This document shows positions 1 to 64,000 of a stretch of DNA of 64,000 nucleotides, piece by piece. Every line of letters begins with the position of its first letter. Within the stretch, counting starts at the first letter, position 1. The DNA comes from Nibricoccus sp. (GTDB lineage Bacteria; Verrucomicrobiota; Verrucomicrobiia; Opitutales; Opitutaceae). Position numbers and translations under genes: made by a program. The notes under the pieces are model-generated. The model saw only the letters and a program-made list of their open reading frames with translations. It was not told where the DNA came from and made no database searches. The stretch covers positions 2,368,001 through 2,432,000 of the forward strand of contig JASGHG010000001.1 of assembly GCA_047602425.1 (NCBI GenBank), written 5' to 3'.

Positions 1-2846
1 TTCAGCCCGGCGAGGAGTTTCTTCAACTGTTCGACGTGGCCGCGAACCGTCGCGATGCCGGCGTCATTGGATTGATCGGTCTTCTGGATACCGTCGACAA
101 GGGCGGCCGGGAGCTGGGCGGCGAGTTCGCCGAGCAGGCGGGCCGACTGAACGGCGAGCTGATCGACGCCGGCGCGGATGCCGAGGCCGTATTCAGCATT
201 GTCTTCGAATAGTGAGTTGGACCAGGCGGGGCCGCGACCCTCGGGGGTCGTGGTGTAAGGTGTGGTCGGCAGATTGCCGCCGTAGATGGAGGAACAGCCG
301 GTGGCGTTGGCCACGAGGAGGCGGTCGCCGTAGAGCTGGGTGAGCAGCTTGACGTACGGGGTTTCGCCGCAGCCCGTGCAGGCGCCGGAGTATTCGAACA
401 GCGGCTGGCGGAACTGGGTGCCCTTGACGGTATCCTGCAACAGCGCGGCGGGGGCCGGCGGCAGTTTTAGGAAGAAGTCGTAGTTGTTGCGCTCCTGTAC
501 ACGCAGCGGAGGCTGCGGAGCCATCATGAGGGCTTTGCGCTTGATGTCGGACTTGTCCTTCGCAGGGCAGACCTTGGCGCAGAGCGTGCAGCCGGTGCAA
601 TCTTCCGGAGCGACCTGGATGGTGTACAGGTGGTTCGGCACATCTTTGACCTTGAGGTCGGTCTTTTTAAACGTCTCAGGAGCGCCGGCGGCGGCGTCCT
701 TCGGATAAGCGGCACAACGGATGGCGGCGTGCGGGCAAACCATGACGCACTTGTTGCACTGAATGCAGAGCGATGGATCCCACACGGGAATTTCGAGGGC
801 GATATTGCGTTTTTCCCACTGCGTGGTCGAAACGGGGAACTGGCCGTCAGCGGCAAACGCACTGACCGGCAGGCGGTCGCCATCACCGGCCATCATGACG
901 GCGGTGATGCGCTTGACGTAGTCGGGCGCGACAGCGGCGACGACGGGCTGGCGAGCTTCCTTCGCGGTAACGGCGCAAGGAACCTTGATCTCGTGCAAAG
1001 CGGCGAGCGAGGCATCGACGGCGGCGTGGTTCTTGGCCACGACGGCGTCGCCCTTCTTGCCGTAGGTTTTCTTGATCGCGTATTTGATCGCCTCGATGGC
1101 TTCCTCACGCGGCAGAACACCGGAGAGGGCGAAGAAACACGTCTGCATGACGGTGTTGATCTGGCCACCCATGCCGGCGGCGCGGGCGACGGAGTAAGCG
1201 TCGATGGCGAAGAGTTTCAATTTCTTCGCGATGATCGTGCTCTGAACTTCGCGTGGCAGACGATCCCAAACCTGATCGGCGGGGACGTTGAGATTGATCA
1301 GGAGCGTGGCGCCGGTTGCGGCCTGGCCGAGCACTTCGATGCGTTCCATGAACGGGAAGTGGTGGATGGCGACGAAGCTGGCCTGGCTGATGAGGTACGG
1401 CGAGCGAATCGGCTTCGGGCCGAAGCGCAGGTGAGAGACGGTCATCGCGCCGGACTTCTTCGAGTCATAAACGAAGTAGCCTTGGGCGTAGAGATCGGTT
1501 CCCTCGCCGATGATCTTGATGGAATTCTTGTTCGCACCGACGGTGCCGTCAGCGCCCAGTCCGTAGAACAGCGCGCGGCGGGTGTCGGGCGTTTCGATGT
1601 CGAACGTCTCGTCGTAGTTGAGCGAAAGGCGGGTGACATCGTCGTTGATGCCGACGGTGAAACGCTTCTTCGGGCTGGCGGATTTGAGCTCGTCGAACAC
1701 GGCTTTGACCATCGCGGGCGTGAACTCTTTCGAGCCGAGGCCGTAGCGGCCGCCGACGATGGAAACCTTGCCGCAGCGGTCGCTCTCGTAGAGGGCAGTG
1801 GCGACGTCCTGGAACAGTGGTTCGCCGAGGGCGCCCGGTTCCTTGGTGCGATCGAGAACAGCGATGCTCTTCACCGTCTTCGGCAGCGCGGCTAACATGG
1901 CTTTCGCGTCGAACGGACGGAAGAGACGCACGGTGACGACGCCGGTCTTTTCGCCCTTGGCGTTGAGGAAGGCGGAGGTTTCGGCGACGGTCTCGGCGCC
2001 GGAGCCCATGATAACAACGACGCGCTCAGCATCGGGTGCACCTTCGTAGTCGAAGAGGTTGTATTTGCGGCCGGTGCGGGCAGCGAGGTCGGCAAAGGCT
2101 TCCTGCACGGCGCCAGCGACGGCATCGTAGTAGGAGTTGCAAGCTTCGCGGGCTTGGAAGAACACGTCGGGATTCTGCGCGGTGCCGCGAATCGAAGGAC
2201 GATCAGGCGTGAGGGCGTGTTCGCGGAAAACTTTGAGCGCCTTCTCGTCGATCATCGAGCGCACGTCGTCGTCACTGAGGATCGAGATCTTCTGCACTTC
2301 ATGGGAAGTACGGAAGCCGTCGAAGAAATGCATGAACGGCACGCGAGTTTTCAGCGTGACCGAGTGGGAAATAGCGGCGAAGTCGTGGGCTTCCTGCACG
2401 GAGTTCGAGCAGAGCATGGCGACGCCAGTCTGACGACACGACATGACGTCCGAGTGGTCGCCGAAGATCGACAACGCATGTGTGGCGAGCGCGCGGGCCG
2501 TCACGTGGATGACGAATGGATGAAGTTCGCCGGCGATCTTGTAGAGATTCGGGATCATCAACAGGAGGCCCTGCGATGCGGTGAACGTGGCGGACAAAGC
2601 GCCAGCTTGGAGAGCGCCGTGTACGGCACCGGCGGCGCCGCCTTCGGACTGCATCTCAATGACTTCGGGAGTGTGGCCCCAGAGATTCTTCTTCTTTTTG
2701 GCGGCCCATTCATCGACCCATTCGCCCATGGGCGAAGAGGGGGTAATGGGGTAGATCGCGAAAAGTTCGCAAACTCGGAAGGCTACGTTGGCCACGGCCT
2801 CGTTGGCATCGAGGGTGGATTTTTCGGTGGAGAGCGGCTTGATCAC
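1..2846 (-). CDS. nifJ: Pyruvate:ferredoxin (flavodoxin) oxidoreductase, 3' end outside window
   Basis: Minus-strand translation from GTG at 2846 gives DANEAVA..AIYPITPSSPMGEW; later GLGADGTVGANKNS, ferredoxin CxxCxxCxxxCP motifs and FEYSGACTGCGETPY. Not in the ORF track because it has no stop in the window. Confidence 0.93.
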   Translation of the reverse strand, partial: MIKPLSTEKSTLDANEAVANVAFRVCELFAIYPITPSSPMGEWVDEWAAKKKKNLWGHTPEVIEMQSEGGAAGAVHGALQAGALSATFTASQGLLLMIPNLYKIAGELHPFVIHVTARALATHALSIFGDHSDVMSCRQTGVAMLCSNSVQEAHDFAAISHSVTLKTRVPFMHFFDGFRTSHEVQKISILSDDDVRSMIDEKALKVFREHALTPDRPSIRGTAQNPDVFFQAREACNSYYDAVAGAVQEAFADLAARTGRKYNLFDYEGAPDAERVVVIMGSGAETVAETSAFLNAKGEKTGVVTVRLFRPFDAKAMLAALPKTVKSIAVLDRTKEPGALGEPLFQDVATALYESDRCGKVSIVGGRYGLGSKEFTPAMVKAVFDELKSASPKKRFTVGINDDVTRLSLNYDETFDIETPDTRRALFYGLGADGTVGANKNSIKIIGEGTDLYAQGYFVYDSKKSGAMTVSHLRFGPKPIRSPYLISQASFVAIHHFPFMERIEVLGQAATGATLLINLNVPADQVWDRLPREVQSTIIAKKLKLFAIDAYSVARAAGMGGQINTVMQTCFFALSGVLPREEAIEAIKYAIKKTYGKKGDAVVAKNHAAVDASLAALHEIKVPCAVTAKEARQPVVAAVAPDYVKRITAVMMAGDGDRLPVSAFAADGQFPVSTTQWEKRNIALEIPVWDPSLCIQCNKCVMVCPHAAIRCAAYPKDAAAGAPETFKKTDLKVKDVPNHLYTIQVAPEDCTGCTLCAKVCPAKDKSDIKRKALMMAPQPPLRVQERNNYDFFLKLPPAPAALLQDTVKGTQFRQPLFEYSGACTGCGETPYVKLLTQLYGDRLLVANATGCSSIYGGNLPTTPYTTTPEGRGPAWSNSLFEDNAEYGLGIRAGVDQLAVQSARLLGELAAQLPAALVDGIQKTDQSNDAGIATVRGHVEQLKKLLAGL

Positions 2847-3064
2847 GACGTTAACATAACGCGGACACGTGCTGTCTGCAAAGCGGTCGTTGGCCATCGC
2901 TGCGCATTTTTTGCGTAGGGAAAACTTATTGTATCTATTAGTCTCATACATGTGAGCTTAAGGGAAAAGTTTTTCGTCTCGGCCAATCGGCAGCAGGGAA
3001 GTGAAACTTGCCATTGCTAGAAAAGAGTTTGGCAGGCACCCGCGCTTGTTGTGGTGTTGGACGC

Positions 3065-3607
3065 ATGACGCCTTCCGAGCTGATCAAATCCAAAATCCGC
3101 ACCGTGCGCGGCTGGCCCAAGGTCGGCGTGAATTTTCGCGACGTCACCACGCTGTTTCACGAGCCTGAGGCCTTTCGCGCCGCGATCGATGCTTTTGCCG
3201 AGGATTGCGAGAAACAGAAGATCGACATCCTCGCGGCGGTTGATGCGCGCGGTTTCATCTTGGGCGGCGCTCTGGCCTATCGGCTCAACAAGCCCTTCGC
3301 CCTCGTGCGAAAAAAGGGCAAGCTTCCCTTCAAAACCCTTTCTGAAGACTATAGCCTCGAATACGGCACGGCCACGGTTGAGATCCACGCCGACGCGTGC
3401 AAACCCGGCGACCGCATCCTCATCATCGACGACTTGATTGCGACCGGGGGTACGTTGCTCGCGGCGGCAAAACTTTTTCGTCTGCTGCACGGCGAAGTGG
3501 TGGGCGTGGCGGCGGTGATCGATTTACCGGAACTGGGTGGTTCGGCACGCTTGCGTTCAGCCGGCCTCTCTGTGCACGCGCTGTGCGAATTTTCCGAAAA
3601 CGAATAG
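3065..3607 (+). CDS. apt: Adenine phosphoribosyltransferase
   Basis: WPKVGVNFRD, DARGF, RKKGKLP, YSLEYG and PRPP motif IIDDLIATGGT; ATG at 3065. Confidence 0.95.
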   Translation: MTPSELIKSKIRTVRGWPKVGVNFRDVTTLFHEPEAFRAAIDAFAEDCEKQKIDILAAVDARGFILGGALAYRLNKPFALVRKKGKLPFKTLSEDYSLEYGTATVEIHADACKPGDRILIIDDLIATGGTLLAAAKLFRLLHGEVVGVAAVIDLPELGGSARLRSAGLSVHALCEFSENE

Positions 3608-3743
3608 GATAAGCCCTGCTTTTCGCGCGCGCATGTGAGGCGAAAAACGGATGAGAGCGGAGGTTTTGAAAAGATCTCCTAATAGAATTTATAAATTCTT
3701 TGGGTAGGGCTTGTGGCGATAGTTTACGGCAGCAACTTTCGGC

Positions 3744-5636
3744 ATGACACGCAGGCTACTTCTGGTCGAAGACGACCGGCCAGTTCTTATCGTGACGGCA
3801 GAGCTTTTGAAACGGACGGGTTGTGAAATCGTCACAGCTGATTCCGCGCCAGCGGCGATCGCGCGTCTGCAGCACGAGAAATTCGATTTGTTAGTCACGG
3901 ATTTTTTCCTAGGAGACCGCACCGCCGAAGAAGTGATTAAGACACTTCGCGCCGCACACCCTTCGGTTCCGATCATCGTCGTGACGGGTGACATCGACTC
4001 GGTTCCCGAGTGGATCAAGCAACCGGGCGTGGTTGAACAAATATTTTCGAAGCCATTTTCGTCGGCTCAATTGGTGCGCGCCGTCAGCGACGCCTTGGAG
4101 CCAACCGGTGAGACTCAAGCCAAGGCTCGGGCCGCGGCGCCGGAGCCAGTCGATTTCAGATTGCCCAAGGGAATTGAGGAAATGGTGCACCGCGCCGTCG
4201 ACGACGAGAGCATCGTGGCCATTACGGATAAAAAAGGTTCTATTGTTTACGCCAACGACCGCTTCTGCGAAATCTCCGGTTATAGCCGGAGCGAATTGCT
4301 GGGCCGCAACCATCGGTTGCTCAAATCCGATCAGCATCCGCCGGCTTTCTATAAAACACTTTGGGGCACGATCCTCAGTGGCCGTGTGTGGCGCGGAGAA
4401 ATCTGCAACAAGGCCAAGGATGGTCATCTCTATTTCGTCGACACGATTATCTCGCCCTTGCGCAGCGAGGGTTTGATCACGCACTTCCTTGCGTTGCGCA
4501 CCGACATCACGGCTAAAAAGGAGATCGAAAAAGAACTGATCCGGCAGCATCAGCGCGAGGAGGAAGATCGCCGGATGACCGCGCTCGGCCGGATGGCCAA
4601 CGGCTTCTTGCATGATCTCAATAATGTACTCACCGGCGTAATGGGCATTGCGACGGAGGCAAGCGGTGCCGCGCGCGACGCGATGTTGCAAGACGCGATC
4701 AGCCGCATGGCGCAGCTCACTCGAACCCTGCGCGATTATTCCGCAGGGCGTCCGTCGAAAGTGGAATCCTTCCCCTTGAATCCGCTGCTGTCTTGTGCTT
4801 GTTCGTTGGTTCGTCACCGCAAGGGCGCGCCGCCCGGACTGAGCATCGTCGAACAGACGACGGAAACGCGCAAAGTCGAGGTCGTCGGCTGCGAGGCTCA
4901 AATTTTCGAAGTCGTACTCAACTTGGTCATCAACGCCATGGAGGCTGTCGCCGAAGTGCCTTCGCCGCGAGTAGTGCTTCATGCAAGCCGCGCGGGCCGC
5001 GACGTGGTCATAACCGTCGAGGATAACGGCCCGGGCGTTCCTCTGGCCGTGGCGGACAATATCTTTGAACCCTACACTTCGTCGAAAGGCGCGGGTCGCG
5101 GCATAGGACTTTCCGTCGCGCGCAGCATCGCAACGGCGCACAACGGAAATCTCCAGCTTGAGTCTGCTGGCGGTGACGGAAAAGGCGCGCGGTTTCGTTT
5201 CACCCTGCCAGCCCGCGAAACGGCGCCGGCGGTTCCGGTGGAAAATGCAACACCGGCCGGTCCTCGCCGCATCGTTCTCGTTTCCGAGGATGAAGTCGAC
5301 GTTCGCCGCTTGATCACCAGGAGCGCCAGCGAAATCGGACTCACCGTCATGAGCGCCGGCGACACCGCCGACCTGCTCGCGCTCGCGGCACAAATGAAGG
5401 AAGTTCTCGCCGCCGCGATTATCGACAATTGTGAAGTCGAATCCGAACAGGGCGCCGTGGCCTGCCTGCGTCGAATCTCGCCGGATCTGCCGATTATCCT
5501 GATTTCTGCAAAACTAACGACCCGGGGCCGAAGCTCAACGCCGTGGGGCGAAGTGGAAAATATCCCGAAGCCCTTCGAGGGCGAAGCGCTCCAGCGCGCC
5601 TTGACCACGTCGGTCTCACGGACCGCCACCCGTTGA
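3744..5636 (+). CDS. Hybrid sensor histidine kinase (REC-PAS-HisKA-HATPase-REC)
   Basis: N-terminal receiver, PAS (YANDRFCEISGY, WRGEICNKAKDG), H-box HDLNN, N/G boxes (NLVINA, DNGPG, GRGIGL), degenerate C-terminal receiver. Confidence 0.9.
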   Translation: MTRRLLLVEDDRPVLIVTAELLKRTGCEIVTADSAPAAIARLQHEKFDLLVTDFFLGDRTAEEVIKTLRAAHPSVPIIVVTGDIDSVPEWIKQPGVVEQIFSKPFSSAQLVRAVSDALEPTGETQAKARAAAPEPVDFRLPKGIEEMVHRAVDDESIVAITDKKGSIVYANDRFCEISGYSRSELLGRNHRLLKSDQHPPAFYKTLWGTILSGRVWRGEICNKAKDGHLYFVDTIISPLRSEGLITHFLALRTDITAKKEIEKELIRQHQREEEDRRMTALGRMANGFLHDLNNVLTGVMGIATEASGAARDAMLQDAISRMAQLTRTLRDYSAGRPSKVESFPLNPLLSCACSLVRHRKGAPPGLSIVEQTTETRKVEVVGCEAQIFEVVLNLVINAMEAVAEVPSPRVVLHASRAGRDVVITVEDNGPGVPLAVADNIFEPYTSSKGAGRGIGLSVARSIATAHNGNLQLESAGGDGKGARFRFTLPARETAPAVPVENATPAGPRRIVLVSEDEVDVRRLITRSASEIGLTVMSAGDTADLLALAAQMKEVLAAAIIDNCEVESEQGAVACLRRISPDLPIILISAKLTTRGRSSTPWGEVENIPKPFEGEALQRALTTSVSRTATR

Positions 5637-5688
5637 GTGGGATCACGACGGGCTTGAAAAACGCCGCGCTTGGCACCGTGTTTACTGC

Positions 5689-6669
5689 ATGCCCGCGCCG
5701 CTGACGATCTGGACCAACGCCAAACTTGCCGAACCAGCTCATAGGTTACTTGTCGAGGGAGTGAAACCGCATCGGCTCGTGATCGACGCGAACTCCTCCG
5801 CGTCCGTCCTTGCCGGCGGTGCAGCTGATCCTGCGCTTGCCGACGCCGACATCGCTTTCGGCCAGCCGCATGTCGAGTCCTGCATCGAAAACACGAAATT
5901 GCGGTGGATCGAGCTGACTTCGGCCGGCTTTACACGTTACGACCGTGAGGATTTTCGCGAAGCATTGCGACGACGCGGAGGCATTTTCACCAATGCCTCC
6001 AGCGTTTTTGCGGAGCCTTGTGCACAACACGCGCTGGCGATGATGCTGGCCTGCGCCCGCCAGCTTTTGCCCGCTCACCGTGACCAACTTGGCAATCGTC
6101 CCTGGCGGCATCTGGAGCTCCGTTCCGAGTCGCGCCTACTGAACGGCCAGATAGTTCTTTTGCTTGGTTATGGCGCCATTGGCCGCCGTGTGGCCGAGTT
6201 GCTCGCGCCATTTCGGATGAAAATCTACGCGGTGCGTCGCAAAACCTACAGCGAGCCCGGCGTGCACATCATTCCAGAGGAAATGCTCAGCTCGGTCATC
6301 GCCACGGCCGACCACGTGGTCAATGTTCTCCCGGAGAACCCATCCACGCTCAATTACGTCAATGCCCGGCGCCTTGGCTGGTGCAAACGTGGCGCACGCT
6401 TCTATAACGTGGGCCGCGGCACCACGGTGGATCAAAACGCTTTGGCGGAATCGCTTGGTTCAGGTCGGCTCGGGGCCGCTTATCTCGACGTCACCGATCC
6501 CGAACCGCTGCCTCCCTCGCATCCGCTTTGGGAGGCGCCGAATTGTTTCATCACGCCGCACTCTGCCGGCGGCCGCCACGATCAGGACGAGGCGTTGGTT
6601 CAACATTTTCTTGGTAATCTCAAAAACTACCTTGCCGGGGGCGAAACCTGGACAGACCGGGTGCTGTAA
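5689..6669 (+). CDS. D-2-hydroxyacid dehydrogenase family protein
   Basis: GYGAIG Rossmann motif, NVGRG, LDVTDPEPLP, ITPHSAG. Confidence 0.9.
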   Translation: MPAPLTIWTNAKLAEPAHRLLVEGVKPHRLVIDANSSASVLAGGAADPALADADIAFGQPHVESCIENTKLRWIELTSAGFTRYDREDFREALRRRGGIFTNASSVFAEPCAQHALAMMLACARQLLPAHRDQLGNRPWRHLELRSESRLLNGQIVLLLGYGAIGRRVAELLAPFRMKIYAVRRKTYSEPGVHIIPEEMLSSVIATADHVVNVLPENPSTLNYVNARRLGWCKRGARFYNVGRGTTVDQNALAESLGSGRLGAAYLDVTDPEPLPPSHPLWEAPNCFITPHSAGGRHDQDEALVQHFLGNLKNYLAGGETWTDRVL

Positions 6670-6697
6670 GCGGGTGACATGAACCGGGCGCCGCAGC

Positions 6698-8614
6698 CTA
6701 CACCCAACGCGAAAGCTCTGCGAGACGCTCGTTTGAAGATCTACCGGTTGGTTCGGCCTCCGATGACCACCATGGTTGCTGTTTCTTCAGAATGCGAAGC
6801 GTGGCACCATCGATCAGCGCGGAAAAGTCCCGCGCTTCGAGGAAATTGTCCTCACGCGCGTTGCTGCCGACGACGAGATTGGCGAGCCAGCTTTCTCCTC
6901 CAGCTTCATGCATGGAACGGAGAAGCGGCATTGCCGTGAGGGACGCGATCAAGGAACTGTTGGCGCCCAGTTCGGCGCATTCGGGTTTTTGTTCGCCGAG
7001 CAACGCGCGCATCAGCGAGGCGCCATTTGGACCGCGTACGATTGGGCCCAACTCATCCTTGGAATTTTGCACGAGAGTGTTTTTGCGCGTATAGGCGATG
7101 GGAAAGCCTCCGTCGATCAACCAGAGTTGCCGCCCTGTCGTTATTTTATGGATACGCACGTGGGCGTTTGGCGTCGCGACAATCCAGGTTCGGATTTCGA
7201 CGTCGGGCCAGGGCTGCCAGCGGGAATAGGCGACGCCATCCTTGAGCGCGCCGTTTTCGCAATGCTCGCGCACGCGGAAAAAGCGGTTGTTGTCGCTGAC
7301 CGAGATGCCGTTGTCCAAGCCACCCTCTGCCAACGTGGGCGCGCCCGCGGGCACGTTGAAGCCGAAGCGTGTGGAGTATGCACATTTTGAATACTTGTGT
7401 GGCGCATTGCGCGGCCAATCGTAGACCGGCTGTCCGGGGGTAAGCGCCGTGATCTCGCGACGCACGGGGTCGGTGGCGATGATCTGGTTGGCGTTGGGAA
7501 TTGTCACAACCGCCCGGCGTGGCGGCAGCGGCTCTTCCTCGGCTTTCCAAAAAGGATGATTTTTGGCCAGGGCGAGCGGCAGGAACGCCTTGAGCGCCCA
7601 GTATGGCGAGTCGGGCGAGTTATAGCTCTCGGCCATGTGCAGATTCGGATATGCATAACCGATCGTAAGCAGGCCGGTTTCGGAAAAAATCGGCTGCTGC
7701 ATCCACCAGCGCAGATGGCGGAGGTAAAGGCCCTTGATCACGCCCCACGGCAGAGCCTCGACTGAGGCAAACGCCAGTCCACCCCAGAATGAACCTTGGG
7801 CGAAACGATAGGTTAGACTTCGTCCGAATGGCAAAGCCGAACCATCAGCAGAGAAATAATAAACGAAATCGCGCGCAAAGGAGCGGGCGCGCTCGACATA
7901 GCGGGCCGCGCGCGTCGGATCGGAATCCGAGGCGAGGCGCGCATAGATCAGGCTATAGAGATGAAACGCCATCGGAATGTAGTAATCGCCGAGTCGCCCA
8001 TCGCGAAAGCCGGGCGGATAGGTTTTCCCATCCGAGTACCAGCCGTCGCCAAGATAAAATTGATCGATTTGATCAAGGTCCGCGTGGATGCGATCGGGCG
8101 ACCAAGGCTGGCCGCAGCGGCGCAATCCGAGATTCACGAGCACGCGGAAAAACAACCAGTTGCTCTGCACCAGCTTCACTTCGTTGATGTGTTGCAGCCA
8201 GATGGAGAGGCGTTTTTTAGCGTCGCTGGAGAGCGGATCCCAGACGGTCTTGGGCGTGAGGGCGAGCCCGAAGCCGATGGCGGCTTGTTCGACACTGCGT
8301 TGATCGTAGTCGCCGGCCAGTCCCCAATATTCTTGGTGCGAAGGATTGGTTCCAGAATCGAGCCCCTCGCGCCAGAGCGACCAGTGTTTGAAATCGCCAT
8401 CTCCGGCCGTCAGCGGCACAAGTCCCCAGAGCGGGCGGGCAAAACCTTCGAGCCAGCCCGGAGGATCGCCGTACAGCGCGCGGTTTTCGCCGAGGTGCAC
8501 TTCGGCGCGGCCCTTCGAGAAGTGCGGCACGATGGGTTCGACCAGGTCGCGCAGAAGCTGCTGAACATCGGCGCGTGTGCGCAGTGGGTTGGTCGAAAAA
8601 GGCAGTGGATTCAT
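6698..8614 (-). CDS. DUF2264 family protein (putative glycan-processing enzyme)
   Basis: LEGFARPLWG, DQRSVE, NWLFF, GRSLTYRFA, YNSPDSPYWALK; likely start MNPLPFS. Confidence 0.8.
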   Translation of the reverse strand: MNPLPFSTNPLRTRADVQQLLRDLVEPIVPHFSKGRAEVHLGENRALYGDPPGWLEGFARPLWGLVPLTAGDGDFKHWSLWREGLDSGTNPSHQEYWGLAGDYDQRSVEQAAIGFGLALTPKTVWDPLSSDAKKRLSIWLQHINEVKLVQSNWLFFRVLVNLGLRRCGQPWSPDRIHADLDQIDQFYLGDGWYSDGKTYPPGFRDGRLGDYYIPMAFHLYSLIYARLASDSDPTRAARYVERARSFARDFVYYFSADGSALPFGRSLTYRFAQGSFWGGLAFASVEALPWGVIKGLYLRHLRWWMQQPIFSETGLLTIGYAYPNLHMAESYNSPDSPYWALKAFLPLALAKNHPFWKAEEEPLPPRRAVVTIPNANQIIATDPVRREITALTPGQPVYDWPRNAPHKYSKCAYSTRFGFNVPAGAPTLAEGGLDNGISVSDNNRFFRVREHCENGALKDGVAYSRWQPWPDVEIRTWIVATPNAHVRIHKITTGRQLWLIDGGFPIAYTRKNTLVQNSKDELGPIVRGPNGASLMRALLGEQKPECAELGANSSLIASLTAMPLLRSMHEAGGESWLANLVVGSNAREDNFLEARDFSALIDGATLRILKKQQPWWSSEAEPTGRSSNERLAELSRWV

Positions 8615-8652
8615 GTGGGGCAGATGAAGATCAATATGGAGGTGTCTAAAGG

Positions 8653-8964
8653 TTATTGTTCGGCTGCTGGCGGCACGGACGGTGTTTTGGGTTTTCGGTC
8701 CGCGTGACCGAGACTGCGGCCAGGTGCGATGCGATCGCGCACGAGTTGCTTGAGCTCGGTTATCTCCGGAAAGCGCCCCGCTTCCTTGCGTGACCAAACC
8801 AAGACGCCATCAGCGCGCACTTCGAAAATTCCTCCAGTGTTGGGCTTCAAAACAAACTCACCAATTTCCTCTTCGAATGTCGTCAATAACTCCTGTGCCA
8901 TCCACGCGGAGCGCAGGAGCCACCGGCATTTTGTGCAATAAGCAATCTCGATACGGTGTGTCAT
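8653..8964 (-). CDS. SelT/SelW/SelH (Rdx) family protein
   Basis: YCTKCRWLLRSAWMAQELLTTF..GGIFEV..FPE; CxxC motif. Confidence 0.9.
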   Translation of the reverse strand: MTHRIEIAYCTKCRWLLRSAWMAQELLTTFEEEIGEFVLKPNTGGIFEVRADGVLVWSRKEAGRFPEITELKQLVRDRIAPGRSLGHADRKPKTPSVPPAAEQ

Positions 8965-9015
8965 AGCAGTCTTCGATTAAGCGAACGACGCGGCGTTGGC
9001 GAGTGGTAGATGATT

Positions 9016-9846
9016 TTAAGGAGGAAAAACGAATGTCTGCAGGGACGAGGTCCGCTGGTCGTCGCGCCAGGTTCCAACCAGCGCGCCTTTTGCGGAAAAT
9101 TCCAGCAGTGAGTATCCCGTCGCGCCTAAATTTACCCCGTGACCGAGCCAATTGCAGACGAGCATTCCGCCATGGGGAAGCAGGATGAAATCGCCAAAAA
9201 AGAAGGGACGAATTTCCTCTTGGTCACCAATGCAGAGCCAGCGTCGGAGTTCTCGTCCATCGCGGTCGCATTGCACCACGAAGGCACCATATCCCGCGGA
9301 AATATAGGTGGTGCCGTCGTCATGACGAAGTGCTTTCCACGCATGCCTGAAGCCAGGTATGGAAAATTTCATAACCATCCGGCCCAACCAATCTGCCTCG
9401 GCTACAAAAGTGTCGCGGGTGAAGAGAATCGTATCTTCCCAAGTGGAACTTGCACGACGAACGTAGTCGCCCGGAAAACGGACAGAGCGAAAGAGAGCGC
9501 AGTGGGAGTCGACCTCCAGAAATTCAATCGTGTTAGATTCGGTTAAGCCGAGTCCACCGACGAACGTGCGGCCATTGCTGAGGCGCTCGGCGGAAATCAC
9601 TCCTGCGTTCGCGACGCGCAGTTCGTTCTGAAGTTGGCCAGTTCGGACGTCTATTTCCAGGACTCCGGTCTCGCACACCGCCAGCAAAACTCCGGAGGGC
9701 AACCATTGCAGCGACCGACATTTGTCTTTGAGCGGATACGTCCAAACAACCTCCTGCGCACCTCGATCGAAAAAGAGAATCCGGTCTAGTCCTTCGTCGA
9801 CCGCTCCGAACGGCGGGAGGGGAAAGGATAGCGGAGGTGGAGACAT
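9016..9846 (-). CDS. Hypothetical beta-propeller-like protein
   Basis: Repeats such as AERLSNGRTFV and ALRHDDGTTYI; start chosen at MSPPP after the GH42 stop. Confidence 0.55.
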   Translation of the reverse strand: MSPPPLSFPLPPFGAVDEGLDRILFFDRGAQEVVWTYPLKDKCRSLQWLPSGVLLAVCETGVLEIDVRTGQLQNELRVANAGVISAERLSNGRTFVGGLGLTESNTIEFLEVDSHCALFRSVRFPGDYVRRASSTWEDTILFTRDTFVAEADWLGRMVMKFSIPGFRHAWKALRHDDGTTYISAGYGAFVVQCDRDGRELRRWLCIGDQEEIRPFFFGDFILLPHGGMLVCNWLGHGVNLGATGYSLLEFSAKGALVGTWRDDQRTSSLQTFVFPP

Positions 9847-9886
9847 GGCGGGCGGTTGGTCTGTTGTGGAACCCTCGCGGCGCTGC

Positions 9887-11929
9887 TTATACCACAGGTT
9901 TCGATCGTTTGAGAATTCGTACTCCGAAACCGGGCAGGCTCTCGGCCCCTGCGCAGGTTTTTCCGGTGAGGAGATCGACACCGGTCCAACCGGCATAGTC
10001 GACTTTTGCTTCGGCTGGCTGATGGTTGATGACGAAGAGAAATTCATCCCGATCATTACCTCTTACGGAAAGTTCGACTCCGGCTTCAGCGTAAACCGGT
10101 GCTTCGAGCCTGCGCTCGGAAAATATTCGTGCAAACAATCGCTGCAGGGAATCGGGTTCGGGTTGCGTCCCAATATAGATTGCTTCGCCGCGGCCGAAGC
10201 GGTGCGTTGTGATCGCCGCGCGCCCCGCGGGGAAACCTTCCGTGTAGCGGGCCAAGGGCTGTGCGCCGAGGAGATGAATCGCTTCGCAAAATTTGGAGCA
10301 GCGGCCCTCCTTGGATTCGCCTTCATGGTCCAAGGTGTTGGTTTCACCGGGCAGAAGCGGTTGCCATTCTTCGACGACGAGGCCGAAGACGTCTTTCAGC
10401 GTCGCTGGATAACCGCCGAGCCAGATGTGGTCGCGCTGATCGGCCACGCCGCTAAAATACGACATGACCAACACGCCGCCTTTTTCGACGAAGCGCCTCA
10501 ACTGGTCCGACTGCGCTTGGGAGATTTGGTATAAAGCCGGCGCAATCACGACCGAATAACCGTCGAGCGGACCATCGGGATGAACGATATCTGCGGCGAC
10601 GTTAAGCTCCCATAACGGACGGTAGAAATCGCCGACGATGGCCGCGTAGTCGAACTGGGTTGGTTTCGATTCAAGCTCGATGGCCCAGCGATTTTCCCAG
10701 CTGACCATGTAGGCCACGCGCGCCGGTATTCGAGATCCCGATACACAACCAAGCTTTTTCAACTCGTTGCCCAGAGCACAAACTTCACGGTAGATGCGGC
10801 CACCGGTTCCATAGTGGGGAATCATTGCGCCGTGGAACTTTTCCGCGCCGGCTTTCGACGCGCGCCACTGAAAAAACATGATGCCATCGGCACCGCGGGC
10901 CATCGCCTGATAGCTGAGGGCTCGCATCTGGCTCGGAGCTTTGAGCTGGTTGACGGTGCGCCAATTCACCTGCGAGGTAACTTGCTCCATCAGGATGAAT
11001 GGTTGTCCACCGCGCAGGGAACGGAAAAGGTCGTGACCGAAGGCCGCGGTGCAAACGTCGCTCAGTCCGGTGGCGGGATCCGGATAGGAATCCCAAGCGG
11101 CGATGTCGACGTGTTTGTACCAAGAAAAGTAGTCGGTTTGTCGCCAGAAGCCGAGACCGTTGGTGGTGACCTTTGCATCCGGAGCGACTTCGCGCAGTGC
11201 CTCGATTTCGCCGGTGAGAATCGCGCGCAGCGAATCGTTCATGAAGCGCGTATAGTCGAGGACCTGGCCGGGATTGCGAAAGGTCATCATCTTTCTCGGT
11301 GGCTGGATTTCCTCCCAGTCGCCGTAGGCTTGGCTCCAGAAAGCGGTTCCCCACGAATCGTTGAGGGCCTCGAGGGTTTGGTAACGCTCTTTCAGCCACG
11401 TGCGAAAATCGGTCGCGCAGGTTTCGCAATAGCACGTGTGGCTATGGCAGCCGATTTCGTTGTTGAGATGCCACAAGGCCACAGCGGGATGGCTGGCGTA
11501 ACGTTCGCCGAGTTTTCGGCAGAGACGGGCGGAGGCTTGTCGGTAAGCGCGACTATTTGGGCAATAGTGCTGGCGTGAACCGATGTAGAACTGGACGCCG
11601 TTTTCGTCGACGGGGAGACTCTCGGGGTGCGCGCGGGAAAGCCAGGCGGGCGGCGAGGCTGTCGCGGTGGCGAGATTGATCGAGACGCCATTTTTCCAGA
11701 GCAGATCGATGACGCGATCAAGCCACGCGAACTCGTATTCTTCGGACCGCGGCTCAATCTTTGCCCAGGAAAAAATCGCGAGACTAACGAAGTTCACTCC
11801 TGCTTCGCGCATCAGGCGCACATCTTCCTGCCAGGTTTCCTCGGGCCACTGTTCTGGATTGTAGTCCCCGCCGTAGAGGATGCCGGAAGGGAGTTTTGGC
11901 GCGATCGATTTCAGAGGAGTCGCAGGCAT
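9887..11929 (-). CDS. Beta-galactosidase, GH42
   Basis: YGGDYNPEQW, WHLNNE, WGTAFWSQ, FILMEQ, FFQWR, EKFHGA. Confidence 0.93.
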   Translation of the reverse strand: MPATPLKSIAPKLPSGILYGGDYNPEQWPEETWQEDVRLMREAGVNFVSLAIFSWAKIEPRSEEYEFAWLDRVIDLLWKNGVSINLATATASPPAWLSRAHPESLPVDENGVQFYIGSRQHYCPNSRAYRQASARLCRKLGERYASHPAVALWHLNNEIGCHSHTCYCETCATDFRTWLKERYQTLEALNDSWGTAFWSQAYGDWEEIQPPRKMMTFRNPGQVLDYTRFMNDSLRAILTGEIEALREVAPDAKVTTNGLGFWRQTDYFSWYKHVDIAAWDSYPDPATGLSDVCTAAFGHDLFRSLRGGQPFILMEQVTSQVNWRTVNQLKAPSQMRALSYQAMARGADGIMFFQWRASKAGAEKFHGAMIPHYGTGGRIYREVCALGNELKKLGCVSGSRIPARVAYMVSWENRWAIELESKPTQFDYAAIVGDFYRPLWELNVAADIVHPDGPLDGYSVVIAPALYQISQAQSDQLRRFVEKGGVLVMSYFSGVADQRDHIWLGGYPATLKDVFGLVVEEWQPLLPGETNTLDHEGESKEGRCSKFCEAIHLLGAQPLARYTEGFPAGRAAITTHRFGRGEAIYIGTQPEPDSLQRLFARIFSERRLEAPVYAEAGVELSVRGNDRDEFLFVINHQPAEAKVDYAGWTGVDLLTGKTCAGAESLPGFGVRILKRSKPVV

Positions 11930-11953
11930 GGCGCGCGGACGGTGTGGACGGAT

Positions 11954-13117
11954 TTACCAATAAGGCTGCCAATCGCGTGTGATACGGACAAGCGCTTCGA
12001 AATAGAAATAATCGCCCCAGATGCAGCATTCGTCGACGCCGAGGCCATTGGACTTGGCGTAGACGGAATGCAGCAGCACGGCGTTGGACGCGGGCGAGTT
12101 TTTGCTGGTGTAGCTTTGCGAAAGAGACGCGATCATCGCGTGGGCGGCGTTTTCATAGCGGACCCGATCACGGTCATTTGGCGGTAGGTGTTTGATCAGT
12201 TCGAGCAGGCCACAGGCGATGATGGCTGCGGCCGAGGCGTCGCGCTCCTCGTTGCCAGAGGTGAAAACCAAGTCCCAGTAGCTGACGGCGTCCTCGGGCA
12301 AGCGCTCGAGAAAATAGTCGGCAAGGCGTTTGGCGTAGTCGACGAACGTAGTGTCTTGAGTGTAGAGATAGCTCAGCGAAAAACCGTAGACGCCCCAGGC
12401 TTGGCCGCGCGCCCAGCATGACGAGTCCGAGAACCCCTGACTGGTTTTACCGAATTTCGGTGAACCCGTCTCGGTGTCCATATAAAATGTATGGTAAGTC
12501 GAACTATCTGGCCGAACCAAATAGCGGGCGGACTGGAGGGCATGATTGCTGGCGGCAGTTTTGTATTTTCCGGCTCCGGTCATCTCGCTGGCCCAGTACA
12601 GCAGTGGCAGATTCATGCAACAGTCGATGATCATGCGGCCGCGTTCCTTGGGGTCGTTGAGGTTGCCCCAGGCCTGAATGATGCCAGCTTTCTCGAAATA
12701 TCGCGTCATCAGTAGATCGGCGGCGGCGAGCGCGGTTGTTTTGGCCTGTTCGCTCCGCGTCAGTTTGTATCCAGCCATGCACGACAAAATATAGAGGAAG
12801 CCGAGATCGTGCGTGTCGGTCTCGACGCGTTTTTCCAGGCGCTCGCGGAAGCTGGCGAGGTGGCGCTCAGCGACACGAAGATACTTTTCCTCCCGGGTTA
12901 CCTCGTACGCCAGCCAGACCATGCCCGTCCAGAAACTGGTGGTCCAGTAGTTGTTCGGTATTGGTGCGTAGACGTTGTCTTTGCCGACAGGCGAGGGAAA
13001 CTGGTCCGTGAAAAGCGGCAGATTCGCGTCGATTTTCGCGAGGACAAATCGGATGTTTTCTTCGGCGGTGGCGCGATCGATCAGGCGGCGCGCTTCGAAA
13101 CGGCTGGCGGAAGACAT
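11954..13117 (-). CDS. Unsaturated glucuronyl hydrolase, GH88
   Basis: WTTSFWTG, HDLGFLY, IIDCCMNL, WARGQAW, DASAAAI, WGDYFYFEAL. Confidence 0.9.
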   Translation of the reverse strand: MSSASRFEARRLIDRATAEENIRFVLAKIDANLPLFTDQFPSPVGKDNVYAPIPNNYWTTSFWTGMVWLAYEVTREEKYLRVAERHLASFRERLEKRVETDTHDLGFLYILSCMAGYKLTRSEQAKTTALAAADLLMTRYFEKAGIIQAWGNLNDPKERGRMIIDCCMNLPLLYWASEMTGAGKYKTAASNHALQSARYLVRPDSSTYHTFYMDTETGSPKFGKTSQGFSDSSCWARGQAWGVYGFSLSYLYTQDTTFVDYAKRLADYFLERLPEDAVSYWDLVFTSGNEERDASAAAIIACGLLELIKHLPPNDRDRVRYENAAHAMIASLSQSYTSKNSPASNAVLLHSVYAKSNGLGVDECCIWGDYFYFEALVRITRDWQPYW

Positions 13118-13183
13118 GATTGAAAAGTTTTCTGAAAAATGAAGGAAGGTTCCCGCTGGATGATCACTGGTTCAGTAAGACAG

Positions 13184-14608
13184 TTAGGCAACAGCACCTG
13201 CCGGCACCTGGCTTTGCGCGCGCCGTCGCTGGAGCTCAGCCTTGATTTCGTAGGACTCGCGCTCGCCGAGGTCGTATTGGCGGATAAAATACAAGGCGAG
13301 AATCGCCCCAGTCGTGGGCGCGAGGAAGTAACTGAACTTCATCAGTGCCAGCGTGTGGCTGGTTTGCGCGCCGAGTTTTGCGTCGAAACCGATCCACACG
13401 AGGACGAAACCGGCGAGGAGAGAGCCGAGCGAGTTGCCGGCTTTTTCGAACCACGACAGCAGCGACGCAAAAAGCGCTTCGCGCCGCAGGCCGGTCCTGA
13501 GTTCATCCTGATCCGCGATGTCGCCGAGCATGGCGTTGGGCATCAGCGATAGGCCGGCGCTGGCGGCGCCATTGGCCGAAAGCACGATGAACTGCCACCA
13601 CGGGTGGCCCGGATGATAGACGAGGAGTTTCGCCGCGCAGCCGCACATCAGGATGCCTGCGGCGATTTGGAACGTACGTTTCTTGCCGACGCGGCGCGCG
13701 ATCACCGGATAAATGAACAACGACATGACAAGTGCCGCCACGTGGAAAGCCGAGCCGAGAAAACCGTACGCGATCGACGAGGCTTTCAGATCGCCGCCGA
13801 ACACGTAGTAAGTGTTCATGTAGATGCCGAGCATACCCACGACGTTGTAGCCAAAGCTCGCGAGGAAACGCGCCGACAGCATCGCGAGGAACGAGCGGTT
13901 GCCCCGCACGGCTTTCAGGTTTTTTAGCAACGAAGTGGACTCCTGTTTACCTGCGATGCGTTGATAGTGCCGTTCCCGGCAGAGCAGAACGGGCATCAGG
14001 CCAAACGCCAGGAAAAGCAGTGCGCAACCGATCGAAATCCAGCGCAGTCCCTGTATCCCATCGCTGAATACAGACAGCTGCGTCAACGGGAACAGCCACT
14101 GGCTTGTGATTTGAAAAGCGAAGCCGAAAGCCAGCGTGATTGAGGCGAGGCGCGTGCGTTCATGGTAGTCGTCGGTGGCCTCGACGGTGAGCCCGCCGAG
14201 CGGCATGGAGAACAGCGAGTGTGCAGTATAGAAAACCAGCGAAACCAGCAGCAGATGCCAGAAGAGCCACGTCTGGCTGGCGCCGCGCGGAAACCACCAA
14301 ATAGCAGCAAACAAAACCGCCAGCGGCAGGCAGGCGGTTAGCAGGAGGGGAATGCGCCGGCCCCAGCGCGAGCGGAAGTTGTCGGAGAAATTTCCCCATA
14401 CCGGATCGAGCATGGCATCCCAGATGCGCTGGATGAACACGACCGTGCTGATGAGCGCGGGGTTGAGCCCGAGCGTCATGTTGTAGATCGGGTTCACCAG
14501 TACGTGCAACGTGCCATGCGTGCCGTCGGCCACGACTTTGCCCAGACCGAGGCCAATGCGTTCGCGCCAGGAAACGCGATCGACGGTATTGATTGGTTCG
14601 GGATTCAT
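13184..14608 (-). CDS. MFS/GPH family sugar transporter
   Basis: RIWDAMLDP..SDNFRSRWGRR motif and many hydrophobic helices. Confidence 0.88.
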   Translation of the reverse strand: MNPEPINTVDRVSWRERIGLGLGKVVADGTHGTLHVLVNPIYNMTLGLNPALISTVVFIQRIWDAMLDPVWGNFSDNFRSRWGRRIPLLLTACLPLAVLFAAIWWFPRGASQTWLFWHLLLVSLVFYTAHSLFSMPLGGLTVEATDDYHERTRLASITLAFGFAFQITSQWLFPLTQLSVFSDGIQGLRWISIGCALLFLAFGLMPVLLCRERHYQRIAGKQESTSLLKNLKAVRGNRSFLAMLSARFLASFGYNVVGMLGIYMNTYYVFGGDLKASSIAYGFLGSAFHVAALVMSLFIYPVIARRVGKKRTFQIAAGILMCGCAAKLLVYHPGHPWWQFIVLSANGAASAGLSLMPNAMLGDIADQDELRTGLRREALFASLLSWFEKAGNSLGSLLAGFVLVWIGFDAKLGAQTSHTLALMKFSYFLAPTTGAILALYFIRQYDLGERESYEIKAELQRRRAQSQVPAGAVA

Positions 14609-14691
14609 GGGAGACGGTGATTCCGGCTGCACAGGGCGGGCGCATCACGACCCGCCCCGTGCTGACCAGACCACACACACAGATTTTCAGC

Positions 14692-17007
14692 TCAGAAACT
14701 ATAGGTGACTTTTAGCCGCAGGTTGATTGGCGCGCCCACCCAGAGATTGGTACGGCCAGTCGACGATTGGATATATTCTTTATTGAGCAGGTTATCGATA
14801 TTCAGCTGGGCCTTCCAGTTCTGGTTATATTGGTAGGAGACATTCGCATTCACGAGCGTACGTGCGGGCAGCCAGAATGACGGCTGCTGGCGAATGATGT
14901 GGTCCGGTGTACTGGCGGAGGTCGCGCCACCCGTGTTGTCGCCGGCGCGTTTGCTCAAATAGTCCAGACCAAGGCCGGCGGAAAGGCCCTGAAGGGTCGA
15001 ACCTTTAGCAAAGGAATAATTTATCCAGAGGGCGCCTGCTTTTTCCGCGGTGCCGCGGAAGGGCATGTTGTTGGCGTCGCGATTCGTCATCGAGGTGCCG
15101 CTGCCGACGATGGAAAATTCCTTCGTGACAGCATATCTGACTTCCAACTCGGCGCCGCGCGCCACGCGGTCGAAGAACAGCGGCGGAGCCGGTGGCACGG
15201 GCGAGGGCACGGCGCTGTTTAGAGGATTCGGAATTGAGAAATTATTCTGGTGAATATCGAAGACACTCAATGTCGCGTAGAGCGTATTGTTGAATTGTTG
15301 CGTACGAACGCCGACTTCGTGTTGCACGCTGGATTGAAGGTTGAAGGAATTGCTATTGCTGACCACTCCCGTCGAGCTCGTATAGACGAGGTTGGGGTTG
15401 ATGGCTGTGGCCTGTTTGGCGAAGCCGTAATAGAGGGAGACGTTTTTGTTGAGCTTCACCACTGCGCCGGCGGACGGGAGCCAGACTTTCGGCTTCACAT
15501 TGAGGCGAGCTCCATACGGCATGGAAGTGGGTGTGGCCGGAGGCAGTAGATTCAGATTTTCGGAATAGTAATAATTGCGGGAGATGCCGCCGCTTACGAT
15601 CAAACGATCGTCGAAGAACCCGAATTGCTGCGACAGGTAGAACTGTAGGTTGCGATAGTGCCGCGTGTTTTCTCCGGTGTAATTAGTTAGGGTATATGGC
15701 TCACGAACGGCTAACGGCAGCGTTGTCGGTGTGGTGGCGAAGGTGTAATTTTGAACTTTCTCGTTGAGGGTGGCGGCATAGTTGATTGCGAGGCCGCCGA
15801 TGACGGTCCATTTGACCGGAGTATTTTTCAATTCGTATAGGTAGTCGTTGTTTAGGTCGAAATACTGGCGATGCTGGTCATTGACATTGCCTCCCAAGGT
15901 AAAGGTCGGATTCGGCCTGGCTACACCGTTCCAAACAAACAAACCAGTCGAAGGATCCAAGATGGTCACTTGCTGAGTCCCGGTGGTCGTATTGGATCCC
16001 ACGGAGCCGATGTTGGTCTGCTTGGACTCGGCGTGCGAATTGATCGCATTCAATACGAGCCGCATCGAGAAATTGTCGCTGAAACTCGTCGTGAAGAATG
16101 TGCGTGCGTGTATAGCCGACTGGTCGCGTGTGATATCTTTAGATTGAACAATGTAGTCGAGAGGCACGCTTGGGACGACGCGGGGGGCGTCATTGGTGCC
16201 AACTTCGAGCGCGAGGGGAAGACCGTTGAAATTGAGCGCCGTCCACTTGTAAGCCTCGATCTGCATGGTGAGCTCAGTCCTCGGACCGAATCGGTACGTG
16301 AACATCGGCATCGCAATATAGGATTTGTGAAAATTATAGTCGCCGTAGTCATCGGCGTTCTGCGCTGCGGCTACGACGCGAACAGCGAGTTTGCCGGCGA
16401 TGGCAACACGGTTAACGTCGAGCTCCGCACGATTGGCTGAGTAACGGCCGACTTGATAGGAGATCGATCCTTGATCCTTAAACACCGGCTTCTTCGTGAT
16501 GTTGTTCACGGTGCCGCCAGGAACGCCTTGAGGCGCGATAATGGCATTTGGCCCTTTCACGACTTCGACGCGTTCAATCAACACCGGATCGAGATTGGCG
16601 AAAGAAAAATAGCTGAAACCATCCACCGTGGCGCCGTCGTTTTGGAAACCGCGGATGGTGGTGCGATCTTGGGCATTTGGAATTGTCGATTCAGTGATGC
16701 CTGAAACGTATTTGGCGGCATCAACCACACGACCCGCACCAATATCAGCGATAAGGTCGCCCGTGATAACGGATATACTTTGGCTCGAGTCCATCAGCGG
16801 AATACGCATACGCGTTCCAGAGACTGCGTCGGCCGCTTGATAGCGACCCGTGGCAAAATCTGAAACGGTGAACGGAGAGAGTAGAATCACATCATCACCG
16901 GCGGGGGCAGCCGGTTTGGTTTGGGTCGTGGTTTGAGCGAACAACGCTGCGGGACAAAATGCGCCGAGCGCGAGGAACAGGTACGGCAATGCTTTGGTTG
17001 GGGACAT
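14692..17007 (-). CDS. TonB-dependent receptor
   Basis: Signal peptide, LSPFTV, plug IERVEVVKGP, C-terminal NIDNLLN..YSF. Confidence 0.9.
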   Translation of the reverse strand: MSPTKALPYLFLALGAFCPAALFAQTTTQTKPAAPAGDDVILLSPFTVSDFATGRYQAADAVSGTRMRIPLMDSSQSISVITGDLIADIGAGRVVDAAKYVSGITESTIPNAQDRTTIRGFQNDGATVDGFSYFSFANLDPVLIERVEVVKGPNAIIAPQGVPGGTVNNITKKPVFKDQGSISYQVGRYSANRAELDVNRVAIAGKLAVRVVAAAQNADDYGDYNFHKSYIAMPMFTYRFGPRTELTMQIEAYKWTALNFNGLPLALEVGTNDAPRVVPSVPLDYIVQSKDITRDQSAIHARTFFTTSFSDNFSMRLVLNAINSHAESKQTNIGSVGSNTTTGTQQVTILDPSTGLFVWNGVARPNPTFTLGGNVNDQHRQYFDLNNDYLYELKNTPVKWTVIGGLAINYAATLNEKVQNYTFATTPTTLPLAVREPYTLTNYTGENTRHYRNLQFYLSQQFGFFDDRLIVSGGISRNYYYSENLNLLPPATPTSMPYGARLNVKPKVWLPSAGAVVKLNKNVSLYYGFAKQATAINPNLVYTSSTGVVSNSNSFNLQSSVQHEVGVRTQQFNNTLYATLSVFDIHQNNFSIPNPLNSAVPSPVPPAPPLFFDRVARGAELEVRYAVTKEFSIVGSGTSMTNRDANNMPFRGTAEKAGALWINYSFAKGSTLQGLSAGLGLDYLSKRAGDNTGGATSASTPDHIIRQQPSFWLPARTLVNANVSYQYNQNWKAQLNIDNLLNKEYIQSSTGRTNLWVGAPINLRLKVTYSF

Positions 17008-17176
17008 GGTGAGTGCGTGCAAGTATTGTGAGGTGTAGGGGAAACACTCGGGAGGGGGAAATTTCCGAGCGGCGGGGAGTGGAACGTTTGCGCGGTCCTA
17101 AGTGGCAGGATTAAACGGGGGTCTCGAGATGGCGGGAACGTCGCGACAGTTTTTCGTAAACACAAACGCGCTGTAG

Positions 17177-17189
17177 CTGTAACGTACAG
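17177..17189. promoter_or_regulatory. Possible LacI-family operator
   Basis: Near-palindrome CTGTAACGTACAG between the divergent TonB receptor and LacI genes. Confidence 0.35.
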
Positions 17190-17224
17190 TTGCAAATCAT
17201 ATCCGAATAGCCAAACGTCCTAAC

Positions 17225-18238
17225 GTGAGCACCCCCTCCAGCTCTTCAGGTAAAGGCCGAGTCACGCTGCGCACCATCGCGGCTGCGAGCAAGGTGAGCG
17301 TGATGACTGTTTCCTACGCATTGCGAAATAATCCCGAGGTCTCCGCCGAGGAGCGTTCTCGCATTCAGCGCATCGCGGACGAACTCGGCTATCGACCCGA
17401 TCCATTGCTTACGCATTTGATGGAGCATTTGCGTTCGCAGCGCACGTTGAAGTTTGCGGGCAACCTCGCCGTGCTCACCAGCCTCAATGCACCTTTCGTC
17501 ACCCGGCTCCTCACTGGCGCACATGCGCGCGCCGAGCGGCTAGGGTATCATCTGGACGAGATTAATGTCCGGGAACATGCCCAGTCGGAACGAGTGCTGA
17601 CGCGAACGCTGATTGCCCGCGGCATTTCAGGAGTACTGCTCGCACCGACAGAAAAACCGACCACGTATTTAAAACTACTCGATTGGAACAAATTTGCCGC
17701 GGTTGCGATGACTTACTCGATTGTGGAGCCGCACGTACATCGCGTGGTCACGCATCACTTCGACAATGCGGTTCGCACTTTCACTCTGCTCGAACAACGC
17801 GGCTTCAAACGTATCGGACTCGCGATGACCCGTGACATGGAATTCAGGACCAATCATTCCTACACCGGCGCGTATCACCGGATGATCGGCACCAGTTCCT
17901 GTGCCAACCTACCCATCCTTTATCTGAACGAAACAACGCAGTACGGCATGCGGCAGTGGTTTCAAAAGAACCGTCCTCAAGCCGTGGTGGTGGCGAATGC
18001 ATTTCAGATGAAAAGCATTTTGCTGCCGGCAATCGGCGTGAAACAGGCGGCGCGCACCAGTTTTTTATGTCTCGATTATGAGGAGGCTGCGGGCGTTTCG
18101 GGAATCGACCAACTCTTTGAGATCATTGGCAGCTCCGCAGTCGACGCGTTGGTGGCCCAGATTCACCGCAACGAAAAAGGCCTGCCGAAAAATCCCACTA
18201 TCGCGATGGTGGAAGGGCAGTGGGTGGATGTGGATTGA
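17225..18238 (+). CDS. LacI family transcriptional regulator
   Basis: VTLRTIAAASKVSVMTVSYALRN HTH, LGYRPDP hinge, ligand-binding domain. Confidence 0.9.
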   Translation: MSTPSSSSGKGRVTLRTIAAASKVSVMTVSYALRNNPEVSAEERSRIQRIADELGYRPDPLLTHLMEHLRSQRTLKFAGNLAVLTSLNAPFVTRLLTGAHARAERLGYHLDEINVREHAQSERVLTRTLIARGISGVLLAPTEKPTTYLKLLDWNKFAAVAMTYSIVEPHVHRVVTHHFDNAVRTFTLLEQRGFKRIGLAMTRDMEFRTNHSYTGAYHRMIGTSSCANLPILYLNETTQYGMRQWFQKNRPQAVVVANAFQMKSILLPAIGVKQAARTSFLCLDYEEAAGVSGIDQLFEIIGSSAVDALVAQIHRNEKGLPKNPTIAMVEGQWVDVD

Positions 18239-18242
18239 TGGA

Positions 18243-18551
18243 TGGTGGGCCCACTGGGATTCGAACCCAGAACCAAAGGATTATGCTTACCACTTCGACT
18301 TTTGCCGCCGGATTTTTATTCGGAAATCCGTGCGTGGTCTGGACCATGCCTTCGCCGTGACATTGCTGTTTTAGGCGGGTGATTATGGTCTCTACACCTT
18401 CACGTATTCGAGAAACGACTACGTGCTTGGCTCGGCGTTGGGTCGTCCTTGCGGACAGGCCGTTCACCGAATTTACACCTGACAACCGGCGCGTTTCCAC
18501 GCCGGCGACCCGAATCTGAGTCCTCTGCTCTAACCGTTGAGCTATAGGCCC
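18243..18551 (-). tRNA. tRNA-Ile2(CAU), intron-containing (exons 18551-18519 and 18285-18243)
   Basis: Joined exons give GGGCCTATAGCTCAACGGTTAGAGCAGAGGACT-CAT-AATCCTTTGGTTCTGGGTTCGAATCCCAGTGGGCCCACCA; ileX-like body. Confidence 0.88.
18286..18518 (-). ncRNA. Group I self-splicing intron (233 nt) at tRNA position 33/34
   Basis: 5' exon ends in U pairing with G in P1 (GACU/GGUC); terminal G; P AAATTCGGTGAA, Q AACGCCGAGC, R GTAGAGACCATAA, S AAGGCATGGTCC. Confidence 0.88.
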
Positions 18552-18702
18552 ACAAAAATCCAAAGAACGAACAGATCGTGGAGAGCGATTTGTTTCACCT
18601 CAACAGCAATTCCCAAAAATTATATGGAAGTGGAAATCCTTCGTGAAATCAGCTCGGCGATAGCCAGGGGACATTTTTCACAAAAAACTTCTCCAGTAGT
18701 CG

Positions 18703-19614
18703 TCACTTTAGCTGTAGAACTCTGCGTAGTTCTGCGACCAGATGAGCGGCACCAGGACGAATCGCGACAAGGCGCGGATTCCAAACGAGCACGATGGGAC
18801 GTTTCAACTGCTCGAGGATCTTGGACTCGATCACGACGTAGTCCACGGGCGCGAGGTCGGTCAATGCTAGCTTTGGCAAGATGGCGGCAAAGTGGCCCGA
18901 GCGAACTGCACTCAGTGCGTGAGGGAACGATTGGCAAGCGATGGTGGGAGCGAAAGCCGCGCCGCATTCCTCAGTTAGTGCACGAAGTTTTTGTGCGAAT
19001 TGGCCGTCGGTTGTTTGGGCGACGAGCGGGACTTTGGCTAGAACCTCTTCCAGCGTGAGCTGTTGAACTCGTGATACGAGTTTGCGGGGAACGACAGCCA
19101 CAAATGGAACATCTCCCAATGGTGCCGACTTGAGGCCTTCGCCAACCGCGTCGCGGCGGATCAGGCCGAAGTCGATGCGGCCATCGTTCAGTTGCTGGAC
19201 GATTTCGTTCGTGCGGTGATTGTAGGTAGAGAATCGCATCGGCGTTTTTCCGTGTGAAACTTGGCCGAGCCGTGGGAGCACTAACCATTGAAGCAGGTTG
19301 TCGCCGGCTGCTATACTGTACTCGACGCAGCCCGCATGGCATTCCGAGCGGAAATCCTGTAGCGATCGTAGTTGGTTGCGGGCGAGTTCTGCCAGGCGTG
19401 CGCCTTGAACGGTGAGTTTGAGGATTTTTCCCTGCCGCTTAGTGACTTCGACGCCAAAGAATTCAGAGAGCTCGCGCAATTGACGGCTATATTGGCTCTG
19501 GCGAATGGGATCGCCAGGAGCTGCTTGGGCAATGCTGCCTGCGTCCTGAACTTCAACCAAGACCTTGAGTCGGTCGAGGGATAGACCGCGTTCTGCGAAG
19601 AGAGTGTCAAACAT
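18703..19614 (-). CDS. LysR family transcriptional regulator (copy 1)
   Basis: GSIAQAA..QSQYSRQLRELSEFFG HTH, LTVQG, IDFGL; divergent from the array. Confidence 0.88.
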   Translation of the reverse strand: MFDTLFAERGLSLDRLKVLVEVQDAGSIAQAAPGDPIRQSQYSRQLRELSEFFGVEVTKRQGKILKLTVQGARLAELARNQLRSLQDFRSECHAGCVEYSIAAGDNLLQWLVLPRLGQVSHGKTPMRFSTYNHRTNEIVQQLNDGRIDFGLIRRDAVGEGLKSAPLGDVPFVAVVPRKLVSRVQQLTLEEVLAKVPLVAQTTDGQFAQKLRALTEECGAAFAPTIACQSFPHALSAVRSGHFAAILPKLALTDLAPVDYVVIESKILEQLKRPIVLVWNPRLVAIRPGAAHLVAELRRVLQLK

Positions 19615-19797
19615 GACTACTAAGTCAGGTATCCTGAGTAATCATGTATGGCAAGACTTCTCACGATCGGGTAAAGTCTGCCCCGTCAACTGAGCCGGGA
19701 TTTAAAAATCACGAGAAATATTTTAAACACCTCTTGATTTTTGAAACCCCGGATCCGTTGTAACTCTTCGAACACTCATTCGTCTCAACCTTCTGCC

Positions 19798-19953
19798 ATG
19801 AATTCCACACGACAAATAAAATCAACGACCCTCCGGTTAGCGGAGAGGCATTGGTCGTGCGGCAAACAGACTGCCAAGATGACCATGCGTCGAGGTTTGG
19901 AAAGTTTCCGACCCGACTATGCGAATATTAACCAAGGAAGTGGTGTAACCTGA
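19798..19953 (+). CDS. Putative attenuator leader peptide (51 aa, all 20 amino acids)
   Basis: ORF conserved in both copies, ends 25 nt before a terminator hairpin; last codons contain GGAAGTGG, complementary to the terminator 5' arm. Confidence 0.65.
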   Translation: MNSTRQIKSTTLRLAERHWSCGKQTAKMTMRRGLESFRPDYANINQGSGVT

Positions 19954-19978
19954 GCAACGACTTTACGTAGACTCAAGG

Positions 19979-20007
19979 AACCCACTTCCCTCAGAAGTGG
20001 GTTTTTT
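19979..20007 (+). terminator. Intrinsic terminator / attenuator hairpin
   Basis: AACCCACTTC-CCTCA-GAAGTGGGTT followed by a T run; identical in copy 2. Confidence 0.8.
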
Positions 20008-20153
20008 CATGCCTGAAAAGCCGCTTCTGGGATCCGAGCAAGACTCGTTTTTCCAAGTTTCAAGCGGCTTCACTGCTGAGCCCAGGTCAATCAGCCAACG
20101 TCCGCACAAAATCCCGCGGCCGTCCAAACCACTCGCAAAGTGATAGGGCCGGA

Positions 20154-20173
20154 GGTGTGTGTTCTTTTTTGCG
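20154..20173. repeat. Left arm of 20-bp inverted repeat bracketing tRNA array 1
   Basis: GGTGTGTGTTCTTTTTTGCG is the exact reverse complement of 24610-24629. Confidence 0.9.
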
Positions 20174-20336
20174 AATGCAGGAGCCGAAACAAGCTCCTGC
20201 ACTAATATATCAAGATGCGGTGCGCTTAGATGGCGTTAAACGGCGATGCCGGCCGCATTTTCAATTTTCCCGCGCACGAGCTAAAGACCGACAGTGTTGT
20301 TATATTTGTTGTGAGGTCACAGCTCCGGCGCGAAAA

Positions 20337-20413
20337 CGCCTTGTCGTCTAACAGCATAGGATCCCGGAATTTCAAACCGAGGGATGGGGGTGCGAATCCC
20401 GTCGAGGCGACCA
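20337..20413 (+). tRNA. tRNA-Glu(UUC)
   Basis: CGCCTTG/CGAGGCG stem, loop ATTTCAA, CCA; weak anticodon stem. Confidence 0.7.
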
Positions 20414-20521
20414 TTTTGTTCGAACAAGCGCCGGTTCTTAGTCCGAGACCGGAGTGCGCAGTCCCCATCGGATTTCCCGCGAGCCAGTCGGCGGCCAATG
20501 CCGGCAGGGGAATATTTCCAT

Positions 20522-20595
20522 GCGTGTGTGGCGTAACAGCAACGTGCCGGTCTGCCAGTCCGGAGTTCCGAGTGCGATCCTCGGCATGCGCACCA
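20522..20595 (+). tRNA. tRNA-Gly(GCC)
   Basis: Cloverleaf, loop CTGCCAG, CCA. Confidence 0.8.
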
Positions 20596-20602
20596 TTTTC
20601 AT

Positions 20603-20693
20603 GCGCCGGTCCCCATAGCAGCGATTGGTCCAGACTTTTAATCTGGAGAGCCGCAACGCTCCAACGGGGGTGCAAGTCCCTCTCGGCGCACCA
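20603..20693 (+). tRNA. tRNA-Lys(UUU) anticodon with long variable arm
   Basis: CCAGA-CTTTTAA-TCTGG, variable arm GAGC-CGCAAC-GCTC, CCA. Confidence 0.75.
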
Positions 20694-20713
20694 ATTTAAT
20701 AGATACAATTTAC

Positions 20714-20791
20714 GCACGTCGAGGGAGCCAGTGAACCCGGCTGCCTGCAAAGCAGTGTTTCAGCACGGTGCGACACCGTGGACGTGCTCCA
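20714..20791 (+). tRNA. tRNA-Cys(GCA)
   Basis: Loop CTGCAAA, U73, CCA. Confidence 0.82.
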
Positions 20792-20799
20792 TTTCATTT

Positions 20800-20874
20800 G
20801 GGGATATGGCCGAGTTAGTAAGGCATCCGCCCTGCAAGCGGACCATGAGGGTGCGAATCCCTCTGTCTCCACCA
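20800..20874 (+). tRNA. tRNA-Ala(UGC)
   Basis: G3:U70 pair, loop CCTGCAA, CCA. Confidence 0.82.
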
Positions 20875-20912
20875 ATCTTTCCCCCGGTTTTGCGCGAGTG
20901 GGCCGGGTTCAA

Positions 20913-20987
20913 GCCTGAGAGGTGTTGATAGATACACGACCGTCTTCCAAGCGGATGTAGCCGGCGCGATACCGGCCTCGGGCACCA
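20913..20987 (+). tRNA. tRNA-Gly(UCC)
   Basis: Loop CTTCCAA, CCA. Confidence 0.78.
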
Positions 20988-20994
20988 TTTTTAT

Positions 20995-21072
20995 AGCAGG
21001 ATGGAGGAGCGGCCGTCCTCACCAGCCTCATAAGCTGCGAGATCGCTGGTTCAAATCCAGCTCCTGCTACCA
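20995..21072 (+). tRNA. tRNA-Met(CAU), initiator-like
   Basis: Loop CTCATAA, canonical GG D-loop and TTCAAAT T-loop, CCA. Confidence 0.82.
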
Positions 21073-21078
21073 TTTCAT

Positions 21079-21153
21079 ACGGACGTGGCAGACAAGCAAT
21101 GCAGCGGTCTCCAAAACCGCCTTATGGGGGAGCGATACCCTCCGTCCGTGCCA
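21079..21153 (+). tRNA. tRNA-Trp(CCA)
   Basis: GCGGT-CTCCAAA-ACCGC, G73, CCA. Confidence 0.82.
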
Positions 21154-21250
21154 ATTTGCAATATGAAGAGTAACACTTCGCCGAGGGCGAAGGACGAGTA
21201 AAAGTCTCGTTGAAGCAATGTGCGGCTCCGCGTTCAGCGGGGCTGTATCT

Positions 21251-21326
21251 GGAGGTTAGGCCGATCTAGTGATGGCACGTGGTTGAAGCCCACGAGAGCG
21301 CGGCGCAAAACCGCGAGCCTCCACCA
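21251..21326 (+). tRNA. tRNA-Phe(GAA)
   Basis: CGTGG-TTGAAGC-CCACG, CCA. Confidence 0.8.
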
Positions 21327-21334
21327 ATTTTCAT

Positions 21335-21410
21335 CGGGGTGTAGCGTAGCAGCCAACGCGCTCGGCTTGGGACCGAAAGATCGCAGGTGCAACTCCTGTC
21401 ATCCCGACCA
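21335..21410 (+). tRNA. tRNA-Pro(UGG)
   Basis: CGGGGTG start, loop CTTGGGA, CCA. Confidence 0.85.
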
Positions 21411-21416
21411 GTTTTC

Positions 21417-21635
21417 CAGGTGTGTGGCCCAGTCAGCGGGGCACCGGCCCGTGACGCCGGGGACGGAGCGAAGCGGAGATGGGGCCGCCGATAAGCGGAG
21501 GGCGTCATCCCCGAGCGTAGCGAGCCAAATGGGTGCAATTGACTCGTATTCGACAAGCGGATACTCGGGCCTTCGGCCCGCACCTGCGGTGCGCCGTTCC
21601 GCGTAGGAACCACGCTCCACCCACCCACCTGACCA
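21417..21635 (+). pseudogene. tRNA-His(GUG) interrupted by two palindromic insertions (21464-21527, 21540-21619)
   Basis: Removing the insertions essentially restores the uninterrupted copy at 58069-58144. Confidence 0.75.
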
Positions 21636-21639
21636 TTTC

Positions 21640-21716
21640 GCTCGTGGAGGCGAAGTAGTCGAGGCAACCCTCTGTCTGAGGGGAGTAAGCCGGTGCGAGT
21701 CCGGTCGCGAGCGCCA
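21640..21716 (+). tRNA. tRNA-Asp(GUC)
   Basis: Loop CTGTCTG, G73, CCA. Confidence 0.75.
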
Positions 21717-21723
21717 ATTCTAT

Positions 21724-21800
21724 CGAGGCGTAGCCAAGCAGCTAAGGCAGCTGGCCTACACCCAGCCATTCCGGGGGTGCAAGTCCCTCCGCCTCGACCA
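21724..21800 (+). tRNA. tRNA-Val(UAC)
   Basis: GCTGG-CCTACAC-CCAGC, CCA. Confidence 0.8.
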
Positions 21801-21806
21801 TTTGAT

Positions 21807-21881
21807 TCTGGAGTAGTTCAGCAGCAGAACGCCTGGCTGTTAACCAGGATGTCGCAGGGGCAGAACCTGCCTCCAGAGCCA
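21807..21881 (+). tRNA. tRNA-Asn(GUU)
   Basis: CCTGG-CTGTTAA-CCAGG, G73, CCA. Confidence 0.85.
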
Positions 21882-21885
21882 TTTT

Positions 21886-21961
21886 CGTCGGCGAGACGGC
21901 CAGTGAAGTCACCTGCCCGACATGCAGGCAACGCTCGGTGCGACACCGAGGCCGACGACCA
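21886..21961 (+). tRNA. tRNA-Val(GAC)
   Basis: CCTGC-CCGACAT-GCAGG, CCA. Confidence 0.75.
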
Positions 21962-22055
21962 TTTCCTTAGTTGTGTCGGAGGATTGGGCACAGCGAGGAG
22001 ATCAACTGGCCCGGCCACAGGCCGGAGACGAGTGCCTCCGCTCCGCCAGCACCAT

Positions 22056-22130
22056 CCGGACGTAGTGTAGCAGCAACATACTCGCCTCGGACGCGAGTGA
22101 CCGAGGGTGCAAATCCCTCCGTCCGGACCA
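22056..22130 (+). tRNA. tRNA-Pro(CGG)
   Basis: CTCGC-CTCGGAC-GCGAG, CCA. Confidence 0.82.
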
Positions 22131-22136
22131 ATTTTT

Positions 22137-22211
22137 TGCGGTGTCGTCTAACACGCAGGACAGCGGACTTTGAATCCGTTTGTGGAGGTGCGAATCCTCC
22201 CGCCGCAGCCA
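22137..22211 (+). tRNA. tRNA-Gln(UUG)
   Basis: GCGGA-CTTTGAA-TCCGT, U1-A72, CCA. Confidence 0.85.
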
Positions 22212-22215
22212 GCCT

Positions 22216-22355
22216 TGGTCACAAGCTTTAATAGTTAAGCCGCCGGCTCTTAACCGGCAGAACTCGGAGCATTTGACTCGCGCATACGCGCTCGGGGCCT
22301 TGCCCCTAACCTGCTGGTTAGCCGCTCCGCGTTGCTCCGCCGAGGCGGCCCACCA
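22216..22355 (+). tRNA. tRNA-Lys(CUU) with 66-nt T-loop insertion (22274-22339)
   Basis: GCCGG-CTCTTAA-CCGGC; T stem CTCGG/CCGAG flanks the insertion. Confidence 0.7.
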
Positions 22356-22356
22356 T

Positions 22357-22433
22357 GGCTCGATGGCGCAGCATGTAGCGCAGCTCCCTCATAACGAGAA
22401 GGTCGCGGGGTGCGAATCCCGCTCGAGCCCCCA
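22357..22433 (+). tRNA. tRNA-Met(CAU), elongator-like
   Basis: GGCTCGA/TCGAGCC stem, loop CTCATAA, CCA. Confidence 0.72.
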
Positions 22434-22440
22434 TTTTCAA

Positions 22441-22528
22441 CGGGACGTGGCAGAGCAGCAAATGCAACGCACTGTAAATGCGTCGGCTTTACAGCCTATC
22501 ACTGGTGCAAGTCCAGTCGGCCCGACCA
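22441..22528 (+). tRNA. tRNA-Tyr(GUA)
   Basis: ACGCA-CTGTAAA-TGCGT, long variable arm, CCA. Confidence 0.85.
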
Positions 22529-22643
22529 CTTTCTCGGTCTCATGGGTGCCAACAACTCATGCTTTTGTCGGTTAAGGTTAAAACCGGCCAGCAGTTCTGG
22601 TGGATCAGAGCAATCGTTAGGTTTTTGCGTAAAAAACCAGTTT

Positions 22644-22719
22644 GCCTCTTAAGCATAGTTAGCGATGCAACTTCTTGGTAAGGAGTAGATGGTCGGCGCA
22701 CATCCGACAGGAGGCTCCA
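22644..22719 (+). tRNA. tRNA-Thr(GGU)
   Basis: Loop TTGGTAA, GCC start, CCA. Confidence 0.8.
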
Positions 22720-22726
22720 ATTTCAT

Positions 22727-22884
22727 GCGAGCGTGGCGGAATAGCATACGCGCCGGCCCGAGATGCCGGTGAGCGCAAGCTCATGAGGGTGCGATTGACT
22801 CGTATTCGACGAGCGAATACTCGGGCCTGCGGCCCATGCCTGACGGCATGCCGTTCCGCTTCGCTTCACCCTTCGTTCGCACCA
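22727..22884 (+). tRNA. tRNA-Leu(GAG) with 73-nt T-loop insertion (22796-22868)
   Basis: CCGGC-CCGAGAT-GCCGG, variable arm, A73, CCA. Confidence 0.72.
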
Positions 22885-22890
22885 ATTTAT

Positions 22891-22980
22891 CGCGGCGTGG
22901 TTGGAATTAGTATACACAGCGGTCTCAAAATCCGCTGGGCTTCAACGCCCGTGCCGGTGCGAGTCCGGTCGCCGCGACCA
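22891..22980 (+). tRNA. tRNA-Leu(CAA)
   Basis: Loop CTCAAAA, variable arm, CCA. Confidence 0.82.
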
Positions 22981-22981
22981 T

Positions 22982-23069
22982 GCGGCTGTGTGTGGAAAAG
23001 TAGACCAGGCGGTTTTAAAAACCGCTGCGCCTCTGGCGCGTGGGCGTGCAAGTCGCCCCAGCCGCACCA
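22982..23069 (+). tRNA. tRNA-Leu(UAA)
   Basis: GCGGT-TTTAAAA-ACCGC, variable arm, CCA. Confidence 0.8.
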
Positions 23070-23078
23070 ATTTGATAT

Positions 23079-23165
23079 CGGCAAGTGATGGAACAAGCAT
23101 ACACGCGAGTCTCAGAAACTCGAGGGCGCGAGCCTGTGCAGGTGCAAATCCTGTCTTGCCGACCA
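23079..23165 (+). tRNA. tRNA-Leu(CAG)
   Basis: CGAGT-CTCAGAA-ACTCG, variable arm, CCA. Confidence 0.82.
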
Positions 23166-23174
23166 TTTTACTAT

Positions 23175-23251
23175 CGCCCTGTCCTCTAACGAGCACAGGA
23201 GACCCGTTTCTCAAATGGGCAATGTGGGTGCAAGTCCCATCGGGGCGACCA
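23175..23251 (+). tRNA. tRNA-Glu(CUC)
   Basis: CCCGT-TTCTCAA-ATGGG, CCA. Confidence 0.8.
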
Positions 23252-23255
23252 TTGA

Positions 23256-23347
23256 CGCCGCGTAGTTCAAAGTGAACCGTCCGCCTTATAAACGGAATCG
23301 CGCTAGATGAGCGCCAGGCCCGGGAGCGTTACCCGGCGCGGCGACCA
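23256..23347 (+). tRNA. tRNA-Ile(UAU) with long variable arm
   Basis: TCCG-C-CTTATAA-A-CGGA, variable arm GCGCT-AGATG-AGCGC, A73, CCA. Confidence 0.72.
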
Positions 23348-23351
23348 ATTT

Positions 23352-23418
23352 GGGGCAGTGAGAACAGGGGTACTTCGTTCGAAACACGTCAAACAACACC
23401 TTGTTCATGTTTCTCCTC
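23352..23418 (+). ncRNA. Short Y-RNA-like motif unit
   Basis: GGCAGTGAG..TACTTCG..TTCTCC, shared with the units upstream of TROVE in copy 2. Confidence 0.55.
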
Positions 23419-23425
23419 AATATAT

Positions 23426-23500
23426 GCCTCTTATGCGTAGTTAGCGACGCGCGGCGCTTGTACCGCTGAAAGGCCGGCGCAAATCCGGCAGGAGGCTCCA
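23426..23500 (+). tRNA. tRNA-Thr(UGU)
   Basis: Loop CTTGTAC, CCA. Confidence 0.8.
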
Positions 23501-23504
23501 ATTT

Positions 23505-23579
23505 CTCCCTGTAGTGAAATAGCTATCACACGGCTCTGCGAAGGCCGAGATCCAGGTGCAAGTCCCGGCAGGGGGACCA
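23505..23579 (+). tRNA. tRNA-Arg(GCG)
   Basis: CGGCT-CTGCGAA-GGCCG, CCA. Confidence 0.78.
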
Positions 23580-23587
23580 TTTTTCAG

Positions 23588-23662
23588 CTCTGCGTGGTGA
23601 AATTATTATCATGTCGTGCTTCGAACGCGTCGTTGTGGCTGGGATTCCCGCCGCAGAGTCCA
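23588..23662 (+). tRNA. tRNA-Arg(UCG)
   Basis: Loop CTTCGAA, CCA; T stem imperfect in this copy. Confidence 0.68.
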
Positions 23663-23704
23663 ATCTCGTTGTATCTATGCCGTGGTTTATTGCGGCGATA
23701 TTTT

Positions 23705-23777
23705 CTCCGCGTGGCCGAGAAGCTCAGGCCTCCGCCTTCTAAGCGGATCGACGCAGGTGCAAATCCTGTCGCGGAGA
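23705..23777 (+). tRNA. tRNA-Arg(UCU)
   Basis: TCCGC-CTTCTAA-GCGGA; no encoded CCA. Confidence 0.8.
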
Positions 23778-23783
23778 CTTTAC

Positions 23784-23874
23784 GGAGGCGAAATCGGACA
23801 AGCGTGCCGACAACCGTTTGAAGCGGTCAGGGCGACTGCGTGTCGCTGGGGAGCATGACCTCTCGCCTCCGCCA
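23784..23874 (+). tRNA. tRNA-Ser(UGA)
   Basis: GGAG start, loop TTTGAAG, variable arm, G73, CCA. Confidence 0.75.
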
Positions 23875-23880
23875 ATCTTT

Positions 23881-23966
23881 GGAGAGTAAAGCCGTGAAGC
23901 GCGGCGACCGGTTGGAAGCCGGCTCGGACCTCCGGGTCTGTGGGGCGGAACCACTGCTCTCCGCCA
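23881..23966 (+). tRNA. tRNA-Ser(GGA)
   Basis: Loop TTGGAAG, variable arm, G73, CCA. Confidence 0.72.
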
Positions 23967-23974
23967 AATTTGAT

Positions 23975-24200
23975 GGAGAGTGAATCCGCCGAGGTGCGGA
24001 CACTGTTTCGACGAAGCGAAGCGGAGATGGATCGACCGAAGGTCGACCCGCAGGGTGAGCGTAGCGAATCAAAGCAGATGGATTGCCGGCACAAAGACTC
24101 CGCTTTGTTCGTCGTGTTGCCCGCGTTGCGGGCGCCCACGCGACTACCCCTCGCTTCGCTCAGGGCTGCGCCATCTTCGTGCTGCGCACTCCGTCCGCCA
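23975..24200 (+). pseudogene. tRNA-Ser(CGA) disrupted by insertions at 24012-24071 and 24106-24193
   Basis: Comparison with the intact copy at 62743-62832. Confidence 0.75.
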
Positions 24201-24204
24201 TCTT

Positions 24205-24278
24205 CCTCGTGTAGCTCAAAAGCAGAGCAATCGGCTGATAACCGATCGACGTCGGAGCGTTACCGAATGCGAGGACCA
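24205..24278 (+). tRNA. tRNA-Ile(GAU)
   Basis: ATCGG-CTGATAA-CCGAT, CCA. Confidence 0.82.
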
Positions 24279-24285
24279 TTTTTTC

Positions 24286-24373
24286 GGAGGGTTAATCCCG
24301 AGAGTCGGAAGCCGCGGTGCTAACGCGTGCGGCGGTGAAAGCCGCTGAGGGGCAGGACCTCAACCCTCCGCCA
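24286..24373 (+). tRNA. tRNA-Ser(GCU)
   Basis: Loop GTGCTAA, variable arm, G73, CCA. Confidence 0.72.
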
Positions 24374-24379
24374 TTTTTC

Positions 24380-24488
24380 ATCGCGTGTGCGATTGACTCG
24401 TTTTCGCTAAAGCGAAACTCGGGGCCTTGCCCCGCACCTGCTGGTGCGCCGCTCCGCGCTCGATGAGCGTTGCGCATGCCCGGCAGCA
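24380..24488 (+). pseudogene. tRNA-Gln(CUG) remnant: 5' half missing, T-loop insertion 24394-24474
   Basis: 3' part matches the intact gene at 63007-63080. Confidence 0.7.
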
Positions 24489-24496
24489 TTTTTCAC

Positions 24497-24571
24497 TCTC
24501 TGCAAGCATAGGCAGCGATGCAGCGGTTTCGTAAACCGCAGAGGCCGGCGCACACCCGGCGCGGAGATCCA
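24497..24571 (+). tRNA. tRNA-Thr(CGU)
   Basis: GCGGT-TTCGTAA-ACCGC, CCA. Confidence 0.8.
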
Positions 24572-24609
24572 GTTTTTCAGTCAGACGGTTTTTGGACTGA
24601 GGAGTTAAA

Positions 24610-24629
24610 CGCAAAAAAGAACACACACC
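24610..24629. repeat. Right arm of inverted repeat bracketing tRNA array 1
   Basis: CGCAAAAAAGAACACACACC. Confidence 0.9.
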
Positions 24630-24691
24630 CACGTTGGCTGAGCTGAGCCCAGCGGAGCTGTGCCATTTTTTAATTTATCCATTTCGTTCCC

Positions 24692-25327
24692 ATGAACACT
24701 AGCATTCTCGATAAACCCATCGTCCTGTCGCTTAACCGCGCCTGGCAGGTGATCGGCCACCGTACCGTGAAGCAGGCTCTCGTAGCTCTTAACGGTGGTT
24801 CGGCTGGTCTACCGCCTGCGCTCGGTCTCGACATTGCCTATCCGAAGCTCGACGACGGTGGTTGGAATTTCGACCGCCCGCTTTTCCTCAATCCACTTCC
24901 GTGGGTTGATTGGATCAATCTGCCGGTTCGTGAATTCGACTTCGTCGTTGCGACGCCGCGGATGCAAATCCGCGTGCCAACCGTTATCATCTCGACGCAA
25001 TATGATCGCATGCCGATTCGGCTTCCGCGGGTCACGCGCCAGGCGATTTTTGAGCGCGATGGTGGTATCTGCCAATACACCGGCGAGTACGTCGGCAAAG
25101 GCGGCGGTAATCTCGATCACGTTGTGCCCCGCGACCGCGGTGGCCGCGACAGCTTCGAGAACCTCGTCTGGGCAAAAAAGGAGATCAACTCGATGAAGGC
25201 TAACCGTCTTCCCCACGAGGCCGGTCTCCGACTGCTCCGCCGTCCGAAAACGCCCGCGCCGTTGCCCGCCGCCGCGGCCATCCGCGAGCCCAAACATCCT
25301 GACTGGCGCCACTTCCTCGCACACTGA
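24692..25327 (+). CDS. HNH endonuclease (copy 1)
   Basis: IFERDGGICQYTG..NLDHVVPRDRGG..NLVWA..N..KAN. Confidence 0.9.
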   Translation: MNTSILDKPIVLSLNRAWQVIGHRTVKQALVALNGGSAGLPPALGLDIAYPKLDDGGWNFDRPLFLNPLPWVDWINLPVREFDFVVATPRMQIRVPTVIISTQYDRMPIRLPRVTRQAIFERDGGICQYTGEYVGKGGGNLDHVVPRDRGGRDSFENLVWAKKEINSMKANRLPHEAGLRLLRRPKTPAPLPAAAAIREPKHPDWRHFLAH

Positions 25328-25396
25328 AACCCTGCGGTGGGGGAGTGGCCCAAGCCGACTCAACGACTTATCGCCTTTTCCGCAGGGCTAACTTCC

Positions 25397-26104
25397 ATGA
25401 ACACCGAATCAACATCTTCCATCGGGATCTCCGATGTCCTCGACATCGTAGATACTGCCCTGGCGACGATCTCCCGTCGTTTGCCGGTCCATGTTGGTCG
25501 TGAAGACTTGGCCACTGTTGGCAAGCTCGCGCTCATATCTGCGCTGGGCCAGTGCAGTGGTTCGGTCAGCGAGGTTCGCGCTTACTGCTTCGTGCGTGTG
25601 CGCGGTGCAATTCTGGACGAACTGCGCCGCCTCGATCCGCTTTCGCGCCGCCGCCGTGAACAAGTGACGGCGGTTGTTCGCGCCCAGGCAGAACTGAGCG
25701 CGCGCTTCAGCCGTGCAGCCACGCGGGCTGAAATCGCGGTGGCGACAAAACTGTCCATTGCCGAGGTCGCGGCCGTGCAGCACATGCTCGCTCAGGAATC
25801 GGAGTTTTCAGAAACGGAATTGGACATGTTGCCGGACACGGTAGCGCCAACGCCGGCTGAAACTTCTGAAACCGAGGACCTGCGTTTAAATCTGCGTGGC
25901 GCACTTCAACGGCTGTCAGGCAACCAGGCAGCGGTTCTGTACCGCTATTACTTCGATGAAGTGACGCTCGATGTAATCGCGGCCGAGATGGGCCTCTCGA
26001 AAGAGCGTGTCCGTCAGATCCGCGACGCCGGTGAGAAAAAACTCCGTGCTGACTTCATCGTCCTGTCGATCTGGCAGTCACTCTTTAATCACAGCCGGGA
26101 TTAG
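25397..26104 (+). CDS. Sigma-70 family sigma factor (FliA/WhiG-like)
   Basis: RVRGAILDELRRLD, region 4 TLDVIAAEMGLSKERVRQI. Confidence 0.85.
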   Translation: MNTESTSSIGISDVLDIVDTALATISRRLPVHVGREDLATVGKLALISALGQCSGSVSEVRAYCFVRVRGAILDELRRLDPLSRRRREQVTAVVRAQAELSARFSRAATRAEIAVATKLSIAEVAAVQHMLAQESEFSETELDMLPDTVAPTPAETSETEDLRLNLRGALQRLSGNQAAVLYRYYFDEVTLDVIAAEMGLSKERVRQIRDAGEKKLRADFIVLSIWQSLFNHSRD

Positions 26105-26124
26105 TCATCCCGGCTGCTTTGCTC

Positions 26125-26793
26125 ATGCGCTTTTTGGACAAACACACCATTCGGGACAAGCTGTTGCTTAGCCTTGAACGCGAGCGCAACCGGCTTAGGC
26201 AGGCGCAGCGAGATGCTCCGATTGTTCCGCTGGAACATCCTTACCAGCGTGGCTGGGTGAAGACGTTTCAACTTCGTGAGGATGTTTCACGTCGTCCGGA
26301 CGTTGCCATTTTCCGAACAATCTTGGCTGCCGTGAACCGGAAAGTTTTTTCCCGCAATCGAGAATTTCTAAATCCACGGGGAGAGGAAATCCTGCTGCGA
26401 CCGAAGAAACTCAGAATCGACCAGTGGAGAAAGCTGGCTTGGCCAGCCAGTCATCAGCGCTTCTTTGCTTTCGGGCATTGGCGAGCGGACGAAGAGGCAT
26501 GGATGCCTTTGCGGCTCCGCCGGCTGCTGCCCGGCTACAAGCTGGTGCATAACTGGTGGTTAGTAGAAGATACACAGCCGCATTTGATCACTCACCAGCG
26601 CGTGGAGCTTCCGGCAGTCCGCAAGCGCCTTGCAGAAATTGAGGCATACCTGAGCCATCGGCAGGGACACGAGCGACTCAACAAGCTTCATGGCCGGAGT
26701 GATTGGTGGCGCAGATTTGTGGAATCGCGTGCCGAAATTCGGACAAATTGCTTTATCGAAGAGCAGCTCGCCGCGAAATCCATACATGACTGA
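26125..26793 (+). CDS. Hypothetical basic protein
   Basis: Long ORF in operon; PLEHPYQRGW..LREDV motif. Confidence 0.7.
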   Translation: MRFLDKHTIRDKLLLSLERERNRLRQAQRDAPIVPLEHPYQRGWVKTFQLREDVSRRPDVAIFRTILAAVNRKVFSRNREFLNPRGEEILLRPKKLRIDQWRKLAWPASHQRFFAFGHWRADEEAWMPLRLRRLLPGYKLVHNWWLVEDTQPHLITHQRVELPAVRKRLAEIEAYLSHRQGHERLNKLHGRSDWWRRFVESRAEIRTNCFIEEQLAAKSIHD

Positions 26794-26887
26794 GCAGTCA
26801 TGTATTATTCCGACAACACGCTGTTTCGCGGCAAGGTCCTCTGGTATATTTTTCCAATCAAAACTAAGAAAAAGAAACAAAATACAT

Positions 26888-27376
26888 ATGAAAACGATCA
26901 CCCTTTCACACGCCCTGAAACACAAAAACCGTCTGGCCGGCGACGTCGCACGGCTGCGCGAAATCGTGCAACGCGAAAACTCACGCAAGGAATCGCAGCC
27001 GGCTCGCGCCGACGTGCGGGTTGCCTTCGACGATAGCGTCGCCCGTTCCCGCGAACTGGCTGCTTTCAAAGGTGCAATCGCCTCCGCAAATGCAGGCGTG
27101 CTTTCCGAGGATCGTGGTATCTATGCCAAGTTGAATCTTCAGGCCGAGCTGCGTGGCCTGATCGTCTTTATCAAGGGGCTCAACACCAAGGAGGGTGAAG
27201 AGGTTGAGCGCGTCGGCTTCATGAGTCGCGACGATGCCATCCGCACGGTCTACGTTGCAACGATTACCCGCGAGGAAGTTGATCGTCTGGTTGTCGCCTA
27301 TCAGAATGAAATCGAACGTTTGCAGGATGAAATCGACGAGTTCAACGCAACAACGCGCATTCCTTTGACCAACTAG
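26888..27376 (+). CDS. Hypothetical coiled-coil protein (DIP1984-like)
   Basis: TLSHALKHKNRL..LQDEIDEFNATT pattern. Confidence 0.65.
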   Translation: MKTITLSHALKHKNRLAGDVARLREIVQRENSRKESQPARADVRVAFDDSVARSRELAAFKGAIASANAGVLSEDRGIYAKLNLQAELRGLIVFIKGLNTKEGEEVERVGFMSRDDAIRTVYVATITREEVDRLVVAYQNEIERLQDEIDEFNATTRIPLTN

Positions 27377-27599
27377 TCCTTTCGGGCCCGGCTTGAACAC
27401 GTACGACTGACTACAGGCATTCTGGCATCCAACGATGCCATTGCGGTCTGATAAACCGTAACAACGATATCGACCTGATTGTTAACAGTCATCGTTCAAC
27501 CTCTCAAAATACAAAAATTACCGCTAAAGGTTAAAACTTTTGCCACCTGCTTCAATTGTACGCGTTTCAGGCCGGTGTCCCGATCAAATTGTAAGAGCC

Positions 27600-29146
27600 A
27601 TGAATATGGAAATCAAAGCCCGTGATCTCGTTGCTGCCGGTTGGCATGAAGGCCGCCGCCTGGGCGCTGCTCTCCGCCGCGCACGTGATCTCGAATCCAC
27701 TGGAATTTCTCGCGCCGAAGTGCTCGTTCAACTCGAACAAGAATTTCCAAAGCAACTCGCCGTGATTCTTCCGCGCTATGAGCCGGCTCCGCTGGCCGAA
27801 GCGATCGAAGCTACCACACCGGAAGAAGCGACCAACGTTACCTCGGCCCGTCAGCGCATGCTCGAACTTCTCCACGTCCCGGTGGTGAAGCGCGGAAGCA
27901 TCATGCCGGACGCCTGCCCGTCGGGTGGTGGTCGTGCCACGATTCCGGTTGGGGGAGCCATCGAAGTCGAGAATGCCATCATTCCCGGCGCTCACTCGGC
28001 TGATATCTGCTGCTCGATGTACGCATCCTTTTTCCCGGCCAACCATCCGGTGGGCGAAATGATGGATCATCTTCAGAAGACCACGCACTTCGGTGCGGGT
28101 GGTCGTGCACGCGGTCAGCAATGGACCACGTCGGTGGTGGAAGAGCCGGTTTGGGATAACCCTTTCCTTTCCGGACTGCGTAGCCGGGCCAGGATTTCAT
28201 GGGAACCCAAGGCGACGGAAATCATTTCGCCTATGTCGGACGTATCCAGTTTACGGATGCGCAACGCGCTGCGCTTGAATCCGCCGGCTATACCGAACTC
28301 ACCGAATGGATCGTGCGCCGCGACGGTGAATTCAACGTCCTCGTGACTCACCACGGTTCGCGTGGTCTCGGTGCTGATGTGTACAAACGCGGCCAGAAAG
28401 CTGCCCGCAAATGGTGTGACGAAAACGCCAAAGATATTCCCGACGCAGCTGTCTGGTTGCCGTACGATTCTCCGGATGGCTCCGCTTACTGGGACGCGTT
28501 GCAGTACGTATCTCGCTGGACGCGTGAAAACCACGCCCAGATCCATGCCGCCTTCCTGCGTCGCTTGGGTCAGCGTGGCCTCGTGCAAATCGGCAACGAG
28601 CACAACTTTGTTTGGAAACGCGGAGATTCTTTCTTCCACGGAAAGGGTGCTACGCCGGCGTGGAAAGACGCGCAGGGCCGTCCGCTGCTCGGAATTATTC
28701 CGCTTAACATGGCCCGTGAAATCCTCCTCGTACTTGGTTCGGACAACAACAACTACCTGTCGTTCTGTCCGCACGGCGCTGGTCGCAACCTGTCGCGCTC
28801 GGCCATGCTGCGTCCTTACAAAGACGTGGACGGTGAAATCGATCCGGCACTCGTGCAGAAGACCCTGGCCGAAACCACGGCCGGGCTTGATATCCGTTGG
28901 TTCAATGGCGCACCGGATTTGTCCGAGTCTCCGCTCGGCTACAAAAACGCTACGCAGGTGAAGGCGCAGATCGACCGCTTTGGTTTGGCCACGGTGGTTG
29001 GCGAAATCCAACCGCGCGGTTGCATAATGGCCGGCGAAGCTCCGGAACCGCCATGGGCTCGTGCTCGCCGCGAAAAACGCGCTGCCCACAAAGCCATGCG
29101 CCGCGAAGGTGAAGCTGAGGCGGCTGAAAGTGCGCGAACTTTGTGA
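27600..29146 (+). pseudogene. rtcB: RtcB family RNA ligase, frameshifted near 28190
   Basis: MPDACP, IPVGG, SADICCS in the first frame; GTQGDGNHF, VTHHGSRG, NEHNFV, HGKGAT, PHGAGR in the second frame. Confidence 0.88.
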
Positions 29147-29251
29147 AGATTTTATTGGGTGGGACAGGTAATGACCCACCTGATGGTTTATAATCATATT
29201 TTTGATCGGCTGCCGTCATTAGGCGGCAATCTCAATCTCTACGTACATTTT

Positions 29252-29996
29252 ATGAGACTTTACGTCGTCAGCGACCTGCACCAGGAGTTTGCGGCATTCA
29301 CGCCGCCGAAGGTTGATTGCGACGTCGTGATTCTTGCTGGTGATATCAATTTGAAGCGGCACGGCTCTACATTGGGCGAAGGCAACATTTCCCGATCAAC
29401 CCGTCCTCTATGTTTTCGGCAACCATGAATTTTACGGGGAGAAATACCCCCGACTTATCGAAAAGGGTCGTGACCTCGTGAAGGGATCGAATGTGCGGAT
29501 CTTGGAAAACGAGATATGTGAGATCGACGGATGGAGTTTTTTCGGTGCCACCCTTTGGTCCGACTATTCTTTGTTGGGCGACCCATTCGATTCAATCGAA
29601 GCCTCCCAGCGAGTCATGACGGACTTCAAAAAGATTCGTCATTGGCCCACGCTAAAGCGGTTTCAGCCGCAGCACGTGCGGCAGGCTCATGTGAATTCCA
29701 AAAATGCACTGCGCAATTTTCTGGAGGCTGGTGACCGCGACCGGTCGGTCGTGATCACCCACCATGCTCCCTCGGCGCGGTCATTGCCGGACAAACTAAA
29801 GGCAGATCCTGTGAGTGGGGCTTATGCCTCAAATATGGATGCCTTCATCGAAGAGATGGGCCCGAAGTTATGGATTCACGGGCACATTCACACCCCGTCT
29901 TCGTACGTGATTGGTTCAACTCTGATCACGGCCAACCCACGTGGATATCCGGGTGAAACCGGCTTTGATCCTGGGTTGGTAATTGAAGTGCCATAA
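29252..29996 (+). pseudogene. Calcineurin-like metallophosphoesterase, frameshifted near 29366
   Basis: SDLH and AGDI in one frame; GNHE, THHAP, HGHIH, NPRGY in the next. Confidence 0.82.
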
Positions 29997-30010
29997 ACGT
30001 TACCTTTGGT

Positions 30011-30193
30011 ATGAAAGAGACTATAGAACTTTCGGAACGCCTCGTCAAAGACGCACATGCCGTCGGCCAGATATCCGGCCGTTCAGTGGAGGATCAGATC
30101 GAATTCTGGATAGTTTTGGGGCGGGCGACAGAGAAGGCTCTGGGATCGGATCGCGCATTGACGCTCATCAAACGCATGGGAGAACTGGAATAA
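30011..30193 (+). CDS. ParD-like antitoxin family small protein
   Basis: LSERLVKDA..GRSVEDQIEFW..LGR pattern. Confidence 0.6.
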   Translation: MKETIELSERLVKDAHAVGQISGRSVEDQIEFWIVLGRATEKALGSDRALTLIKRMGELE

Positions 30194-30272
30194 CCTGGTC
30201 ACAGGCCAATGCGGAAAAGCCATTGCAACTAAGCACTAGGTGGCAGGAAGGTTGAAAACCGAACAATATAAT

Positions 30273-30641
30273 ATGGATAAATCAGAAAAACAGTCCACTC
30301 CGCGGAAATCGGCCCCGCAGCCCACGGATGACGTATTGTCCGGGCTGCCCGGCATTGTAGCCGCAACCGCCTCTCTCCATCGCGCGGACGGTTGCCTTGA
30401 TGCTGCCAGGATCCAGGAACTTTTCGGCCTGCGCGCTCTTCCTGCTGATCACGAATTACCGTGGTTGGAACGGATTGCCCGTCTCCTTGTTTTTAATCCC
30501 GACCCCGACAATTTCAGGAAATGGTTGCGGCTGCCAAATTCTGAGCTGAGTGAAAATACACCAATCGGATTAATTGAATGCGGTCGGGCTGAGTTGATTG
30601 CCAACTTCGTTGAGGATATCCTGACCAACCGTGGCGGATGA
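30273..30641 (+). CDS. Xre/MbcA/ParS antitoxin C-terminal domain protein
   Basis: WLRLPNSELSENTPIGLI..G motif. Confidence 0.65.
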   Translation: MDKSEKQSTPRKSAPQPTDDVLSGLPGIVAATASLHRADGCLDAARIQELFGLRALPADHELPWLERIARLLVFNPDPDNFRKWLRLPNSELSENTPIGLIECGRAELIANFVEDILTNRGG

Positions 30642-30737
30642 TTAGTGGTACGAAGTGGTCGCGACCGGAAATACCTTTTGATCTAGGTCACTAGGTGTGA
30701 GTGGAAGAGATGGTTGTATTCCGTCTGAATTGTCTCG

Positions 30738-31712
30738 TCACCAGATTTTCCACCACGGCTTTTGGTTGGAAACGGACAGTGAAGAGGTAGACGAGGTTGT
30801 CGCACCACCCTTGGACTTAGAGGCCCAATCGGCAGCCATTTCCTCAGCGGTTTTGCAGATTGCCTGAAAGCCCGCGTAGAGAAACTTAGGTTCCTTTCGT
30901 TCCCAGCGCTTTGCGACGAAATTGAATGGGTCGGTGTTGACGTTTGCTGTGCCTCGCAAGGCGACTACCGCCAAGCATACACCATACGAATCGGAAATGA
31001 TGGCCCATTCGAAGGATTTTGCGCGCACCAAATGGTCTCCTAACATTACACCGATCCCATTCACGACCGCATCAACCGTTTTGCTGTCGTTCGGTGGTGC
31101 CGCTATAAATCGACCCCAGAACTCATCGAGCACTTCGAGTGGGATGAGGCCGTCGCCATCAAAGCCAGTGGTTTTGCGTACGCGGGCTGCAATGTCAGTT
31201 CGATGGTGCTGGAACCAACGACGCTGCGAATCTTCTAGATCGAAAATATCGATAGCATTTCCTTTACGCTGTTTGTCAGGAAAAGTGAGTCTCACACTGC
31301 GAATGATTTTTTCGACCGTTGCTCTTATGCCTTCTAGATCGAGAAACGATCGATCTGATTCTAGGTACGAAAGCGTCATTACCAGCTCACGATTGCCGAA
31401 TCCGACTATCCAAAACTCGTTTATGCCTGGTCCGTTACCCCATTCTGTTGGTTTGTTTTCTTGGTAGAAACAGAGAGCATCTGAAACGCTCTCATAGCTG
31501 ACTCCCAATTTTGCAGCTCCTTCAATGACGTTTTTTACGCAAAGATTTCGAGCTGCCGGATCTTTTCCCTGCACGGTAATGCCGCTGATATGAAGTGTGA
31601 ACCGATCTGACGCGTCGACGGCGAGGAGCGCGCCAGACTCGTCGTATGAGCAACGCAAATACGACGGCAGCTCGATGTCCATTAATAGATCTCCGACAGC
31701 GATGCGTGTCAT
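30738..31712 (-). CDS. Hypothetical protein (DUF3806-like C-terminal region, ends KPWWKIW)
   Basis: GIGVMLGDHL..FEWAIISDSYG..P..FVAKR. Confidence 0.6.
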   Translation of the reverse strand: MTRIAVGDLLMDIELPSYLRCSYDESGALLAVDASDRFTLHISGITVQGKDPAARNLCVKNVIEGAAKLGVSYESVSDALCFYQENKPTEWGNGPGINEFWIVGFGNRELVMTLSYLESDRSFLDLEGIRATVEKIIRSVRLTFPDKQRKGNAIDIFDLEDSQRRWFQHHRTDIAARVRKTTGFDGDGLIPLEVLDEFWGRFIAAPPNDSKTVDAVVNGIGVMLGDHLVRAKSFEWAIISDSYGVCLAVVALRGTANVNTDPFNFVAKRWERKEPKFLYAGFQAICKTAEEMAADWASKSKGGATTSSTSSLSVSNQKPWWKIW

Positions 31713-31746
31713 AGGCGTGAGGTTGGTCTAGTATGCCTCATATAGA

Positions 31747-34494
31747 TCAAACTGGTATGTGCCAGCGGGTGATCGCACCAGAGCTATCGAACACGGCCAA
31801 TTCGTGTGGTATGTTCGTTCCGCTCAGGCCGATTGTTACGGCGTTGCTAGATGGTAGAGAGAACCATCCAGCCTCATGCATGCGGCCTTCGTGACACTGG
31901 AAAACTTTTCCATCTCCTCCTGAAAGTACAACAAGTCGTCCATCTTGAAGGTAGGTCCCGCGTGGCATTGGCATGGTATCATCCAAGCTCGCTATGGAAT
32001 AGGCTTCAGCTGAGACAAAGGATACTCCTCTATCAAGCAGCACAATCCATCCGGCCATCGAGGGTGGGCTCGGTAGAACCCCAATGATGCGTTTCTCGAG
32101 TTTGATTACGGTGAGCGGAGCCTGATCCGACATGATCAGTAAACTTTTCCCGTAAGCCAGTACGATGCGCGTTGGTGTTCCGCCGGATTCTAGATAGAGC
32201 TGGTTGCTTTCAACCTCGGCCGCTGCGGCAACAATCTCATCTGTAATATCACGCGAATGGACTAGCTTCTCGCTGTGATAGCTCGCAAGGACGACTCGGT
32301 TGCTAACTACTCGGACGATCCAAAAAATGCCGCGCGCTTCCGTGATTCGAACTGTGTCGGCTGGCAGCCAAGAAGGCGTGCCAACTTTGCAGGCGGAGCG
32401 ATTGAAAACGTCTGTTCCGGGAAGATCCGTCAGGGCGAGGGGATTGCTAAAAGGCCGTGCTAGAAAAATGACATCTTTGCTCATTTTCAGCAGAAATGCC
32501 GCTTTCATTTCAGGGGCTGAGTCTGCCCAATCGGCACTTTGTTGTTCACCTTCCCACGTCCCGCGAGTGAAAAATATTCGGGGACCGTTTCGGGTTGCAA
32601 CAGCGGTAAAACCGGTCGTGCCACCTTCTATCTGTGCCCAGATTCCAATGTGTGGAAGTGAAAGGGCTTTTCCTTTATCTGGCACCAACTTCCTCGTGAA
32701 TTGTGTAGGCGGAGGAAGATGTTTGGAGAAGATTTTTTTCCCTCCATCTCGGAACCGATTCACGTCCCGAGCTAAAAGCCGGTCTTTTGGTGTTAGGCGT
32801 ACAAGTGCACGTAGAACTGCAATCTCCTCGTGTGACTCCAATAGTTTATCGGTGAGCGCTGAGGAAATTTTTGCGCGAGTTACTTCGGCTGCAATTTTGC
32901 GCACCTCTTGGTGGGCGGCGTTTTCGGCAGTGCGAGAAACCAGTCCTACTAAATCGGCGATCTGACGCGCAGCAGTGGTCTCGTCGCCCAGTTCGGCTAT
33001 GAGTTTGGTGAGGTCGGGTGTGCGATTGTGTCGCGAAAGAATTGCGAAGCGTTCTTCCAAGCATTGTAGGGCCTGTTTACCACTCGGCCATGTCGATTGC
33101 AAAAGGTTGAGCGCTTCGTCGACTGCCTTCAATCGCGTCTCAAGAAACCGCACGGCGGTGAGCGTATCTCCTTTTGCTAAGTGCAGATCTATCCATTTGC
33201 GCAGGAACTTGGACTCGTTTTCGGAATCGCCGATATCGCGGTAAATATTTGCAATCTCCAACCAGCACGAATGTTTGGTGTAGATCTCGATGGCCTCGTG
33301 TGCAAATCCACCTCCAGCTAAGCATTCGGCCGCCAAGAGCGGTCTATGAAGTCTTTCTTGATACAGCAGAGCGGCCTCCCGGAAAAACTTCCCTTGCTTC
33401 AGGACATCCGCCGCTGAGTTGAGGTCACCGAGGAGTTCTGCATAGATGTAAGCAGCCCGACGGTATTGTCCCAATTTGGCTTCGCGCACCGCGTTTTCGC
33501 GGTAACGCTTTGAAAGATTACTTTGTACGTCTCCAGGAATTGCCCAAAAATCACTGGGACGGTTACCACCGAGACGCCCCAAGTTAAAATCCAGAATGCG
33601 TCGACTTAGCTGACTGGAGGGCGGCGCTTTACCGCGATGCGCAAGGGCGGCTAGAGAGATGGCGTGTTTGAGACCTTCCTCCGGATTATTTTCAAGCATC
33701 TCCAGCAGTCGGAAAAGCTCTTTGTGCCGTTGACGTGAGAGTTCATCTGTAAGGCCAGCGAGTTTAGTCTGAGCCCAGTTCTCAAGATGGTTGATCCAAT
33801 TTGCGGAAACGTGCGGATTTCGTGGTACCAGCGAAGTGAGGCCGATCAAAGTCCGTACAAAAACACTCCCGATCCCCTCTGCGATTTTGCCAGGAAGCTT
33901 TCTCGTTTCATCTGAAGTCGGTGGGAGGTTTGTGGCGGGTTCACTCCCGATTTCGCGGCTCTCCTCTCCAAAGATTTCTGTCAGTTGAAGGGGTGCCTCG
34001 AGTCTTACGGAGCGTAATCTCTGGTTTAAAAGAATTGGTGTGCGCGCCGCGCTCCAATTGATCGTAGATGCAGGACGTCGTGGAGGAGCAAGGAAATCCC
34101 ATGCGTATTTAATATCATGCTTCTCGTAACCGGTTATGCCAAACGACGGGTGATAAATTAGGGCTTCATATCGGTGCAGGGCACTCCATTCAGTTGCGTC
34201 AATCGGAGGCATTATTGTTGTCCCAATTGGAACGAATACGTCCGGCGCAATTTGGTAGTAAGGTAGACCTCGGAATCCCGGAGGTATCGCGGTGTTTGCG
34301 GGCGGTATGGCGAGTACCCCTTTCGTTTGGTTCGATCCGATTGCTGAGATGACACAGAATTTCACTTGCTCGGTCGGAATCGACCAACCTGCGATCTCGG
34401 TGAGCCACACATTTGGATCCTCGCCCGGTATGAACCACGCGCTAGCCTTGTGGGCCGCTTGAAGAGTGGGTTTAAGTCGTAGGGTCGTTAGCAT
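31747..34494 (-). CDS. MoxR-vWA-beta-propeller system component (bpX3-like N-terminus, TPR repeats)
   Basis: AWFIPGEDP..WL; YRRAAYIYAELLGD..AA..L TPR block; operon with MoxR. Confidence 0.7.
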   Translation of the reverse strand: MLTTLRLKPTLQAAHKASAWFIPGEDPNVWLTEIAGWSIPTEQVKFCVISAIGSNQTKGVLAIPPANTAIPPGFRGLPYYQIAPDVFVPIGTTIMPPIDATEWSALHRYEALIYHPSFGITGYEKHDIKYAWDFLAPPRRPASTINWSAARTPILLNQRLRSVRLEAPLQLTEIFGEESREIGSEPATNLPPTSDETRKLPGKIAEGIGSVFVRTLIGLTSLVPRNPHVSANWINHLENWAQTKLAGLTDELSRQRHKELFRLLEMLENNPEEGLKHAISLAALAHRGKAPPSSQLSRRILDFNLGRLGGNRPSDFWAIPGDVQSNLSKRYRENAVREAKLGQYRRAAYIYAELLGDLNSAADVLKQGKFFREAALLYQERLHRPLLAAECLAGGGFAHEAIEIYTKHSCWLEIANIYRDIGDSENESKFLRKWIDLHLAKGDTLTAVRFLETRLKAVDEALNLLQSTWPSGKQALQCLEERFAILSRHNRTPDLTKLIAELGDETTAARQIADLVGLVSRTAENAAHQEVRKIAAEVTRAKISSALTDKLLESHEEIAVLRALVRLTPKDRLLARDVNRFRDGGKKIFSKHLPPPTQFTRKLVPDKGKALSLPHIGIWAQIEGGTTGFTAVATRNGPRIFFTRGTWEGEQQSADWADSAPEMKAAFLLKMSKDVIFLARPFSNPLALTDLPGTDVFNRSACKVGTPSWLPADTVRITEARGIFWIVRVVSNRVVLASYHSEKLVHSRDITDEIVAAAAEVESNQLYLESGGTPTRIVLAYGKSLLIMSDQAPLTVIKLEKRIIGVLPSPPSMAGWIVLLDRGVSFVSAEAYSIASLDDTMPMPRGTYLQDGRLVVLSGGDGKVFQCHEGRMHEAGWFSLPSSNAVTIGLSGTNIPHELAVFDSSGAITRWHIPV

Positions 34495-36920
34495 AGCCGG
34501 TCACAAAAAGATTTTAGAACCGTTGCCGCGTGTTCACTGCTCACGGGCATATCCTTGCCGACGAAAAACTCGGGACCACAAATGTGCCCATCGCTGCACC
34601 AGGCTGCCATATCCGCTTGGTTCAATGTAAGAGTGAGTTCAGGTACCGAAGAGTCGCTGCTGCGTAAGTGAAGGAGCCCGCGGCTATCTAGCCATGCGCG
34701 GCTACCGTTGGGCCAAGTAGCAAGCTGAAGCGAACAGCCCATTTGAGTCACTGTTTGCGCGGTGGAAAATCTCAACATTGAGCTGTCCAGCGATAGCGCT
34801 TTTTCACTGGCCTGAGTCAATCGGAGCGCTTGAGCAGTAGTATGGATTTCTAGCCAGGCGCCTTTATATTTACGGAGGCGTAAAGGCTGTCCGGGAGCTC
34901 CTTGAATAGCATTGAAACGCGACTGAAGCGATCGCATCGGTGGCGATACTCTGCCAATCGCTTGAGCGGCACTGTGCCCTGCTAGTGGGGTGATCCGCTT
35001 GGTTTGGAGGTATACAGCGTGGTGATTTGCTTTGGTTGAGGAATCGATGGTGATCAACACCTCTCCTTTTAAGATGGTTCGTGCCTCACGAATTGAGAAG
35101 CCGACCTCAAAGAATACGTGCCCAGCTGGTGAAAGAATTTTCCCGTTACGGAGAAGCATCCAAGGTCCAGCGCCATCTCGCTCGAATACCAGGGCGATTT
35201 CTTGGCGGGTTGTATTGCGGCCCAGAAGAGTTTCATCCCAGTGAACGGCGTTGCCGCTCCAGTTGGCGAAGGTGATACCCTGGCCGGGAGAAAAATATCG
35301 TCCGCTAATCCACGACATGCCTGGAGGAAACGACGTTTCACTGAGGACTTCTGCGGAGTTGAGCGATACGACGACCACTCGAGTGTGTAGTATGACCAGC
35401 AATACATCCCCTTCAGGAAAGACGGCCAAAGGATACTGAGGACCGGTGAATCGGGCGACAGTAGATTGGACCGAGTCTTTTGGTAAGACTACAACTGCCA
35501 TGTGCCCGCCACCTGAACGGCCCTTCACAACGACAATGCGGCCAGTCGTGTCTTCATGCATCCACACCGTACGTCCCAGTGGTAAATCACTGAGGAGTTG
35601 CGTTGCTCCGACGGTGCCGCGTTCCCACCTCAACAAACGTCGGTCGCCTGTAACGCATATCCCGCCAGAAGTGGTGGGCTCGATCAGTTCAATTTTACCG
35701 TTGACCGGTAGGTAAAGCGGAAAGCGATTGACGCGCAAAATAGCGGGGAGATCTGTGCTAACGGCGGGGTTGACCAAAGCCAAAGCGGGTGGCTTGTTTG
35801 CGGGGGCAGTAAACAGCTTGTCGATGGCGATTTGAACTTGAGCAAGCGGGCGAGGTGAGCCCCAGGGCATCGTATGGAGCTGAACGAAACCTTCGCTATC
35901 GACTAGGACGAGAAATCCTCGTTCAAATTGAGCGCGTGCGATACAGGCGTGGAACATTGGATCACCGAGTCCTGAATCGATCAGGATGGTCAGGGAACGT
36001 TCTGGCTTTAGTGCCGGTGGTTCGTGGTGTACGTAAAGCGCTTCATTGAGTGCGACACGTGCTGCCAGCGTCAGATTGTCATGGGCCAGTTCGCTCAAGA
36101 GTAACCGATCAAGCGAACCGCGATTTCCTAAACCAGACGCACCACCTAACGCCAGTTCATCGACTGCTGCAATGGTGCTAGGAAGTCGTATAGCCGCCAT
36201 CAAATCGCGTGCGGCGAGCACCAAACCCGCGTATTCACCTTCTTGCTGTAGATGGGAGAGCACTCTACGCATGCGCTCGCAGGGCGGGAGCTCAATTGTT
36301 TCCTTCGCAGGTTGAGGTAATGTGTCCAGGCCCGTGCGGATACGTCGGCTTAAAGACTCAGCGGTGTGGAGACGCAGTCCTTCGACAACGGTCCACAAAC
36401 TATTCAGTAGATCGAGCGGTGCAGAGTCTTCAGCCGGCGTATTGAGGTCGCGGTCGTTCCATTCTTCGGAAAGGCCTAGCGCAATCTCCGCTGCTTGTTC
36501 TTTGGATCGTGAAGTAGAGGTCTCAAAAACCGTTTCTGCGAGGAACGCTTTGCCTCGGCTTGTTTGCGTGAGCGATGTTGGCAGGGTTGAGACTTTGGCA
36601 AGCTCAGTGAGGGCCTGCCCAAAATTCCTTGTTTTTAGTACACGGAGTAATCCTGCGTGACTTGCCTCTGTCGATGGGCGAGGTGGATTTTCTGGAGCCG
36701 AAGGCAGTTTGCCTCGGCATGCAGCCAACAACAGGACAATAGAGGCAAACGATGGAAGACCGCCTGTCGCCAGTTGTTCGATGACTAAGTCGACCTCATC
36801 GCGAAAAGCGATTGTAGTCCCGTCCTTCCAAGTGAGTACGCGTCCGTTTTCTTCCCATCGCCACAGTGCGCCTGGAACTGATTGCAAATATTGGAAAGCT
36901 GATTGGCGAGAGGTGCTCAC
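34488..36920 (-). CDS. MoxR system core protein (bpX0/vWA-like plus beta-propeller/bpX1-like)
   Basis: LWRWEE, GLPSF, NRGSLDRLLLSELA..ALNEALY, C-terminal AWLDSRGLLHLRSSD. Confidence 0.7.
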   Translation of the reverse strand: MSTSRQSAFQYLQSVPGALWRWEENGRVLTWKDGTTIAFRDEVDLVIEQLATGGLPSFASIVLLLAACRGKLPSAPENPPRPSTEASHAGLLRVLKTRNFGQALTELAKVSTLPTSLTQTSRGKAFLAETVFETSTSRSKEQAAEIALGLSEEWNDRDLNTPAEDSAPLDLLNSLWTVVEGLRLHTAESLSRRIRTGLDTLPQPAKETIELPPCERMRRVLSHLQQEGEYAGLVLAARDLMAAIRLPSTIAAVDELALGGASGLGNRGSLDRLLLSELAHDNLTLAARVALNEALYVHHEPPALKPERSLTILIDSGLGDPMFHACIARAQFERGFLVLVDSEGFVQLHTMPWGSPRPLAQVQIAIDKLFTAPANKPPALALVNPAVSTDLPAILRVNRFPLYLPVNGKIELIEPTTSGGICVTGDRRLLRWERGTVGATQLLSDLPLGRTVWMHEDTTGRIVVVKGRSGGGHMAVVVLPKDSVQSTVARFTGPQYPLAVFPEGDVLLVILHTRVVVVSLNSAEVLSETSFPPGMSWISGRYFSPGQGITFANWSGNAVHWDETLLGRNTTRQEIALVFERDGAGPWMLLRNGKILSPAGHVFFEVGFSIREARTILKGEVLITIDSSTKANHHAVYLQTKRITPLAGHSAAQAIGRVSPPMRSLQSRFNAIQGAPGQPLRLRKYKGAWLEIHTTAQALRLTQASEKALSLDSSMLRFSTAQTVTQMGCSLQLATWPNGSRAWLDSRGLLHLRSSDSSVPELTLTLNQADMAAWCSDGHICGPEFFVGKDMPVSSEHAATVLKSFCDRLC

Positions 36921-37657
36921 GGCGGTGTTTGATTTACCTCTCTAGCTGTTGTTCTTGCAGCTGCTCGACTCGCTGGAACGAAAAGCTCTTCGCCTAACAG
37001 TTCAGCGCCTTCTTCGTTCCAGAGTATGAGTGTGTTTTCGCTGGCACCCATCACTCGACGCACTGTCGCTGCCGAAACAGCAGGTGCCCACGCGAAGCCG
37101 GCAGGTATGATGACACCAGAACGCTCGATCATGGGTCGGCACTGGATCGGAGGGGGAGGCACCCCGAGAACAATCACGTGGCTTTGCGTGGATGCTGCAA
37201 AACGCAGCCGTTTTAGTCGAAGCGCAGGCGCCTCTATTGCCCAATTTGCCCAATTTTCTAAGGTGGTTGTGATTGCGTTTACCGCCTGTGGTTCGTTTGA
37301 GGGAATTAGGTGTAGCGTTTTCCGCTCGGGATTTTGACCCGGTAGGCCTGCGACCGGTAGTGCTACGCGGAACCATTTCTGGAGAGGAATCCAATCAACT
37401 ACTGGTAGCCGTGCGGTCGCTAGACGCGATCCGACAGGACGCAGTATGTCTCGTTCAAGCCACGTGAAACGTTCTTGAGCTGGTAACGCTGCAAGCAACG
37501 CGGGGAGTGGATCGGTGCACGTTCGTGCACGTAACCAAAGCGATTCTGAGTCCTCGCCAATTTCCAGGCCGCTTATGAGCCGCAGAGGAGCTAGCGTTTC
37601 TGCGAAACGTTTGGGAATTAGGAGTGCCCATCCAGAGTTGGAGCGCTCGGACATCAT
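36917..37657 (-). CDS. MoxR system protein (bpX2-like)
   Basis: Position in operon; LRL..GLEI..LWLR, RLRFAAS, PAGFAWAP. Confidence 0.6.
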   Translation of the reverse strand: MMSERSNSGWALLIPKRFAETLAPLRLISGLEIGEDSESLWLRARTCTDPLPALLAALPAQERFTWLERDILRPVGSRLATARLPVVDWIPLQKWFRVALPVAGLPGQNPERKTLHLIPSNEPQAVNAITTTLENWANWAIEAPALRLKRLRFAASTQSHVIVLGVPPPPIQCRPMIERSGVIIPAGFAWAPAVSAATVRRVMGASENTLILWNEEGAELLGEELFVPASRAAARTTAREVNQTPP

Positions 37658-37671
37658 CGCATTTGATGCAA

Positions 37672-38853
37672 CTAACTCGAACTCGGACTCGAGTTAGCGA
37701 GTGGTTTTTGGACGGACAACTTCTGCCAAAGTGCACTGGCTGTCGTGCTCAATAATTCACGTTTAGCGATGTCCTGTACCCACGGGATGCGCGCCTCGAT
37801 TAGAGTGAGTCGGTCCCGTGCTTGGGCGAATGCTGCAGTCTCGGGTTTCAGAGAGCTTGCCTGTTGTTCGATCAATTCGAGATCGCGCGCTAGTCCCTCG
37901 GGATCTGGTTCGTCGGCTGATCGCGCACGGGGGTGATCTCCCGAAGCTTCTGGGACGGCATCGATAAAGCTCTGCACAATCGCCCGGAGTGGTTCTTGTT
38001 GCTCTTCTGTGTCCCAAATGTGTTTAAGTACCCAAAGATCCGATACGCGAGCTTCCAGACGGCCGCACAGGAGCGTGCTGCCAGCGATGGCTCGTTGAAG
38101 ACGGACCGCGCGTCGGTCGCTGACAGTCATTCCAGCGGTTCGGATTCTCGTGATCAGCTCAGCCAGCGGTTTCGCGATTTCTCCGAGCTGAACGGAGGAA
38201 TGCAGGCTGTGAAGGGCCCGCAAGTCATCGAAACTTAATGTCGATTCCGAGGGTGTACGATGCTGGAGTTGCCAGCCGGCAGAGAGGACTTCGTTGAGAC
38301 GATCGGAAGGAACGTTGTCTGATCGGACGCGTAGAAGAAATCGATCGAACAAAGCCCGTAACGCATCGTCTTCAGGCAAATGATTGCTGGCACCGATGAA
38401 CGAAACAACAGGGAGGGCGCGGCTCTCGCGACCGCGTCTAAAGATACGTTCGTTTAGCGCCATCAACAGACTGTTGAGAATCGCGCTGTTGGCGTTCAGC
38501 AGCTCGTCGAGAAATACCAGCGATGCTTCGGGAAGCATGCCTTCGGTATTTGTTACAAGTTCGCCCTCTCGCAGACGACGGATATCGAAAGGTCCGAAGA
38601 GTTCATTTGGCTCTGTAAAGCGGGTGAGAAGATAGTCGAAAGAACGCCCATGTAGTCGGCTACAAAGGTCGTGAACCAATGCGCTTTTTGCGGTGCCCGG
38701 CGGGCCATGTAGGAAAATGTTTTCACCGGCCACCAATGCGACGCCAAGCAGGTCGATGATTTCATCTTTAGCTACAAAGGCTCGTTTCATCGGGGCGATT
38801 ACTTCGTCCTGAAGACGGCGGCCAAGCAGAAGCACGTTTTGTAGATCAGTCAT
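37672..38853 (-). CDS. MoxR/RavA family AAA+ ATPase
   Basis: Walker A GPPGTAKS, YLLTRFTEPNELFGP, Walker B VFLDE, ALFDRF. Confidence 0.93.
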   Translation of the reverse strand: MTDLQNVLLLGRRLQDEVIAPMKRAFVAKDEIIDLLGVALVAGENIFLHGPPGTAKSALVHDLCSRLHGRSFDYLLTRFTEPNELFGPFDIRRLREGELVTNTEGMLPEASLVFLDELLNANSAILNSLLMALNERIFRRGRESRALPVVSFIGASNHLPEDDALRALFDRFLLRVRSDNVPSDRLNEVLSAGWQLQHRTPSESTLSFDDLRALHSLHSSVQLGEIAKPLAELITRIRTAGMTVSDRRAVRLQRAIAGSTLLCGRLEARVSDLWVLKHIWDTEEQQEPLRAIVQSFIDAVPEASGDHPRARSADEPDPEGLARDLELIEQQASSLKPETAAFAQARDRLTLIEARIPWVQDIAKRELLSTTASALWQKLSVQKPLANSSPSSS

Positions 38854-39499
38854 GGTTAATTAGAAAAGAAGGCAGTAGTTCTTGGTAAAGGCCGGCGTCT
38901 GCGCGGATCAATTCTTGCAGCTCGGCGCTGTGTAGCCGATCTTTCGCACTGCGTTCGACGACGCGGTCGGCGTAAAGTCGCATCAACGCTCGGTTGCCTT
39001 TGAAAGTGTCAATCGAGATACCCCCATCGACTTTGATACCAACCGATGAAAGCGGCCAGTCGCGAGCCCAATCGCGCAAGGTAGATACAAGCGAATCTCC
39101 AGGCGCAATTCGATTAGCGATTTCGAATAGGTCGGGAAGGAAATGAAAGAAAAGGTCTACAGAGTAATCCGATTCTGCGCTATGGATTGCAGAGCACGGC
39201 TCACTGAGGGTCTTTGCCACGACAGCTTCAGGCACATCTCGGCAAACGAGAAACTGACCAGCGCGATAAAGTTGTTTCGCCGCCCATTCTGATGCGGCCT
39301 TATTTATCGGCGGCAAATCAGCACCAAGATCGATCCGCCGCGCGTCGTCGAGCTGTACTAATACAGAATGGCATTCTGTATCGAACACAAGGTCTTCACC
39401 ATTGTATGGCCCGACCCAGGCCTCTCCGTCAGTCACGAGTGACTGCAAAAAGCCGCTTAGTGCGGCAGGCGTAGGTAGATCTGTAGAAGCGTGGAACAA
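38846..39499 (-). CDS. MoxR system protein (bpX4-like)
   Basis: WAAKQLYRA, DYSVDLFFHFLPDL, WPLSSVG, LYADRV. Confidence 0.6.
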   Translation of the reverse strand: MFHASTDLPTPAALSGFLQSLVTDGEAWVGPYNGEDLVFDTECHSVLVQLDDARRIDLGADLPPINKAASEWAAKQLYRAGQFLVCRDVPEAVVAKTLSEPCSAIHSAESDYSVDLFFHFLPDLFEIANRIAPGDSLVSTLRDWARDWPLSSVGIKVDGGISIDTFKGNRALMRLYADRVVERSAKDRLHSAELQELIRADAGLYQELLPSFLINHD

Positions 39500-39669
39500 A
39501 GTGATGTTTCATTCTTGAAGAGCGTTTGCTTGTGGGCAATCGCGTTGTCCAAGGTCTCCGTACTACAGAGACTGTGTTAGTGGTCGGCAATCCTTCGGTT
39601 GAGGTTACGGAGGCGAGGATGTCCCGTCTCCAGGAAGCACAATTTGCCTCCATAGCCGGTCTTCCCCGC

Positions 39670-40125
39670 CTAGGGTTCATATTCAACGATAGTAACGTCT
39701 CCACCGCCTAGTTCCTCTTCGACGATAAGGACGATCTTTTCCCAGTCGCCACCTGCAAGACCAGCGCCGATTTTCGGTAGCCCAATCTTTGCGTCACCGT
39801 AGTTTTCTGAGAGCCACCTCATGCAGCTTCGAACTGCACTGTAGTCTATTTTGTCACCAGAGCCTCGGTAGTCGTACTGCGTGTATGCGTTGATTATCGT
39901 GAGGTGGCCGTTCGCGGTTTGTACTTTGGCAGCTGAGCATGTGCCCAATTTCCCTTTGTCTCCTTTACTGGTTTGCTGGTCGGCCTGAAAAGCTTGAGGA
40001 AAATGCGCTGCGACGCCCTTCGCAATGCCGGCACCCATTGTACAGAAACAATTGCACCCATGGGCAATGACGTCGAATGAGCCAGCTTTCGCTAACTTTA
40101 GCAGATCACCTTTGATTGTTTTCAT
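39670..40125 (-). CDS. Macro domain protein (ADP-ribose hydrolase)
   Basis: IKGDLL, HGCNC..MGAGIA, PKIGAGLAGGDW. Confidence 0.88.
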   Translation of the reverse strand: MKTIKGDLLKLAKAGSFDVIAHGCNCFCTMGAGIAKGVAAHFPQAFQADQQTSKGDKGKLGTCSAAKVQTANGHLTIINAYTQYDYRGSGDKIDYSAVRSCMRWLSENYGDAKIGLPKIGAGLAGGDWEKIVLIVEEELGGGDVTIVEYEP

Positions 40126-40205
40126 TGGTAGAGTGGATAAAAACGGAGAGCCCTCAAAACAGCCCGTGCGATTCGGCATGAAATTTGAAGGATCAGAAAA
40201 CGTGT

Positions 40206-40988
40206 TCAATTGATGCCAGGAAATTTGGTACTGAATTCTGATATCACTTCTTTGAGCGCTGCGGGGACTAACGCATCTACTTTTGATCTCATGTAGTCAG
40301 GGATCTCTCGATAGAACGCATGGGCGATGGCACCAGTGATGCAACCGACAGTGTCCGCATCACCGCCCAGGCTGATCGCGATCCGAATGGCACCTTCGAA
40401 ATCATCCGATGCCAAAAATGCAATGATAGCTTCCGGCACAGTTCCCTGGCAGCTCTCATTGAAGGCGTAGTCTAACCGCACCTCATCGGTCGAGCGCGAT
40501 AAATTGTATTCAAAATTTCTTTCAATATGTTCACGGATCTCTCGCTTGGTTTTCCCATTTCTCGCCAGCCAAATTGCGGAGACTGTAGCCTGGGCGCCCT
40601 TGATTCCCTCTGGATGATTGTGGGTAACGGATGCGGAGTTGGCCGCTTGACGGAGAGCTTCGTCCAAGTTTCTTGATGCCCAACCGATGGGGCTTACTCT
40701 CATAGCCGATCCATTGCCCCAGCTGCCGTAAGGGATGGGGTTTTCTTGACGCAACCATGCCCTAAACCCCGAGCCATAACCGCCCATCGGCGTTGGATAC
40801 AAGTGTCCGTACATCAGATAGGCTTCTTGGAACCCGATGCCTCTGACTATCGCATGCGCGGTTGCGACAGTCATTATTGTGTCATCGGTGTAGTTCGACT
40901 CAGGTGGGAACAAGTCAACAGAGCTGTCCTTGTTACCTTCAAATTCGTAGGTGGATCCTGCGATATCTCCAATTATAGCGCCAATCAT
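40206..40988 (-). CDS. ADP-ribosylglycohydrolase (DraG/ARH family)
   Basis: GAIIGDIAG, TDDT, GNGSAMR, THNHPEG, GGDADT. Confidence 0.92.
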   Translation of the reverse strand: MIGAIIGDIAGSTYEFEGNKDSSVDLFPPESNYTDDTIMTVATAHAIVRGIGFQEAYLMYGHLYPTPMGGYGSGFRAWLRQENPIPYGSWGNGSAMRVSPIGWASRNLDEALRQAANSASVTHNHPEGIKGAQATVSAIWLARNGKTKREIREHIERNFEYNLSRSTDEVRLDYAFNESCQGTVPEAIIAFLASDDFEGAIRIAISLGGDADTVGCITGAIAHAFYREIPDYMRSKVDALVPAALKEVISEFSTKFPGIN

Positions 40989-41073
40989 AAAATTATGGTC
41001 ACTGGTGGAACTCTACGGTCACTTGAATTTTGCTGAATAATTTCAGATGCCGACATGTTACGGGGTACTCGAT

Positions 41074-41634
41074 CTAAAGTTTTAGTTTTTCTCTGACAGC
41101 ACTCAGTGCAAAGCCCAACAGGTTGAGACCAGGCCATTCCAATGGATTTTCTGCTCTGGGGTCATCTGCTGCCAGACCGATGCCCCAGATGGCATCAACC
41201 GGGCTTGCCTCGACCAGAATTTGATTTTCCGTCGCGAGCAGAAATGTGCGAAGGTCAGGGCTCTGAGAGAACTTCGCGAGATTTCCGGCAAATACGATTT
41301 CCTCACGGTGAGAGAGCCATACCGCTTCCGAATAGTTTTTAACTTTTCGACCGAGAGCCTTTGCGTTCTTTGGAGTCGATGCGGCGAGAATTTGCGCTGC
41401 ACAGGGCGCGTCATCGAAAAGCCGGGCCTTGCGAACCATCATATAGTGTTCGGCTGTCAGGAACCTCTCATCTCCGATCACGAAGGGTGAATCGTACCAT
41501 TGGCTAAAACATGATTTGGTAACGTCGCCATTCTCAGGCTTACGGTGACCCCAAAATAGCAGGTACTCGAAATGCGAACCCGCCACGATCGCTTTGACGA
41601 GTTCCTCTTTGTTGACCGGTGTTTTTGTGTTCAT
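41074..41634 (-). CDS. NADAR (YbiA-like) family protein
   Basis: FSQWY, TAEHYMM, AKF, LVEASPVDAIWGIG, GLNLLG. Confidence 0.92.
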   Translation of the reverse strand: MNTKTPVNKEELVKAIVAGSHFEYLLFWGHRKPENGDVTKSCFSQWYDSPFVIGDERFLTAEHYMMVRKARLFDDAPCAAQILAASTPKNAKALGRKVKNYSEAVWLSHREEIVFAGNLAKFSQSPDLRTFLLATENQILVEASPVDAIWGIGLAADDPRAENPLEWPGLNLLGFALSAVREKLKL

Positions 41635-41647
41635 TTGGCGAATGGAT

Positions 41648-42616
41648 TTAGATCACTAACTTTCCCTGCCGCTCTGCGGGTGTGATCTGGGCTTCTGTCC
41701 CGGAATTGAATTCAAGGAAATCGGTTTCCACGCCATCGCTGAAAATCACGCCGCGTTCGGGCATATGCGATTCAATGACCAGTGGAACGTCCAGTGATAC
41801 CTTGCCGAAAACGGTCGTCGCCGAAGTTGTTTTGCTCGGGAATGGTTCACGCACTGTGAAGAAAAGGTGATCCGCATCCCAGGCGAAGCGCACATCAGGC
41901 TCGACCTGTTGGTCTCGAACCGACCGATCATGGCTGAATTCCCAGCCGCTGGTCGAAGCCTCGGCAATATGGCGGGCACCGGTGATCAGACTGGTAAACC
42001 ATCCCGTAGAGCCAAGACCTGTGGAAACTATCACCCCGCTGGAAGAATGTCGTTCAGATTGGCCGGCGTATTTGATCGTGTAGCGAGCGGAGCCGTGACT
42101 TTTCGGGCCAATGAAAAGATCGTTCACAGCGTAAAGAGTCTGACCGTTGTTCAACGATGCCTTGGCCATCGTGACCGTCTTGATCGGCCGTCGACCACGA
42201 AGTACATCGGGTAAGATCTTTTCCAAATTAGCCACGTTGAAGGGGAGGAGTTGGCCATCGTAGCGGCTGGGATCTGGGTTCACGCCAATCAACGGTTGTC
42301 CGTTTAGATATTTGACAGTGTTCGCCACCAAGCCGTCCTGTCCCACGGCAACGGCGATATCTTCTGGACCAAAGATAAAGTTCGGCAGAAACGTCCGGTG
42401 GACAACCTGAACTCGACCGAACTGACCGAGTGTTTGCTGGGCCTGCGTCACGGCACTGCGGTAAGCTGCATCTTCAGCTTCGTAGTCGTTGAAATCCCCT
42501 CCGAGACGCTGCACGTAGAAACGCGCCTGGGTGACCGTATTGAAACGCGCCTTGAGTTCATCAAGACGCGTCTCACGTACGATCAGAACGATCTTTGTCT
42601 CGGTGATCCGGTCCAT
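41648..42616 (-). CDS. NAD kinase-like protein
   Basis: GQDGLVAN, AVNDLFIG, SSGVIVSTGLGSTGW. Confidence 0.8.
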   Translation of the reverse strand: MDRITETKIVLIVRETRLDELKARFNTVTQARFYVQRLGGDFNDYEAEDAAYRSAVTQAQQTLGQFGRVQVVHRTFLPNFIFGPEDIAVAVGQDGLVANTVKYLNGQPLIGVNPDPSRYDGQLLPFNVANLEKILPDVLRGRRPIKTVTMAKASLNNGQTLYAVNDLFIGPKSHGSARYTIKYAGQSERHSSSGVIVSTGLGSTGWFTSLITGARHIAEASTSGWEFSHDRSVRDQQVEPDVRFAWDADHLFFTVREPFPSKTTSATTVFGKVSLDVPLVIESHMPERGVIFSDGVETDFLEFNSGTEAQITPAERQGKLVI

Positions 42617-42618
42617 AT

Positions 42619-43638
42619 TTAGGCGGTCCGCTCTGCCATGAGTTCGCGCAATAACTCGGGCGAGATATTGAGTTGGCCGATCTTATCCGCTTTACCGGCG
42701 ATTTCTTGGAAGGCGACAGCGATAAGTTGTTCAGGCTTCATGCCGGCGTTGGCCAATGCTTGAAGGATCCGGGCATCGCCTGAGCCCAGCGCCTTCATGG
42801 TCGCTTCAATACCGTAGGCACGCGCGTCAGATTCACTCCGAGCGTTCTGCGCCGTGAGCTCGACCAATTCCTTTTTCTTTTGCTCGAGGGTGACGCTGGC
42901 GGCCATCTCGGCTTCACGAAGTAGGCGTTCCTTTTCTTGGACGGCTCTCTCGGCGTCCATTTTGGTCTCGCGGATCTGACGCTTTTTCAGCTCCACCGCA
43001 TTCTCGGTGTTCAGCTCGTTTTCCTTGATGGCGCGTTCGTTCTCCACGGCAGCATTGCGACGACGGAAGATCGCTTCGTCCGCTTCTTTGAGGAGCTGCT
43101 CGCGTGTTTCAGCCTCAAGCGCGCGTGCGGTTTCGGGCGTCGGCTTAATCGCGAGGATCGAGAATCCGAGGATTTCGAGCCCGAGTGCAGCGATCTCTGG
43201 CGAAGCAATAAGTTTGGGTCGCAGCTCTTCGACCAGAGCATCGGATTCACGCACGGCTTGCCGCAAAGGGAGGCGCTGGATTTGGGCGCGAGCTTGAACG
43301 TTGACGATATTGATCAGGCGTTGGGGCAATTTTTCAGGATCGTCCGACGCGTAGCCCTGACCGTTTGAGGCCAGAGTGAAGTTCATGAGCGAGGCCAGCT
43401 TCTTCGCATCAGTGACGCGGTAGGTGATCTGGCCCTGTATGGTCACCTTTTGAAAATCTGAGGTCGTCTCTTCGAAAATGAAGGGGACCTCATTACTGGC
43501 TGTGGGCACGGCAACGAGAGATGTGACAGGCGCGTAATAGAAAAACGCGAGGCCGGCGCCTTCACGGACAAGCTGACCTTTCTTGTATTGGAGAAGGTAG
43601 GTAGTTGGTTGAACCTTGATGAATTGTATTCCGAGCAT
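42619..43638 (-). CDS. SPFH/Band 7 domain protein
   Basis: N-terminal SPFH region followed by a long coiled coil. Confidence 0.82.
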   Translation of the reverse strand: MLGIQFIKVQPTTYLLQYKKGQLVREGAGLAFFYYAPVTSLVAVPTASNEVPFIFEETTSDFQKVTIQGQITYRVTDAKKLASLMNFTLASNGQGYASDDPEKLPQRLINIVNVQARAQIQRLPLRQAVRESDALVEELRPKLIASPEIAALGLEILGFSILAIKPTPETARALEAETREQLLKEADEAIFRRRNAAVENERAIKENELNTENAVELKKRQIRETKMDAERAVQEKERLLREAEMAASVTLEQKKKELVELTAQNARSESDARAYGIEATMKALGSGDARILQALANAGMKPEQLIAVAFQEIAGKADKIGQLNISPELLRELMAERTA

Positions 43639-43659
43639 GGTAGGGGTTGTTGAGGTTGG

Positions 43660-44016
43660 TTAATTTATGCGGTGAAATTCAGCGATGACCTCGATTTTGC
43701 CGACGATGTTTTGGTTCATCTCTGCGAGGTCCTCGGCAGGAATCCAAAGTTCTTCATGCACTTTTGCTCCGACGACTTGCTTGGGGTATTTGCTGAGGAA
43801 ACTGTTGAGGACGCGAAAACGTGTAACGAACCCAGCGCCAGAGGCACGAACATTCCAGTCACGAGCAATCTGGGTGGCGTACTCCTCGTTTAGCACCGGA
43901 TAAAAGATGGGCTGTTCCGGGAGACGCGGAGGGAAGGCTTTGAAGTCACTTTTTGCGATGAGCTTCAATTCCTCAGGTCCGACGGGCCGATAGAGCGTTG
44001 TTGTGTTGTCTTGCAT
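43660..44016 (-). CDS. Small ADP-ribosylation/crystallin J1-associated (ART-like) protein
   Basis: LYRPVG..FPPRLPEQPIFYPV..YATQIARDWN..HEELWIPAE. Confidence 0.7.
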   Translation of the reverse strand: MQDNTTTLYRPVGPEELKLIAKSDFKAFPPRLPEQPIFYPVLNEEYATQIARDWNVRASGAGFVTRFRVLNSFLSKYPKQVVGAKVHEELWIPAEDLAEMNQNIVGKIEVIAEFHRIN

Positions 44017-44035
44017 GCTGAGTGCGAAACTAAGT

Positions 44036-44575
44036 TCAGTTGGGAAAACCAATGAAAGAGGCCGGGACCTGATCCACTAGCCAGACACCATTGGCTGAGA
44101 GATAAAAGTGATGACCGGCACGATGCATATCGCCGGAGCGGACGGTTAAAACCACGGGTTTCCCGTGACGAGCACCGACGGCGACCGCGGTTTCGCGTTC
44201 GCTCGCAAGATGAACGTGATGGCGCGCTCCTTTTACGAGTCCACCAGTTTTTATACTGTCGAGAAACCGCGTTGCGGTGCCGTGAAAGAGCGTTTCGGGT
44301 GGCAGCTGTTCTTTGTAGTCGAGGTCGATCGCAACGGAATGGCCCTGATTGGCCCTTATACGTTGGCCGTCTTCGCTAAACGCAAAACGCTTTTTATCGC
44401 TGGTCGCGACGATCCGCTCCAGATGTTCACGTGTTAACGGAGATTTGTGGCGGGCCCAGGCCGCGAGGAGTTCATTCACAGAAACCCAACCAGCGCTATC
44501 CAGCACAATACCGATAGTCTGAGGTTCGTGTCTGAGCACGAGGCTAAGAAATTTACTGATGCTTACGTCGTTCAT
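44036..44575 (-). CDS. kptA: RNA 2'-phosphotransferase Tpt1/KptA
   Basis: SKFLSLVLRH, KKRF, IRANQGHS, HGT, RHHVHL, NGVWL. Confidence 0.94.
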   Translation of the reverse strand: MNDVSISKFLSLVLRHEPQTIGIVLDSAGWVSVNELLAAWARHKSPLTREHLERIVATSDKKRFAFSEDGQRIRANQGHSVAIDLDYKEQLPPETLFHGTATRFLDSIKTGGLVKGARHHVHLASERETAVAVGARHGKPVVLTVRSGDMHRAGHHFYLSANGVWLVDQVPASFIGFPN

Positions 44576-44588
44576 GTGCGGAAAGGGA

Positions 44589-45416
44589 TCATTTTAAAAC
44601 CGACTCGAATGCCGAATAGACCAGTCCGTCTTTGGACGAATCGTACACGGCGAAGACGACTTCATCGAAGACTCCATGGAAGTCGCCTCCCTGCTGGAGC
44701 AGGCGTTGAAAGGTTGCTGCCACAAGACGAGGATCATTACGAAACACCCCACATCCCCAGGCTCCCAGTATCAGGCGTGCGACGCCTTCCCGTTCTGCGA
44801 TGGTGAGAACGAAGTGGGCGCGCCTTTCAAGCGTTGGAGCAATCAGAGGAACGTTGGAGGGTTCGTTCTGTCGTATGGCCCCCGCGTTGGGCGCGGGGCA
44901 AGTGATGACGGACGCCAAGTAGGGCTTGTCGAGCAAATTACCTGAATCGTTGCGGATAAACGGAACAGCCGGAGAGTAGATCGCCAAGTCTAGGTACAAG
45001 GTCGAACGGTTCGCACGATTTCTCTCGTAGTACTGGGATTGAGTCAGGAGGCATTTGTACAGGCCAGACGATCTGGCCAAGCTCTCTTCTTGGGCCTGAG
45101 CACCTGTTAGGAAACCACCGCCGGCGTTCTTGGCTGAAGCAAAGTTGAGGCAAGCGACATGGCCGCCTGGGCGTTTTACCGCTGCTTCGAGCGCCTGCAT
45201 GGTAGTCTCTCGCGTAACAGAGATTTTTGTCGATTTAGCTTCTTTGTTCGGGGAAGCACGATGGAGCAAGGATGCCTCGTAAAGGCGCGTGTTGCCCACG
45301 GAATCTTTCAGAGCCTGATGGAGATCGATTCGTTGATTTGAAGCATTGAAGTAACTGCCGGCTTCAAGGACGGCTAGTGTGGCTTTTGCACACTCTATTC
45401 TGGATTCTTTTTGCAT
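44589..45416 (-). CDS. Microbial-type PARG (TIGR02452/DUF2263)
   Basis: LNFASAKNAGGGF..GAQAQEESL, LGAWGCGVF. Confidence 0.9.
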   Translation of the reverse strand: MQKESRIECAKATLAVLEAGSYFNASNQRIDLHQALKDSVGNTRLYEASLLHRASPNKEAKSTKISVTRETTMQALEAAVKRPGGHVACLNFASAKNAGGGFLTGAQAQEESLARSSGLYKCLLTQSQYYERNRANRSTLYLDLAIYSPAVPFIRNDSGNLLDKPYLASVITCPAPNAGAIRQNEPSNVPLIAPTLERRAHFVLTIAEREGVARLILGAWGCGVFRNDPRLVAATFQRLLQQGGDFHGVFDEVVFAVYDSSKDGLVYSAFESVLK

Positions 45417-45454
45417 AACTTAATGGCCGGAAAATTGGCCACGGGATAAAATGG

Positions 45455-46075
45455 TTAGTTGAGCGGAGCCTTTTGGAAGAGCTCACGGTTGCGGACTAAT
45501 TCGAAGACTCGCGGACCAAGATATTTCTCGGCCGTTGCATAATCGCGATTCAGCAGAGCTTGTCGCGCGAGCGACGAAGAGATCTCTTGTTTAGCGGGTG
45601 GTTCGGGAAGGACTTCGTGCGGTTTGAGCTGTGCCCAGGTGCCGGTTTCGTTGATTGGATGGCCCGTCCGGGGAATAACAACGAACGGAATTTGCTGCCT
45701 GAGTTGCTCGTTACGTCTCCACCGGTGGATCAGGTTCGCTTCATCGCTGCCGATGGCCATGTAGATTTGGTGTGTGGCGTATTCGGCGAAGTGAGGGAGT
45801 TTTTGAACGAGTTCGTAGGTGGAACCATTCATACCAAGGTCGACTTCAAAGCTCGAGACACGGACGCCAGGTAGATGGCGAAAGCATTCTGCGGCCATAA
45901 GTAATCGATCCTGTGCTGGAGCCAGACTCTTGCCGAACGTGTGTCCGTAACACGGCATCACAATGACTCGATCAAATCCTGCCCTTAACAACATTTCTGC
46001 TGCAGCGGCATGACCCACGGTGGGCGGGTTAAATGCGCCACCGTAGATCGCGAGCTTTGGCCGCTGGATGTTCAT
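45455..46075 (-). CDS. nadD: Nicotinate-nucleotide adenylyltransferase
   Basis: YGGAFNPPTVGH, IGSD, ISSS. Confidence 0.85.
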   Translation of the reverse strand: MNIQRPKLAIYGGAFNPPTVGHAAAAEMLLRAGFDRVIVMPCYGHTFGKSLAPAQDRLLMAAECFRHLPGVRVSSFEVDLGMNGSTYELVQKLPHFAEYATHQIYMAIGSDEANLIHRWRRNEQLRQQIPFVVIPRTGHPINETGTWAQLKPHEVLPEPPAKQEISSSLARQALLNRDYATAEKYLGPRVFELVRNRELFQKAPLN

Positions 46076-46641
46076 GTGCGTTCGACAATTTCGACGCCGG
46101 CTTGCCGAAGCTTTGCCAGCATCGCGGGAATGTCATCCGGCTTGATGCCTACGCCTTTGCAGGCAGGCAGCAGTACGCGGGTTTTGAAGAGAGGAGCGAC
46201 CTGTAAGGCGGTGTTTCCGACGCAGTAGTCTGTGGCGAGTCCGACGACATCGACCTGGGTGATTCCGCGGGCGCGGAGCAAGTCAGCGAGGTTGGTCGTT
46301 TGTCCAGCGTTGTCGAAAAAGGCGCCGTACGAATCTACGTTCTTATCCATACCTTTGCGCCAAAGAACGTCGATGCGGTCCTTCACCAAGCCGGCGTGAA
46401 GCTCAGCGCCTCGGGTGAATTGCACGCAGTGGACCGGCCATAGACCGAACGAGCAGTGATCCTCCGGGTGCATGTCTTGGGTGGCAACGATCAGCCCATA
46501 ATCTCCGTTGGTGATTCGCTCGTTCACCGCCGGGAGGAGGTAAGAAGCATTCGCAATCGCGAGGGCGCCTCCTTCCATGAAGTCATTTTGGACATCGATG
46601 ACGAGCAGAGCCGTGTTTCTATTTTGGTCGGTCGTGGTCAT
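46072..46641 (-). CDS. pncA: Nicotinamidase
   Basis: IDVQNDF, TQDMHP, WPVHCVQ, GLATDYCV. Confidence 0.92.
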   Translation of the reverse strand: MTTTDQNRNTALLVIDVQNDFMEGGALAIANASYLLPAVNERITNGDYGLIVATQDMHPEDHCSFGLWPVHCVQFTRGAELHAGLVKDRIDVLWRKGMDKNVDSYGAFFDNAGQTTNLADLLRARGITQVDVVGLATDYCVGNTALQVAPLFKTRVLLPACKGVGIKPDDIPAMLAKLRQAGVEIVERT

Positions 46642-46657
46642 GGGATTGGTTAAGTAA

Positions 46658-46670
46658 GGTCAGAATGACC
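46658..46670. promoter_or_regulatory. Putative NrtR operator upstream of pncA
   Basis: Palindrome GGTCAGAATGACC (GT-N7-AC), overlapping a minus-strand TTGCAC-N17-CATTCT promoter candidate. Confidence 0.65.
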
Positions 46671-46729
46671 ATACTAGACGCTGAGTGCAAGCATTTTTTG
46701 AATTGTTTGTTTCGGGGCTCCCTAACTAG

Positions 46730-47401
46730 TTAGCCAAGGGAGAGAAAGAATGGCGTTTTATTCTCCCAATTCCAGCGGTACGTAGTGGCGGTTGGCCCGC
46801 GTACTTGGCGTGTTCCCACGGGCACAACCAAGTTTTGCCGCAGCAGATCCCGACGGAAATTCGAAAGGTCCACTTTGCGGCCGAGGATCGCACCGTACAC
46901 CAGCGACAATTCCGAGAGCGTGAAATCTTCACTCACGAAATGCGGGGAAACAGGCGCGTACTGAATCTTTGCGCGCAAACGTTGCACCGCGAGTTCAAGG
47001 ATATCGGCGTGATCAAACGCCCAGTTTTTTGTGGAGGCGACGCCTGGTTCTACCCACTCGAGTTTGTCGATCTTGTCATCGCCAGCAGGGACGTCCTGCG
47101 GAATGGGAATCAGTCCATAATGAGCGATCGTGACCACACGTTCTCGTGGATCGCGCTTGGGTTCGGTGAAGGTGAACAGCTGTTCCAGATAGCTGTGCGA
47201 TAAACCAACGGATTTGATTTTCCGTTCGCAGGCATCGGCAGCGCTCTCGTTTTCGTGAACGTAGGTGCCGGGAAAACAAACACGTCCCTTGTACGGAGTG
47301 GCCGCCCGCTGCCCGAGGAGCACAACCAATTTTTGTTGGCTGATTCCGAAGAGAACCAAATCCACGGCGACTGCGGGATGCGGATACTTGTATTGGTACA
47401 T
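46730..47401 (-). CDS. nrtR: NrtR family Nudix-wHTH regulator
   Basis: VDLVLF, YLEQLFTF..RDPR, AFDH, NFRR wHTH. Confidence 0.88.
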   Translation of the reverse strand: MYQYKYPHPAVAVDLVLFGISQQKLVVLLGQRAATPYKGRVCFPGTYVHENESAADACERKIKSVGLSHSYLEQLFTFTEPKRDPRERVVTIAHYGLIPIPQDVPAGDDKIDKLEWVEPGVASTKNWAFDHADILELAVQRLRAKIQYAPVSPHFVSEDFTLSELSLVYGAILGRKVDLSNFRRDLLRQNLVVPVGTRQVRGPTATTYRWNWENKTPFFLSLG

Positions 47402-47403
47402 GT

Positions 47404-49380
47404 CTATTTACTGTCTGCTCCGAAAATCTCTCGTTTCAATTTAGCGAGTTCGAAATCGTAGTTTCCCGAGAGGATGGGATAACGGCACCAGGTGCGAGGA
47501 TCCAAGTTCTCGTCGTCGAGGTGGAAGCTGGGTGCGTAGCGCTCACGTTTCCATTGGTTGCGACTCCAGAGCGTGAGGATTTTGGCGATCGCTTTGAACA
47601 ATTGTTCCTTCGAGAGCTGCTTCCCGTATTCCTCGGGCGAAGCCAGAAGGTGGAAAATGTCTCGCGGGCTTTTCTTTTCGACGACGAGGAGCTTTTGGAT
47701 GCGGTTGATCATCGGGTATGAGCCACCGAGATCGGTTTCATCCGTCTGATTGAACGAAGCGGGCTTTAGCTCGGCCGTGGGTGCTTGTTTGGTGATAAGC
47801 TCCAGTGCCGCAAAGTTGTATTCCTTGCGTGCCCAAGCGAGCCACTCGCGAAGGAAGACTTTATCGATGCCGGCGACGGGAGCGAGACTGCCCGCGGTGT
47901 CTCCGTCCATGGTGCAATAGCCGACAGTCGCTTCGCTGCGATTGCTCGTGGTGATGAGAAGGAAATTTTCGGCGTTGGCTATCGCCCAGATGGGAGGATT
48001 GCGCACACGAGCTTGGATGTTTTGTCGGGTTATGTCATCGTGTTCCCAATCGAGCTTCCGTCCAAGATAGCTGGCGAGGAGTTGCTCCGTGGCCTCCACC
48101 AGAGGCGCGATGTTGAAGTTCACGAAGCGTGCACCGAATTCTTCGGCGACAGCTTTGGCTGCATTCAGTGTCGTCTCGCCGCTGTTGGCAGAGGCTTGAT
48201 ACGCACAGGTGAGTAGCTTGCCGACGATGGCTTTTTCGGAAGCGCCTGTCCTCGTGTTCGTCAAATGCTCCAGATACGCACGGGCATCGTCGCGCGAGAA
48301 GCGGACCATGAGCGCGACCAACGCGGCACAAGCGGCAGAGTCGGCGCCGCCCGACAGCGATAAGGCATAGCCACGGCAGCGTGTTTTCTTCAGGTAGTCG
48401 AAGAGGCCGAGGGCGACTGCCCGAGCGAATTCGACGTTTTTTCCGTCGTGCGAGCGACTAGTCGAAGGAGTGGGTGTGGGGCGATTACTCTGCTTGTTCC
48501 AGTCTGCCGCGCAGCGAACAACACCGTTGTCGATAAACTCCGGTTCGTAACTGGCCAGGCGCGAGCGTCCGACGCGGTTCGTTTCGATATCCACCGTTGC
48601 CGTCGTTAGCGTCCATCGACGGAAGCTCAAGCGATCCGAATAGGCCCGCAGGCTGCCGCCACTGGCGATCAGGCAGTCGCCGTCATAGATTGCGCGTCCA
48701 GCTTCGTTGCCAAGGAGGTTGGCGTAAACGTAAGCGCAGTTGAAAGCACGCGAGCCTTCGCAAACGAAGCGCTCACGAACGCTCGTTTTTCCGAAGGCAA
48801 AGTGACTGGCCGACGGATTGAGGATCACGTCGACACTGTGGCGCGAATGACTGATACCTGGTCGTCCTGCTACCCAGGCGTCCTCGCAGATTTCCAAAGC
48901 GATTCGCACACCACCGACGTCATACATCAGATCACCGAGTGGAACAGTCTGGCCGTTGCTGAGCGTGGTTTGCACGACTTTGCCCGCAGGCCAACGCTTG
49001 AAGAAACGCGGCTCATAGTGAATGCCATCGCCGGCGAGATTTTGTTTCGCCGTGAAACCAATCAATCGACCATCGAAAATCACCGCGATCACATTGTAGA
49101 CACTACCGCCATAGCTCAGGGGCAGCCCTACCGCCGCTCCAAAGCCTTTCACGGCCGGTATGATCTTCGTTTCGAGTAACTGGAGCGATAGTTCGGTTAC
49201 GTAGGGGGCGTGAAATTCGTCTTCGCAGCCATAGCCGCTGATGCTCAGTTCAGGCAGGCAGATAAAATCAACAGACTGTTTTTTTGCGGCCTCAATGACC
49301 TCGAGGATTTTTTGGCAGTTTCCGGTCCAGTCTTTCGGCGTGGTGTTGATGGCCGCGGCAGCCAGAAGAAGCGTTTTCAT
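47404..49380 (-). CDS. nadE: Glutamine-dependent NAD+ synthetase
   Basis: Nitrilase domain (PEL, EICEDAW) plus LSGGADS, QNIQARVR, PTAEL. Confidence 0.93.
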   Translation of the reverse strand: MKTLLLAAAAINTTPKDWTGNCQKILEVIEAAKKQSVDFICLPELSISGYGCEDEFHAPYVTELSLQLLETKIIPAVKGFGAAVGLPLSYGGSVYNVIAVIFDGRLIGFTAKQNLAGDGIHYEPRFFKRWPAGKVVQTTLSNGQTVPLGDLMYDVGGVRIALEICEDAWVAGRPGISHSRHSVDVILNPSASHFAFGKTSVRERFVCEGSRAFNCAYVYANLLGNEAGRAIYDGDCLIASGGSLRAYSDRLSFRRWTLTTATVDIETNRVGRSRLASYEPEFIDNGVVRCAADWNKQSNRPTPTPSTSRSHDGKNVEFARAVALGLFDYLKKTRCRGYALSLSGGADSAACAALVALMVRFSRDDARAYLEHLTNTRTGASEKAIVGKLLTCAYQASANSGETTLNAAKAVAEEFGARFVNFNIAPLVEATEQLLASYLGRKLDWEHDDITRQNIQARVRNPPIWAIANAENFLLITTSNRSEATVGYCTMDGDTAGSLAPVAGIDKVFLREWLAWARKEYNFAALELITKQAPTAELKPASFNQTDETDLGGSYPMINRIQKLLVVEKKSPRDIFHLLASPEEYGKQLSKEQLFKAIAKILTLWSRNQWKRERYAPSFHLDDENLDPRTWCRYPILSGNYDFELAKLKREIFGADSK

Positions 49381-50309
49381 GTTGATGCGAGTGGTTCGGC
49401 CAGCGTGTTGGCGAGAGAAAGGATGGTGATGAATTTCGAGGATTTTGAGAGCGCGATCGCCTGAGTATGGCTATCGGTAACGATGACCTTTTCGATCAGC
49501 CCGCATGCTTCAATGCGCGATAGGCTCTGTGCCGGAAGAACGCCGTGAGTGGCGACAGCGACGATCCGCTTTGCGCCCGCAGCCGCATAGGCTTTGGCGG
49601 CCTCGATCAATGATCCGCCGGTACGGATCATGTCGTCATAGATGAATACGACAGCCTTGGGATCGAACTCAGTTTGGCTCAGAGCGATCAGCTTAGTTTC
49701 GGTGGCCGATATTCTTTGTTTGAGTGCAAACGCCGCGGGGACACCGAGGTCATGCGCAAGCGATTGAACCCATTTTGAGCGACCTGCATCGACCGAGCCC
49801 AACACGATAGGGGAACCGGCTGCGTGAGCTAAAATGCCCGCGCAGATTACACGATTGGCGTAGATATGACGGGCAAAGACTCCATTTTCGAAGTAATGGA
49901 CCAGTCCCTCGGTGTGGAGATCCACGAGGTGGATCTCGTTGCCGAGTGGTGACCGCGGAATGGAAGAGAGGAGCCGGGCGCGTGTCTTGGCTTTGACGAC
50001 TTCGCCGGTTTTGACCGCGCGCTCCATGGTCGAGTATCCGAAGTAGGGCACCTGAAGGGTGACCTTTTTCGCTCCGTACATCACGGCGGCAGAGGCGCTG
50101 TCACAGAGTTCGAGAAAATGAGCGTCATCTACAGTGCCGCCGACAAAAACTACGTGGCGACCGCGTACATCCGGCATGCGATGATAAGCTTCGCCGTCAG
50201 GGAAGCGCTCGATCGCAGCGTAGTTGTCGGACGAGGGGAGTTTGAGCGCTTGGGCGATGCCTTGCGCCAGTTGCTCGTACCCAGGCAGCGGAAGTAGGAT
50301 GATACTCAT
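49377..50309 (-). CDS. prs: Ribose-phosphate pyrophosphokinase
   Basis: FPDGE, PYFGY, DLH, DDMIRTGGS, THG. Confidence 0.9.
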   Translation of the reverse strand: MSIILLPLPGYEQLAQGIAQALKLPSSDNYAAIERFPDGEAYHRMPDVRGRHVVFVGGTVDDAHFLELCDSASAAVMYGAKKVTLQVPYFGYSTMERAVKTGEVVKAKTRARLLSSIPRSPLGNEIHLVDLHTEGLVHYFENGVFARHIYANRVICAGILAHAAGSPIVLGSVDAGRSKWVQSLAHDLGVPAAFALKQRISATETKLIALSQTEFDPKAVVFIYDDMIRTGGSLIEAAKAYAAAGAKRIVAVATHGVLPAQSLSRIEACGLIEKVIVTDSHTQAIALSKSSKFITILSLANTLAEPLAST

Positions 50310-50323
50310 GATGGTTGGCGCGG

Positions 50324-51604
50324 TCAGACCACCTTAAGGAATTCGTCGCGAAGGCGTGCCGTTTCTGCATCAAAGGTGACAGGCGTTGCCGCCGCGACTC
50401 CATAGACCGAACAGAGGTAATTCAGGAACTCTTTGTCGTCGCAGATGCTCTTGCCAGGCGAATCCGAAATCTTCGCGACAGCGCGGCCGTTCACCTTGAG
50501 CGGCTTCATTACGACATTGAGTGCTTTGTAGCCGGGAATCGATGCGGTGAGGGTGGTGCCAATGCCGTACGAAGTTCTGAGTCGTCCTTCAAACGCTTCG
50601 CAGAGCAGAAGCGCTTTCCGAAGGTTCAAGCTGTCGCTAAACACCGCGACCTTACTCGCAGGATTGATTCCTAGGCTCTTGAACTTAGTTATAGTTTTTT
50701 CACCAAAGACAAAGGGATCACCGCTGTCGTGGCGCACGCCATCGAACAGTTTTGCGTAATACAGATCGAAGTCGCGCAGGAATGCGTCGTACGTGATGAC
50801 GTCGGTGAGCGCGGTTCCGAGGTGGCCGCGGAATTCCTGCACCCAACCTTCGAGGGCAGCCTTCTGGGCATTTTCCAAACGAGGACCGATCTGCTGGTGA
50901 ACTTGCAGGAACTCGTGGGCCATGGTCCCTACGTCACGCAGGTTTTTCTCCAGCGAAAACTGCACGTTGCTCGTACCGAATAGTTGATCAGGGATTTCGT
51001 TCTTCAGGACATCGAGTACCATCGACTGATACTCACGGCTGACACGACGGCGCGTGCCCATTTCGATGAGCCGGAAAGGTTTTGCCGCACCGTGCTTGGC
51101 GACGAACGCCTTCACGGCTTTCAATTCCTCGCGGAGTTTGGCAATGCCAGCGTTGTAGGCGGCGGCACGGTCCGCTGGAGCGAACGTGTGCTGGAAGTGC
51201 AGTTCGGTCACGATCGCTAAAATGTGGATCTCGAAGAAAATCCGATGGACCCAAGGGCCGTGCACACGGATGTCGAGTTTCCCATCGATCTCCGAAATCA
51301 CGACCGACGAAGGATCGAGTCGGAAAAGTTTAAGGAAGAGGAGGAAGTCCTCCGTGAACCAAGGGTGCCGGGCCAGGTGCGCAATTTCAGCGTCCGTGTA
51401 TCGGAGATCAGCGAGCAGATTGATCTGCTCCTGAATTTCTTCACGCAGCGGTCTCAGATCGACCGGACTGCGATTGACGAATTTGTACTCCACCTTCGCG
51501 GTCGGGGCGCGGTGCAGTGCGTACTGCGCCATCGAGAACTTGTAGGCATCCGTATCCGCCGGCGATTGGATGAGTGCGTTTTTTTGGCTGGCCTTGGGGC
51601 TCAT
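50324..51604 (-). CDS. pncB: Nicotinate phosphoribosyltransferase
   Basis: DTDAYKFSM, GTRRR, GTSNV, GTMAHE, RHDSGDP, KISDSPGK. Confidence 0.93.
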   Translation of the reverse strand: MSPKASQKNALIQSPADTDAYKFSMAQYALHRAPTAKVEYKFVNRSPVDLRPLREEIQEQINLLADLRYTDAEIAHLARHPWFTEDFLLFLKLFRLDPSSVVISEIDGKLDIRVHGPWVHRIFFEIHILAIVTELHFQHTFAPADRAAAYNAGIAKLREELKAVKAFVAKHGAAKPFRLIEMGTRRRVSREYQSMVLDVLKNEIPDQLFGTSNVQFSLEKNLRDVGTMAHEFLQVHQQIGPRLENAQKAALEGWVQEFRGHLGTALTDVITYDAFLRDFDLYYAKLFDGVRHDSGDPFVFGEKTITKFKSLGINPASKVAVFSDSLNLRKALLLCEAFEGRLRTSYGIGTTLTASIPGYKALNVVMKPLKVNGRAVAKISDSPGKSICDDKEFLNYLCSVYGVAAATPVTFDAETARLRDEFLKVV

Positions 51605-51618
51605 GCCTGCCTTAGAAA

Positions 51619-51631
51619 GGTCAAAACGACC
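51619..51631. promoter_or_regulatory. Putative NrtR operator between pncB and the Nudix gene
   Basis: GGTCAAAACGACC, same GGTC-N5-GACC pattern as 46658. Confidence 0.65.
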
Positions 51632-51674
51632 AAACAGGCAATAAAAAACTTTCATCCGACAAATATTCCCTACC

Positions 51675-52289
51675 ATGTCTCTTCCCTACTGCACCCCGCC
51701 AAAGAAGCTCACACAGGAACGGTTCGTGAATCTATACTCGACCGAGATTTGCACGGAGAAAGGGCGCAATCCGTGGATATTCGCGTCGCGCAAAAAAGAG
51801 CCCGGCGCGAACGTGAAATGCGCAGATGCGGCTGTGGTGGTTGCGGTCGTCCAACAAAAGGGTGAGCCGCTCCTCGTGATGACACGTGAGTTCCGTGCTC
51901 CCCTCGGTACGTATGAGCTATCATTGCCGTCTGGTTTGATCGACGCTGGTGAGTCGGCCAACGACGCTGCAATCCGCGAGTTCAACGAAGAAACAGGAAT
52001 GACGCTTTCTAGGGTGGTCCATGTTTCGCCGCCGCTGGCATCGTCGGCTGGTTTGACAGACGAAACCGTCTCGCTGGTCTATGGCGAAGCCGCGGGCTCG
52101 ATCAGTCGGGAGCATCAGACTGAACACGAGGATATCGAGGTTCGGTTGGTTAGTATCGCCGATATCCGTAAATTGTTTGGCTCTGAGCAGAGTGATATTA
52201 TTTCGAGCCGCCTCTATCCGATCCTCGTGGGATATGTTAGCGCTGGAGCCATAAAATTGCCGCCCGGTTCTAAAGACGTACTGGTTTAG
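51675..52289 (+). CDS. Nudix hydrolase (ADP-ribose pyrophosphatase-like)
   Basis: GLIDAGE..AAIREFNEETG, SSAGLTDE. Confidence 0.88.
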   Translation: MSLPYCTPPKKLTQERFVNLYSTEICTEKGRNPWIFASRKKEPGANVKCADAAVVVAVVQQKGEPLLVMTREFRAPLGTYELSLPSGLIDAGESANDAAIREFNEETGMTLSRVVHVSPPLASSAGLTDETVSLVYGEAAGSISREHQTEHEDIEVRLVSIADIRKLFGSEQSDIISSRLYPILVGYVSAGAIKLPPGSKDVLV

Positions 52290-52339
52290 CCAGTACGGAA
52301 GGAAAGTCGTTAGACAACTTTGCTTTTCCAATCATCAAT

Positions 52340-52885
52340 ATGGCATCCTTAGCACTCAAGATTTCTACGGTTACCCCATCAGATAAATTTTCCGCTAGCG
52401 GTCGCGGCTTCATCATTTCGATGAACAGTTGGCTCAAGAAAACAAATGGTGGGGGCTGTCATGGCTTGGCCACTGAAGCGACCATCACGGTCGAGATCAG
52501 TGGTGCAACTCGAGAGGAAGTCATGCCGCTCGTTGATTCGTACGTCCTAAAATTATCGCAATCCGTACCAAACGTTCAGCTCGTCATTAGCGATAGCCAT
52601 GTCCAACCCCTGACGCCTGAGCAAAAAGGTCTCGCGGATTCATTCAATATGGCGCCGACAAAACTCACGTTGAAGTTCTTTAAGACCCTCGCCGCGGGTT
52701 CGTTCATCGCAAGTAACCTCATGCAGACCCGAACTACTTCGATCTTTGCCGAAATTGTGGAACCCCAAGAAACTAGAATGGATCAATGGAAGCGCATACT
52801 TGCTTGCGGTGCGGCTCAACGTACGTGCCATGTCTTCAGATCCGAAGAAGCCTGCAGGCGCTGGTTCGAAGGGTTGGAGCCGTAG
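52340..52885 (+). CDS. Hypothetical protein
   Basis: 181-aa ORF with ATG start, no recognised motif. Confidence 0.5.
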   Translation: MASLALKISTVTPSDKFSASGRGFIISMNSWLKKTNGGGCHGLATEATITVEISGATREEVMPLVDSYVLKLSQSVPNVQLVISDSHVQPLTPEQKGLADSFNMAPTKLTLKFFKTLAAGSFIASNLMQTRTTSIFAEIVEPQETRMDQWKRILACGAAQRTCHVFRSEEACRRWFEGLEP

Positions 52886-53164
52886 CACGCATTCCGCTAA
52901 CCTACGCTCGCTAACTCCAGTCACTGCTGGCTTGGCTTATTGAGTGTATGTACAAGGAAGTTTGTATGTTTGGTCATTGTACGTTTATACAAGGTTTACT
53001 TCAGCTGAAGAACCTTACTTAGGTCGGCAGCTAATCGAGCAGTGAAGTTGTGAGTTTCCCTGCATCGACGTCGTCTACGTTTCTGACGATTTCGAGGTGA
53101 TGGATCCGTAGTTGAAGAGATACTGAAGGCGATGCTTGACCCCGAAATTGATCACTTTTTGTCG

Positions 53165-54179
53165 TCAGTCTAGCTGCGTTACTGCGTTGAAGACCGTCTC
53201 AACTCTATTGTCGCCAATCCTGCCTTCTTGAATGGTAGCGGCCTTGCCACGCACTGTTTCAGCTCGGATAATCCGATTTCCGCAAACAATACTGAATGTA
53301 TCGCAGAGCGGATGCCAAACTTTGATCGGAGTTGCGCCCCAAACAACAACTATGGGCGATCCAGTTGCGTACCGCAAGGTGCATGACACCGGTGTTAGAC
53401 GTGACGCAGATTGTTGTCCGGCGCACCAAAGCAGCATGCGCAGCAAACGTGATTATATGTTCGGGCACGCGGCATCCCGTAATTCCGTCGGCAATCCAAG
53501 CTGCAATGTGACGTTCGTTTTCCGACCCGAATGGGATGATAACCTCCTCTACAATTCGATGATTTAATAACTCTATTGCGAGAGCCCGCCAATTCTCGCT
53601 GGACCAAGTTCTGTCTGTGTGACTCGAAAAGGGATGAAACACTGCGAAACGCTTAGCGATTGGTGGCGTCAACGCCGGGAAATTGGTGTCGCGTACGGGA
53701 AAATCCAGCTTTGGTTTAGGTAGGCCATGGATCTCTAGTGAATATTTGATTACTAGCCAATCTCGCAGCATTGCGTGCTCATCGGCCCACGCGGGCTGAG
53801 ATTTTTCGATGGAGCACCGCTCAGCAAGCGGGAGGCTCGCACCGTAATTGCCGTAGAGGATCGAGCGAAATTTCTGAGTGCCTATGCAATCGTGCAGAAC
53901 TTTTGCGGCATAGGGTTGCCCGGATAAGTCGATGACGTCGTCGAAGTGAATATCCAGCAAATCTTCGGAACCTTTTGTTAATTTCTGCTCGCGGCCGTCG
54001 CCAGTGACCGTCCACACATGATCGATTTTGGGGAAATCCTCCAGGATTTTTGCCGATTTATCGTAGGTAAGGATATTGATGTGAATTCTGGGATCTTCTG
54101 CTTTGAGCGCAGACAGAGTTGGTGTGAGCAACAGCATGTCACCCATACGCTTTGGCTTGATAATTAAGACACGTCGCAT
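53165..54179 (-). pseudogene. GT9 (heptosyltransferase-like) glycosyltransferase, frameshift near 53370
   Basis: MGDMLLLTP, HPFS..RTWS, NTGVMHLA; natural C-terminus (ATGSPIVVVWGAT..WHP) lies in another frame. Confidence 0.75.
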
Positions 54180-54250
54180 GGATCGGTGATGTTCACTGAA
54201 TTTAAAACCATTTGCTACCGCCTAATGCGGAAATTAGTAGAACCATTGTT

Positions 54251-54904
54251 TTAGGCGGGTGGGTATTCTTTCCCGAGGCTGCAAAGGGTGCCCCAGGTTA
54301 CAACGATGCGCTTGCCGCCACTTCCTGGAGGTAGTTGGTCTCGGCGAACGAAACGAACATCCACAGTGCAATCGGCTGTTATTCGCACTACAGCGAGCAT
54401 GCTGAAGTTTCCTGAACGCTTCACAGTAACAAATGCCTGCCGCTTGTGCGGCGTGATCGTTTTGATTTCAATGAGCTCGTCGCCAAGACGCCCGTCGTGT
54501 CCTTGTGTATGGCGGCTGCACAACTTCACACCGAAGCGTTCTGCGACATAAGCCTCTCCAATTGAGCCCCAGTCAGGGGAGATTTCGTTGAGCGTGTGCT
54601 CGTAGTGCTCTTTGGCTGCTAGGATCCGAAATAGAAGTTCGGGGCTCGGCTCGCGGTCAACGTCATCGAACTCCGGCTCTATCTCTTCAGTAGGCCGCTG
54701 ACCATTCTCTTGAATATCGATCTGCTCGTTGATCCACACCCAGCTGATCCACTCCCCATCATCCCAGATAGCTTCACTCGAGTCCCGGATTTCAATGCCG
54801 GTCATAGCGCAATACATCGGAGGGCCGCTCATGATGATTAGGGACTTTGTCCCAAAGTAGGCACGGGATCGATTCGAAAACGGATCGGTCCAAGTGGACA
54901 TCAC
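54251..54904 (-). CDS. Hypothetical protein with restriction-endonuclease-like motif
   Basis: IGEAYVA..GHDG..IEIKT (PD-(D/E)xK-like); start uncertain. Confidence 0.55.
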   Translation of the reverse strand: MMSTWTDPFSNRSRAYFGTKSLIIMSGPPMYCAMTGIEIRDSSEAIWDDGEWISWVWINEQIDIQENGQRPTEEIEPEFDDVDREPSPELLFRILAAKEHYEHTLNEISPDWGSIGEAYVAERFGVKLCSRHTQGHDGRLGDELIEIKTITPHKRQAFVTVKRSGNFSMLAVVRITADCTVDVRFVRRDQLPPGSGGKRIVVTWGTLCSLGKEYPPA

Positions 54905-55265
54905 GTCACGTCGTTGTTTTCAGCTGCTCAATAAGTCGTGTCGCTTTTTGCGTGGACGAGAAGAAATTTACTGCTGCTGAAAAGTGCGACACGAGATCCT
55001 GACGTTTCGCAAACAGCGACATTTTGTCGGGTTCAAATTTGAATCAACCGCCGCGAAAATATACAGAATACGCCATCTCGTGGGGTTCAGGTGGTGCCAT
55101 TCAAGCAGCACTTTACCACCAAAGAACGAACAGATCGTGGAGAGCGATTTGTTTTACCTCAACAGCAATTCCCAAAAATTATGTGGAAATGGAAATCCTT
55201 CGTGAAGTGAGCTCGGTGTGACGGCTAAGGGACATTTTTCACAAAAAAACCTTCTGCAGTCGTCG

Positions 55266-56177
55266 TCACTTTAGCTGTAGAACTCTGCGTAGTTCTGCGA
55301 CCAGATGAGCAGCTCCGGGGCGAATCGCGACGAGGCGAGGGTTCCAAACGAGCACGATGGGACGGCGCAGTTGATCGAGAATTTTGGACTCAATCACCAC
55401 GTAGTCGACGGGGGCGAGATCCGTCAGCGCCAGTCGAGGTAGAATCGCACCGAATGAACCGGAGCGGACAGCGCTCAACGCATGTGGGAATGACTGGCAC
55501 GCTATAGTGGGAGCGAAAGCTGCGCCGCATGCTTCGGTTAAGCCGCGGAGTTTTTGCGCGAATTGACCGTCGGTTGTTTGCGCAACCAGCGGCACTTTTG
55601 CCAACACTTCTTCCAGCGTCAGCTGTTGAACCTTCGACACGAGTTTGCGCGGTACCACCGCCACGAAAGGAACGTCGCCCAAAGATGCGAACTTGAGCCC
55701 CTCGCCGACCGCGTCGCGCCGAATCAAACCGAAGTCAATGCGGCCATCGTTCAGCTGCTGGACGATTTCGTTGGTGCGGTGATTGTAGGTAGAGAATCGC
55801 ATCGGTGTTTTTCCATGCGAGACTTGCCCCAGTCGTGGAAGGACGAGCCATTGAAGCAGGTTATCGCCCGCCGCGATGCTGTATTCGACAGAGGCGGAAT
55901 GGCACTCTGACCGGAAGTCTTGCAGGGAACGGAGTTGGTGCCGGGCGAGTTCTGCAAGGCGTGTACCTTGAGCCGTGAGTTTGAGAATTTTCCCCTGCCG
56001 CTTGGTTACCTCTACGCCGAAGAATTCCGAAAGCTCGCGGAGTTGGCGGCTGTATTGGCTCTGGCGAATGGGATCGCCGGGAGCTGCTTGGGCAATGCTG
56101 CCAGCATCCTGGACTTCAACCAGAACCTTGAGGCGATCGAGAGAGAGGCCGCGTTCGGCAAAGAGTTGGTCAAACAT
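55266..56177 (-). CDS. LysR family transcriptional regulator (copy 2)
   Basis: Near-identical protein to 18703-19614, many synonymous differences. Confidence 0.88.
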   Translation of the reverse strand: MFDQLFAERGLSLDRLKVLVEVQDAGSIAQAAPGDPIRQSQYSRQLRELSEFFGVEVTKRQGKILKLTAQGTRLAELARHQLRSLQDFRSECHSASVEYSIAAGDNLLQWLVLPRLGQVSHGKTPMRFSTYNHRTNEIVQQLNDGRIDFGLIRRDAVGEGLKFASLGDVPFVAVVPRKLVSKVQQLTLEEVLAKVPLVAQTTDGQFAQKLRGLTEACGAAFAPTIACQSFPHALSAVRSGSFGAILPRLALTDLAPVDYVVIESKILDQLRRPIVLVWNPRLVAIRPGAAHLVAELRRVLQLK

Positions 56178-56359
56178 GACTATTAAGTCAGGTATCCTGA
56201 GTAATCCTGCATGGCAAGATTTCTAACGATCAGTTAAGGTTAGCCCGTCAACAGAGCCGGGAATTAAGAATCACGAGAAATATTTAAAACACCTCTTGAT
56301 TTTTGAAACTCTGGATCCGTTGTAACTCTTCGAACACACATTCGTCACAACTTTCCGCC

Positions 56360-56515
56360 ATGAAATCCACACGACTTATAACAACCTCAGCCCTCCGGCT
56401 AGCGGAGAGGCATTGGTCGTGTGGCCAGCAGATCGCCAAGACGACCATGCGTAGAGGTTTGGAAAGTTTCCGACCCGATTACGCGAATATTAACCAAGGA
56501 AGTGGAGTAACCTGA
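56360..56515 (+). CDS. Putative attenuator leader peptide (copy 2)
   Basis: 51 aa, all 20 residues, same C-terminal 23 aa as copy 1. Confidence 0.65.
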   Translation: MKSTRLITTSALRLAERHWSCGQQIAKTTMRRGLESFRPDYANINQGSGVT

Positions 56516-56540
56516 GCAACGACTTTACGTAGACTCACGG

Positions 56541-56569
56541 AACCCACTTCCCTCAGAAGTGGGTTTTTT
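56541..56569 (+). terminator. Attenuator terminator (copy 2)
   Basis: Same hairpin and T run as 19979-20007. Confidence 0.8.
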
Positions 56570-56736
56570 CATGCCTGAAAAGCCGCTTCTGGGATCCGAG
56601 CAAGACTCGTTTTTCCAAGTTTCAAGCGGCTTCACAGCTGAGCCCAGGTCAATCAGCCAACGTCCGCACAAAATCCCGCGGCCGTCCAAACCACTCGCAA
56701 AGTGATAGGGCCGGAGGTGTGTGTTCTTTTTTGCGA

Positions 56737-56825
56737 TGGAGCGCGAAGCGCGGAAACGGCGCCAGCCCCGAACCCTGTGAGGGGTGAGGTGCGCGGGTGC
56801 CCGCTCTGCGGGCGCGCTCCGAACA
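56737..56825 (-). mobile_element. Small palindromic (REP/MITE-like) insertion
   Basis: Absent from copy 1 (TTTGCGA|ATGCAGG); reverse complement reads TGTTCG..GCCGTTTCCGC..GCTCCA. Confidence 0.7.
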
Positions 56826-56986
56826 ATGCAGGAGCCGAACAAGCTCCTGCACTAATATATCAAGATGCGGTGCGCTTAGATGGCGTTAAACGGCGATGCC
56901 GGCCGCATTTTCAATTTTCCCGCGCATGAGCTAAAGACCGACAGTGTTGTTATATTTGTTGTGAGGTCACGGCTCTAGCGCGAAAA

Positions 56987-57064
56987 CGCCTTGTCGTCTA
57001 ACAAGCACAGGATCCCGGAATTTCAAACCGAGGGATGCGGGTGCGAATCCCGTCGAGGCGACCA
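56987..57064 (+). tRNA. tRNA-Glu(UUC)
   Basis: Homolog of 20337. Confidence 0.7.
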
Positions 57065-57173
57065 GTTTGTTCGAACAAGCGCCGGTTCTTAATCCGAGAC
57101 CGGAGTGCGCAGTCCCTATCGGATTTCCAAGGAGCCAACCGGCGGCCAAAGCCGGCAGGGGATAATTTCCAAT

Positions 57174-57247
57174 GCGCGTGTGGCGTAACAGCAACGTGCC
57201 GGTCTGCCAGTCCGGAGTTCCGAGTGCGATCCTCGGCATGCGCACCA
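57174..57247 (+). tRNA. tRNA-Gly(GCC)
   Basis: Loop CTGCCAG, CCA. Confidence 0.8.
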
Positions 57248-57254
57248 TTTTTAT

Positions 57255-57345
57255 GCGCCGGTACCCATAGCAGCGATTGGTCCAGACTTTTAATCTGGAG
57301 AGCCGCAATGCTCCACCGGGGGTGCAAGTCCCTCTCGGCGCACCA
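57255..57345 (+). tRNA. tRNA-Lys(UUU) with long variable arm
   Basis: Loop CTTTTAA, CCA. Confidence 0.75.
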
Positions 57346-57366
57346 TTTTAATAGATACAATTTCCT

Positions 57367-57444
57367 GCACGTCGAGGGAGCCAGCGAACCCAGCTGCCTG
57401 CAAAGCAGTGTTTCAGCACGGTGCGACACCGTGGACGTGCTCCA
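57367..57444 (+). tRNA. tRNA-Cys(GCA)
   Basis: Loop CTGCAAA. Confidence 0.8.
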
Positions 57445-57453
57445 TTTTAGTTT

Positions 57454-57528
57454 GGGGATATGGCCGAGTTAGAAAGGCATCCGCCCTGCAAGCGGACCAT
57501 GAGGGTGCGAATCCCTCTATCTCCACCA
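57454..57528 (+). tRNA. tRNA-Ala(UGC)
   Basis: G3:U70, loop CCTGCAA. Confidence 0.82.
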
Positions 57529-57564
57529 ATTTCCCCCGGTTTTGCGCGAGTGGGCCGGGTTCAA

Positions 57565-57639
57565 GCCTGAGAGGTGTTGATAGATACACGACCGTCTTCC
57601 AAGCGGATGTAGCCGGCGCGATACCGGCCTCGGGCACCA
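57565..57639 (+). tRNA. tRNA-Gly(UCC)
   Basis: Loop CTTCCAA. Confidence 0.78.
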
Positions 57640-57646
57640 TTTTTAT

Positions 57647-57724
57647 AGCAGGATGGAGGAGCGGCCGTCCTCACCAGCCTCATAAGCTGCGAGATCGCTG
57701 GTTCAAATCCAGCTCCTGCTACCA
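57647..57724 (+). tRNA. tRNA-Met(CAU), initiator-like
   Basis: Loop CTCATAA. Confidence 0.82.
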
Positions 57725-57730
57725 TTTCAT

Positions 57731-57805
57731 ACGGACGTGGCAGACAAGCAATGCAGCGGTCTCCAAAACCGCCTTATGGGGGCGCGATACCCTCCGTCCG
57801 TGCCA
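57731..57805 (+). tRNA. tRNA-Trp(CCA)
   Basis: Loop CTCCAAA. Confidence 0.82.
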
Positions 57806-57902
57806 ATTTGCAATATGAAGAGTAACACTTCGCCAAGGGCGAAGGACGAGTAAAAGTCTCGTTGAAGCAATAAACGGTACTGTGTCGAACGGTGCTGTTT
57901 TT

Positions 57903-57978
57903 GGAGGTTAGGCCGATCTAGTGATGGCACGTGGTTGAAGCCCACGAGAGCGCGGCGCGAAACCGCGAGCCTCCACCA
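57903..57978 (+). tRNA. tRNA-Phe(GAA)
   Basis: Loop TTGAAGC. Confidence 0.8.
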
Positions 57979-57987
57979 ATTTGTTAT

Positions 57988-58063
57988 CGGGGTGTAGCGT
58001 AGCAGCCAACGCGCTCGGCTTGGGACCGAAAGATCGCAGGTGCAACTCCTGTCACCCCGACCA
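57988..58063 (+). tRNA. tRNA-Pro(UGG)
   Basis: Loop CTTGGGA. Confidence 0.85.
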
Positions 58064-58068
58064 ATTTT

Positions 58069-58144
58069 CAGGTGTGTGGCCCAGTTAGCGGGGCACCGGC
58101 CCGTGAAGCCGGGGAAATGGGTGCAAATCCCATCCACCTGACCA
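58069..58144 (+). tRNA. tRNA-His(GUG), atypical acceptor stem
   Basis: CCGGC-CCGTGAA-GCCGG; A73 and no G-1. Confidence 0.7.
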
Positions 58145-58148
58145 CTCC

Positions 58149-58225
58149 GCTCGTGGAGCCGAAGTAGTCGAGGCAACCCTCTGTCTAAGGGAAGTCAGCC
58201 GGTGCGAGTCCGGTCACGAGCGCCA
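58149..58225 (+). tRNA. tRNA-Asp(GUC)
   Basis: Loop CTGTCTA. Confidence 0.75.
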
Positions 58226-58231
58226 ATTTTT

Positions 58232-58308
58232 CGAGGCGTCGCCTAGTAGCTATGGCAGCTGGCCTACATCCAGCCATTCCGGGGGTGCAAGTCCCTCCGC
58301 CTCGACCA
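58232..58308 (+). tRNA. tRNA-Val(UAC)
   Basis: Loop CCTACAT. Confidence 0.8.
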
Positions 58309-58309
58309 T

Positions 58310-58384
58310 TGCCGAGTAGCACAACAGTAGTGCGACGCCCTGTTAAGGCGCTAGGTGCAAGTGCGAATCTTGCCTCGGCAGCCA
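58310..58384 (+). tRNA. tRNA-Asn(GUU), different sequence from copy 1
   Basis: CGCC-CTGTTAA-GGCG, G73, CCA. Confidence 0.82.
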
Positions 58385-58389
58385 TTTTT

Positions 58390-58465
58390 CGTCGGCGAGA
58401 CGGCCAGTGAAGTCACCTGCCCGACATGCAGGCATCGCTCGGTGCGACACCGAGGCCGACGACCA
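58390..58465 (+). tRNA. tRNA-Val(GAC)
   Basis: Loop CCGACAT. Confidence 0.75.
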
Positions 58466-58559
58466 TGTCCTTAGCTGTGTCGGAGGGTTGGGCACAGCGA
58501 GGAGATCAGCTGGCCCGGCGATAAGCCGGAGACGAGTGCCTCCGCTCCGCCAGCACCAT

Positions 58560-58634
58560 CCGGATGTAGTGTAGCAGCAACACGCTCGCCTCGGACGCGA
58601 GTGACCGAGGGTGCAACTCCCTCCGTCCGGACCA
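58560..58634 (+). tRNA. tRNA-Pro(CGG)
   Basis: Loop CTCGGAC. Confidence 0.82.
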
Positions 58635-58640
58635 ATTTAT

Positions 58641-58715
58641 TGCGGTGTCGTCTAACACGTAGGACAGCGGACTTTGAATCCGTTTGTGGAGGTGCGAATC
58701 CTCCCGCCGCAGCCA
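58641..58715 (+). tRNA. tRNA-Gln(UUG)
   Basis: Loop CTTTGAA. Confidence 0.85.
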
Positions 58716-58719
58716 GCTT

Positions 58720-58859
58720 GGGTCGCAAGCTTTAATCGTGAAGCAGCCGGCTCTTAACCGGCAGAACTCGGAGCATTTGACTCGCGCGTACGCGCTCGGG
58801 GCCTTGCCCCTAACCTGCTGGTTAGCCGCTCCGCGTTGCTCCGCCGAGGCGGCCCACCA
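58720..58859 (+). tRNA. tRNA-Lys(CUU) with T-loop insertion (58778-58843)
   Basis: Loop CTCTTAA; same insertion as copy 1. Confidence 0.7.
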
Positions 58860-58860
58860 T

Positions 58861-58936
58861 GGCTCGATGGCGCAGCATGTAGCGCAGCTCCCTCATAAGG
58901 AGAAGGTCGCGGGTGCGAATCCCGCTCGAGCCCCCA
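58861..58936 (+). tRNA. tRNA-Met(CAU), elongator-like
   Basis: CTCC-CTCATAA-GGAG. Confidence 0.8.
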
Positions 58937-58943
58937 TTTTCAG

Positions 58944-59031
58944 CGGGACGTGGCAGAGCAGCAAATGCAACGCACTGTAAATGCGTCGGCTTCACAGCCT
59001 ATCACTGGTGCAAGTCCAGTCGGCCCGACCA
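58944..59031 (+). tRNA. tRNA-Tyr(GUA)
   Basis: Loop CTGTAAA, variable arm. Confidence 0.85.
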
Positions 59032-59146
59032 CTTTCTCAGTCTCATGGGTGCCAACAACTCATGCTTTTGTCGGTAAAGGTTAAAACCGGCCAGCAGTTC
59101 TGGTGGATCAGAGCAATCGTTAGGTTTTCGCGTAAAAAACCGTTAT

Positions 59147-59222
59147 GCCTCTTAAGCATAGTTAGCGATGCAACTCCTTGGTAAGGAGTAGATGGTCGGC
59201 GCACATCCGACAGGAGGCTCCA
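59147..59222 (+). tRNA. tRNA-Thr(GGU)
   Basis: Loop TTGGTAA. Confidence 0.8.
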
Positions 59223-59228
59223 TTTTAT

Positions 59229-59386
59229 GCGAGCGTGGCGGAATAGCATACGCGCCGGCCCGAGATGCCGGTGAGCGCAAGCTCATGAGGGTGCGATTGA
59301 CTCGTATTCGGCGAGCGAATACTCGGGCCTGCGGCCCACGCCTGACGGCATGCCGTTCCGCTTCGCTTCACCCTCCGTTCGCACCA
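59229..59386 (+). tRNA. tRNA-Leu(GAG) with T-loop insertion (59298-59370)
   Basis: Loop CCGAGAT; same insertion as copy 1. Confidence 0.72.
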
Positions 59387-59392
59387 ATTTAT

Positions 59393-59482
59393 CGCGGCGT
59401 GGTTGGAATCAGTATACACAGCGGTCTCAAAATCCGCTGGGCTTCAACGCCCGTGCCGGTGCGAGTCCGGCCGCCGCGACCA
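59393..59482 (+). tRNA. tRNA-Leu(CAA)
   Basis: Loop CTCAAAA. Confidence 0.82.
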
Positions 59483-59483
59483 T

Positions 59484-59571
59484 GCGGCTGTGTGTGGAAA
59501 AGTAGACCGAGCGGTTTTAAAAACCGCTGCGCCTCTGGCGCGTGGGCGTGCAAGTCGCCCCAGCCGCACCA
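59484..59571 (+). tRNA. tRNA-Leu(UAA)
   Basis: Loop TTTAAAA. Confidence 0.8.
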
Positions 59572-59580
59572 ATTTACTAT

Positions 59581-59667
59581 CGGCAAGTGGTGGAACAAGC
59601 ATACACGCGAGTCTCAGAAACTCGAGGGCGCGAGCCTGTGCAGGTGCAAATCCTGTCTTGCCGACCA
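59581..59667 (+). tRNA. tRNA-Leu(CAG)
   Basis: Loop CTCAGAA. Confidence 0.82.
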
Positions 59668-59676
59668 TTTTTCTAT

Positions 59677-59753
59677 CGCCCTGTCCTCTAACGAGCACAG
59701 GAGACCCGTTTCTCAAATGGGCAATGTGGGTGCGAGTCCCATTGGGGCGACCA
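59677..59753 (+). tRNA. tRNA-Glu(CUC)
   Basis: Loop TTCTCAA. Confidence 0.8.
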
Positions 59754-59757
59754 TTGA

Positions 59758-59849
59758 CGCCGCGTAGTTCAAAGTGAACCGTCCGCCTTATAAACGGAAT
59801 CGCGCTAGATGAGCGCCAGGCCCGGGAGCGTTACCCGGCGCGGCGACCA
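59758..59849 (+). tRNA. tRNA-Ile(UAU) with long variable arm
   Basis: Loop CTTATAA; same as copy 1. Confidence 0.72.
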
Positions 59850-59854
59850 ACTTT

Positions 59855-59922
59855 GGGGTAGTGAGGACAGGGTTACTTCGTTCGAAACACGACAAAACAA
59901 CACCTTGTTCAGATTTCTCCTC
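59855..59922 (+). ncRNA. Y-RNA-like unit 1 (short)
   Basis: GGTAGTGAG..TACTTCG..TTCTCC motif. Confidence 0.55.
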
Positions 59923-59929
59923 AAAATAT

Positions 59930-60004
59930 GCCTCTTATGTGTAGTTATCGACGCGCGGCGCTTGTACCGCTGATAGGCCGGCGCAAATCCGGCAGGAGGC
60001 TCCA
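59930..60004 (+). tRNA. tRNA-Thr(UGU)
   Basis: Loop CTTGTAC. Confidence 0.78.
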
Positions 60005-60009
60005 ATTTT

Positions 60010-60140
60010 CGGGTAGTGAGATCAGGGATACTTCGCCTCCTAAGCGCGTGGTTGTCGGTTCGAGTCCGGCCCTCTCCAAAATTCACGGGGAGGTAGCTCA
60101 ATGGTAGAGCACGTTAAACGCCCTGGCCGGTTTTCTCCCG
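60010..60140 (+). ncRNA. YrlA-like Y RNA, unit 2
   Basis: Motif stem encloses T arm (GTCGG-TTCGAGT-CCGGC), closed acceptor stem, then D arm (TAGCTCAATGGTAGAGCA): permuted tRNA order. Confidence 0.75.
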
Positions 60141-60148
60141 AAACAATT

Positions 60149-60307
60149 TTCTGGGTAGTGAAGGTAGAGATACTTCGCCACCAAAGCGACGCGACCGCTA
60201 TTCCCCGTGCCCGCCGGCAAGCTGGGCTGCGAATACGAGCGCTGGTCCATTGAGCAATCGGTGGATCAGAAGGGCTCTAGGGGAGCTTTGCCTGTTTTCT
60301 CCCAGAA
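60149..60307 (+). ncRNA. Y-RNA-like unit 3
   Basis: TTCTGGG/CCCAGAA closing stem and shared motif. Confidence 0.6.
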
Positions 60308-60312
60308 TAGTT

Positions 60313-60446
60313 TTGGAGGCAGTGAGCGTGCGGATACTTCGGAGAACGCGCTCGCCTAGAGGCGAGAGATTGCAGGTTCAACCCCTGCTCGTGTCGGCAA
60401 CGATACGATGGCGGAATCAAACGCTGCTCGCGACTCTCTCCTCCAA
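60313..60446 (+). ncRNA. Y-RNA-like unit 4
   Basis: TTGGAGG/CCTCCAA stem, shared motif, T arm GCAGG-TTCAACC-CCTGC. Confidence 0.65.
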
Positions 60447-60451
60447 TTCCT

Positions 60452-60602
60452 TTGAAGGTAGTGAGAACGCGGATACTTCTGGTAATGCACGCAAGTGCCA
60501 TGGTTCAAATCCATACACCGCGTTCGGTTTTGGCGCGTTTCACGCGGTCCTGCGGACTCCACCTTCGGTGGCCCCATCTCCGCTACGCTCCGTCTCCTTC
60601 AA
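60452..60602 (+). ncRNA. Y-RNA-like unit 5 (palindromic insertion at 60531-60592)
   Basis: TTGAAGG/CCTTCAA stem, shared motif, T arm ATGG-TTCAAAT-CCAT. Confidence 0.6.
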
Positions 60603-60609
60603 TCAATTT

Positions 60610-60743
60610 TGCGGGTAGTGAGTGTATAGCTACTTCGGACTGAACGGTCGGTGGTTCGATCCCACCTGCGCTTCGGCGCATAGCTCAGTGGTAAGAGCAT
60701 TCAGCGGCCGCAAGGCCGTATCTGTGCACGTAGTTCTCCCGCA
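60610..60743 (+). ncRNA. YrlA-like Y RNA, unit 6
   Basis: T arm GGTGG-TTCGATC-CCACC, acceptor TGCGC-TTCG-GCGCA, D arm TAGCTCAGTGGTAAGAGCA. Confidence 0.78.
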
Positions 60744-60824
60744 TTACCACCGTGTCCCGGCGCTCCGGGTTTGTCTCGCCGCGAGAGATCATCTCGTGGC
60801 CCTAAAAAGAAAAAGGAGGCCATC

Positions 60825-62264
60825 ATGGCCAAGTTCAGTATCCTCAAAGCCCTGTCGCGCGGAAAATCTGCGCCCAACACGGTCAATTTTGAAAACGGTC
60901 GCGCCTACAAGCAGACCGCCAAAGTCGAATTCGTTTCGATTTTGCTCACCACGTTTCTCCAGGAGGAATTTTATCGCACCGAGAAACAAACCACTGCTCG
61001 CATCCGCGAACTGATCACGCAGGTCAACGACCCACTGTTCGTCGCGAAAGGCGCCCTGTATGCACGTAACAAATACGGCATGCGCTCGGTCAGTCACCTC
61101 GTCGCGGGTGAACTGGCCAAACAGGTCAAAGGTGTTACGTGGACGAAACGTTTCTATTCTGAAGTCGTGCGACGACCGGATGACGTCATGGAAACGCTGG
61201 GTTATTACCTTGCGGCCTACGGTCGTCCGATCCCGAACTCCCTTAAAAAGGGTTTGGGTGCAGCACTGGGTCGTTTCGACGAATATCAACTCGCCAAATA
61301 CCGCCGCGACCACGCGGTCTTCAAACTCGTTGACGCAGTAAATCTGGTTCGTCCGGCAGCAACGCCGGCTCTGTCCAAGCTTGTGAAAGGTGAACTCGCT
61401 CCTGCGCAAACGTGGGAGACTAAACTCACGCAAGCGGGTGCGGCTGAGTCAGCCGATGATGTTGCTGAGGCAAAATCTCAGGCGTGGGCACAGCTGGTGC
61501 GTGAGCGCAAGCTCGGCTACCTCGCTCTGCTCCGCAACGTCCGTAATGTGCTGACGCATGCGCCGGAGGTGGTGGACGAACTTTGCGCGCAGCTTGCCAA
61601 TGAGCAGGCGGTGCGCCGTGCGCTCGTGTTTCCGTTCCAGTTTCTGTCCGCCGTTGAAGTGCTGAAGCAGGGCAACCAGCCAGGTACAAACCGCGTGATG
61701 GATGCGCTGAATCAGGCTATCGATTACTCGCTGGCCAACGTGCCGAAGTTCGAGGGTAACACGCTCGTCGCGCTCGACTCCTCCGGCTCGATGGTGGGTC
61801 GTCCGCAGACGATCGGTTCGCTCTTTGCCGCAACGCTGGTGAAGGCAACCGGTGCTGATCTGATGCTTTTCAGTGATGATGCTCGTTACATCACGCTGAA
61901 CCGTCGCGACACCACGCTCACGGCGGCCAACAGCATCCCGTTCATCTCGGGTGGTACGAACTTCAATGCGATCTTCCAGCGTGCGAACCATGCTTACGAT
62001 CGCATCGTGGTCCTGTCCGATATGCAGGGTTGGGTGGGTGGCGGTGCGCCCGTTGCTGCTTTCGCTGCGTATCAGAAGAAGTACGACTGCGCTCCGCGCG
62101 TCTATAGCTTCGATCTGAAAGGTTACGGTACGCTCCAGTTCCCACAGGAACGGGTTTACTGTCTTGCCGGTTGGAGCGATCGCGTATTCGAGGTCATGCA
62201 AAAACTCGATCGCGATCCCGAGGCACTGGTTCACGAAGTCGAGGCAATCTCGCTCGCGGACTAA
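60825..62264 (+). CDS. rsr: Ro60/TROVE domain RNA-binding protein (Rsr)
   Basis: AAGGAGG RBS; N..NGRAY, ARNKYGMRS, FDEYQLAKY, TWET, ALLRNVRN, vWA DSSGSM, GGTN, LSDMQ. Confidence 0.92.
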   Translation: MAKFSILKALSRGKSAPNTVNFENGRAYKQTAKVEFVSILLTTFLQEEFYRTEKQTTARIRELITQVNDPLFVAKGALYARNKYGMRSVSHLVAGELAKQVKGVTWTKRFYSEVVRRPDDVMETLGYYLAAYGRPIPNSLKKGLGAALGRFDEYQLAKYRRDHAVFKLVDAVNLVRPAATPALSKLVKGELAPAQTWETKLTQAGAAESADDVAEAKSQAWAQLVRERKLGYLALLRNVRNVLTHAPEVVDELCAQLANEQAVRRALVFPFQFLSAVEVLKQGNQPGTNRVMDALNQAIDYSLANVPKFEGNTLVALDSSGSMVGRPQTIGSLFAATLVKATGADLMLFSDDARYITLNRRDTTLTAANSIPFISGGTNFNAIFQRANHAYDRIVVLSDMQGWVGGGAPVAAFAAYQKKYDCAPRVYSFDLKGYGTLQFPQERVYCLAGWSDRVFEVMQKLDRDPEALVHEVEAISLAD

Positions 62265-62281
62265 ACGCCTAAATCTCCTAC

Positions 62282-62309
62282 GGAGCCGAACATAGTTCGG
62301 TTCCTTTTT
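62282..62309 (+). terminator. Terminator-like hairpin after TROVE
   Basis: GGAGCCGAAC-ATA-GTTCGGTTCC followed by TTTTT. Confidence 0.6.
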
Positions 62310-62384
62310 CTTCCTGTAGTGAAACAGCTATCACGCGGCTCTGCGAAGGCCGAGATCCAGGTGCAAGTCCCGGCAGGAGGACCA
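62310..62384 (+). tRNA. tRNA-Arg(GCG)
   Basis: Loop CTGCGAA. Confidence 0.78.
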
Positions 62385-62394
62385 ATTTTCAATA

Positions 62395-62469
62395 CTCTGC
62401 GTGGTGAAATTATTATCATGTCGCGCTTCGAACGCGTAGTTGCGGGTGGGATTCCTGCCGCAGAGGCCA
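62395..62469 (+). tRNA. tRNA-Arg(UCG)
   Basis: CGCG-CTTCGAA-CGCG. Confidence 0.75.
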
Positions 62470-62473
62470 TTTT

Positions 62474-62546
62474 CTCCGCGTGGCCGAGAAGCTCAGGCCT
62501 CCGCCTTCTAAGCGGATCGACGCAGGTGCAAATCCTGTCGCGGAGA
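62474..62546 (+). tRNA. tRNA-Arg(UCU)
   Basis: Loop CTTCTAA; no encoded CCA. Confidence 0.8.
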
Positions 62547-62552
62547 CTTTAC

Positions 62553-62643
62553 GGAGGTGAAATCGGACAAGCGTGCCGACAGCCGTTTGAAGCGGTCAGG
62601 GCGACTGTTTGTCGCTGGGGAGCATGCCCTCTCGCCTCCGCCA
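62553..62643 (+). tRNA. tRNA-Ser(UGA)
   Basis: Loop TTTGAAG. Confidence 0.75.
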
Positions 62644-62649
62644 ATCTTT

Positions 62650-62735
62650 GGAGAGTAAAGCCGTGAAGCGCGGCGACCGGTTGGAAGCCGGCTCGGACCT
62701 CCGGGTCTGTGGGGCAGAACCACTGCTCTCCGCCA
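62650..62735 (+). tRNA. tRNA-Ser(GGA)
   Basis: Loop TTGGAAG. Confidence 0.72.
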
Positions 62736-62742
62736 AATGTGT

Positions 62743-62832
62743 GGAGAGTGAATCCGCCGAGGTGCGGACGCTGTTTCGAAAGCAGCTGGATCGGCGATGC
62801 CGGTTGAGGCGCAAGCCCTCCGCTCTCCGCCA
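62743..62832 (+). tRNA. tRNA-Ser(CGA)
   Basis: GCTGT-TTCGAAA-GCAGC, variable arm, G73, CCA. Confidence 0.78.
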
Positions 62833-62837
62833 TTTTT

Positions 62838-62911
62838 CCTCGTGTAGCTCAAAAGCAGAGCAATCGGCCGATAACCGATCGACGTCGGAGCGTTACCGAA
62901 CGCGAGGACCA
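62838..62911 (+). tRNA. tRNA-Ile(GAU)
   Basis: Loop CCGATAA. Confidence 0.8.
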
Positions 62912-62917
62912 TTTTTC

Positions 62918-63005
62918 GGAGGGTTAATCCCGAGAGTCGGAAGCCGCGGTGCTAACGCGTGCGGCGGTAAAAGCCGCTGAGGGGCAGGACCTCAACCCTC
63001 CGCCA
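62918..63005 (+). tRNA. tRNA-Ser(GCU)
   Basis: Loop GTGCTAA. Confidence 0.72.
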
Positions 63006-63006
63006 T

Positions 63007-63080
63007 TGCCGGGTCGTCTAGCAGCAGGACAGCGGTCTCTGAAACCGCGAACGCATGTGCGACTCATGCCCCGGCAGCCA
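63007..63080 (+). tRNA. tRNA-Gln(CUG)
   Basis: GCGGT-CTCTGAA-ACCGC, CCA. Confidence 0.82.
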
Positions 63081-63087
63081 TTTTCAT

Positions 63088-63162
63088 TCTCTGCAAGCAT
63101 AGGCAGCGATGCAGCGGTTTCGTAAACCGCAGAGGCCGGCGCACACCCGGCGCGGAGATCCA
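63088..63162 (+). tRNA. tRNA-Thr(CGU)
   Basis: Loop TTCGTAA. Confidence 0.8.
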
Positions 63163-63277
63163 GTTTTTCAGTCGGTTTTTGGACTGAGGAGTTAAGCGCA
63201 AAAAAGAACACACACCCACGTTGGCTGAGCTGAGCCCAGCGGAGCTGCGCCATTTTCAATTTATCCATTTCGTTCCC

Positions 63278-63913
63278 ATGAACACTAGCATTCTCGACAA
63301 ACCCATCGTCCTGTCGCTTAACCGCGCCTGGCAGGTGATCGGCCACCGTACCGTGAAGCAGGCTCTCGTAGCTCTTAACGGTGGTTCGGCTGGTCTACCG
63401 CCTGCGCTCGGTCTCGACATTGCCTATCCGAAGCTCGACGACGGTGGTTGGAATTTCGACCGCCCGCTTTTCCTCAACCCGCTTCCGTGGGCTGAGTGGA
63501 TCAATCTGCCGGTTCGTGAATTCGACTTCGTTGTCTCAACGCCGCGGATGCAAATCCGCGTTCCCACCGTTATCATCTCGACGCAATACGATCGCATGCC
63601 GATCCGCCTCCCGCGGGTCACGCGTCAGGCGATTTTTGAGCGCGATGGTGGTATCTGCCAATACACCGGCGAATTTGTCGGCAAGAACGGTGGCAATCTC
63701 GACCACGTTGTGCCCCGCGATCGCGGTGGCCGCGACAGTTTCGAAAACCTCGTTTGGGCCAAAAGAGAGGTCAACTCGCTGAAGGCTAATCGCCTGCCGC
63801 ATGAGGCTGGTCTCCGACTGCTCAGACGTCCCAAGGCACCTGCTCCGCTTCCGGCGGCTGCCTCAATTCGTGAAGCGAAACATCCCGACTGGCGCCACTT
63901 CCTCGCACACTGA
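63278..63913 (+). CDS. HNH endonuclease (copy 2)
   Basis: Near-identical protein to 24692-25327. Confidence 0.9.
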   Translation: MNTSILDKPIVLSLNRAWQVIGHRTVKQALVALNGGSAGLPPALGLDIAYPKLDDGGWNFDRPLFLNPLPWAEWINLPVREFDFVVSTPRMQIRVPTVIISTQYDRMPIRLPRVTRQAIFERDGGICQYTGEFVGKNGGNLDHVVPRDRGGRDSFENLVWAKREVNSLKANRLPHEAGLRLLRRPKAPAPLPAAASIREAKHPDWRHFLAH

Positions 63914-63981
63914 AACCCTGCGGTGGGGGAGTGGCCCAGCCGACTCTACGACTCGTCGCCTTTTCCGCAGGGCTAACTTCC

Positions 63982-64000
63982 ATGAACACCGAATCAGCTA
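63982..64000 (+). CDS. Start of sigma factor copy 2 (truncated by window edge)
   Basis: MNTES start and upstream context match 25397. Confidence 0.6.

Follow-up and report, generated by a model that had tools for sequence, protein, structure and literature searches.

Two tRNA-array and RNA-repair cassettes with a putative translation-coupled attenuator flank a separately regulated NAD operon in Nibricoccus

Layout of the region

The window, a 64,000-nucleotide stretch of contig JASGHG010000001.1 from a Nibricoccus species (Opitutaceae, Verrucomicrobiota), is a mosaic in which two paralogous cassettes, with the gene order LysR, tRNA array, [Y-like RNAs and Rsr], HNH, sigma, RtcB, lie on either side of an NrtR operon (NAD salvage, Tpt1 and ADP-ribose erasers) and a MoxR ternary system, both on the strand opposite to the two tRNA arrays.

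Cassette A
18703..19614, minus strand: LysR-family regulator (Pfam), divergent
19649..19763, plus: candidate promoters, conserved in an alignment of 29 upstream regions
19649-19677, plus: upstream candidate promoter, overlapping the lysR promoter
19734-19763, plus: candidate promoter with TTGA-N20-TTGT spacing
19798..19953, plus: leader ORF A, 51 codons long, with 39 distinct codons and every one of the 20 amino acids
19936-19943, plus: antiterminator strand A, the last codons of leader ORF A
19980..20007, plus: intrinsic terminator A, its 5′ arm the antiterminator partner
20020..20153, plus: conserved structured RNA element (alignment and fold of 25 loci)
20154..20173, plus: 5′ strand of long-range stem A, with a boxA-like core, pairing with 24610-24629
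20337..24571, plus: tRNA array A with 33 or more units, of which 5 are broken by palindromic inserts
24610..24629, plus: 3′ strand of long-range stem A
24692..25327, plus: HNH endonuclease A (Pfam HNH_4)
25337..26104, plus: sigma-70-family factor, FliA/WhiG-like, below that family's cut-off
26119..27376, plus: two optional cassette genes, for an uncharacterised 224-aa protein and a weakly DIP1984-like protein
27601..29146, plus: rtcB copy A, broken by a one-base gap near 28189 and elsewhere almost the same as copy B
29252..29996, plus: metallophosphoesterase, frameshifted near 29360 (tblastn with an intact relative, 49-50% identity)

Between the cassettes
31747..39499, minus: MoxR-vWA-beta-propeller ternary system (bpX4, MoxR, bpX2, bpX0/bpX1, bpX3; Pfam)
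39670..45416, minus: ADP-ribose/RNA-end block (PARG, Tpt1, a 130-aa uncharacterised protein, Band-7, NAD-kinase-like, NADAR, ADP-ribosylglycohydrolase, Macro; catalytic motifs read)
45455..51676, minus: NAD salvage operon pncB-prs-nadE-nrtR-pncA-nadD
51617..51634, minus: GT-N7-AC palindrome upstream of pncB, a candidate NrtR box
51675..52289, plus: Nudix hydrolase, divergent from pncB

Cassette B
55266..56177, minus: LysR-family regulator, 94% identical to A
56360..56515, plus: leader ORF B, 51 codons long, with 41 distinct codons and every one of the 20 amino acids
56542..56569, plus: intrinsic terminator B
56716..56735, plus: 5′ strand of long-range stem B, pairing with 63197-63216
56987..63162, plus: tRNA array B, which has units for all 20 amino acids and encloses the Y-RNA/Rsr block
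60010..60745, plus: five YrlA-like RNA units
60771..62264, plus: Rsr (Ro60/TROVE; Pfam/NCBIfam)
63221..63913, plus: HNH endonuclease B (Pfam), with sigma B, the two optional genes and intact rtcB beyond the window

Cassettes A and B are 86-95% identical paralogous copies of one cassette, essentially identical over their final 2.1 kb; B continues beyond the window as far as about position 67,700, and it alone carries Rsr and the Y-like RNAs. The LysR has only two copies in the genome, each heading a cassette. Pfam and NCBIfam confirmed RtcB, TROVE/Rsr, Tpt1, both HNH proteins and the sigma-70/FliA-like factor; Macro, ADP-ribosylglycohydrolase, NADAR, microbial PARG and Band-7; NadD, PncA, NrtR, NadE, Prs, PncB and Nudix; and bpMoxR with bpX0-4. 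The Ro60/TROVE, Tpt1, HNH, sigma-factor, ADP-ribose-eraser, NAD-salvage and MoxR genes named in the original prediction are thus all present. RtcB and the metallophosphoesterase are there too, but both reading frames in the window are broken; the metallophosphoesterase could be identified only through tblastn with an intact relative, and the intact rtcB copy B lies just outside the window (L001:4126-5721). A scan of the proteins encoded in the window and after it found neither RtcR nor RtcA.

The two arrays hold 38 of the genome's 84 ARAGORN tRNA genes (16 in A and 22 in B), the remainder being dispersed; a lowered threshold together with homology raises the counts to 33 and 36 units, two of the 36 being parts of Y-like RNAs. 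Insertions of 60-80 nt interrupt the His, Lys-CUU, Leu-GAG, Ser-CGA and Gln-CUG genes of array A, and two genes of array B are interrupted. Of the two full arrays that had been proposed, both exist, but A is not full; B covers all 20 amino acids (with Ser and Asp units partly read by eye). Both are long, same-strand, non-periodic, patchy in distribution, HNH-linked and supernumerary to a dispersed housekeeping set, which are the marks of L-arrays as PMC8421152 describes them. All five Y-like RNA units, directly upstream of rsr, have one 5′ motif in common, and two of them score 40.1 and 31.3 bits against Rfam YrlA (RF02553), below its gathering score of 69 bits.

The leader ORF, the terminator and their pairing

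Each array is bracketed by an rRNA-operon-like candidate promoter and a covarying long-range stem. The TTGA-N20-TTGT spacing also occurs twice before the 16S gene of this genome (read by eye), and the stem is found in 27 of 27 cassettes; the structured element after the terminator matched no Rfam family. A conserved leader ORF of 48-60 codons followed by a terminator, which the original prediction did not mention, lies in 28 of 29 LysR upstream regions, with 48-61 nt between the leader stop and the U-tract. Eight more new loci outside the strict pattern comprise three with full leaders, two with only 37-codon ATG ORFs and three with no ATG ORF. In one genome (G019) the leader also stands before an rtcB that has no array, and in the Nibricoccus genome the attenuator motif occurs only twice, both times at a cassette. 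The arrangement is that of a whiB7-type attenuator, namely a conserved short uORF upstream of the regulated genes, an intrinsic terminator soon after its stop and a mutually exclusive antiterminator formed from its 3′ end (the last with one covarying pair only).

The leaders are poorly conserved in sequence and broad in composition. Among 25 leaders, mean identity is 33% and the mean number of different amino acids is 19.2, with 13 leaders containing all 20, compared with 16.8 (and 2.3% containing all 20) in genome windows and 17.8 ± 0.19 after column shuffling. They exceed 3-block shuffled chimeras in amino-acid types (P = 0.0035, from related loci that are not independent), and 13 control protein windows gave z from -2.0 to 1.5. 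The excess was replicated in 13 new leaders (mean 19.5, eight with all 20, 3-block P = 0.017); with 2 blocks the test is weak, at P = 0.028 in the first set and 0.13 in the new leaders, and an earlier, sloppier ORF pick gave a 3-block P of 0.063. Of 45 codon groups, the leaders use only about 33.

The terminator is paired in 97.4% of cells of the alignment (0 of 500 shuffles as high) and the antiterminator helix, over 28 rows, in 97% (2 of 500 as high). Pairing between the leader end and the terminator 5′ arm is preserved at 46-47 of 47 loci, and the compensatory changes are three-way. Only one pair varies: there, 35 loci are U/A/U, eight are fully compensated C/G/C and fall in two HNH clades, three have a wobble and one is rearranged, while C opposite A occurs at none of the 47; this covariation concerns a single pair of bases and perhaps two independent events, judged on a tree that is not resolved. 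In L146, L175 and L177 the nucleotide motif is preserved in another reading frame. When nascent transcripts were folded with the ribosome absent or at least 12 codons upstream, the antiterminator had a probability of at least 0.85 in 28 of 28 cases, and a ribosome at the stop gave the terminator, a result that follows by construction. Folded at equilibrium, the full transcript without a ribosome prefers the terminator in 20 of 28 cases (P > 0.8), and any switching must therefore be kinetic. No sequencing run containing this strain was found (best share 0.11), and one run labelled as RNA behaves like DNA.

Our best reading of these sequences is that the leader acts as a whiB7-like attenuator which turns on a full spare tRNA set and RNA repair when translation stalls. 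RNA polymerase would start at the rRNA-type promoter and transcribe the ~51-codon leader, which samples nearly every amino acid. A coupled ribosome reaching the stop codon would cover the antiterminator strand, allowing the terminator hairpin to form and keeping the operon off. A ribosome that stalled earlier (on a cut or uncharged tRNA, or through starvation, ribosome damage or antibiotics) or never loaded would leave the last leader codons free to pair with the terminator 5′ arm, and polymerase could read through into the tRNAs, Y RNAs, Rsr, HNH, sigma and RtcB genes. The ~20-bp stem uniting the array ends probably serves processing, like the stems in rRNA operons.

Distribution of the cassette and its neighbours

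The cassette recurs across Opitutaceae-type genomes. Its RtcB clade is present in 59 of 300 family genomes and was not found in four genomes of the same genus; in relatives the arrays range from 1 to about 25 ARAGORN genes, and the cassette is followed by further RNA-repair genes, such as those for RlaP nucleotidyltransferases, Band-7 proteins and phosphoesterases.

The NAD operon lacks the attenuator and has the makings of an NrtR regulon: a Nudix-wHTH regulator, salvage genes and a GT-N7-AC palindrome (consensus from PMC2330246) that recurs upstream of pncB in three of five relatives. The PncB-type enzyme passes nicotinate phosphoribosyltransferase cut-offs (462 vs 379 bits). Phage NARP1 reportedly reconstitutes NAD with a Nampt-like Namat paired with Adps; we rejected this identity, as the enzyme here is a nicotinate phosphoribosyltransferase that sits with pncA, nadD and nadE. 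The MoxR system has a MoxR with the GXXXTAKS motif and bpX components, bpX0 and bpX1 among them; no vWA Pfam match or canonical MIDAS pattern was found in it, and the vWA domains of these systems are called divergent (PMC7159879).

NAD/ADP-ribose genes adjoin the cassette above chance, yet the link is optional. They do so in five of 53 loci, and a block of at least three such genes in one of 33 loci with both flanks. Among 13 genomes with a close Band-7 block, seven also hold this RtcB clade, and in two of these seven the blocks lie at most 15 kb apart; in G225 an NrtR-ARH-Band-7 block follows rtcB on the same strand, while in G198, a complete genome, 1.2 Mb separates the two blocks. The MoxR system, present in one of 300 family genomes and beside none of 78 cassette loci, is a passenger. 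No regulatory motif common to the cassette and NAD blocks was found.

The original prediction, which treats the full 45 kb as a single recovery island, selected and co-regulated, that counters tRNA cleavage, ADP-ribosylation and NAD depletion, is therefore only partly supported. Every listed function is present, this RtcB clade is more frequent in genomes with the close Band-7 block than overall (7 of 13 vs 59 of 300), the blocks sometimes lie close together, as in G225, and the literature ties Tpt1, Macro and NADAR to RNA repair. Against it stand the opposite strand and own candidate NrtR box of the NAD operon, the confinement of the attenuator motif to the two cassettes, and the sparse linkage in relatives, and we consider a single island unlikely. 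The tRNA-supply and RNA-repair genes do form a recurring unit, whose leader suggests a response to stalled translation; the NAD and MoxR genes beside it are separately regulated passengers rather than parts of one integrated module.

The cassette itself could be read in other ways. It is improbable that the arrays are selfish, HNH-spread and mostly silent, decaying cargo which the leader and terminator merely silence. This would fit the patchy distribution, the varying array size, the tRNA genes broken by mobile palindromes, the two frameshifted genes of cassette A and the horizontal spread of L-arrays next to HNH genes that PMC8421152 reports; a mere silencer, however, needs no conserved frame, amino-acid excess or compensated antiterminator, and the leader is also found before the array-less rtcB of G019. 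Ribosome position might instead not be the signal, if the leader encodes a small protein with a function of its own or the RNA is a riboswitch for a ligand or tRNA (T-box-like), which we regard as more improbable still. A small protein is suggested by a few well-kept residues (a Cys in one column in 21 of 25 leaders) and a pN/pS of about 0.67, but the 33% identity, the variable length and an RNA motif kept across frame changes speak against it. For a riboswitch speak the conserved structured element and a UGG in the antiterminator strand that could read a tRNA 3′ end. T-boxes carry an invariant unpaired UGGN bulge, whereas here the UGG lies in a helix and is replaced by CGG with a compensating change, something such a bulge would not tolerate; no Rfam T-box or other riboswitch matched, and we rejected a T-box identity. 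We think it likely that the core is a mobile operon for "spare tRNA + RNA repair", carried by Opitutaceae-type Verrucomicrobiota and controlled by ribosome-coupled transcription attenuation, and that the NAD/ADP-ribose operon is a separate NrtR-controlled unit that sometimes settles beside it.

Relation to known systems and significance

In the actinobacterial whiB7/wblC attenuator, full translation of the uORF leads to the terminator and stalling to the antiterminator (10.1101/2023.06.02.543512); the M. smegmatis uORF has codons for 19 of the 20 amino acids (10.1101/2023.06.02.543512; PMC10287673), and whiB7 is induced upon toxin cleavage of a tRNA (PMC10287673). The leader described here is similarly long and compositionally diverse, with a putative terminator/antiterminator choice, a likeness of architecture. 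It differs in that whiB7 controls a transcription factor whereas this leader directly precedes tRNA and RNA-repair genes, in Verrucomicrobiota, and in that the amino-acid-type excess was measured across homologs. The cyanobacterial trn L-array is likewise a long supernumerary array linked to HNH and rtcB (PMC8421152), induced by translation stress and repressed by TrcR (PMC8421152, PMC10272220), and the supplement of PMC8421152 lists one 18-gene array in Opitutus terrae PB90-1. Its control relies on a ribbon-helix-helix repressor at tandem direct repeats that overlie the -10 box, in place of the LysR, leader ORF and terminator seen here, and "attenuat" does not occur in the main text of PMC8421152. 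The Salmonella rsr-yrlBA-rtcBA operon also unites Rsr, Y-like RNAs and RtcB and responds to broken tRNA through RtcR, a CARF-domain activator that binds tRNA halves (PMC7790460); here, RtcR and RtcA are missing from the window proteins, and five Y-like units lie inside a tRNA array.

Known NrtR regulons, whose effector is ADP-ribose, combine nrtR with pncA, pncB, nadD, nadE, a second prs and the same palindrome (PMC2330246), whereas the operon here extends into PARG, Tpt1, Band-7, NAD-kinase-like, NADAR, ARH and Macro genes. It may be coupled to the cassette only metabolically, if ADP-ribose from Tpt1 and the erasers releases NrtR. The MoxR system resembles subsystem 4 of PMC7159879 in its GXXXTAKS P-loop bpMoxR and bpX0-4, with no difference found; that paper, in which neither RtcB nor KptA occurs, draws no connection to them.

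We did not find a leader-gated tRNA array and RNA-repair operon in print. Switching of "cryptic" bacterial tRNA arrays has been described in a single lineage, where it depends on cyanobacterial TrcR, and attenuation by leader peptides is known in protein genes. In the survey a conserved core stands apart from NAD genes as optional cargo and from MoxR as an unrelated passenger, and the chimera statistic offers a general means to detect selection on sensor breadth in leaders. More tentatively, and at somewhat less than even odds, the cassette may be an inducible, rRNA-operon-like translation-rescue operon in which a leader selected to hold all 20 amino acids monitors how healthy the tRNA pool is and directly controls a complete set of replacement tRNAs along with the repair enzymes (RtcB, Rsr/Y RNAs and often RlaP); the dedicated LysR would be a second, RtcR-like sensor, and the NrtR operon would be repeatedly recruited to restore NAD used by repair, giving built-in recovery from tRNA-cleaving toxins and defence effectors. 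If the attenuator reading is true, a leader deprived of one amino acid should no longer respond to loss of that tRNA, RtcB/Ro60 operons would have a second, independent means of sensing tRNA damage besides RtcR, and an all-amino-acid leader gating tRNA genes would place tRNA transcription under direct negative feedback from tRNA supply.

A tRNA and RNA-repair cassette in two copies

The genome that carries the window is a single contig of 5.16 Mb, and self-comparison revealed that one cassette is present in it twice, at 18560–29128 (copy A) and 55119–67715 (copy B), the second copy extending beyond the end of the window. The gene order of the cassette is lysR (divergent), a tRNA array, an HNH gene, a sigma factor gene, two optional genes, and rtcB; copy B additionally contains five Y-like RNA units, whose joint fold yielded no consensus structure, and rsr, all placed within the tRNA array. 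ARAGORN identified 16 tRNA genes in array A (20522–23778) and 22 in array B (57174–63080), which together make up 38 of the 84 tRNA genes of the genome. On the minus strand between the cassettes lie NAD/ADP-ribose genes and then a MoxR system that matches subsystem 4 as outlined in PMC7159879. The original prediction had joined all of these genes into one recovery module; family scans confirmed the proteins it named, and the observation as a whole was borne out in part. A 224-aa protein had no match in the Atlas. We also note a ParD-like antitoxin gene and a weak Xre/MbcA antitoxin gene at 30011–30641, next to which no toxin gene was seen.

Identity between the copies climbs from 75–98% to ~100% across a DIP1984-like gene and rtcB (26982–29128 versus 65568–67715, the latter read from the extended contig, L001), which suggests either that gene conversion took place recently or that the assembly has evened out the copies. 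The 220-nt non-coding stretch between these two genes (27376–27600), which has the same sequence in both copies, is possibly a structured RNA. The rtcB gene of copy A contains a one-base gap near position 28189, inside 2.1 kb otherwise nearly identical to copy B, and a phosphoesterase gene is also frameshifted. A probe for assembly errors, which used a 55% identity filter and so left the phosphoesterase, which falls below it, out of its scope, found 0 of 111 loci frameshifted and flagged rtcB of copy A as its positive control. General assembly error is low, and the break in rtcB of copy A may be a polishing artefact within a near-identical repeat. The strain was found in none of the public sequencing runs, with shares of 0.07–0.11 in 20 of 24 rows. 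One run labelled as RNA (X20) gave flat contigs of 9.6–33 kb that cross intergenic DNA; it therefore provides no evidence of expression and was rejected for that purpose.

Array tRNAs are interrupted by a family of 60–90-nt multi-hairpin elements, found in both orientations and mostly in T-loops, such as those of tRNA-Lys(CUU) and tRNA-Leu(GAG), otherwise in anticodon loops or D-arms.

Insert elements in the window
21463–21620, insert
22260–22340, insert
22787–22869, insert
24011–24070, insert
24380–24475, insert
58764–58838, insert
59289–59368, insert
60545–60590, insert

A profile of the family had eight matches in the genome, all within the two arrays, and none in the reversed-genome control; members occur in the arrays of 11 of 25 relatives. 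Introns were ruled out by the occurrence of both orientations (16 versus 21) and by insert-free alleles in DNA runs of relatives. That the adjacent HNH protein mobilises the inserts is a guess, and a literature search found nothing on the family. One unusual tRNA-like gene (59759–59849, with a copy in array A) combines the anticodon UAU with a long variable arm; it is 92–98% conserved in the arrays of four relatives and could misread AUA. Four Ser-type tRNAs (62553–62832 and 62917–63004), missed by ARAGORN at default settings, have 8-bp acceptor stems on folding; we take them to resemble published 8/4 tRNAs.

Linkage of the cassette to its neighbours

The RtcB clade of the cassette is present in 59 of 300 family genomes (65 matches, 6 of them distant). 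Of the same 300, 13 carry a close Band-7 block, 11 carry PncB, and a single genome carries the MoxR protein. When 40 RtcB loci were fetched, selected for sufficient flank, 23 contained tRNAs and HNH, 21 of these with LysR in the stretch too. The named relatives of the window's array-linked HNH come for the most part from MAGs and isolates of Opitutaceae. The RtcB clade is present in 7 of the 13 Band-7 genomes, where the two blocks lie at most 15 kb apart in two (G105 and G225), 1.2 Mb apart in one, and on separate contigs in four. In the HNH-anchored set, 5 of the 53 loci that extend 7 kb or more downstream have NAD/ADP-ribose homologs as neighbours. Of the 33 loci with sequence on both sides, 1 adjoins a block of at least three such genes, and MoxR lies beside 0 of 78 loci. 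A scan of downstream neighbours (101 proteins, 98 of them picked from relatives' neighbours) identified RlaP nucleotidyltransferases, a second Band-7 type, phosphoesterases, an R2K ATP-grasp protein, and AAA ATPases. The pncB gene of the NAD operon is preceded by a GT-N7-AC palindrome, common to three of five relatives, that fits the consensus for NrtR, whose effector is ADP-ribose according to the account in PMC2330246, the source of the consensus. Because of these linkage counts and the palindrome, we regard the tRNA/RNA-repair cassette as the core, the NAD genes as recurrent optional neighbours under what appears to be their own regulator, and MoxR as a passenger. The neighbourhood survey that the prediction had called for thus supports the proposed single island in part: the tRNA/RNA-repair core recurs, its linkage to NAD genes is optional, and MoxR was beside none of the 78 loci. 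KptA, Macro, and NADAR proteins have been tied to RNA repair (PMC9503650).

In a complete genome of the same genus (G004), the genes flanking the cassette map 100–440 kb apart, and an insertion site is therefore not definable by an empty-site test. Two separate cassettes lie 3.5 Mb apart in one other complete genome (L131 and L187), and two contigs of one named isolate (L136 and L185) each carry one; multi-copy genomes therefore recur. Four Pelagicoccus-type loci (L188, L190, L191, and L193) have a more distant HNH (52–55%), at most two tRNAs, no LysR match, and, in three of the four, rtcB; their gene content suggests a reduced or ancestral form of the cassette.

The LysR clade also occurs divergent from a different rtcB clade (~24% identity), with leader and array absent (L094, L098–L104, and L109). 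This divergent pair belongs to one genus from another family of the same class, where 9 of the 11 genomes have it; in the remaining two, LysR faces a UmuD/LexA-like gene. Of 22 more distant LysR matches that were inspected, none had a leader or array less than 1.5 kb away, and a LysR search of the genome-contig collection gave no matches. By analogy with RtcR, the regulator of the Salmonella rsr-yrl-rtcBA operon (PMC7790460), the LysR clade may be a dedicated RNA-repair regulator.

Leader, terminator, and antiterminator ahead of the array

In each copy, the interval from lysR to the first tRNA contains a 51-codon ORF (the leader) that encodes all 20 amino acids and differs between copies by synonymous changes. 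An ORF of 48–60 codons is found in 28 of 29 LysR upstream regions, with a hairpin and U-tract 48–61 nt beyond it; the one exception (G248) is without an array. In G019 the leader lies upstream of rtcB and the array is absent. The attenuator motif occurs exactly twice in the genome. A T-box riboswitch reading was rejected: Rfam gives no match, and the UGG of the antiterminator strand is paired and varies. A NARP1 reading of the NAD genes was rejected too: the enzyme passes the nicotinate phosphoribosyltransferase cut-offs (462 versus 379 bits) and has pncA, nadD, and nadE as neighbours.

The final codons of the leader are complementary to the 5′ arm of the hairpin. In a 28-row alignment this antiterminator is 97% paired, a value equalled in 2 of 500 shuffles, and the terminator is 97.4% paired (0 of 500), with slid controls at 29–60%. 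Among 47 loci placed on an HNH tree, a set to which the search pattern did not admit the two copies of the window itself, the single variable position is U/A/U in 35, C/G/C in 8, wobble in 3, and rearranged in 1, the C/G/C state falling in two clades of a tree whose backbone is unresolved. Three loci (L146, L175, and L177) retain the nucleotide motif in a different frame, and it is therefore the RNA sequence, not the peptide, that is conserved. Folding of nascent transcripts gave the antiterminator a probability of at least 0.85 in 28 of 28 cases except with a ribosome near the stop codon, and found no competing anti-antiterminator. For the full-length transcript at equilibrium the terminator is favoured in 20 of 28, and the switch would therefore be kinetic.

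Other features of this region recall an rRNA operon. By eye, the promoter spacing conserved upstream of the leader equals that of two sites ahead of the genome's 16S gene. Located 3′ of the terminator is a conserved structured element of ~130 nt (20020–20153 and 56582–56715), with invariant loop sequences and no Rfam match, which could act as a signal for antitermination or for the binding of a protein. Beyond it lies a 26-mer, the core of which we take to be boxA-like, that pairs in 27 of 27 cassettes with sequence 36–119 nt ahead of the HNH match. The mean duplex energy is −34.2 kcal/mol versus −20.7 ± 3.4 when internal windows are paired instead, and 24 of 27 cassettes have a cognate pair more stable than the mean of the non-cognate ones; this 26-mer test was used in place of a whole-segment duplex test, which was uninformative against shuffles. 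From this pairing we infer that the long-range stem is probably a processing stem.

Amino-acid breadth of the leader

Breadth was assessed in 25 leaders, excluding copy B and G005 as near-duplicates, G248 because it lacks a leader, and G019 because it lacks an array. With a mean identity of 33%, they encode a mean of 19.2 amino-acid types, and 13 contain all 20. By comparison, random 51-codon windows of the genome's genes have a mean of 16.8 types (2.3% with 20), uniform codons 17.6 (4.8% with 20), and column shuffling of the leaders gives 17.8 ± 0.19. Block chimeras, which tolerate misalignment, gave P = 0.028, 0.0035, <0.001, and <0.001 at 2, 3, 5, and 8 blocks; kinship among leaders is outside these statistics, and the P values here and below therefore overstate certainty. 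The same test on 13 control windows (sigma, LysR, and an unknown protein) gave z of −2.0 to 1.5. Rare residues shift columns, as is expected if every leader must keep one of each: His is present in 25 of 25 leaders, spread over 15 columns.

For replication, 80 further loci yielded 44 with element and terminator, 34 with the strict leader pattern, 16 of them new, and 13 of these non-redundant. The new leaders have a mean of 19.5 types (all 20 in 8), and chimeras gave P = 0.13, 0.017, and 0.0003 at 2, 3, and 5 blocks; under the looser, initial leader selection the 3-block P was 0.063. An alternative-frame control on this set was set aside since start context confounds it. Eight new loci fall outside the strict pattern, three with full leaders, two with short leaders, and three with no ATG leader.

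The switching logic that we propose is modelled on the whiB7 uORF, where, as outlined in 10.1101/2023.06.02.543512, efficient translation leads to the terminator, stalling leads to the antiterminator, and codon content determines what is sensed; whiB7 is induced by a tRNA-cleaving toxin (PMC10287673). Induction of the Anabaena array by translation stress, as summarised in PMC8421152 and PMC10272220, differs in acting via direct repeats and TrcR. In the literature covered, largely open-access and mostly at abstract level, we found neither a leader-peptide attenuator controlling tRNA genes nor a description of this cassette. The most valuable feature is a probable all-amino-acid attenuator that would gate a chromosomal tRNA and RNA-repair operon.

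What the first reader, a model, noticed from the sequence alone, without database searches (positions are those of the whole stretch)
19798..20007. Pan-codon leader-peptide attenuator upstream of a complete backup tRNA set
Seen: a 51-codon ORF precedes each array. It contains all 20 amino acids in both copies. In copy 1 it uses 39 different codons, the first 22 are all different, and it includes ATA, TTA, AGG, CGA and CGG. Its last codons contain GGAAGTGG (19936-19943), exactly complementary to CCACTTCC (19982-19989) in the 5' arm of the terminator just downstream; this arrangement is retained in copy 2 (56360-56569). Established: trp/his-type attenuators use this geometry but with runs of one amino acid. 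Inference: a ribosome reaching the end masks the antiterminator and transcription stops, whereas stalling on almost any codon (tRNA cleavage, starvation, antibiotics) allows read-through. That would be a general translation-failure sensor driving a replacement tRNA pool. I do not know of a description of this design.
Basis: partly seen in the sequence, partly recalled or inferred. Interest (0 to 1): 0.93.

Follow-up and report, generated by a model that had tools for sequence, protein, structure and literature searches.

The report
Leader-peptide switch heading spare tRNA arrays
A short conserved reading frame that holds nearly every amino acid about once, and stops exactly where a ribosome would cover an anti-terminator, probably turns on spare tRNA gene arrays when protein synthesis falters.

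Summary
Each tRNA array in the window is preceded by a 51-codon ORF (19798-19953; copy 2 at 56360-56515) containing all 20 amino acids. GGAAGTGG in its last codons is complementary to the 5' arm of an intrinsic terminator 28 nt past the stop.

I found homologous heads in 109 unique loci, from Opitutaceae and related Verrucomicrobiota genomes and from metagenomes.
- The frame is open in 59 of 59 genome-derived loci; the other two frames are open in 0 and 3 of 59.
- The stop lies 7 nt after GGAAGTGG in 102 of 109, although its identity varies (TGA, TAA, TAG).
- The nascent-RNA fold forms the anti-terminator in 58 of 59.
- Three compensatory changes keep that pairing.
- 61 of 109 peptides hold all 20 amino acids, against 1-2% in three null models. 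Trp, Cys, Tyr, Phe and Asp usually occur exactly once, at positions that move between lineages.

After the terminator come a conserved structured RNA of about 155 nt with no Rfam match, and then same-strand tRNAs.

Best reading: a ribosome-dependent attenuator that reports general translation competence. This is inferred from sequence only; no expression data could be obtained. I found no description in print. It is a new variant of leader-peptide attenuation.

The parts
18703..19614 (-). LysR-type regulator gene, divergent from the leader (copy 2: 55266-56177)
   Evidence: Pfam HTH_1 and LysR_substrate. A homologue sits divergently upstream in 36 of 63 related loci, mostly 176-196 nt from the leader ATG.
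19733..19763 (+). Conserved promoter-like motif CTTGATTT-N14-CCGTTGTAA (copy 2: 56295-56325)
   Evidence: Conserved in nearly all related loci, about 33-37 nt before the leader ATG. It occurs only at these two places in the 5.16-Mb genome. The promoter role is inferred.
19798..19953 (+). Leader ORF, 51 codons plus TGA (copy 2: 56360-56515)
   Evidence: Frame 0 is open in 59 of 59 loci; frames +1 and +2 are open in 0 and 3 of 59. Synonymous share of single-base codon differences is 0.395 in frame against 0.268 and 0.236 out of frame.
19830..19846 (+). Hairpin H1 inside codons 11-17 (CUCCG/CGGAG), a possible RNA polymerase pause hairpin
   Evidence: Fold. A hairpin of differing sequence sits at the same place in other loci. 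Fixed-column pair counts were inconclusive because the register slips. The pause role is inferred.
19936..19943 (+). Segment 2, GGAAGTGG: anti-terminator strand, codons 47-49 (Gly-Ser-Gly); copy 2: 56498-56505
   Evidence: Exact in 84 of 109 loci and at most 2 changes in the rest; it ends 7 nt before the stop in 102 of 109. It pairs with segment 3 in 97.8% of 445 cells.
19951..19975 (+). Stop codon (19951-19953) and intervening hairpin that caps the anti-terminator stem
   Evidence: Fold. Hairpins of varying sequence occupy this place in alignment A2. The distance from the stop to the terminator 5' arm is 21-38 nt, mostly 26-34.
19976..20007 (+). Intrinsic terminator T1: 5' arm (segment 3) 19981-19989, 3' arm (segment 4) 19994-20001, U-tract 20002-20007; copy 2: 56538-56569
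   Evidence: Hairpin energy -17.6 kcal/mol. 99.0% of 501 cells are paired, with 5 cells changed on both sides.
20020..20173 (+). Conserved structured RNA domain ('CE') ending GGUGUGUGUUCUUUUUUGCG; copy 2: 56582-56735
   Evidence: The best-conserved part of the locus. 45 pairs are 90.7% paired, against at most 45.5% when the partners are slid; 16 pairs changed on both sides; many G-U pairs fit only the plus strand. No Rfam family matches.
20177..20269 (+). G+C-rich hairpin (20177-20200) and a second conserved branched element ending in a U-run (about 20214-20269)
   Evidence: Both recur between CE and the first tRNA in related loci. Function unknown.
20337..24275 (+). tRNA array 1; its first gene is a tRNA-Glu(UUC)-like sequence at 20337-20410
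   Evidence: ARAGORN and Rfam.
56987..63080 (+). tRNA array 2, headed by the second copy of the whole leader region

Best explanation
This is a ribosome-dependent transcription attenuator that measures whether a ribosome can translate a roughly 52-codon test frame, built of about one of every amino acid, as fast as RNA polymerase moves.

Proposed steps:
1. Transcription starts at a dedicated promoter next to a divergent LysR-type regulator gene.
2. If the ribosome reaches the stop codon in time, it covers GGAAGTGG (segment 2), which ends 7 nt upstream of the stop. Segment 3 (CCACTTCC) then pairs with segment 4, terminator T1 forms, and the transcript ends at 20007.
3. If the ribosome is late or stalled anywhere in about the first 42 codons, segment 2 stays free, pairs with segment 3 and blocks T1. 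Possible causes are a missing charged tRNA of almost any kind, cleaved tRNAs, translation inhibitors, or no initiation at all.
4. Polymerase then runs on through a conserved structured RNA domain into the tRNA array.

Shown by computation: the anatomy, its conservation, the alternative pairings and the compositional bias. Inferred: translation of the ORF, regulated read-through, and that the array has no promoter of its own.
For: Anatomy in the window.

Folding: RNA ending at segment 3 forms the 2:3 helix (local -23.0 kcal/mol); T1 alone is -17.6.

Related loci:
- A genome-collection scan gave 90 loci. Of the 101 loci then held (these plus earlier genome-search loci), 73 were homologous by BLAST, and they collapsed to 66 unique loci. 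Their record titles name Opitutaceae and other Verrucomicrobiota.
- An ORF ending just before T1 was found in 63 of the 66.
- Frame 0 is open in 59 of 59; frames +1 and +2 in 0 and 3 of 59.
- The anti-terminator forms in the nascent-RNA fold in 58 of 59. Mean 7.71 of 8 segment-3 bases pair with the ORF end, against 1.26 after shuffling the last 30 nt of the ORF.
- 2:3 pairing: 97.8% of 445 cells, with 3 compensated cells (L008, L068, L029); 0 of 500 shuffles reach this, and slid controls give at most 56.9%.
- 3:4 pairing: 99.0% of 501 cells.
- The stop codon lies 7 nt after segment 2 in 102 of 109 loci, while its identity varies (TGA 61, TAA 37, TAG 11).

Composition:
- 31 of 59 genome-derived peptides have all 20 amino acids and 47 of 59 have at least 19 (mean 19.25). 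Column-shuffled alignments give mean 17.66, maximum 18.02 in 2000 shuffles.
- Null rates for all 20: 0.96%, 2.0% and 1.8%.
- Cys, Tyr, Trp, Phe and Asp are single-copy in 52, 50, 45, 45 and 42 of 59 peptides. Their single copies occupy 2, 7, 10, 14 and 13 different alignment columns.
- The first members of 15 of 21 clusters (50% identity) have at least 19.
- Replication on 50 further unique metagenome leaders: 30 have all 20 and 38 have at least 19.
- Different codons in the first 51: mean 36.6, against 30.5 (sd 3.2) in random small ORFs.

Downstream:
- A structured plus-strand RNA starts about 13 nt after T1.
- tRNAs follow on the same strand, up to 21 within 3 kb; upstream ARAGORN called one tRNA in each of 4 loci and none in the rest.
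- The promoter-like motif occurs only before the two leaders in this genome.

Context and precedent:
- RNA-repair, Ro/TROVE, ADP-ribose-removal and NAD-salvage genes lie between and within the arrays.
- The Anabaena long tRNA array is silent and is induced by translational stress, but through a promoter repressor (PMC8421152, passages; PMC10272220, abstract and passages).
Against: - No transcript ends, ribosome footprints or reporter data exist. The metatranscriptome contigs I laid came from relatives and were uninformative.
- No Shine-Dalgarno-like sequence precedes the ATG (sequence).
- One codon per amino acid gives much less leverage than the codon runs of classical attenuators.
- Sensing cannot be fully universal. 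In copy 1 the only Val codon is codon 50, inside the zone where a stalled ribosome still covers segment 2. With the last 9 residues removed, 20 of 59 peptides still hold all 20 amino acids, not most of them.
- Conserved peptide motifs (WSC, RPDYA, GSG) and the excess of synonymous change show that particular residues or RNA hairpins are also selected. That would suit an arrest peptide as well.
- Compensatory support for the anti-terminator is thin: 3 cells. One lineage (L006, L007, L059) has a G-A mismatch.
- Two more structured elements ending in U-runs lie between T1 and the first tRNA, so passing T1 may not be enough.
- 13 of the 66 loci with at least about 1.5 kb of downstream sequence show no tRNA in it.
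- The LysR-type regulator may be the main control.
Confidence: 0.6

Rival explanations
1. This is an attenuator driven by a specific nascent-peptide arrest. The conserved residues (for example WSC, RPDYA, GSG) would stall the ribosome in response to one particular drug or metabolite. The amino-acid diversity would then be secondary.
For: Conserved peptide motifs appear in alignments A2 and A4 and in the peptide alignment. The synonymous share is 0.395 in frame against 0.24-0.27 out of frame. Drug-sensing leader peptides that work by attenuation are known in Bacillus (PMC6851288, search listing and abstract only).
Against: - The motifs coincide with RNA hairpins and with segment 2, so RNA constraints explain much of them.
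- Very divergent leaders lack the motifs yet keep all 20 amino acids (L006, L007 and L022; L124, L128 and L183).
- The one-of-each pattern and the moving single copies are not expected for an arrest motif.
- A stall at RPDYA (codons 38-42) lies at the edge of the zone that would cover segment 2.
Confidence: 0.13
2. The ORF and T1 form an independent small gene, or a dual-function small RNA, that simply ends at T1. CE and the tRNAs would be transcribed from another start, and the GGAAGTGG/CCACTTCC complementarity would have no regulatory role.
For: T1 is a strong canonical terminator. Attenuator-derived small RNAs and leader peptides with functions of their own exist (rnTrpL/peTrpL, PMC7968998, search listing and abstract only). 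13 loci with adequate downstream sequence show no tRNA in it.
Against: - The structured plus-strand RNA begins about 13 nt after T1, leaving no room for a promoter, and no promoter-like motif is conserved there.
- The special promoter motif is found only before the leaders.
- The stop codon held 7 nt after segment 2 in 102 of 109 loci, and the 2:3 pairing in 58 of 59, are unexplained by a plain small gene.
- No predicted protein in the 5.8-billion-protein collection matches the peptide or its alignment.
Confidence: 0.1
3. This is an RNA-only or protein-controlled switch. The structured leader (H1-H3) would bind a ligand, a tRNA or a protein that chooses between the 2:3 and 3:4 pairings. Alternatively the LysR-type regulator alone would control the array, and the ORF would not be translated.
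For: The ORF RNA is unusually structured: mean MFE z-score -2.3, with 37 of 59 below -2. A divergent LysR-type gene is conserved in 36 of 63 loci. No Shine-Dalgarno sequence precedes the ATG.
Against: Frame 0 is open in 59 of 59 loci against 0 and 3 of 59 for the other frames. The ATG is nearly invariant. Stop identity varies at a fixed place. Composition is strongly under-dispersed at the amino-acid level. These are all signs of translation.
Confidence: 0.07

Closest known systems
Classical amino-acid operon attenuators (trpL, hisL, leuL, thrL, ilvL, pheL); recalled textbook knowledge, plus pheL in PMC3082878 (search listing and abstract only)
   Same: A short leader ORF, an intrinsic terminator, a mutually exclusive anti-terminator that overlaps the ORF, and ribosome position deciding between the two.
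   Different: - The classical leaders use runs of one to three cognate amino acids, have 14-32 codons and control biosynthetic enzymes.
- Here there are 49-60 codons with about one of each amino acid, and the target is a tRNA array.
- No upstream partner (a segment 1) sequesters segment 2 in the folds, so the absence of translation is predicted to give read-through rather than super-attenuation.
Leader-peptide attenuators induced by translation inhibitors (for example tylosin-induced yxjB in Bacillus subtilis, PMC6851288, and chloramphenicol-induced loci, PMC13689557; search listings and abstracts only)
   Same: Ribosome stalling on a leader ORF relieves a downstream terminator, so the input is impaired translation.
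   Different: Those leaders depend on particular drug-and-peptide arrest contexts and control resistance genes. No one-of-each composition is reported for them, and none controls tRNA genes.
Anabaena sp. PCC 7120 trn operon (long tRNA array): PMC8421152 (passages) and PMC10272220 (abstract and passages)
   Same: A horizontally spread long tRNA array that is silent in normal growth and switched on by translational stress. rtcB (RNA repair) is co-regulated there; here RNA-repair genes lie close by.
   Different: Control there is by the RHH repressor TrcR at direct repeats over the -10 box. The words 'leader' and 'attenuat' do not occur in either text, and 'terminator' was searched only in PMC8421152, where it does not occur either. 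The sequences are unrelated.
T-box riboswitches (recalled)
   Same: A terminator/anti-terminator choice that reports tRNA charging.
   Different: T-boxes bind one specific uncharged tRNA directly, need no ribosome and control aminoacyl-tRNA synthetase or amino-acid genes. No T-box match was found by Rfam.
pyrBI/pyrE attenuators of E. coli (recalled)
   Same: They read out how closely the ribosome follows RNA polymerase on a leader ORF of about 44 codons.
   Different: There a closely coupled ribosome prevents the terminator hairpin, and the signal is UTP-dependent polymerase pausing. Here the arriving ribosome is predicted to allow termination.

Membership tests
Ribosome-dependent (leader-peptide) transcription attenuator | Short ORF in the 5' leader of the regulated transcription unit | tested here: met
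   51 codons here and 49-60 codons across the 109 related loci that were counted (ORFs outside 43-62 aa were set aside). Frame 0 is open in 59 of 59.
Ribosome-dependent (leader-peptide) transcription attenuator | Intrinsic terminator between the ORF and the regulated genes | tested here: met
   G+C-rich hairpin of 8-9 bp followed by T6-9, -17.6 kcal/mol, 99.0% of cells paired. Termination activity itself was not tested.
Ribosome-dependent (leader-peptide) transcription attenuator | Anti-terminator mutually exclusive with the terminator and placed where a ribosome on the ORF can mask it | tested here: met
   The 2:3 helix forms in 58 of 59 nascent folds. 97.8% of cells are paired, with 3 compensated cells. 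The stop lies 7 nt after segment 2 in 102 of 109.
Ribosome-dependent (leader-peptide) transcription attenuator | Regulatory codons: a run or enrichment of the cognate amino acid | tested here: not met
   There is no run of any codon. Instead the composition is about one of each amino acid: 61 of 109 peptides have all 20. This is the point of difference from the classical family.
Ribosome-dependent (leader-peptide) transcription attenuator | The leader ORF is translated, and read-through responds to ribosome stalling | not testable with these tools
   Only indirect signs exist (frame conservation, synonymous excess, stop-codon turnover). The RNA runs were uninformative.
[quoted passage not shown] | A dense same-strand array of about 20 or more tRNA genes, supernumerary and patchily distributed | tested here: met
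   16 and 22 tRNAs by default ARAGORN, more at a permissive threshold. The head region was found in 74 of 401 family genomes, in 30 of 63 genera, and in 0 of 4 other genomes of the same genus.
T-box riboswitch | Match to the T-box covariance model (Stem I, specifier loop, T-box sequence) | tested here: not met
   No Rfam match apart from tRNA at the gathering threshold, or at E up to 10 in 19600-20530.

The most novel reading that the evidence does not exclude
The leader is a universal sensor of translation supply. Selection keeps about one codon for every amino acid in a roughly 52-codon test frame, so that shortage or destruction of almost any tRNA, or any general slowing of ribosomes, delays the ribosome. 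That frees the anti-terminator and switches on a mobile spare tRNA set. This set lies within an island that also encodes Ro/TROVE, Tpt1, ADP-ribose-removing enzymes and NAD salvage. The whole would be a sense-and-replace circuit against tRNA-targeting toxins, phage-defence collateral damage or antibiotics.
Probability: 0.45. Interest if true: 0.92.

Novelty: new variant of a known kind. Interest (0 to 1): 0.86.

Why it matters
- How cryptic long tRNA arrays are switched on is known for one cyanobacterium only, where a repressor does it. This locus offers a second, self-contained mechanism that can be read from sequence.
- Attenuators have been seen as sensors of one to three amino acids. A leader under selection to hold one of every amino acid would extend that logic to a sensor of overall decoding capacity.
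- The design makes sharp, cheap predictions about start-codon, stop-position and compensatory mutants. It could also be reused as a compact reporter of translation stress.
- The work exposes an unannotated peptide family, invisible to gene callers, and at least one new conserved structured RNA.

Tried and rejected
- Rfam: only tRNAs matched, in the window at gathering threshold, in 19600-20530 at E up to 10, and in nine related loci. The weak miRNA-like hits merely reflect an inverted repeat at 19687-19760.
- Protein searches with the peptide and with a 20-member alignment found nothing. Pfam found nothing for the peptide.
- Earlier scan notes held nothing for this genome.
- Public RNA runs held only small shares of the stretch. 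Four metatranscriptomes that I laid gave contigs from relatives, including one 9.6-kb contig spanning the region. They cannot show starts, ends or regulation, so there is no verdict.
- The viral-contig scan gave 2 hits. Both are chance matches inside unrelated coding sequence and carry none of the elements.
- The simple promoter/terminator scanner did not list T1 and gave only chance-level sites. I relied on ViennaRNA folds instead.
- Fixed-column pair counting for hairpin H1 was inconclusive: 61.4% paired and the same when slid by +1, because the register slips between subfamilies. Per-locus folds show a hairpin at that place.
- Per-position entropy showed only a weak third-position excess (1.29 against 1.12 and 1.15).
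- I considered whether CE is a Y RNA, T-box, tmRNA or 6S RNA. No model matched, and by eye I saw no T-loop-like motif. It is left unassigned.
- I considered whether CE's tail or the next element is a second terminator. This is not resolved.

Full report
**Observation.** The window holds two same-strand tRNA arrays, 20337-24275 and 56987-63080.
- Each array is preceded by about 0.7 kb that is 92% identical between the copies.
- In copy 1 an ATG at 19798 opens a 51-codon frame ending in TGA at 19951-19953. Copy 2 has the same frame at 56360-56515.
- Both peptides contain all 20 amino acids. Copy 1 uses 39 different codons and copy 2 uses 41. The first 22 codons of copy 1 are all different and include ATA, TTA and AGG; the list as a whole also holds CGA and CGG.
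- GGAAGTGG (19936-19943) is the exact complement of CCACTTCC (19982-19989). The latter is the 5' arm of a hairpin, CCCACTTC/GAAGTGGG, followed by six T.
- All 20 amino acids occur in 44 of 4571 comparable small ORFs of this genome and in 2.0% of protein-like windows. At least 39 codons in 51 occurs in 0.1-0.4%.

The description is therefore accurate and the features are unusual. A single post-hoc case proves little, however, so I looked for relatives.

**Relatives.**
- A DNA search of 60 related genomes found the region in 9 other genera. The best-conserved part lay just downstream of the terminator.
- An exact-pattern scan of one genome per species, using the core of that part, returned 90 loci. 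Of the 101 loci then held (these plus the earlier genome-search loci), 73 were homologous by BLAST, and they reduced to 66 unique loci. Their record titles name Opitutaceae, Opitutus, Lacunisphaera, Rariglobus, Nibricoccus, Geminisphaera, Ereboglobus and other Verrucomicrobiota, plus two bins with odd labels.
- Within the family the head region was found in 74 of 401 genomes searched (54 of 286 of high quality), in 30 of 63 genera, and in none of the 4 other genomes of the window's own genus. It is a patchy, accessory element.
Of these, 40 lacked the homologous flank, 10 were too short upstream and 7 had no recognisable terminator. They yielded 56 further unique leaders.

**The ORF is conserved as an ORF.**
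- An ATG-started frame ending shortly before the terminator was found in 63 of 66 genome loci. One of the three failures is a truncated contig.
- For the counts I set aside three ORFs of 83-96 aa, which run on to an upstream in-frame ATG, and one truncated duplicate (L104). In the metagenome set I set aside 6 of 56 that fell outside 43-62 aa.
- In the remaining 59, frame 0 has no stop in 59 of 59. Frame +1 is open in 0 of 59 and frame +2 in 3 of 59.
- The ATG is nearly invariant in the alignment.
- Single-base codon differences between moderately diverged pairs are synonymous in 39.5% of cases in frame, against 26.8% and 23.6% out of frame. The pairs are not independent.
- The stop codon is TGA in 61 loci, TAA in 37 and TAG in 11, yet it lies 7 nt after the GGAAGTGG segment in 102 of 109.
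- No gene caller seems to have called these ORFs. Neither the peptide nor a 20-member alignment finds anything among 5.8 billion predicted proteins.

**The two pairings are conserved.**
- In copy 1, RNA ending at segment 3 folds with GGAAGUGG paired to CCACUUCC, capped by a small intervening hairpin (local -23.0 kcal/mol). The terminator alone is -17.6, and the full leader folds with the terminator.
- Across loci, the fold of the nascent RNA (last 90 nt of the ORF through segment 3) pairs at least 6 of 8 segment-3 bases with the last 30 nt of the ORF in 58 of 59. The mean is 7.71, against 1.26 when those 30 nt are shuffled.
- On alignment A2 the anti-terminator is paired in 97.8% of 445 cells, against at most 56.9% when slid. 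The terminator is paired in 99.0% of 501 cells.
- Variation is scarce, as expected when three segments and a Gly-Ser-Gly coding constraint must change together. What variation exists fits the model:
  - In L008 and L068 an A-to-G change in segment 3 is matched by T-to-C in both segment 2 and segment 4.
  - In L029 a C-to-T change in segment 3 is matched by G-to-A in segment 2.
  - Three loci use G-U pairs.
  - One lineage (L006, L007, L059) carries a G-A mismatch, with an extra G-C pair beside it.
- The distance from the stop to the terminator arm is 21-38 nt, mostly 26-34.
- Geometry, argued from established ribosome footprint sizes: a ribosome on the stop codon covers segment 2 but not segment 3.

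**The one-of-each composition is conserved.**
- Of the 59 genome-derived peptides, 31 have all 20 amino acids and 47 have at least 19 (mean 19.25).
- Random draws from the pooled composition of the leaders themselves give all 20 in 1.8%.
- Shuffling residues within alignment columns gives a mean of 17.66 (maximum 18.02 in 2000 shuffles) and on average 3.2 peptides with all 20 (maximum 10).
- The rare residues are strikingly single-copy, and the position of the single copy differs between lineages: Cys in 52 of 59, Tyr in 50, Trp in 45, Phe in 45, Asp in 42. Tyr occupies 7 alignment columns, Phe 14, Trp 10 and Asp 13.
- In one clade Tyr replaces Cys in the WSC motif, a new Cys appears five residues later, and the usual Tyr of DYA is lost.
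- Taking the first member of each of 21 clusters at 50% identity, 15 have at least 19 different amino acids. The null rate is 8-13%.
- The separate metagenome set repeats the result: 30 of 50 have all 20, including very divergent peptides. Pooled, 61 of 109 have all 20 and 85 of 109 have at least 19.
- Codon diversity is also raised: a mean of 36.6 different codons in 51, against 30.5 in random small ORFs.
- With the last 9 residues removed (the part where a stalled ribosome would still cover segment 2), 20 of 59 still have all 20 and 37 of 59 have at least 19. The nulls are 0.2% and 3.1%.
- These tests do not fully remove shared ancestry. A tree-based simulation was not run.

**What lies downstream.**
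- About 13 nt after the U-tract begins a domain of about 155 nt (20020-20173), the most conserved part of the locus.
- A consensus structure has a long helix with two inner helices, then a junction of three hairpins closed by a short helix. It is paired in 90.7% of 2447 cells, against at most 45.5% when slid. Sixteen pairs change on both sides, and many G-U pairs make sense only on the plus strand.
- Rfam has no match.
- A G+C-rich hairpin and a second conserved branched element ending in a U-run follow. In most loci a tRNA-Glu gene starts immediately after that.
- tRNAs follow on the same strand in most loci, up to 21 within 3 kb. Upstream, ARAGORN called one tRNA in each of 4 loci and none in the rest. 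13 loci with at least about 1.5 kb of downstream sequence showed no tRNA in it.
- Upstream, the motif CTTGAWTT-N13/14-CCGTTGTAAC sits about 35 nt before the ATG in nearly all loci. In this genome it occurs only at the two leaders.
- A divergent LysR-type gene accompanies 36 of 63 loci.
- The terminator therefore sits inside what looks like a single transcription unit: promoter, leader, structured RNA, tRNAs. That is what an attenuator requires. The transcription start sites themselves are not shown.

**Mechanism, with status.**
- Shown: the anatomy and its conservation.
- Inferred: a ribosome that reaches the stop in time hides segment 2, the terminator forms and the array stays silent. A ribosome that is delayed anywhere in roughly the first 42 codons, or is absent altogether, leaves segment 2 free, the anti-terminator forms and polymerase reads on.
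- No upstream partner competes for segment 2 in the folds. The default without translation is therefore read-through, unlike trp. A start-codon mutant should be constitutively on.
- The internal hairpins may pause polymerase so that the ribosome can catch up. The ORF RNA is unusually structured, with a mean z-score of -2.3.
- The one-of-each composition fits a sensor meant to notice the loss of almost any charged tRNA. One codon per amino acid should respond only to severe shortage, and residues present only near the stop cannot be sensed.

**Context and literature.**
- Between the arrays lie a MoxR-vWA-beta-propeller conflict system, Macro, ADP-ribosylglycohydrolase, NADAR and PARG-like genes, Tpt1/KptA, and a full NAD salvage set. 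A Ro/TROVE gene sits inside array 2. This is an RNA-damage and NAD-stress setting.
- The Anabaena long tRNA array is silent and is induced by translation inhibitors, through TrcR acting at promoter repeats. Neither paper uses the words 'leader' or 'attenuat', and the first, the only one I searched for it, does not use 'terminator' (PMC8421152, passages; PMC10272220, abstract and passages).
- Five full-text searches combined tRNA-array terms with leader peptide, attenuation, Opitutaceae/Verrucomicrobia or 'all 20 amino acids'. None found a description of such a leader. Subscription-only papers and supplements were not covered.

**Verdict.** I file it as a new variant of leader-peptide attenuation: it meets the structural criteria but not the cognate-codon-run criterion. 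The main uncertainties are the missing expression evidence, the role of the downstream RNA domains and the LysR-type regulator, and how far the compositional bias reflects sensing.

Noticed in passing
window 20020-20173 and 56582-56735: A conserved structured RNA domain of about 155 nt lies between the terminator and the array. It has many invariant bases, supported helices and no Rfam family. It may be a new RNA class: a second checkpoint, a processing platform or a stable small RNA.
   Followed up: partly
window 20177-20269 (and the matching stretch of copy 2): A G+C-rich hairpin is followed by a branched element (outer stem GCGCGG/CCGCGC in relatives) that ends in a U-run directly before tRNA-Glu. 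It recurs in many related loci. It is terminator-like, and its role is unknown.
   Followed up: no
window 56736-56824: An 89-nt G+C-rich insertion is present only in copy 2, just after the structured domain. Similar GGAGCGCGCAGCGCG-like sequence follows the domain in several other loci, so it may be a small repeat element.
   Followed up: no
window 60771-62264, with 60176 and 60327: A TROVE (Ro60-like) gene sits inside tRNA array 2. ARAGORN at a permissive threshold reports odd tRNA-like calls with abnormal anticodon loops just upstream. These are candidates for a bacterial Y RNA.
   Followed up: no
window 31747-51676: The island between the arrays encodes several groups of genes:
- a MoxR-vWA-beta-propeller ternary system (bpX0-4, bpMoxR);
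- Macro, ADP-ribosylglycohydrolase, NADAR and microbial PARG;
- RNA 2'-phosphotransferase Tpt1/KptA and an SPFH protein;
- an NAD salvage set: NAPRTase, NAD synthase, PRPP synthetase-like, a cytidylyltransferase-like protein, an isochorismatase-family protein, and an NrtR-like Nudix regulator.
   Followed up: partly
window 24692-26104 and 63221-63913: An HNH endonuclease gene follows each array. After array 1 there is also a sigma-70-family gene (regions 3 and 4 only). It could be a dedicated sigma factor for the unusual promoter motif.
   Followed up: no
window 19687-19760 (copy 2 about 56249-56322): An imperfect inverted repeat of about 17 nt per arm spans the -35 region between the LysR-type gene and the leader. 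It shows up as weak miRNA-like hairpin hits and is a candidate LysR binding site.
   Followed up: no
L004, L006, L007, L008, L010 (downstream of the structured domain): Another conserved motif, GCGGTCAYTGAGGGCGGA..GAAGTCTTC..CCGAGCGACCTGAGCCGC, recurs in loci that mostly lack tRNAs nearby. It has no Rfam match and is absent from the window's genome.
   Followed up: partly
window 20337-24275 and 56987-63080: Many array tRNAs score low: Rfam scores of 30-60 bits, and several are missed by default ARAGORN. They are divergent from standard tRNAs. No tRNA-Asp was found in either array.
   Followed up: partly

Follow-up and report, generated by a model that had tools for sequence, protein, structure and literature searches.

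In a stretch of 64,000 nucleotides of the Nibricoccus sp. genome (hereafter the window), complementary arms in the leader and the trailer of a tRNA array very probably pair with each other as an RNA helix, which encloses the entire array in the way a processing stem encloses rRNA. This reading, proposed in a first-pass annotation of the window, is supported by covariation in homologous loci, by a bias toward G·U pairs, by a partner-swap test, and by the enclosure of tRNAs between the arms.

The inner 5' arm (20154-20173, + strand), which is the general leader strand, is the perfect reverse complement of the inner 3' arm on the trailer (24610-24629, +), and the outer 11-nt 5' arm (20091-20101, +) is that of 24631-24641, exactly as had been annotated. 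The outer 3' arm and its extension (24631-24665, +) pair back to 20064 and contain a GCCA end followed by a U-tract. In the second copy of the operon (copy 2), the 5' domain, the outer arm (56653-56663), and the inner 5' arm (56716-56735) lie within 56626-56735 (+), and the inner (63197-63216) and outer (63218-63228) 3' arms lie within 63197-63252 (+); both pairs are again perfect reverse complements. However, copy 2 is weak as independent support, because around the arms it shares about 92-94% identity with copy 1, and the independent evidence comes from the homologues. No exact inverted repeat of the window is longer than the inner 20-mer, the runner-up being 15 bp, and the longest inverted repeat in 200 two-base-block shuffles of 19601-24700 was 10-14 bp. 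Matches of 11 bp are commonplace (486 within the window), and the outer arm is unremarkable by length alone. The minimum free energy structure of the whole stretch 20050-24680 (4.6 kb) pairs both arms and lengthens the outer helix to 20064/24661, although this extension to 20064 is not general among homologues. An 11-nt direct repeat also occurs near both ends of the array; at one of them it is displaced, and among homologues it is not constant.

The block enclosed in copy 1 (20174-24609, +) contains 16 tRNAs identified by ARAGORN, further tRNA-like units, several of which small palindromic insertions interrupt, and hairpin RNAs that lack annotation. The block in copy 2 (56736-63196, +) contains 22 ARAGORN tRNAs, YrlA-like Y RNAs (60021-60130 and 60626-60728, below the gathering score with E values of 2e-6 and 9e-4), and a Ro60/TROVE gene (60825-62264). 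Beside these array tRNAs, the genome has 46 others elsewhere. On the 5' side there is a divergent gene for a LysR-family regulator (18703-19614, - strand, Pfam HTH_1 and LysR_substrate; copy 2, 55266-56177, -), which is located 5' of the leader in most array-bearing loci of the family. The first gene past the trailer encodes an HNH endonuclease (24692-25327, +, Pfam HNH_4; copy 2, 63278-63913, +); beyond it are the genes for a FliA/WhiG-like sigma-70 factor (25397-26104, +, a match below the family cut-off) and an RtcB RNA ligase (27600-29146, +), the latter split in copy 1 by a frameshift near residue 198. The RtcB gene of copy 2 is intact and is located outside the window. The locus contains the features of a tRNA L-array, that is, a long block of supernumerary tRNAs with linked HNH and RtcB genes.

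Homologous arrays do carry complementary flanks, so the refutation proposed in the first-pass annotation failed. Stems were found in 14 families of the class Verrucomicrobiae and span 0.1-12 kb. Within the family, the stem scored above its downstream control in 50 of 54 loci, and three more have a partner where it is expected; 8 of the 62 family loci were left out (three at contig ends and five lacking the cassette). Among loci that extend to the HNH gene, the stem is present in 41 of 43 distinct loci of other families and in 6 of 7 metagenome loci; 56 of the 116 other loci had no domain match and were left out. No stem partner was found in one family locus (L076), in one complete array of another family (L140), and in one metagenome locus (L253). 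The duplex measures 18-36 bp (median 27) by a lenient count over 100 loci that were chosen for having a stem. Note that kin are not independent, and that four stem loci without the anchor motif were excluded from the outer-closure, tRNA-enclosure, pair-count, bulge-helix-bulge, and accessibility analyses. The two arms had been treated as equals in the first-pass annotation; the inner arm proved to be general, but the outer 11-bp arm is lineage-restricted, being significant in only 22 of 53 family loci. The stem is retained even in loops of 100-400 nt that contain neither tRNAs nor a boxA-like core (see below).

In the homologues, both arm strands alter in step. The compensatory triplets are TGT/ACA (34), TTC/GAA (36), and TTT/AAA (9), and in minimal loci the arms are wholly rewritten and pairing is still kept. 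When partners were swapped among 52 loci (excluding L059 and L076), an arm paired with its own partner at -40.2 kcal/mol versus -29.1 kcal/mol with the partners of others. Within the core, G·U pairs outnumber A·C pairs 35 to 9 (27 to 9 when counted as distinct pairs), and there were 10 changes on the 5' strand against 50 on the 3' strand, an asymmetry that is partly circular because the loci were anchored on the core. In 100 loci, 876 tRNAs lie inside the stems, one lies outside, and none is inverted. Given this joint change of the strands, the excess of G·U over A·C, and the enclosure of tRNAs without inversion, the arms are better explained as an RNA helix than as inverted ends, at the DNA level, of a cassette that moves or inverts, an alternative that had been raised earlier. 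That alternative could draw on the perfect pair of arms in the window, on the presence of the operon twice in the Nibricoccus sp. genome, and on the horizontal transfer of L-arrays described in PMC8421152. However, apart from the unequal conservation of the two strands, the conserved unit (LysR, attenuator, HNH, and sigma) reaches past the arms, no transposase was found among the 23 window proteins scanned, and the 11-nt direct repeat is out of place at one end and inconstant in homologues. We therefore regard the cassette reading as very improbable and already largely refuted. Terminal inverted repeats of an insertion sequence or transposon, and an invertible segment, were rejected on the unequal strands, the G·U bias, the lack of a transposase among those 23 proteins, and the lack of inversion in the 100 loci.

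The leader contains three features in addition to those noted in the first-pass annotation: an attenuator, a pseudoknot domain, and a boxA-like core. A 51-codon leader peptide ORF (19798-19953, +) ends in codons (19936-19943) that form the predicted antiterminator strand of a putative attenuator. It is followed, as judged from sequence and folds, by an intrinsic terminator hairpin with a U-tract (19981-20007) and a second competing strand from 20020 (the whole at 19981-20030, +); the hairpin was not among the calls of a simple terminator scan. Most of the 62 family loci have an ORF that closes with the same Gly-Ser-Gly-like codons, and copy 2 has the ORF (56360-56515) and the terminator/antiterminator within 56360-56592 (+). 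The conserved 5' RNA domain (20064-20153, +), defined by alignment and covariation, consists of an H-type pseudoknot, in which 20066-20068 pair with loop 20080-20082 of hairpin 20075-20095, and two further hairpins (20102-20119 and about 20121-20149); the pseudoknot hairpin shares part of its 3' strand with the outer 5' arm. At the gathering score, Rfam contained no leader or trailer family for the window and eight homologous loci, and no meaningful leader match appeared at E<=5; no covariance model of GOLLD, ROOL, EAR, or ribozyme families matched the leader or trailer. Judged by eye against consensus cores, hammerhead, hairpin, twister, pistol, and HDV-like ribozymes do not fit in conserved core or topology. 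The window is predicted to form a tRNA- or tmRNA-like acceptor stem that ends in CCA, but family-wide it beats shuffles only weakly on average: the outer closure has -9.8 kcal/mol versus -9.3 when shuffled (53 loci) and is clear only in one Prosthecobacter clade. On comparative evidence the domain is an undescribed structured RNA common to bacteria and large phages.

The inner 5' arm carries a core (20160-20167) that exactly matches the initial 8 nt of the pre-23S boxA in this genome, and only boxA nucleotides 1-8 are read by NusB-NusE according to PMC3177189. The core is missing in 8 of 9 loci with loops below 400 nt and present in all 44 with loops above 700 nt, and on a sigma tree it was lost at least two separate times. 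From this correlation with loop length, we infer that the core may be a NusB-NusE site with a role in antitermination against Rho; the host has NusB, Rho, RNase III, and RNase E/G. The class's own rRNA leaders have a boxA-like motif in 23 of 27 cases, and in about 14 of these, by inspection, it touches or lies inside the 16S leader-trailer strand. However, the GA that usually follows rRNA boxA in the class is found in none of 80 array cores, and the conservation of the core may therefore serve a different binder. The stem and the domain with its core are separable, because the stem outlives loss of the core, and the domain and core occur without a trailer ahead of serine-recombinase/ParB-like operons (L120, L121, L127, L247, and L303).

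The reading we favor, to which we give slightly better than even credence, is that leader and trailer form a Nus-tethered helix in the manner of rRNA operons, and that this helix encloses a tRNA/Y-RNA block, induced under stress, which is then released, probably through RNase III. Early stalling of the ribosome in the 51-codon ORF would let the attenuator permit read-through. The emerging pseudoknot domain and boxA-like strand would follow, and the strand would load NusB-NusE, which may shield the long untranslated block from Rho and tether the 5' strand near the polymerase. As the comparison of homologues shows, the trailer, made after the last tRNA, then pairs with the 5' strand over about 20-30 bp and loops out the whole block irrespective of its size. 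Cleavage of the helix, most likely by RNase III, would free the block as a unit for trimming by RNase P/E, detach it from the downstream HNH-sigma-RtcB mRNA, and bury boxA. Against this reading, tRNAs fold and mature without any such helix.

An unlikely but tenable alternative is that the helix is not cut: RNase P/E would excise the tRNAs of the loop, and the leader fragment would stay on the 5' end of the HNH-sigma-RtcB mRNA. There, no more probably, the annealed leader would block 5'-dependent decay and hold the pseudoknot domain as a two-piece RNA. Consistent with this, the 3' arm lies 13-100 nt before the next start codon (62 loci measured), the stem persists in the short loops described above, pairing reaches the 5' end of the leader in some lineages (the window clade and one Prosthecobacter clade), and RNase E/G is present; however, the outer closure is missing in many lineages, and a near-perfect helix of at least 20 bp is a typical substrate of the RNase III that the host possesses. 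It is rather improbable that the trailer acts as a built-in antisense over boxA, in some lineages unfolding the pseudoknot domain, and equally so that antitermination thereby stops once the RNA block is made and the HNH nuclease and sigma genes revert to normal polarity control. Trailer pairing does coincide exactly with the core, and the outer arm in the window would invade the pseudoknot hairpin, but pairing remains in loci without the core and hairpin invasion is confined to 22 of 53 family loci.

Two other functions suggested in the first-pass annotation gained no support. The helix places the ends side by side, and many arrays are linked to RtcB, which might ligate them into a circular precursor. 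A bulge-helix-bulge was nevertheless seen in only 1 of 100 loci in a loose screen, which also led us to reject an archaeal-type circular pre-rRNA with a ligase; RtcB is frameshifted in copy 1 and was missed in many loci that have the stem, ends made by RNase III are not known to be substrates of RtcB, and no trailer-to-leader joint was present among the 15 joints listed of 35, all from RNA-run contigs. Circularization is accordingly highly unlikely. Least credible is a coupling in which the HNH start codon stays masked until the finished array allows trailer and leader to pair: the arm is close to the start codon, but the predicted unpaired fraction of the start region is 0.58 free and 0.57 arm-bound, rising by more than 0.15 in 4 of 62 loci and falling by as much in another 4.

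A broader and doubtful proposal is that the leader is a new cis-acting RNA machine, in which the pseudoknot domain and boxA-like strand together act on long operons, foreign or non-coding, as a processive antiterminator. Equally tentatively, the operons served would be tRNA arrays of bacteria and large phages and recombinase operons. Capture by the trailer kilobases later might, at a similarly low likelihood, give a two-piece structured RNA and end antitermination, and this RNA might conceivably cap the HNH nuclease/sigma/RNA ligase mRNA after tRNA excision.

rRNA operons are the textbook setting of leader-trailer helices and boxA. The array helix resembles the rRNA helix (PMC10250234) in that it is long (at least 17 bp between the flanks) and surrounds a kilobase RNA, its 5' strand is nearly invariant and its partner shows wobble-type covariation, a boxA-like motif lies on the 5' strand as in the class's own rRNA leaders, and the host possesses NusB, RNase III, and Rho. 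It differs in surrounding tRNAs, Y RNAs, and even protein genes, in a loop size that ranges about 100-fold, in the lack of GA after the core, and in the attenuator and pseudoknot domain that precede it. Since 16S and 23S are not enclosed, the array helix appears to work like the rRNA helix without being a member of that class. Why the helix is essential in rRNA operons is still debated, according to PMC10250234. An array helix kept around self-folding cargo of 0.1-12 kb separates its possible jobs (tethered folding, release, protection, and the ending of antitermination), which are testable in cultured Prosthecobacter or Brevifollis; these carry homologues or the linked HNH gene, one such carrier being Prosthecobacter fluviatilis with locus L204.

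Verrucomicrobia are among the phyla listed with L-arrays (PMC8421152). The L-arrays of that study, such as the Anabaena trn operon, likewise combine a block of supernumerary tRNAs with linked HNH and RtcB genes; there, in contrast, regulation is via direct repeats over the promoter and HNH is upstream. Searched by term, its main text mentions neither RNase III nor boxA nor flanking complementarity, and two cyanobacterial L-arrays and one mycobacterial one that we checked had no such arms. The present loci offer a mechanism by which spare tRNA arrays outside cyanobacteria could be switched on, fully transcribed, and processed. As in the leader-peptide attenuators of trp/his type, the closing codons of the ORF would supply the antiterminator strand that competes with a U-tract terminator, but the array ORF has about 50 mixed codons without a run of a single residue and would control tRNA and RNA-repair genes. 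HK022 put and Bacillus EAR are RNA-based processive antiterminators, and like them the array domain is a conserved multi-hairpin/pseudoknot RNA that opens a long operon and also precedes recombinase operons lacking the trailer; without a sequence or Rfam match to either, it is a candidate antiterminator by analogy.

Single-leader BLAST gave nothing real in plasmids or phages, and in 401 genomes of the phylum only short weak matches outside the class, which does not demonstrate absence. The bacterial leader pattern matched no viral contig. Of ten RNA runs listed, four contained a small share, as contigs of relatives only, which may be DNA because some are tens of kb long; they show no transcript ends, and no back-joint linking the arms was among those listed. 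HNH alignment yielded 80 viral loci, nine of them with the 5' domain. In six of the nine (AT-rich, from large phages), the best partners were no better than shuffled arms; the other three have clear stems with arms nearly identical to those of bacterial loci.

Operons of Rsr/Ro60, Y RNA, and RtcB are RNA repair operons, and copy 2 and many homologues contain Ro60, YrlA-like RNAs, and RtcB; in the arrays, however, these are cargo inside or beside the looped-out block. GOLLD, likewise, was seen solely as enclosed cargo, at locus L204.

The helix that closes the tRNA arrays is a real, class-wide and new variation on the rRNA leader-trailer design, which it resembles without being a member of it. 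In the window, the 20-nt inner arms (20154-20173 with 24610-24629 in copy 1, 56716-56735 with 63197-63216 in copy 2) and the 11-nt outer arms (20091-20101 with 24631-24641, 56653-56663 with 63218-63228) lie, in both copies, exactly where the first-pass annotation placed them. Among the exact inverted repeats of the whole window, none exceeds the inner pair, and shuffling the array region yields inverted repeats of at most 14 bp, against the real 20 bp. When the whole 4.6-kb stretch was folded, both arms were paired, as had been proposed. The enclosed block consists of tRNA genes, 16 in copy 1 and 22 in copy 2 according to ARAGORN, to which Rfam adds further tRNA-like units; 46 tRNAs are found elsewhere in the genome. 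The copy 2 loop additionally carries YrlA-like RNAs and a Ro60 gene, the former being four or five Y-RNA-like tandem units (60007-60760) before the latter, two of which resemble YrlA at scores under the gathering threshold. Genes for HNH, a sigma factor and RtcB lie downstream of the arrays, and a divergent LysR gene lies upstream. Copy 1 looks to be decaying, because its RtcB gene (27600-29146) is frameshifted near residue 198, that of copy 2 being intact, and because Ro60 and the Y RNAs are missing from it.

Searching 300 genomes of the family to which the window belongs gave leader matches in 62. Sixty loci were fetched; leaving out three at contig ends and five without the cassette, 54 were testable, including the two window copies. 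Complementary flanks, on whose presence in homologous arrays the original proposal depended, are found in 50 of these 54 loci, the 5' arm having a partner that beats the downstream control and lies close to the first ORF that follows. In L059, L073 and L081 the partner is where expected, yet not above control, and in L076 the test found no partner for the 5' arm. Loops range from about 100 to 8,400 nt, and in the minimal loci both arm sequences are rewritten with pairing retained. In a partner-swap test of 52 loci, the mean energy was -40.2 kcal/mol with the own partner versus -29.1 with others; the own partner ranked top in 16, chiefly loci with divergent arms. Of the two nested pairs, the inner one alone is general; the outer 11-bp arm pairs better than shuffled sequence in 22 of the 53 family loci, and only in the window clade and in one clade of Prosthecobacter does pairing clearly reach back to the 5' end of the leader. 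A separate hairpin RNA, roughly 66 nt long and conserved, lies inside the loop of L065 (oriented 1294-1360), L068, L073, L077, L081 and a further 35 or so loci of the family, even minimal tRNA-free ones; it does not occur in this genome and has no Rfam match. In L051, L052 and L061, the stem surrounds one small ORF, TIR-like by eye, in place of tRNAs.

Relatives of HNH, the first gene after the trailer, pointed to arrays in another family, close relatives being Prosthecobacter and Brevifollis, which puts the lineage in class Verrucomicrobiae. A leader search across the class Verrucomicrobiae matched 40 of 301 genomes, some weakly. A scan of 63 loci gave 44, from 13 further families, whose stem equals or exceeds the best shuffled value; these stems span as much as 12 kb. 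Among the 43 distinct loci outside the family that extend to the HNH gene, the stem passes in 41; in L156 an arm is visible but under the null maximum, and L140 has no stem. Most of 80 metagenome loci were too short for the stem test, and six of the seven that extend to HNH have a stem. In 100 stem loci, ARAGORN places 876 tRNAs inside, none of them reversed, and one nearby outside. Since the arms are absent from the two cyanobacterial and one mycobacterial array examined, they are not shared by all long arrays of supernumerary tRNA genes. The looped-out block of L204 (Prosthecobacter fluviatilis) also includes a GOLLD RNA at 5431-5835 (143 bits; gathering 150).

The suggestion that the arms are DNA-level ends of a cassette found no support: the scanned window proteins include no transposase, the flanks show no clean target duplication, and none of the 100 stem loci has an inversion. 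Over 93 loci, the pairs in the 12-bp core of the helix are Watson-Crick in 1,041 cases, G·U in 35, A·C in 9 and of other kinds in 31, and 37 distinct arm pairs give 27 G·U versus 9 A·C. The bias is weaker in a wider 19-column window (77 versus 45 overall; 42 versus 27, p 0.09, in well-registered rows). Just before the core is a covarying triplet, which reads TGT, TTC or TTT. Within a 7-nt core, 10 changes fall on the 5' strand versus 50 on the 3' strand, a contrast inflated by anchoring on the core. At the level of sequence comparison, we have thereby shown a non-coding block closed by an RNA helix under selection.

The core of the inner 5' arm (20160-20167) matches, base for base, the start of the pre-23S boxA in this genome over 8 nt; of boxA, NusB-NusE makes contact with nt 1-8 alone (PMC3177189). 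The boxA consensus GYTCTTTAANA is gamma-proteobacterial (PMC5725501), and a variant is described as bound by Bacillus NusB (PMC13753749). Of 27 rRNA leaders in the class that could be read, 23 contain a boxA-like motif, and in about 14 of these, by our reading, the motif touches or falls within the leader-trailer strand of 16S; by the pattern used, four leaders of one genus, g90 (L365, L367, L369, L371), have none in leader or spacer. Against boxA identity, GA usually follows the rRNA boxA in this class, versus none of 80 array cores. Eight of the nine family loci whose loop is shorter than 400 nt lack the core, which is present in all 44 with loops above 700 nt, and on the sigma-factor tree it was lost at least two separate times.

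Upstream lies a putative leader-peptide attenuator (19798-20030 and 56360-56592), probably the operon's translation-stress sensor, with a mixed-codon ORF of 51 codons (about 50 residues) whose end forms the strand competing with a U-tract terminator. The layout is conserved in the family, remains in the five loci without cassette, where it leads directly into the sigma gene, and has counterparts both in loci of the Prosthecobacter type and in six contigs from phages. Between attenuator and arm (20064-20153; also in L097, L204, L397, L406, L446 and L448) is a 90-nt domain that combines covarying hairpins with an H-type pseudoknot; the 3 bp of the pseudoknot stem read GGC:GCC, GGT:ACC or AGC:GCT. 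This domain, without an Rfam match, is an undescribed RNA common to Verrucomicrobiae and large AT-rich phages: in six AT-rich phage contigs it stands at the head of tRNA arrays, with the attenuator present and no significant trailer partner. In L120, L121, L127, L247 and L303, domain and core directly precede an operon that is serine-recombinase/ParB-like by our reading of its protein sequences; tRNAs, attenuator and trailer are all missing from these loci. The three elements (domain, core and helix) are thus separable, because the domain occurs without a trailer in phage arrays and recombinase operons. Judging by the sequences compared, the core goes with long transcripts and the helix with RNA cargo.

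We lean slightly towards a mechanism that would combine these elements. By analogy with the Anabaena tRNA array, which is antibiotic-induced (PMC8421152), ribosome stalling would relieve attenuation; Nus would load at the core and bring the 5' strand up to the trailer as it emerges, as is proposed for rRNA (PMC10250234); and RNase III would release the block. Genes for NusB, RNase III, Rho and RNase E/G are all present in the genome, and no RNase J scored above the cut-off. The helix could instead stay uncut and clamp the transcript, protecting the downstream mRNA, which we regard as unlikely, or act as an antitermination off-switch, which seems more doubtful still; these readings are not mutually exclusive. 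Two further proposals gained nothing from the analysis: circularisation is unsupported, RtcB being frameshifted in copy 1, and for coupling of array completion to downstream expression there was no support for translational coupling. In the full-text literature searched (main texts, few of them from subscription journals), no paper came up that describes a leader-trailer helix, a boxA or an attenuator for tRNA arrays; the supplements of PMC8421152 may show verrucomicrobial arrays.

Two further observations concern the window. Small palindromic elements are located inside tRNA T-loops or anticodon arms (21459-21530, 21531-21620, 22270-22340, 22787-22870, 24010-24075 and 24385-24460). Since they are not alike in the two copies and several are skipped in relatives' contigs, they resemble introns or miniature mobile elements that target tRNAs. 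Between the array copies, 31747-36920 contains the MoxR-vWA-beta-propeller ternary-system genes bpX0, bpX1 and bpX3.
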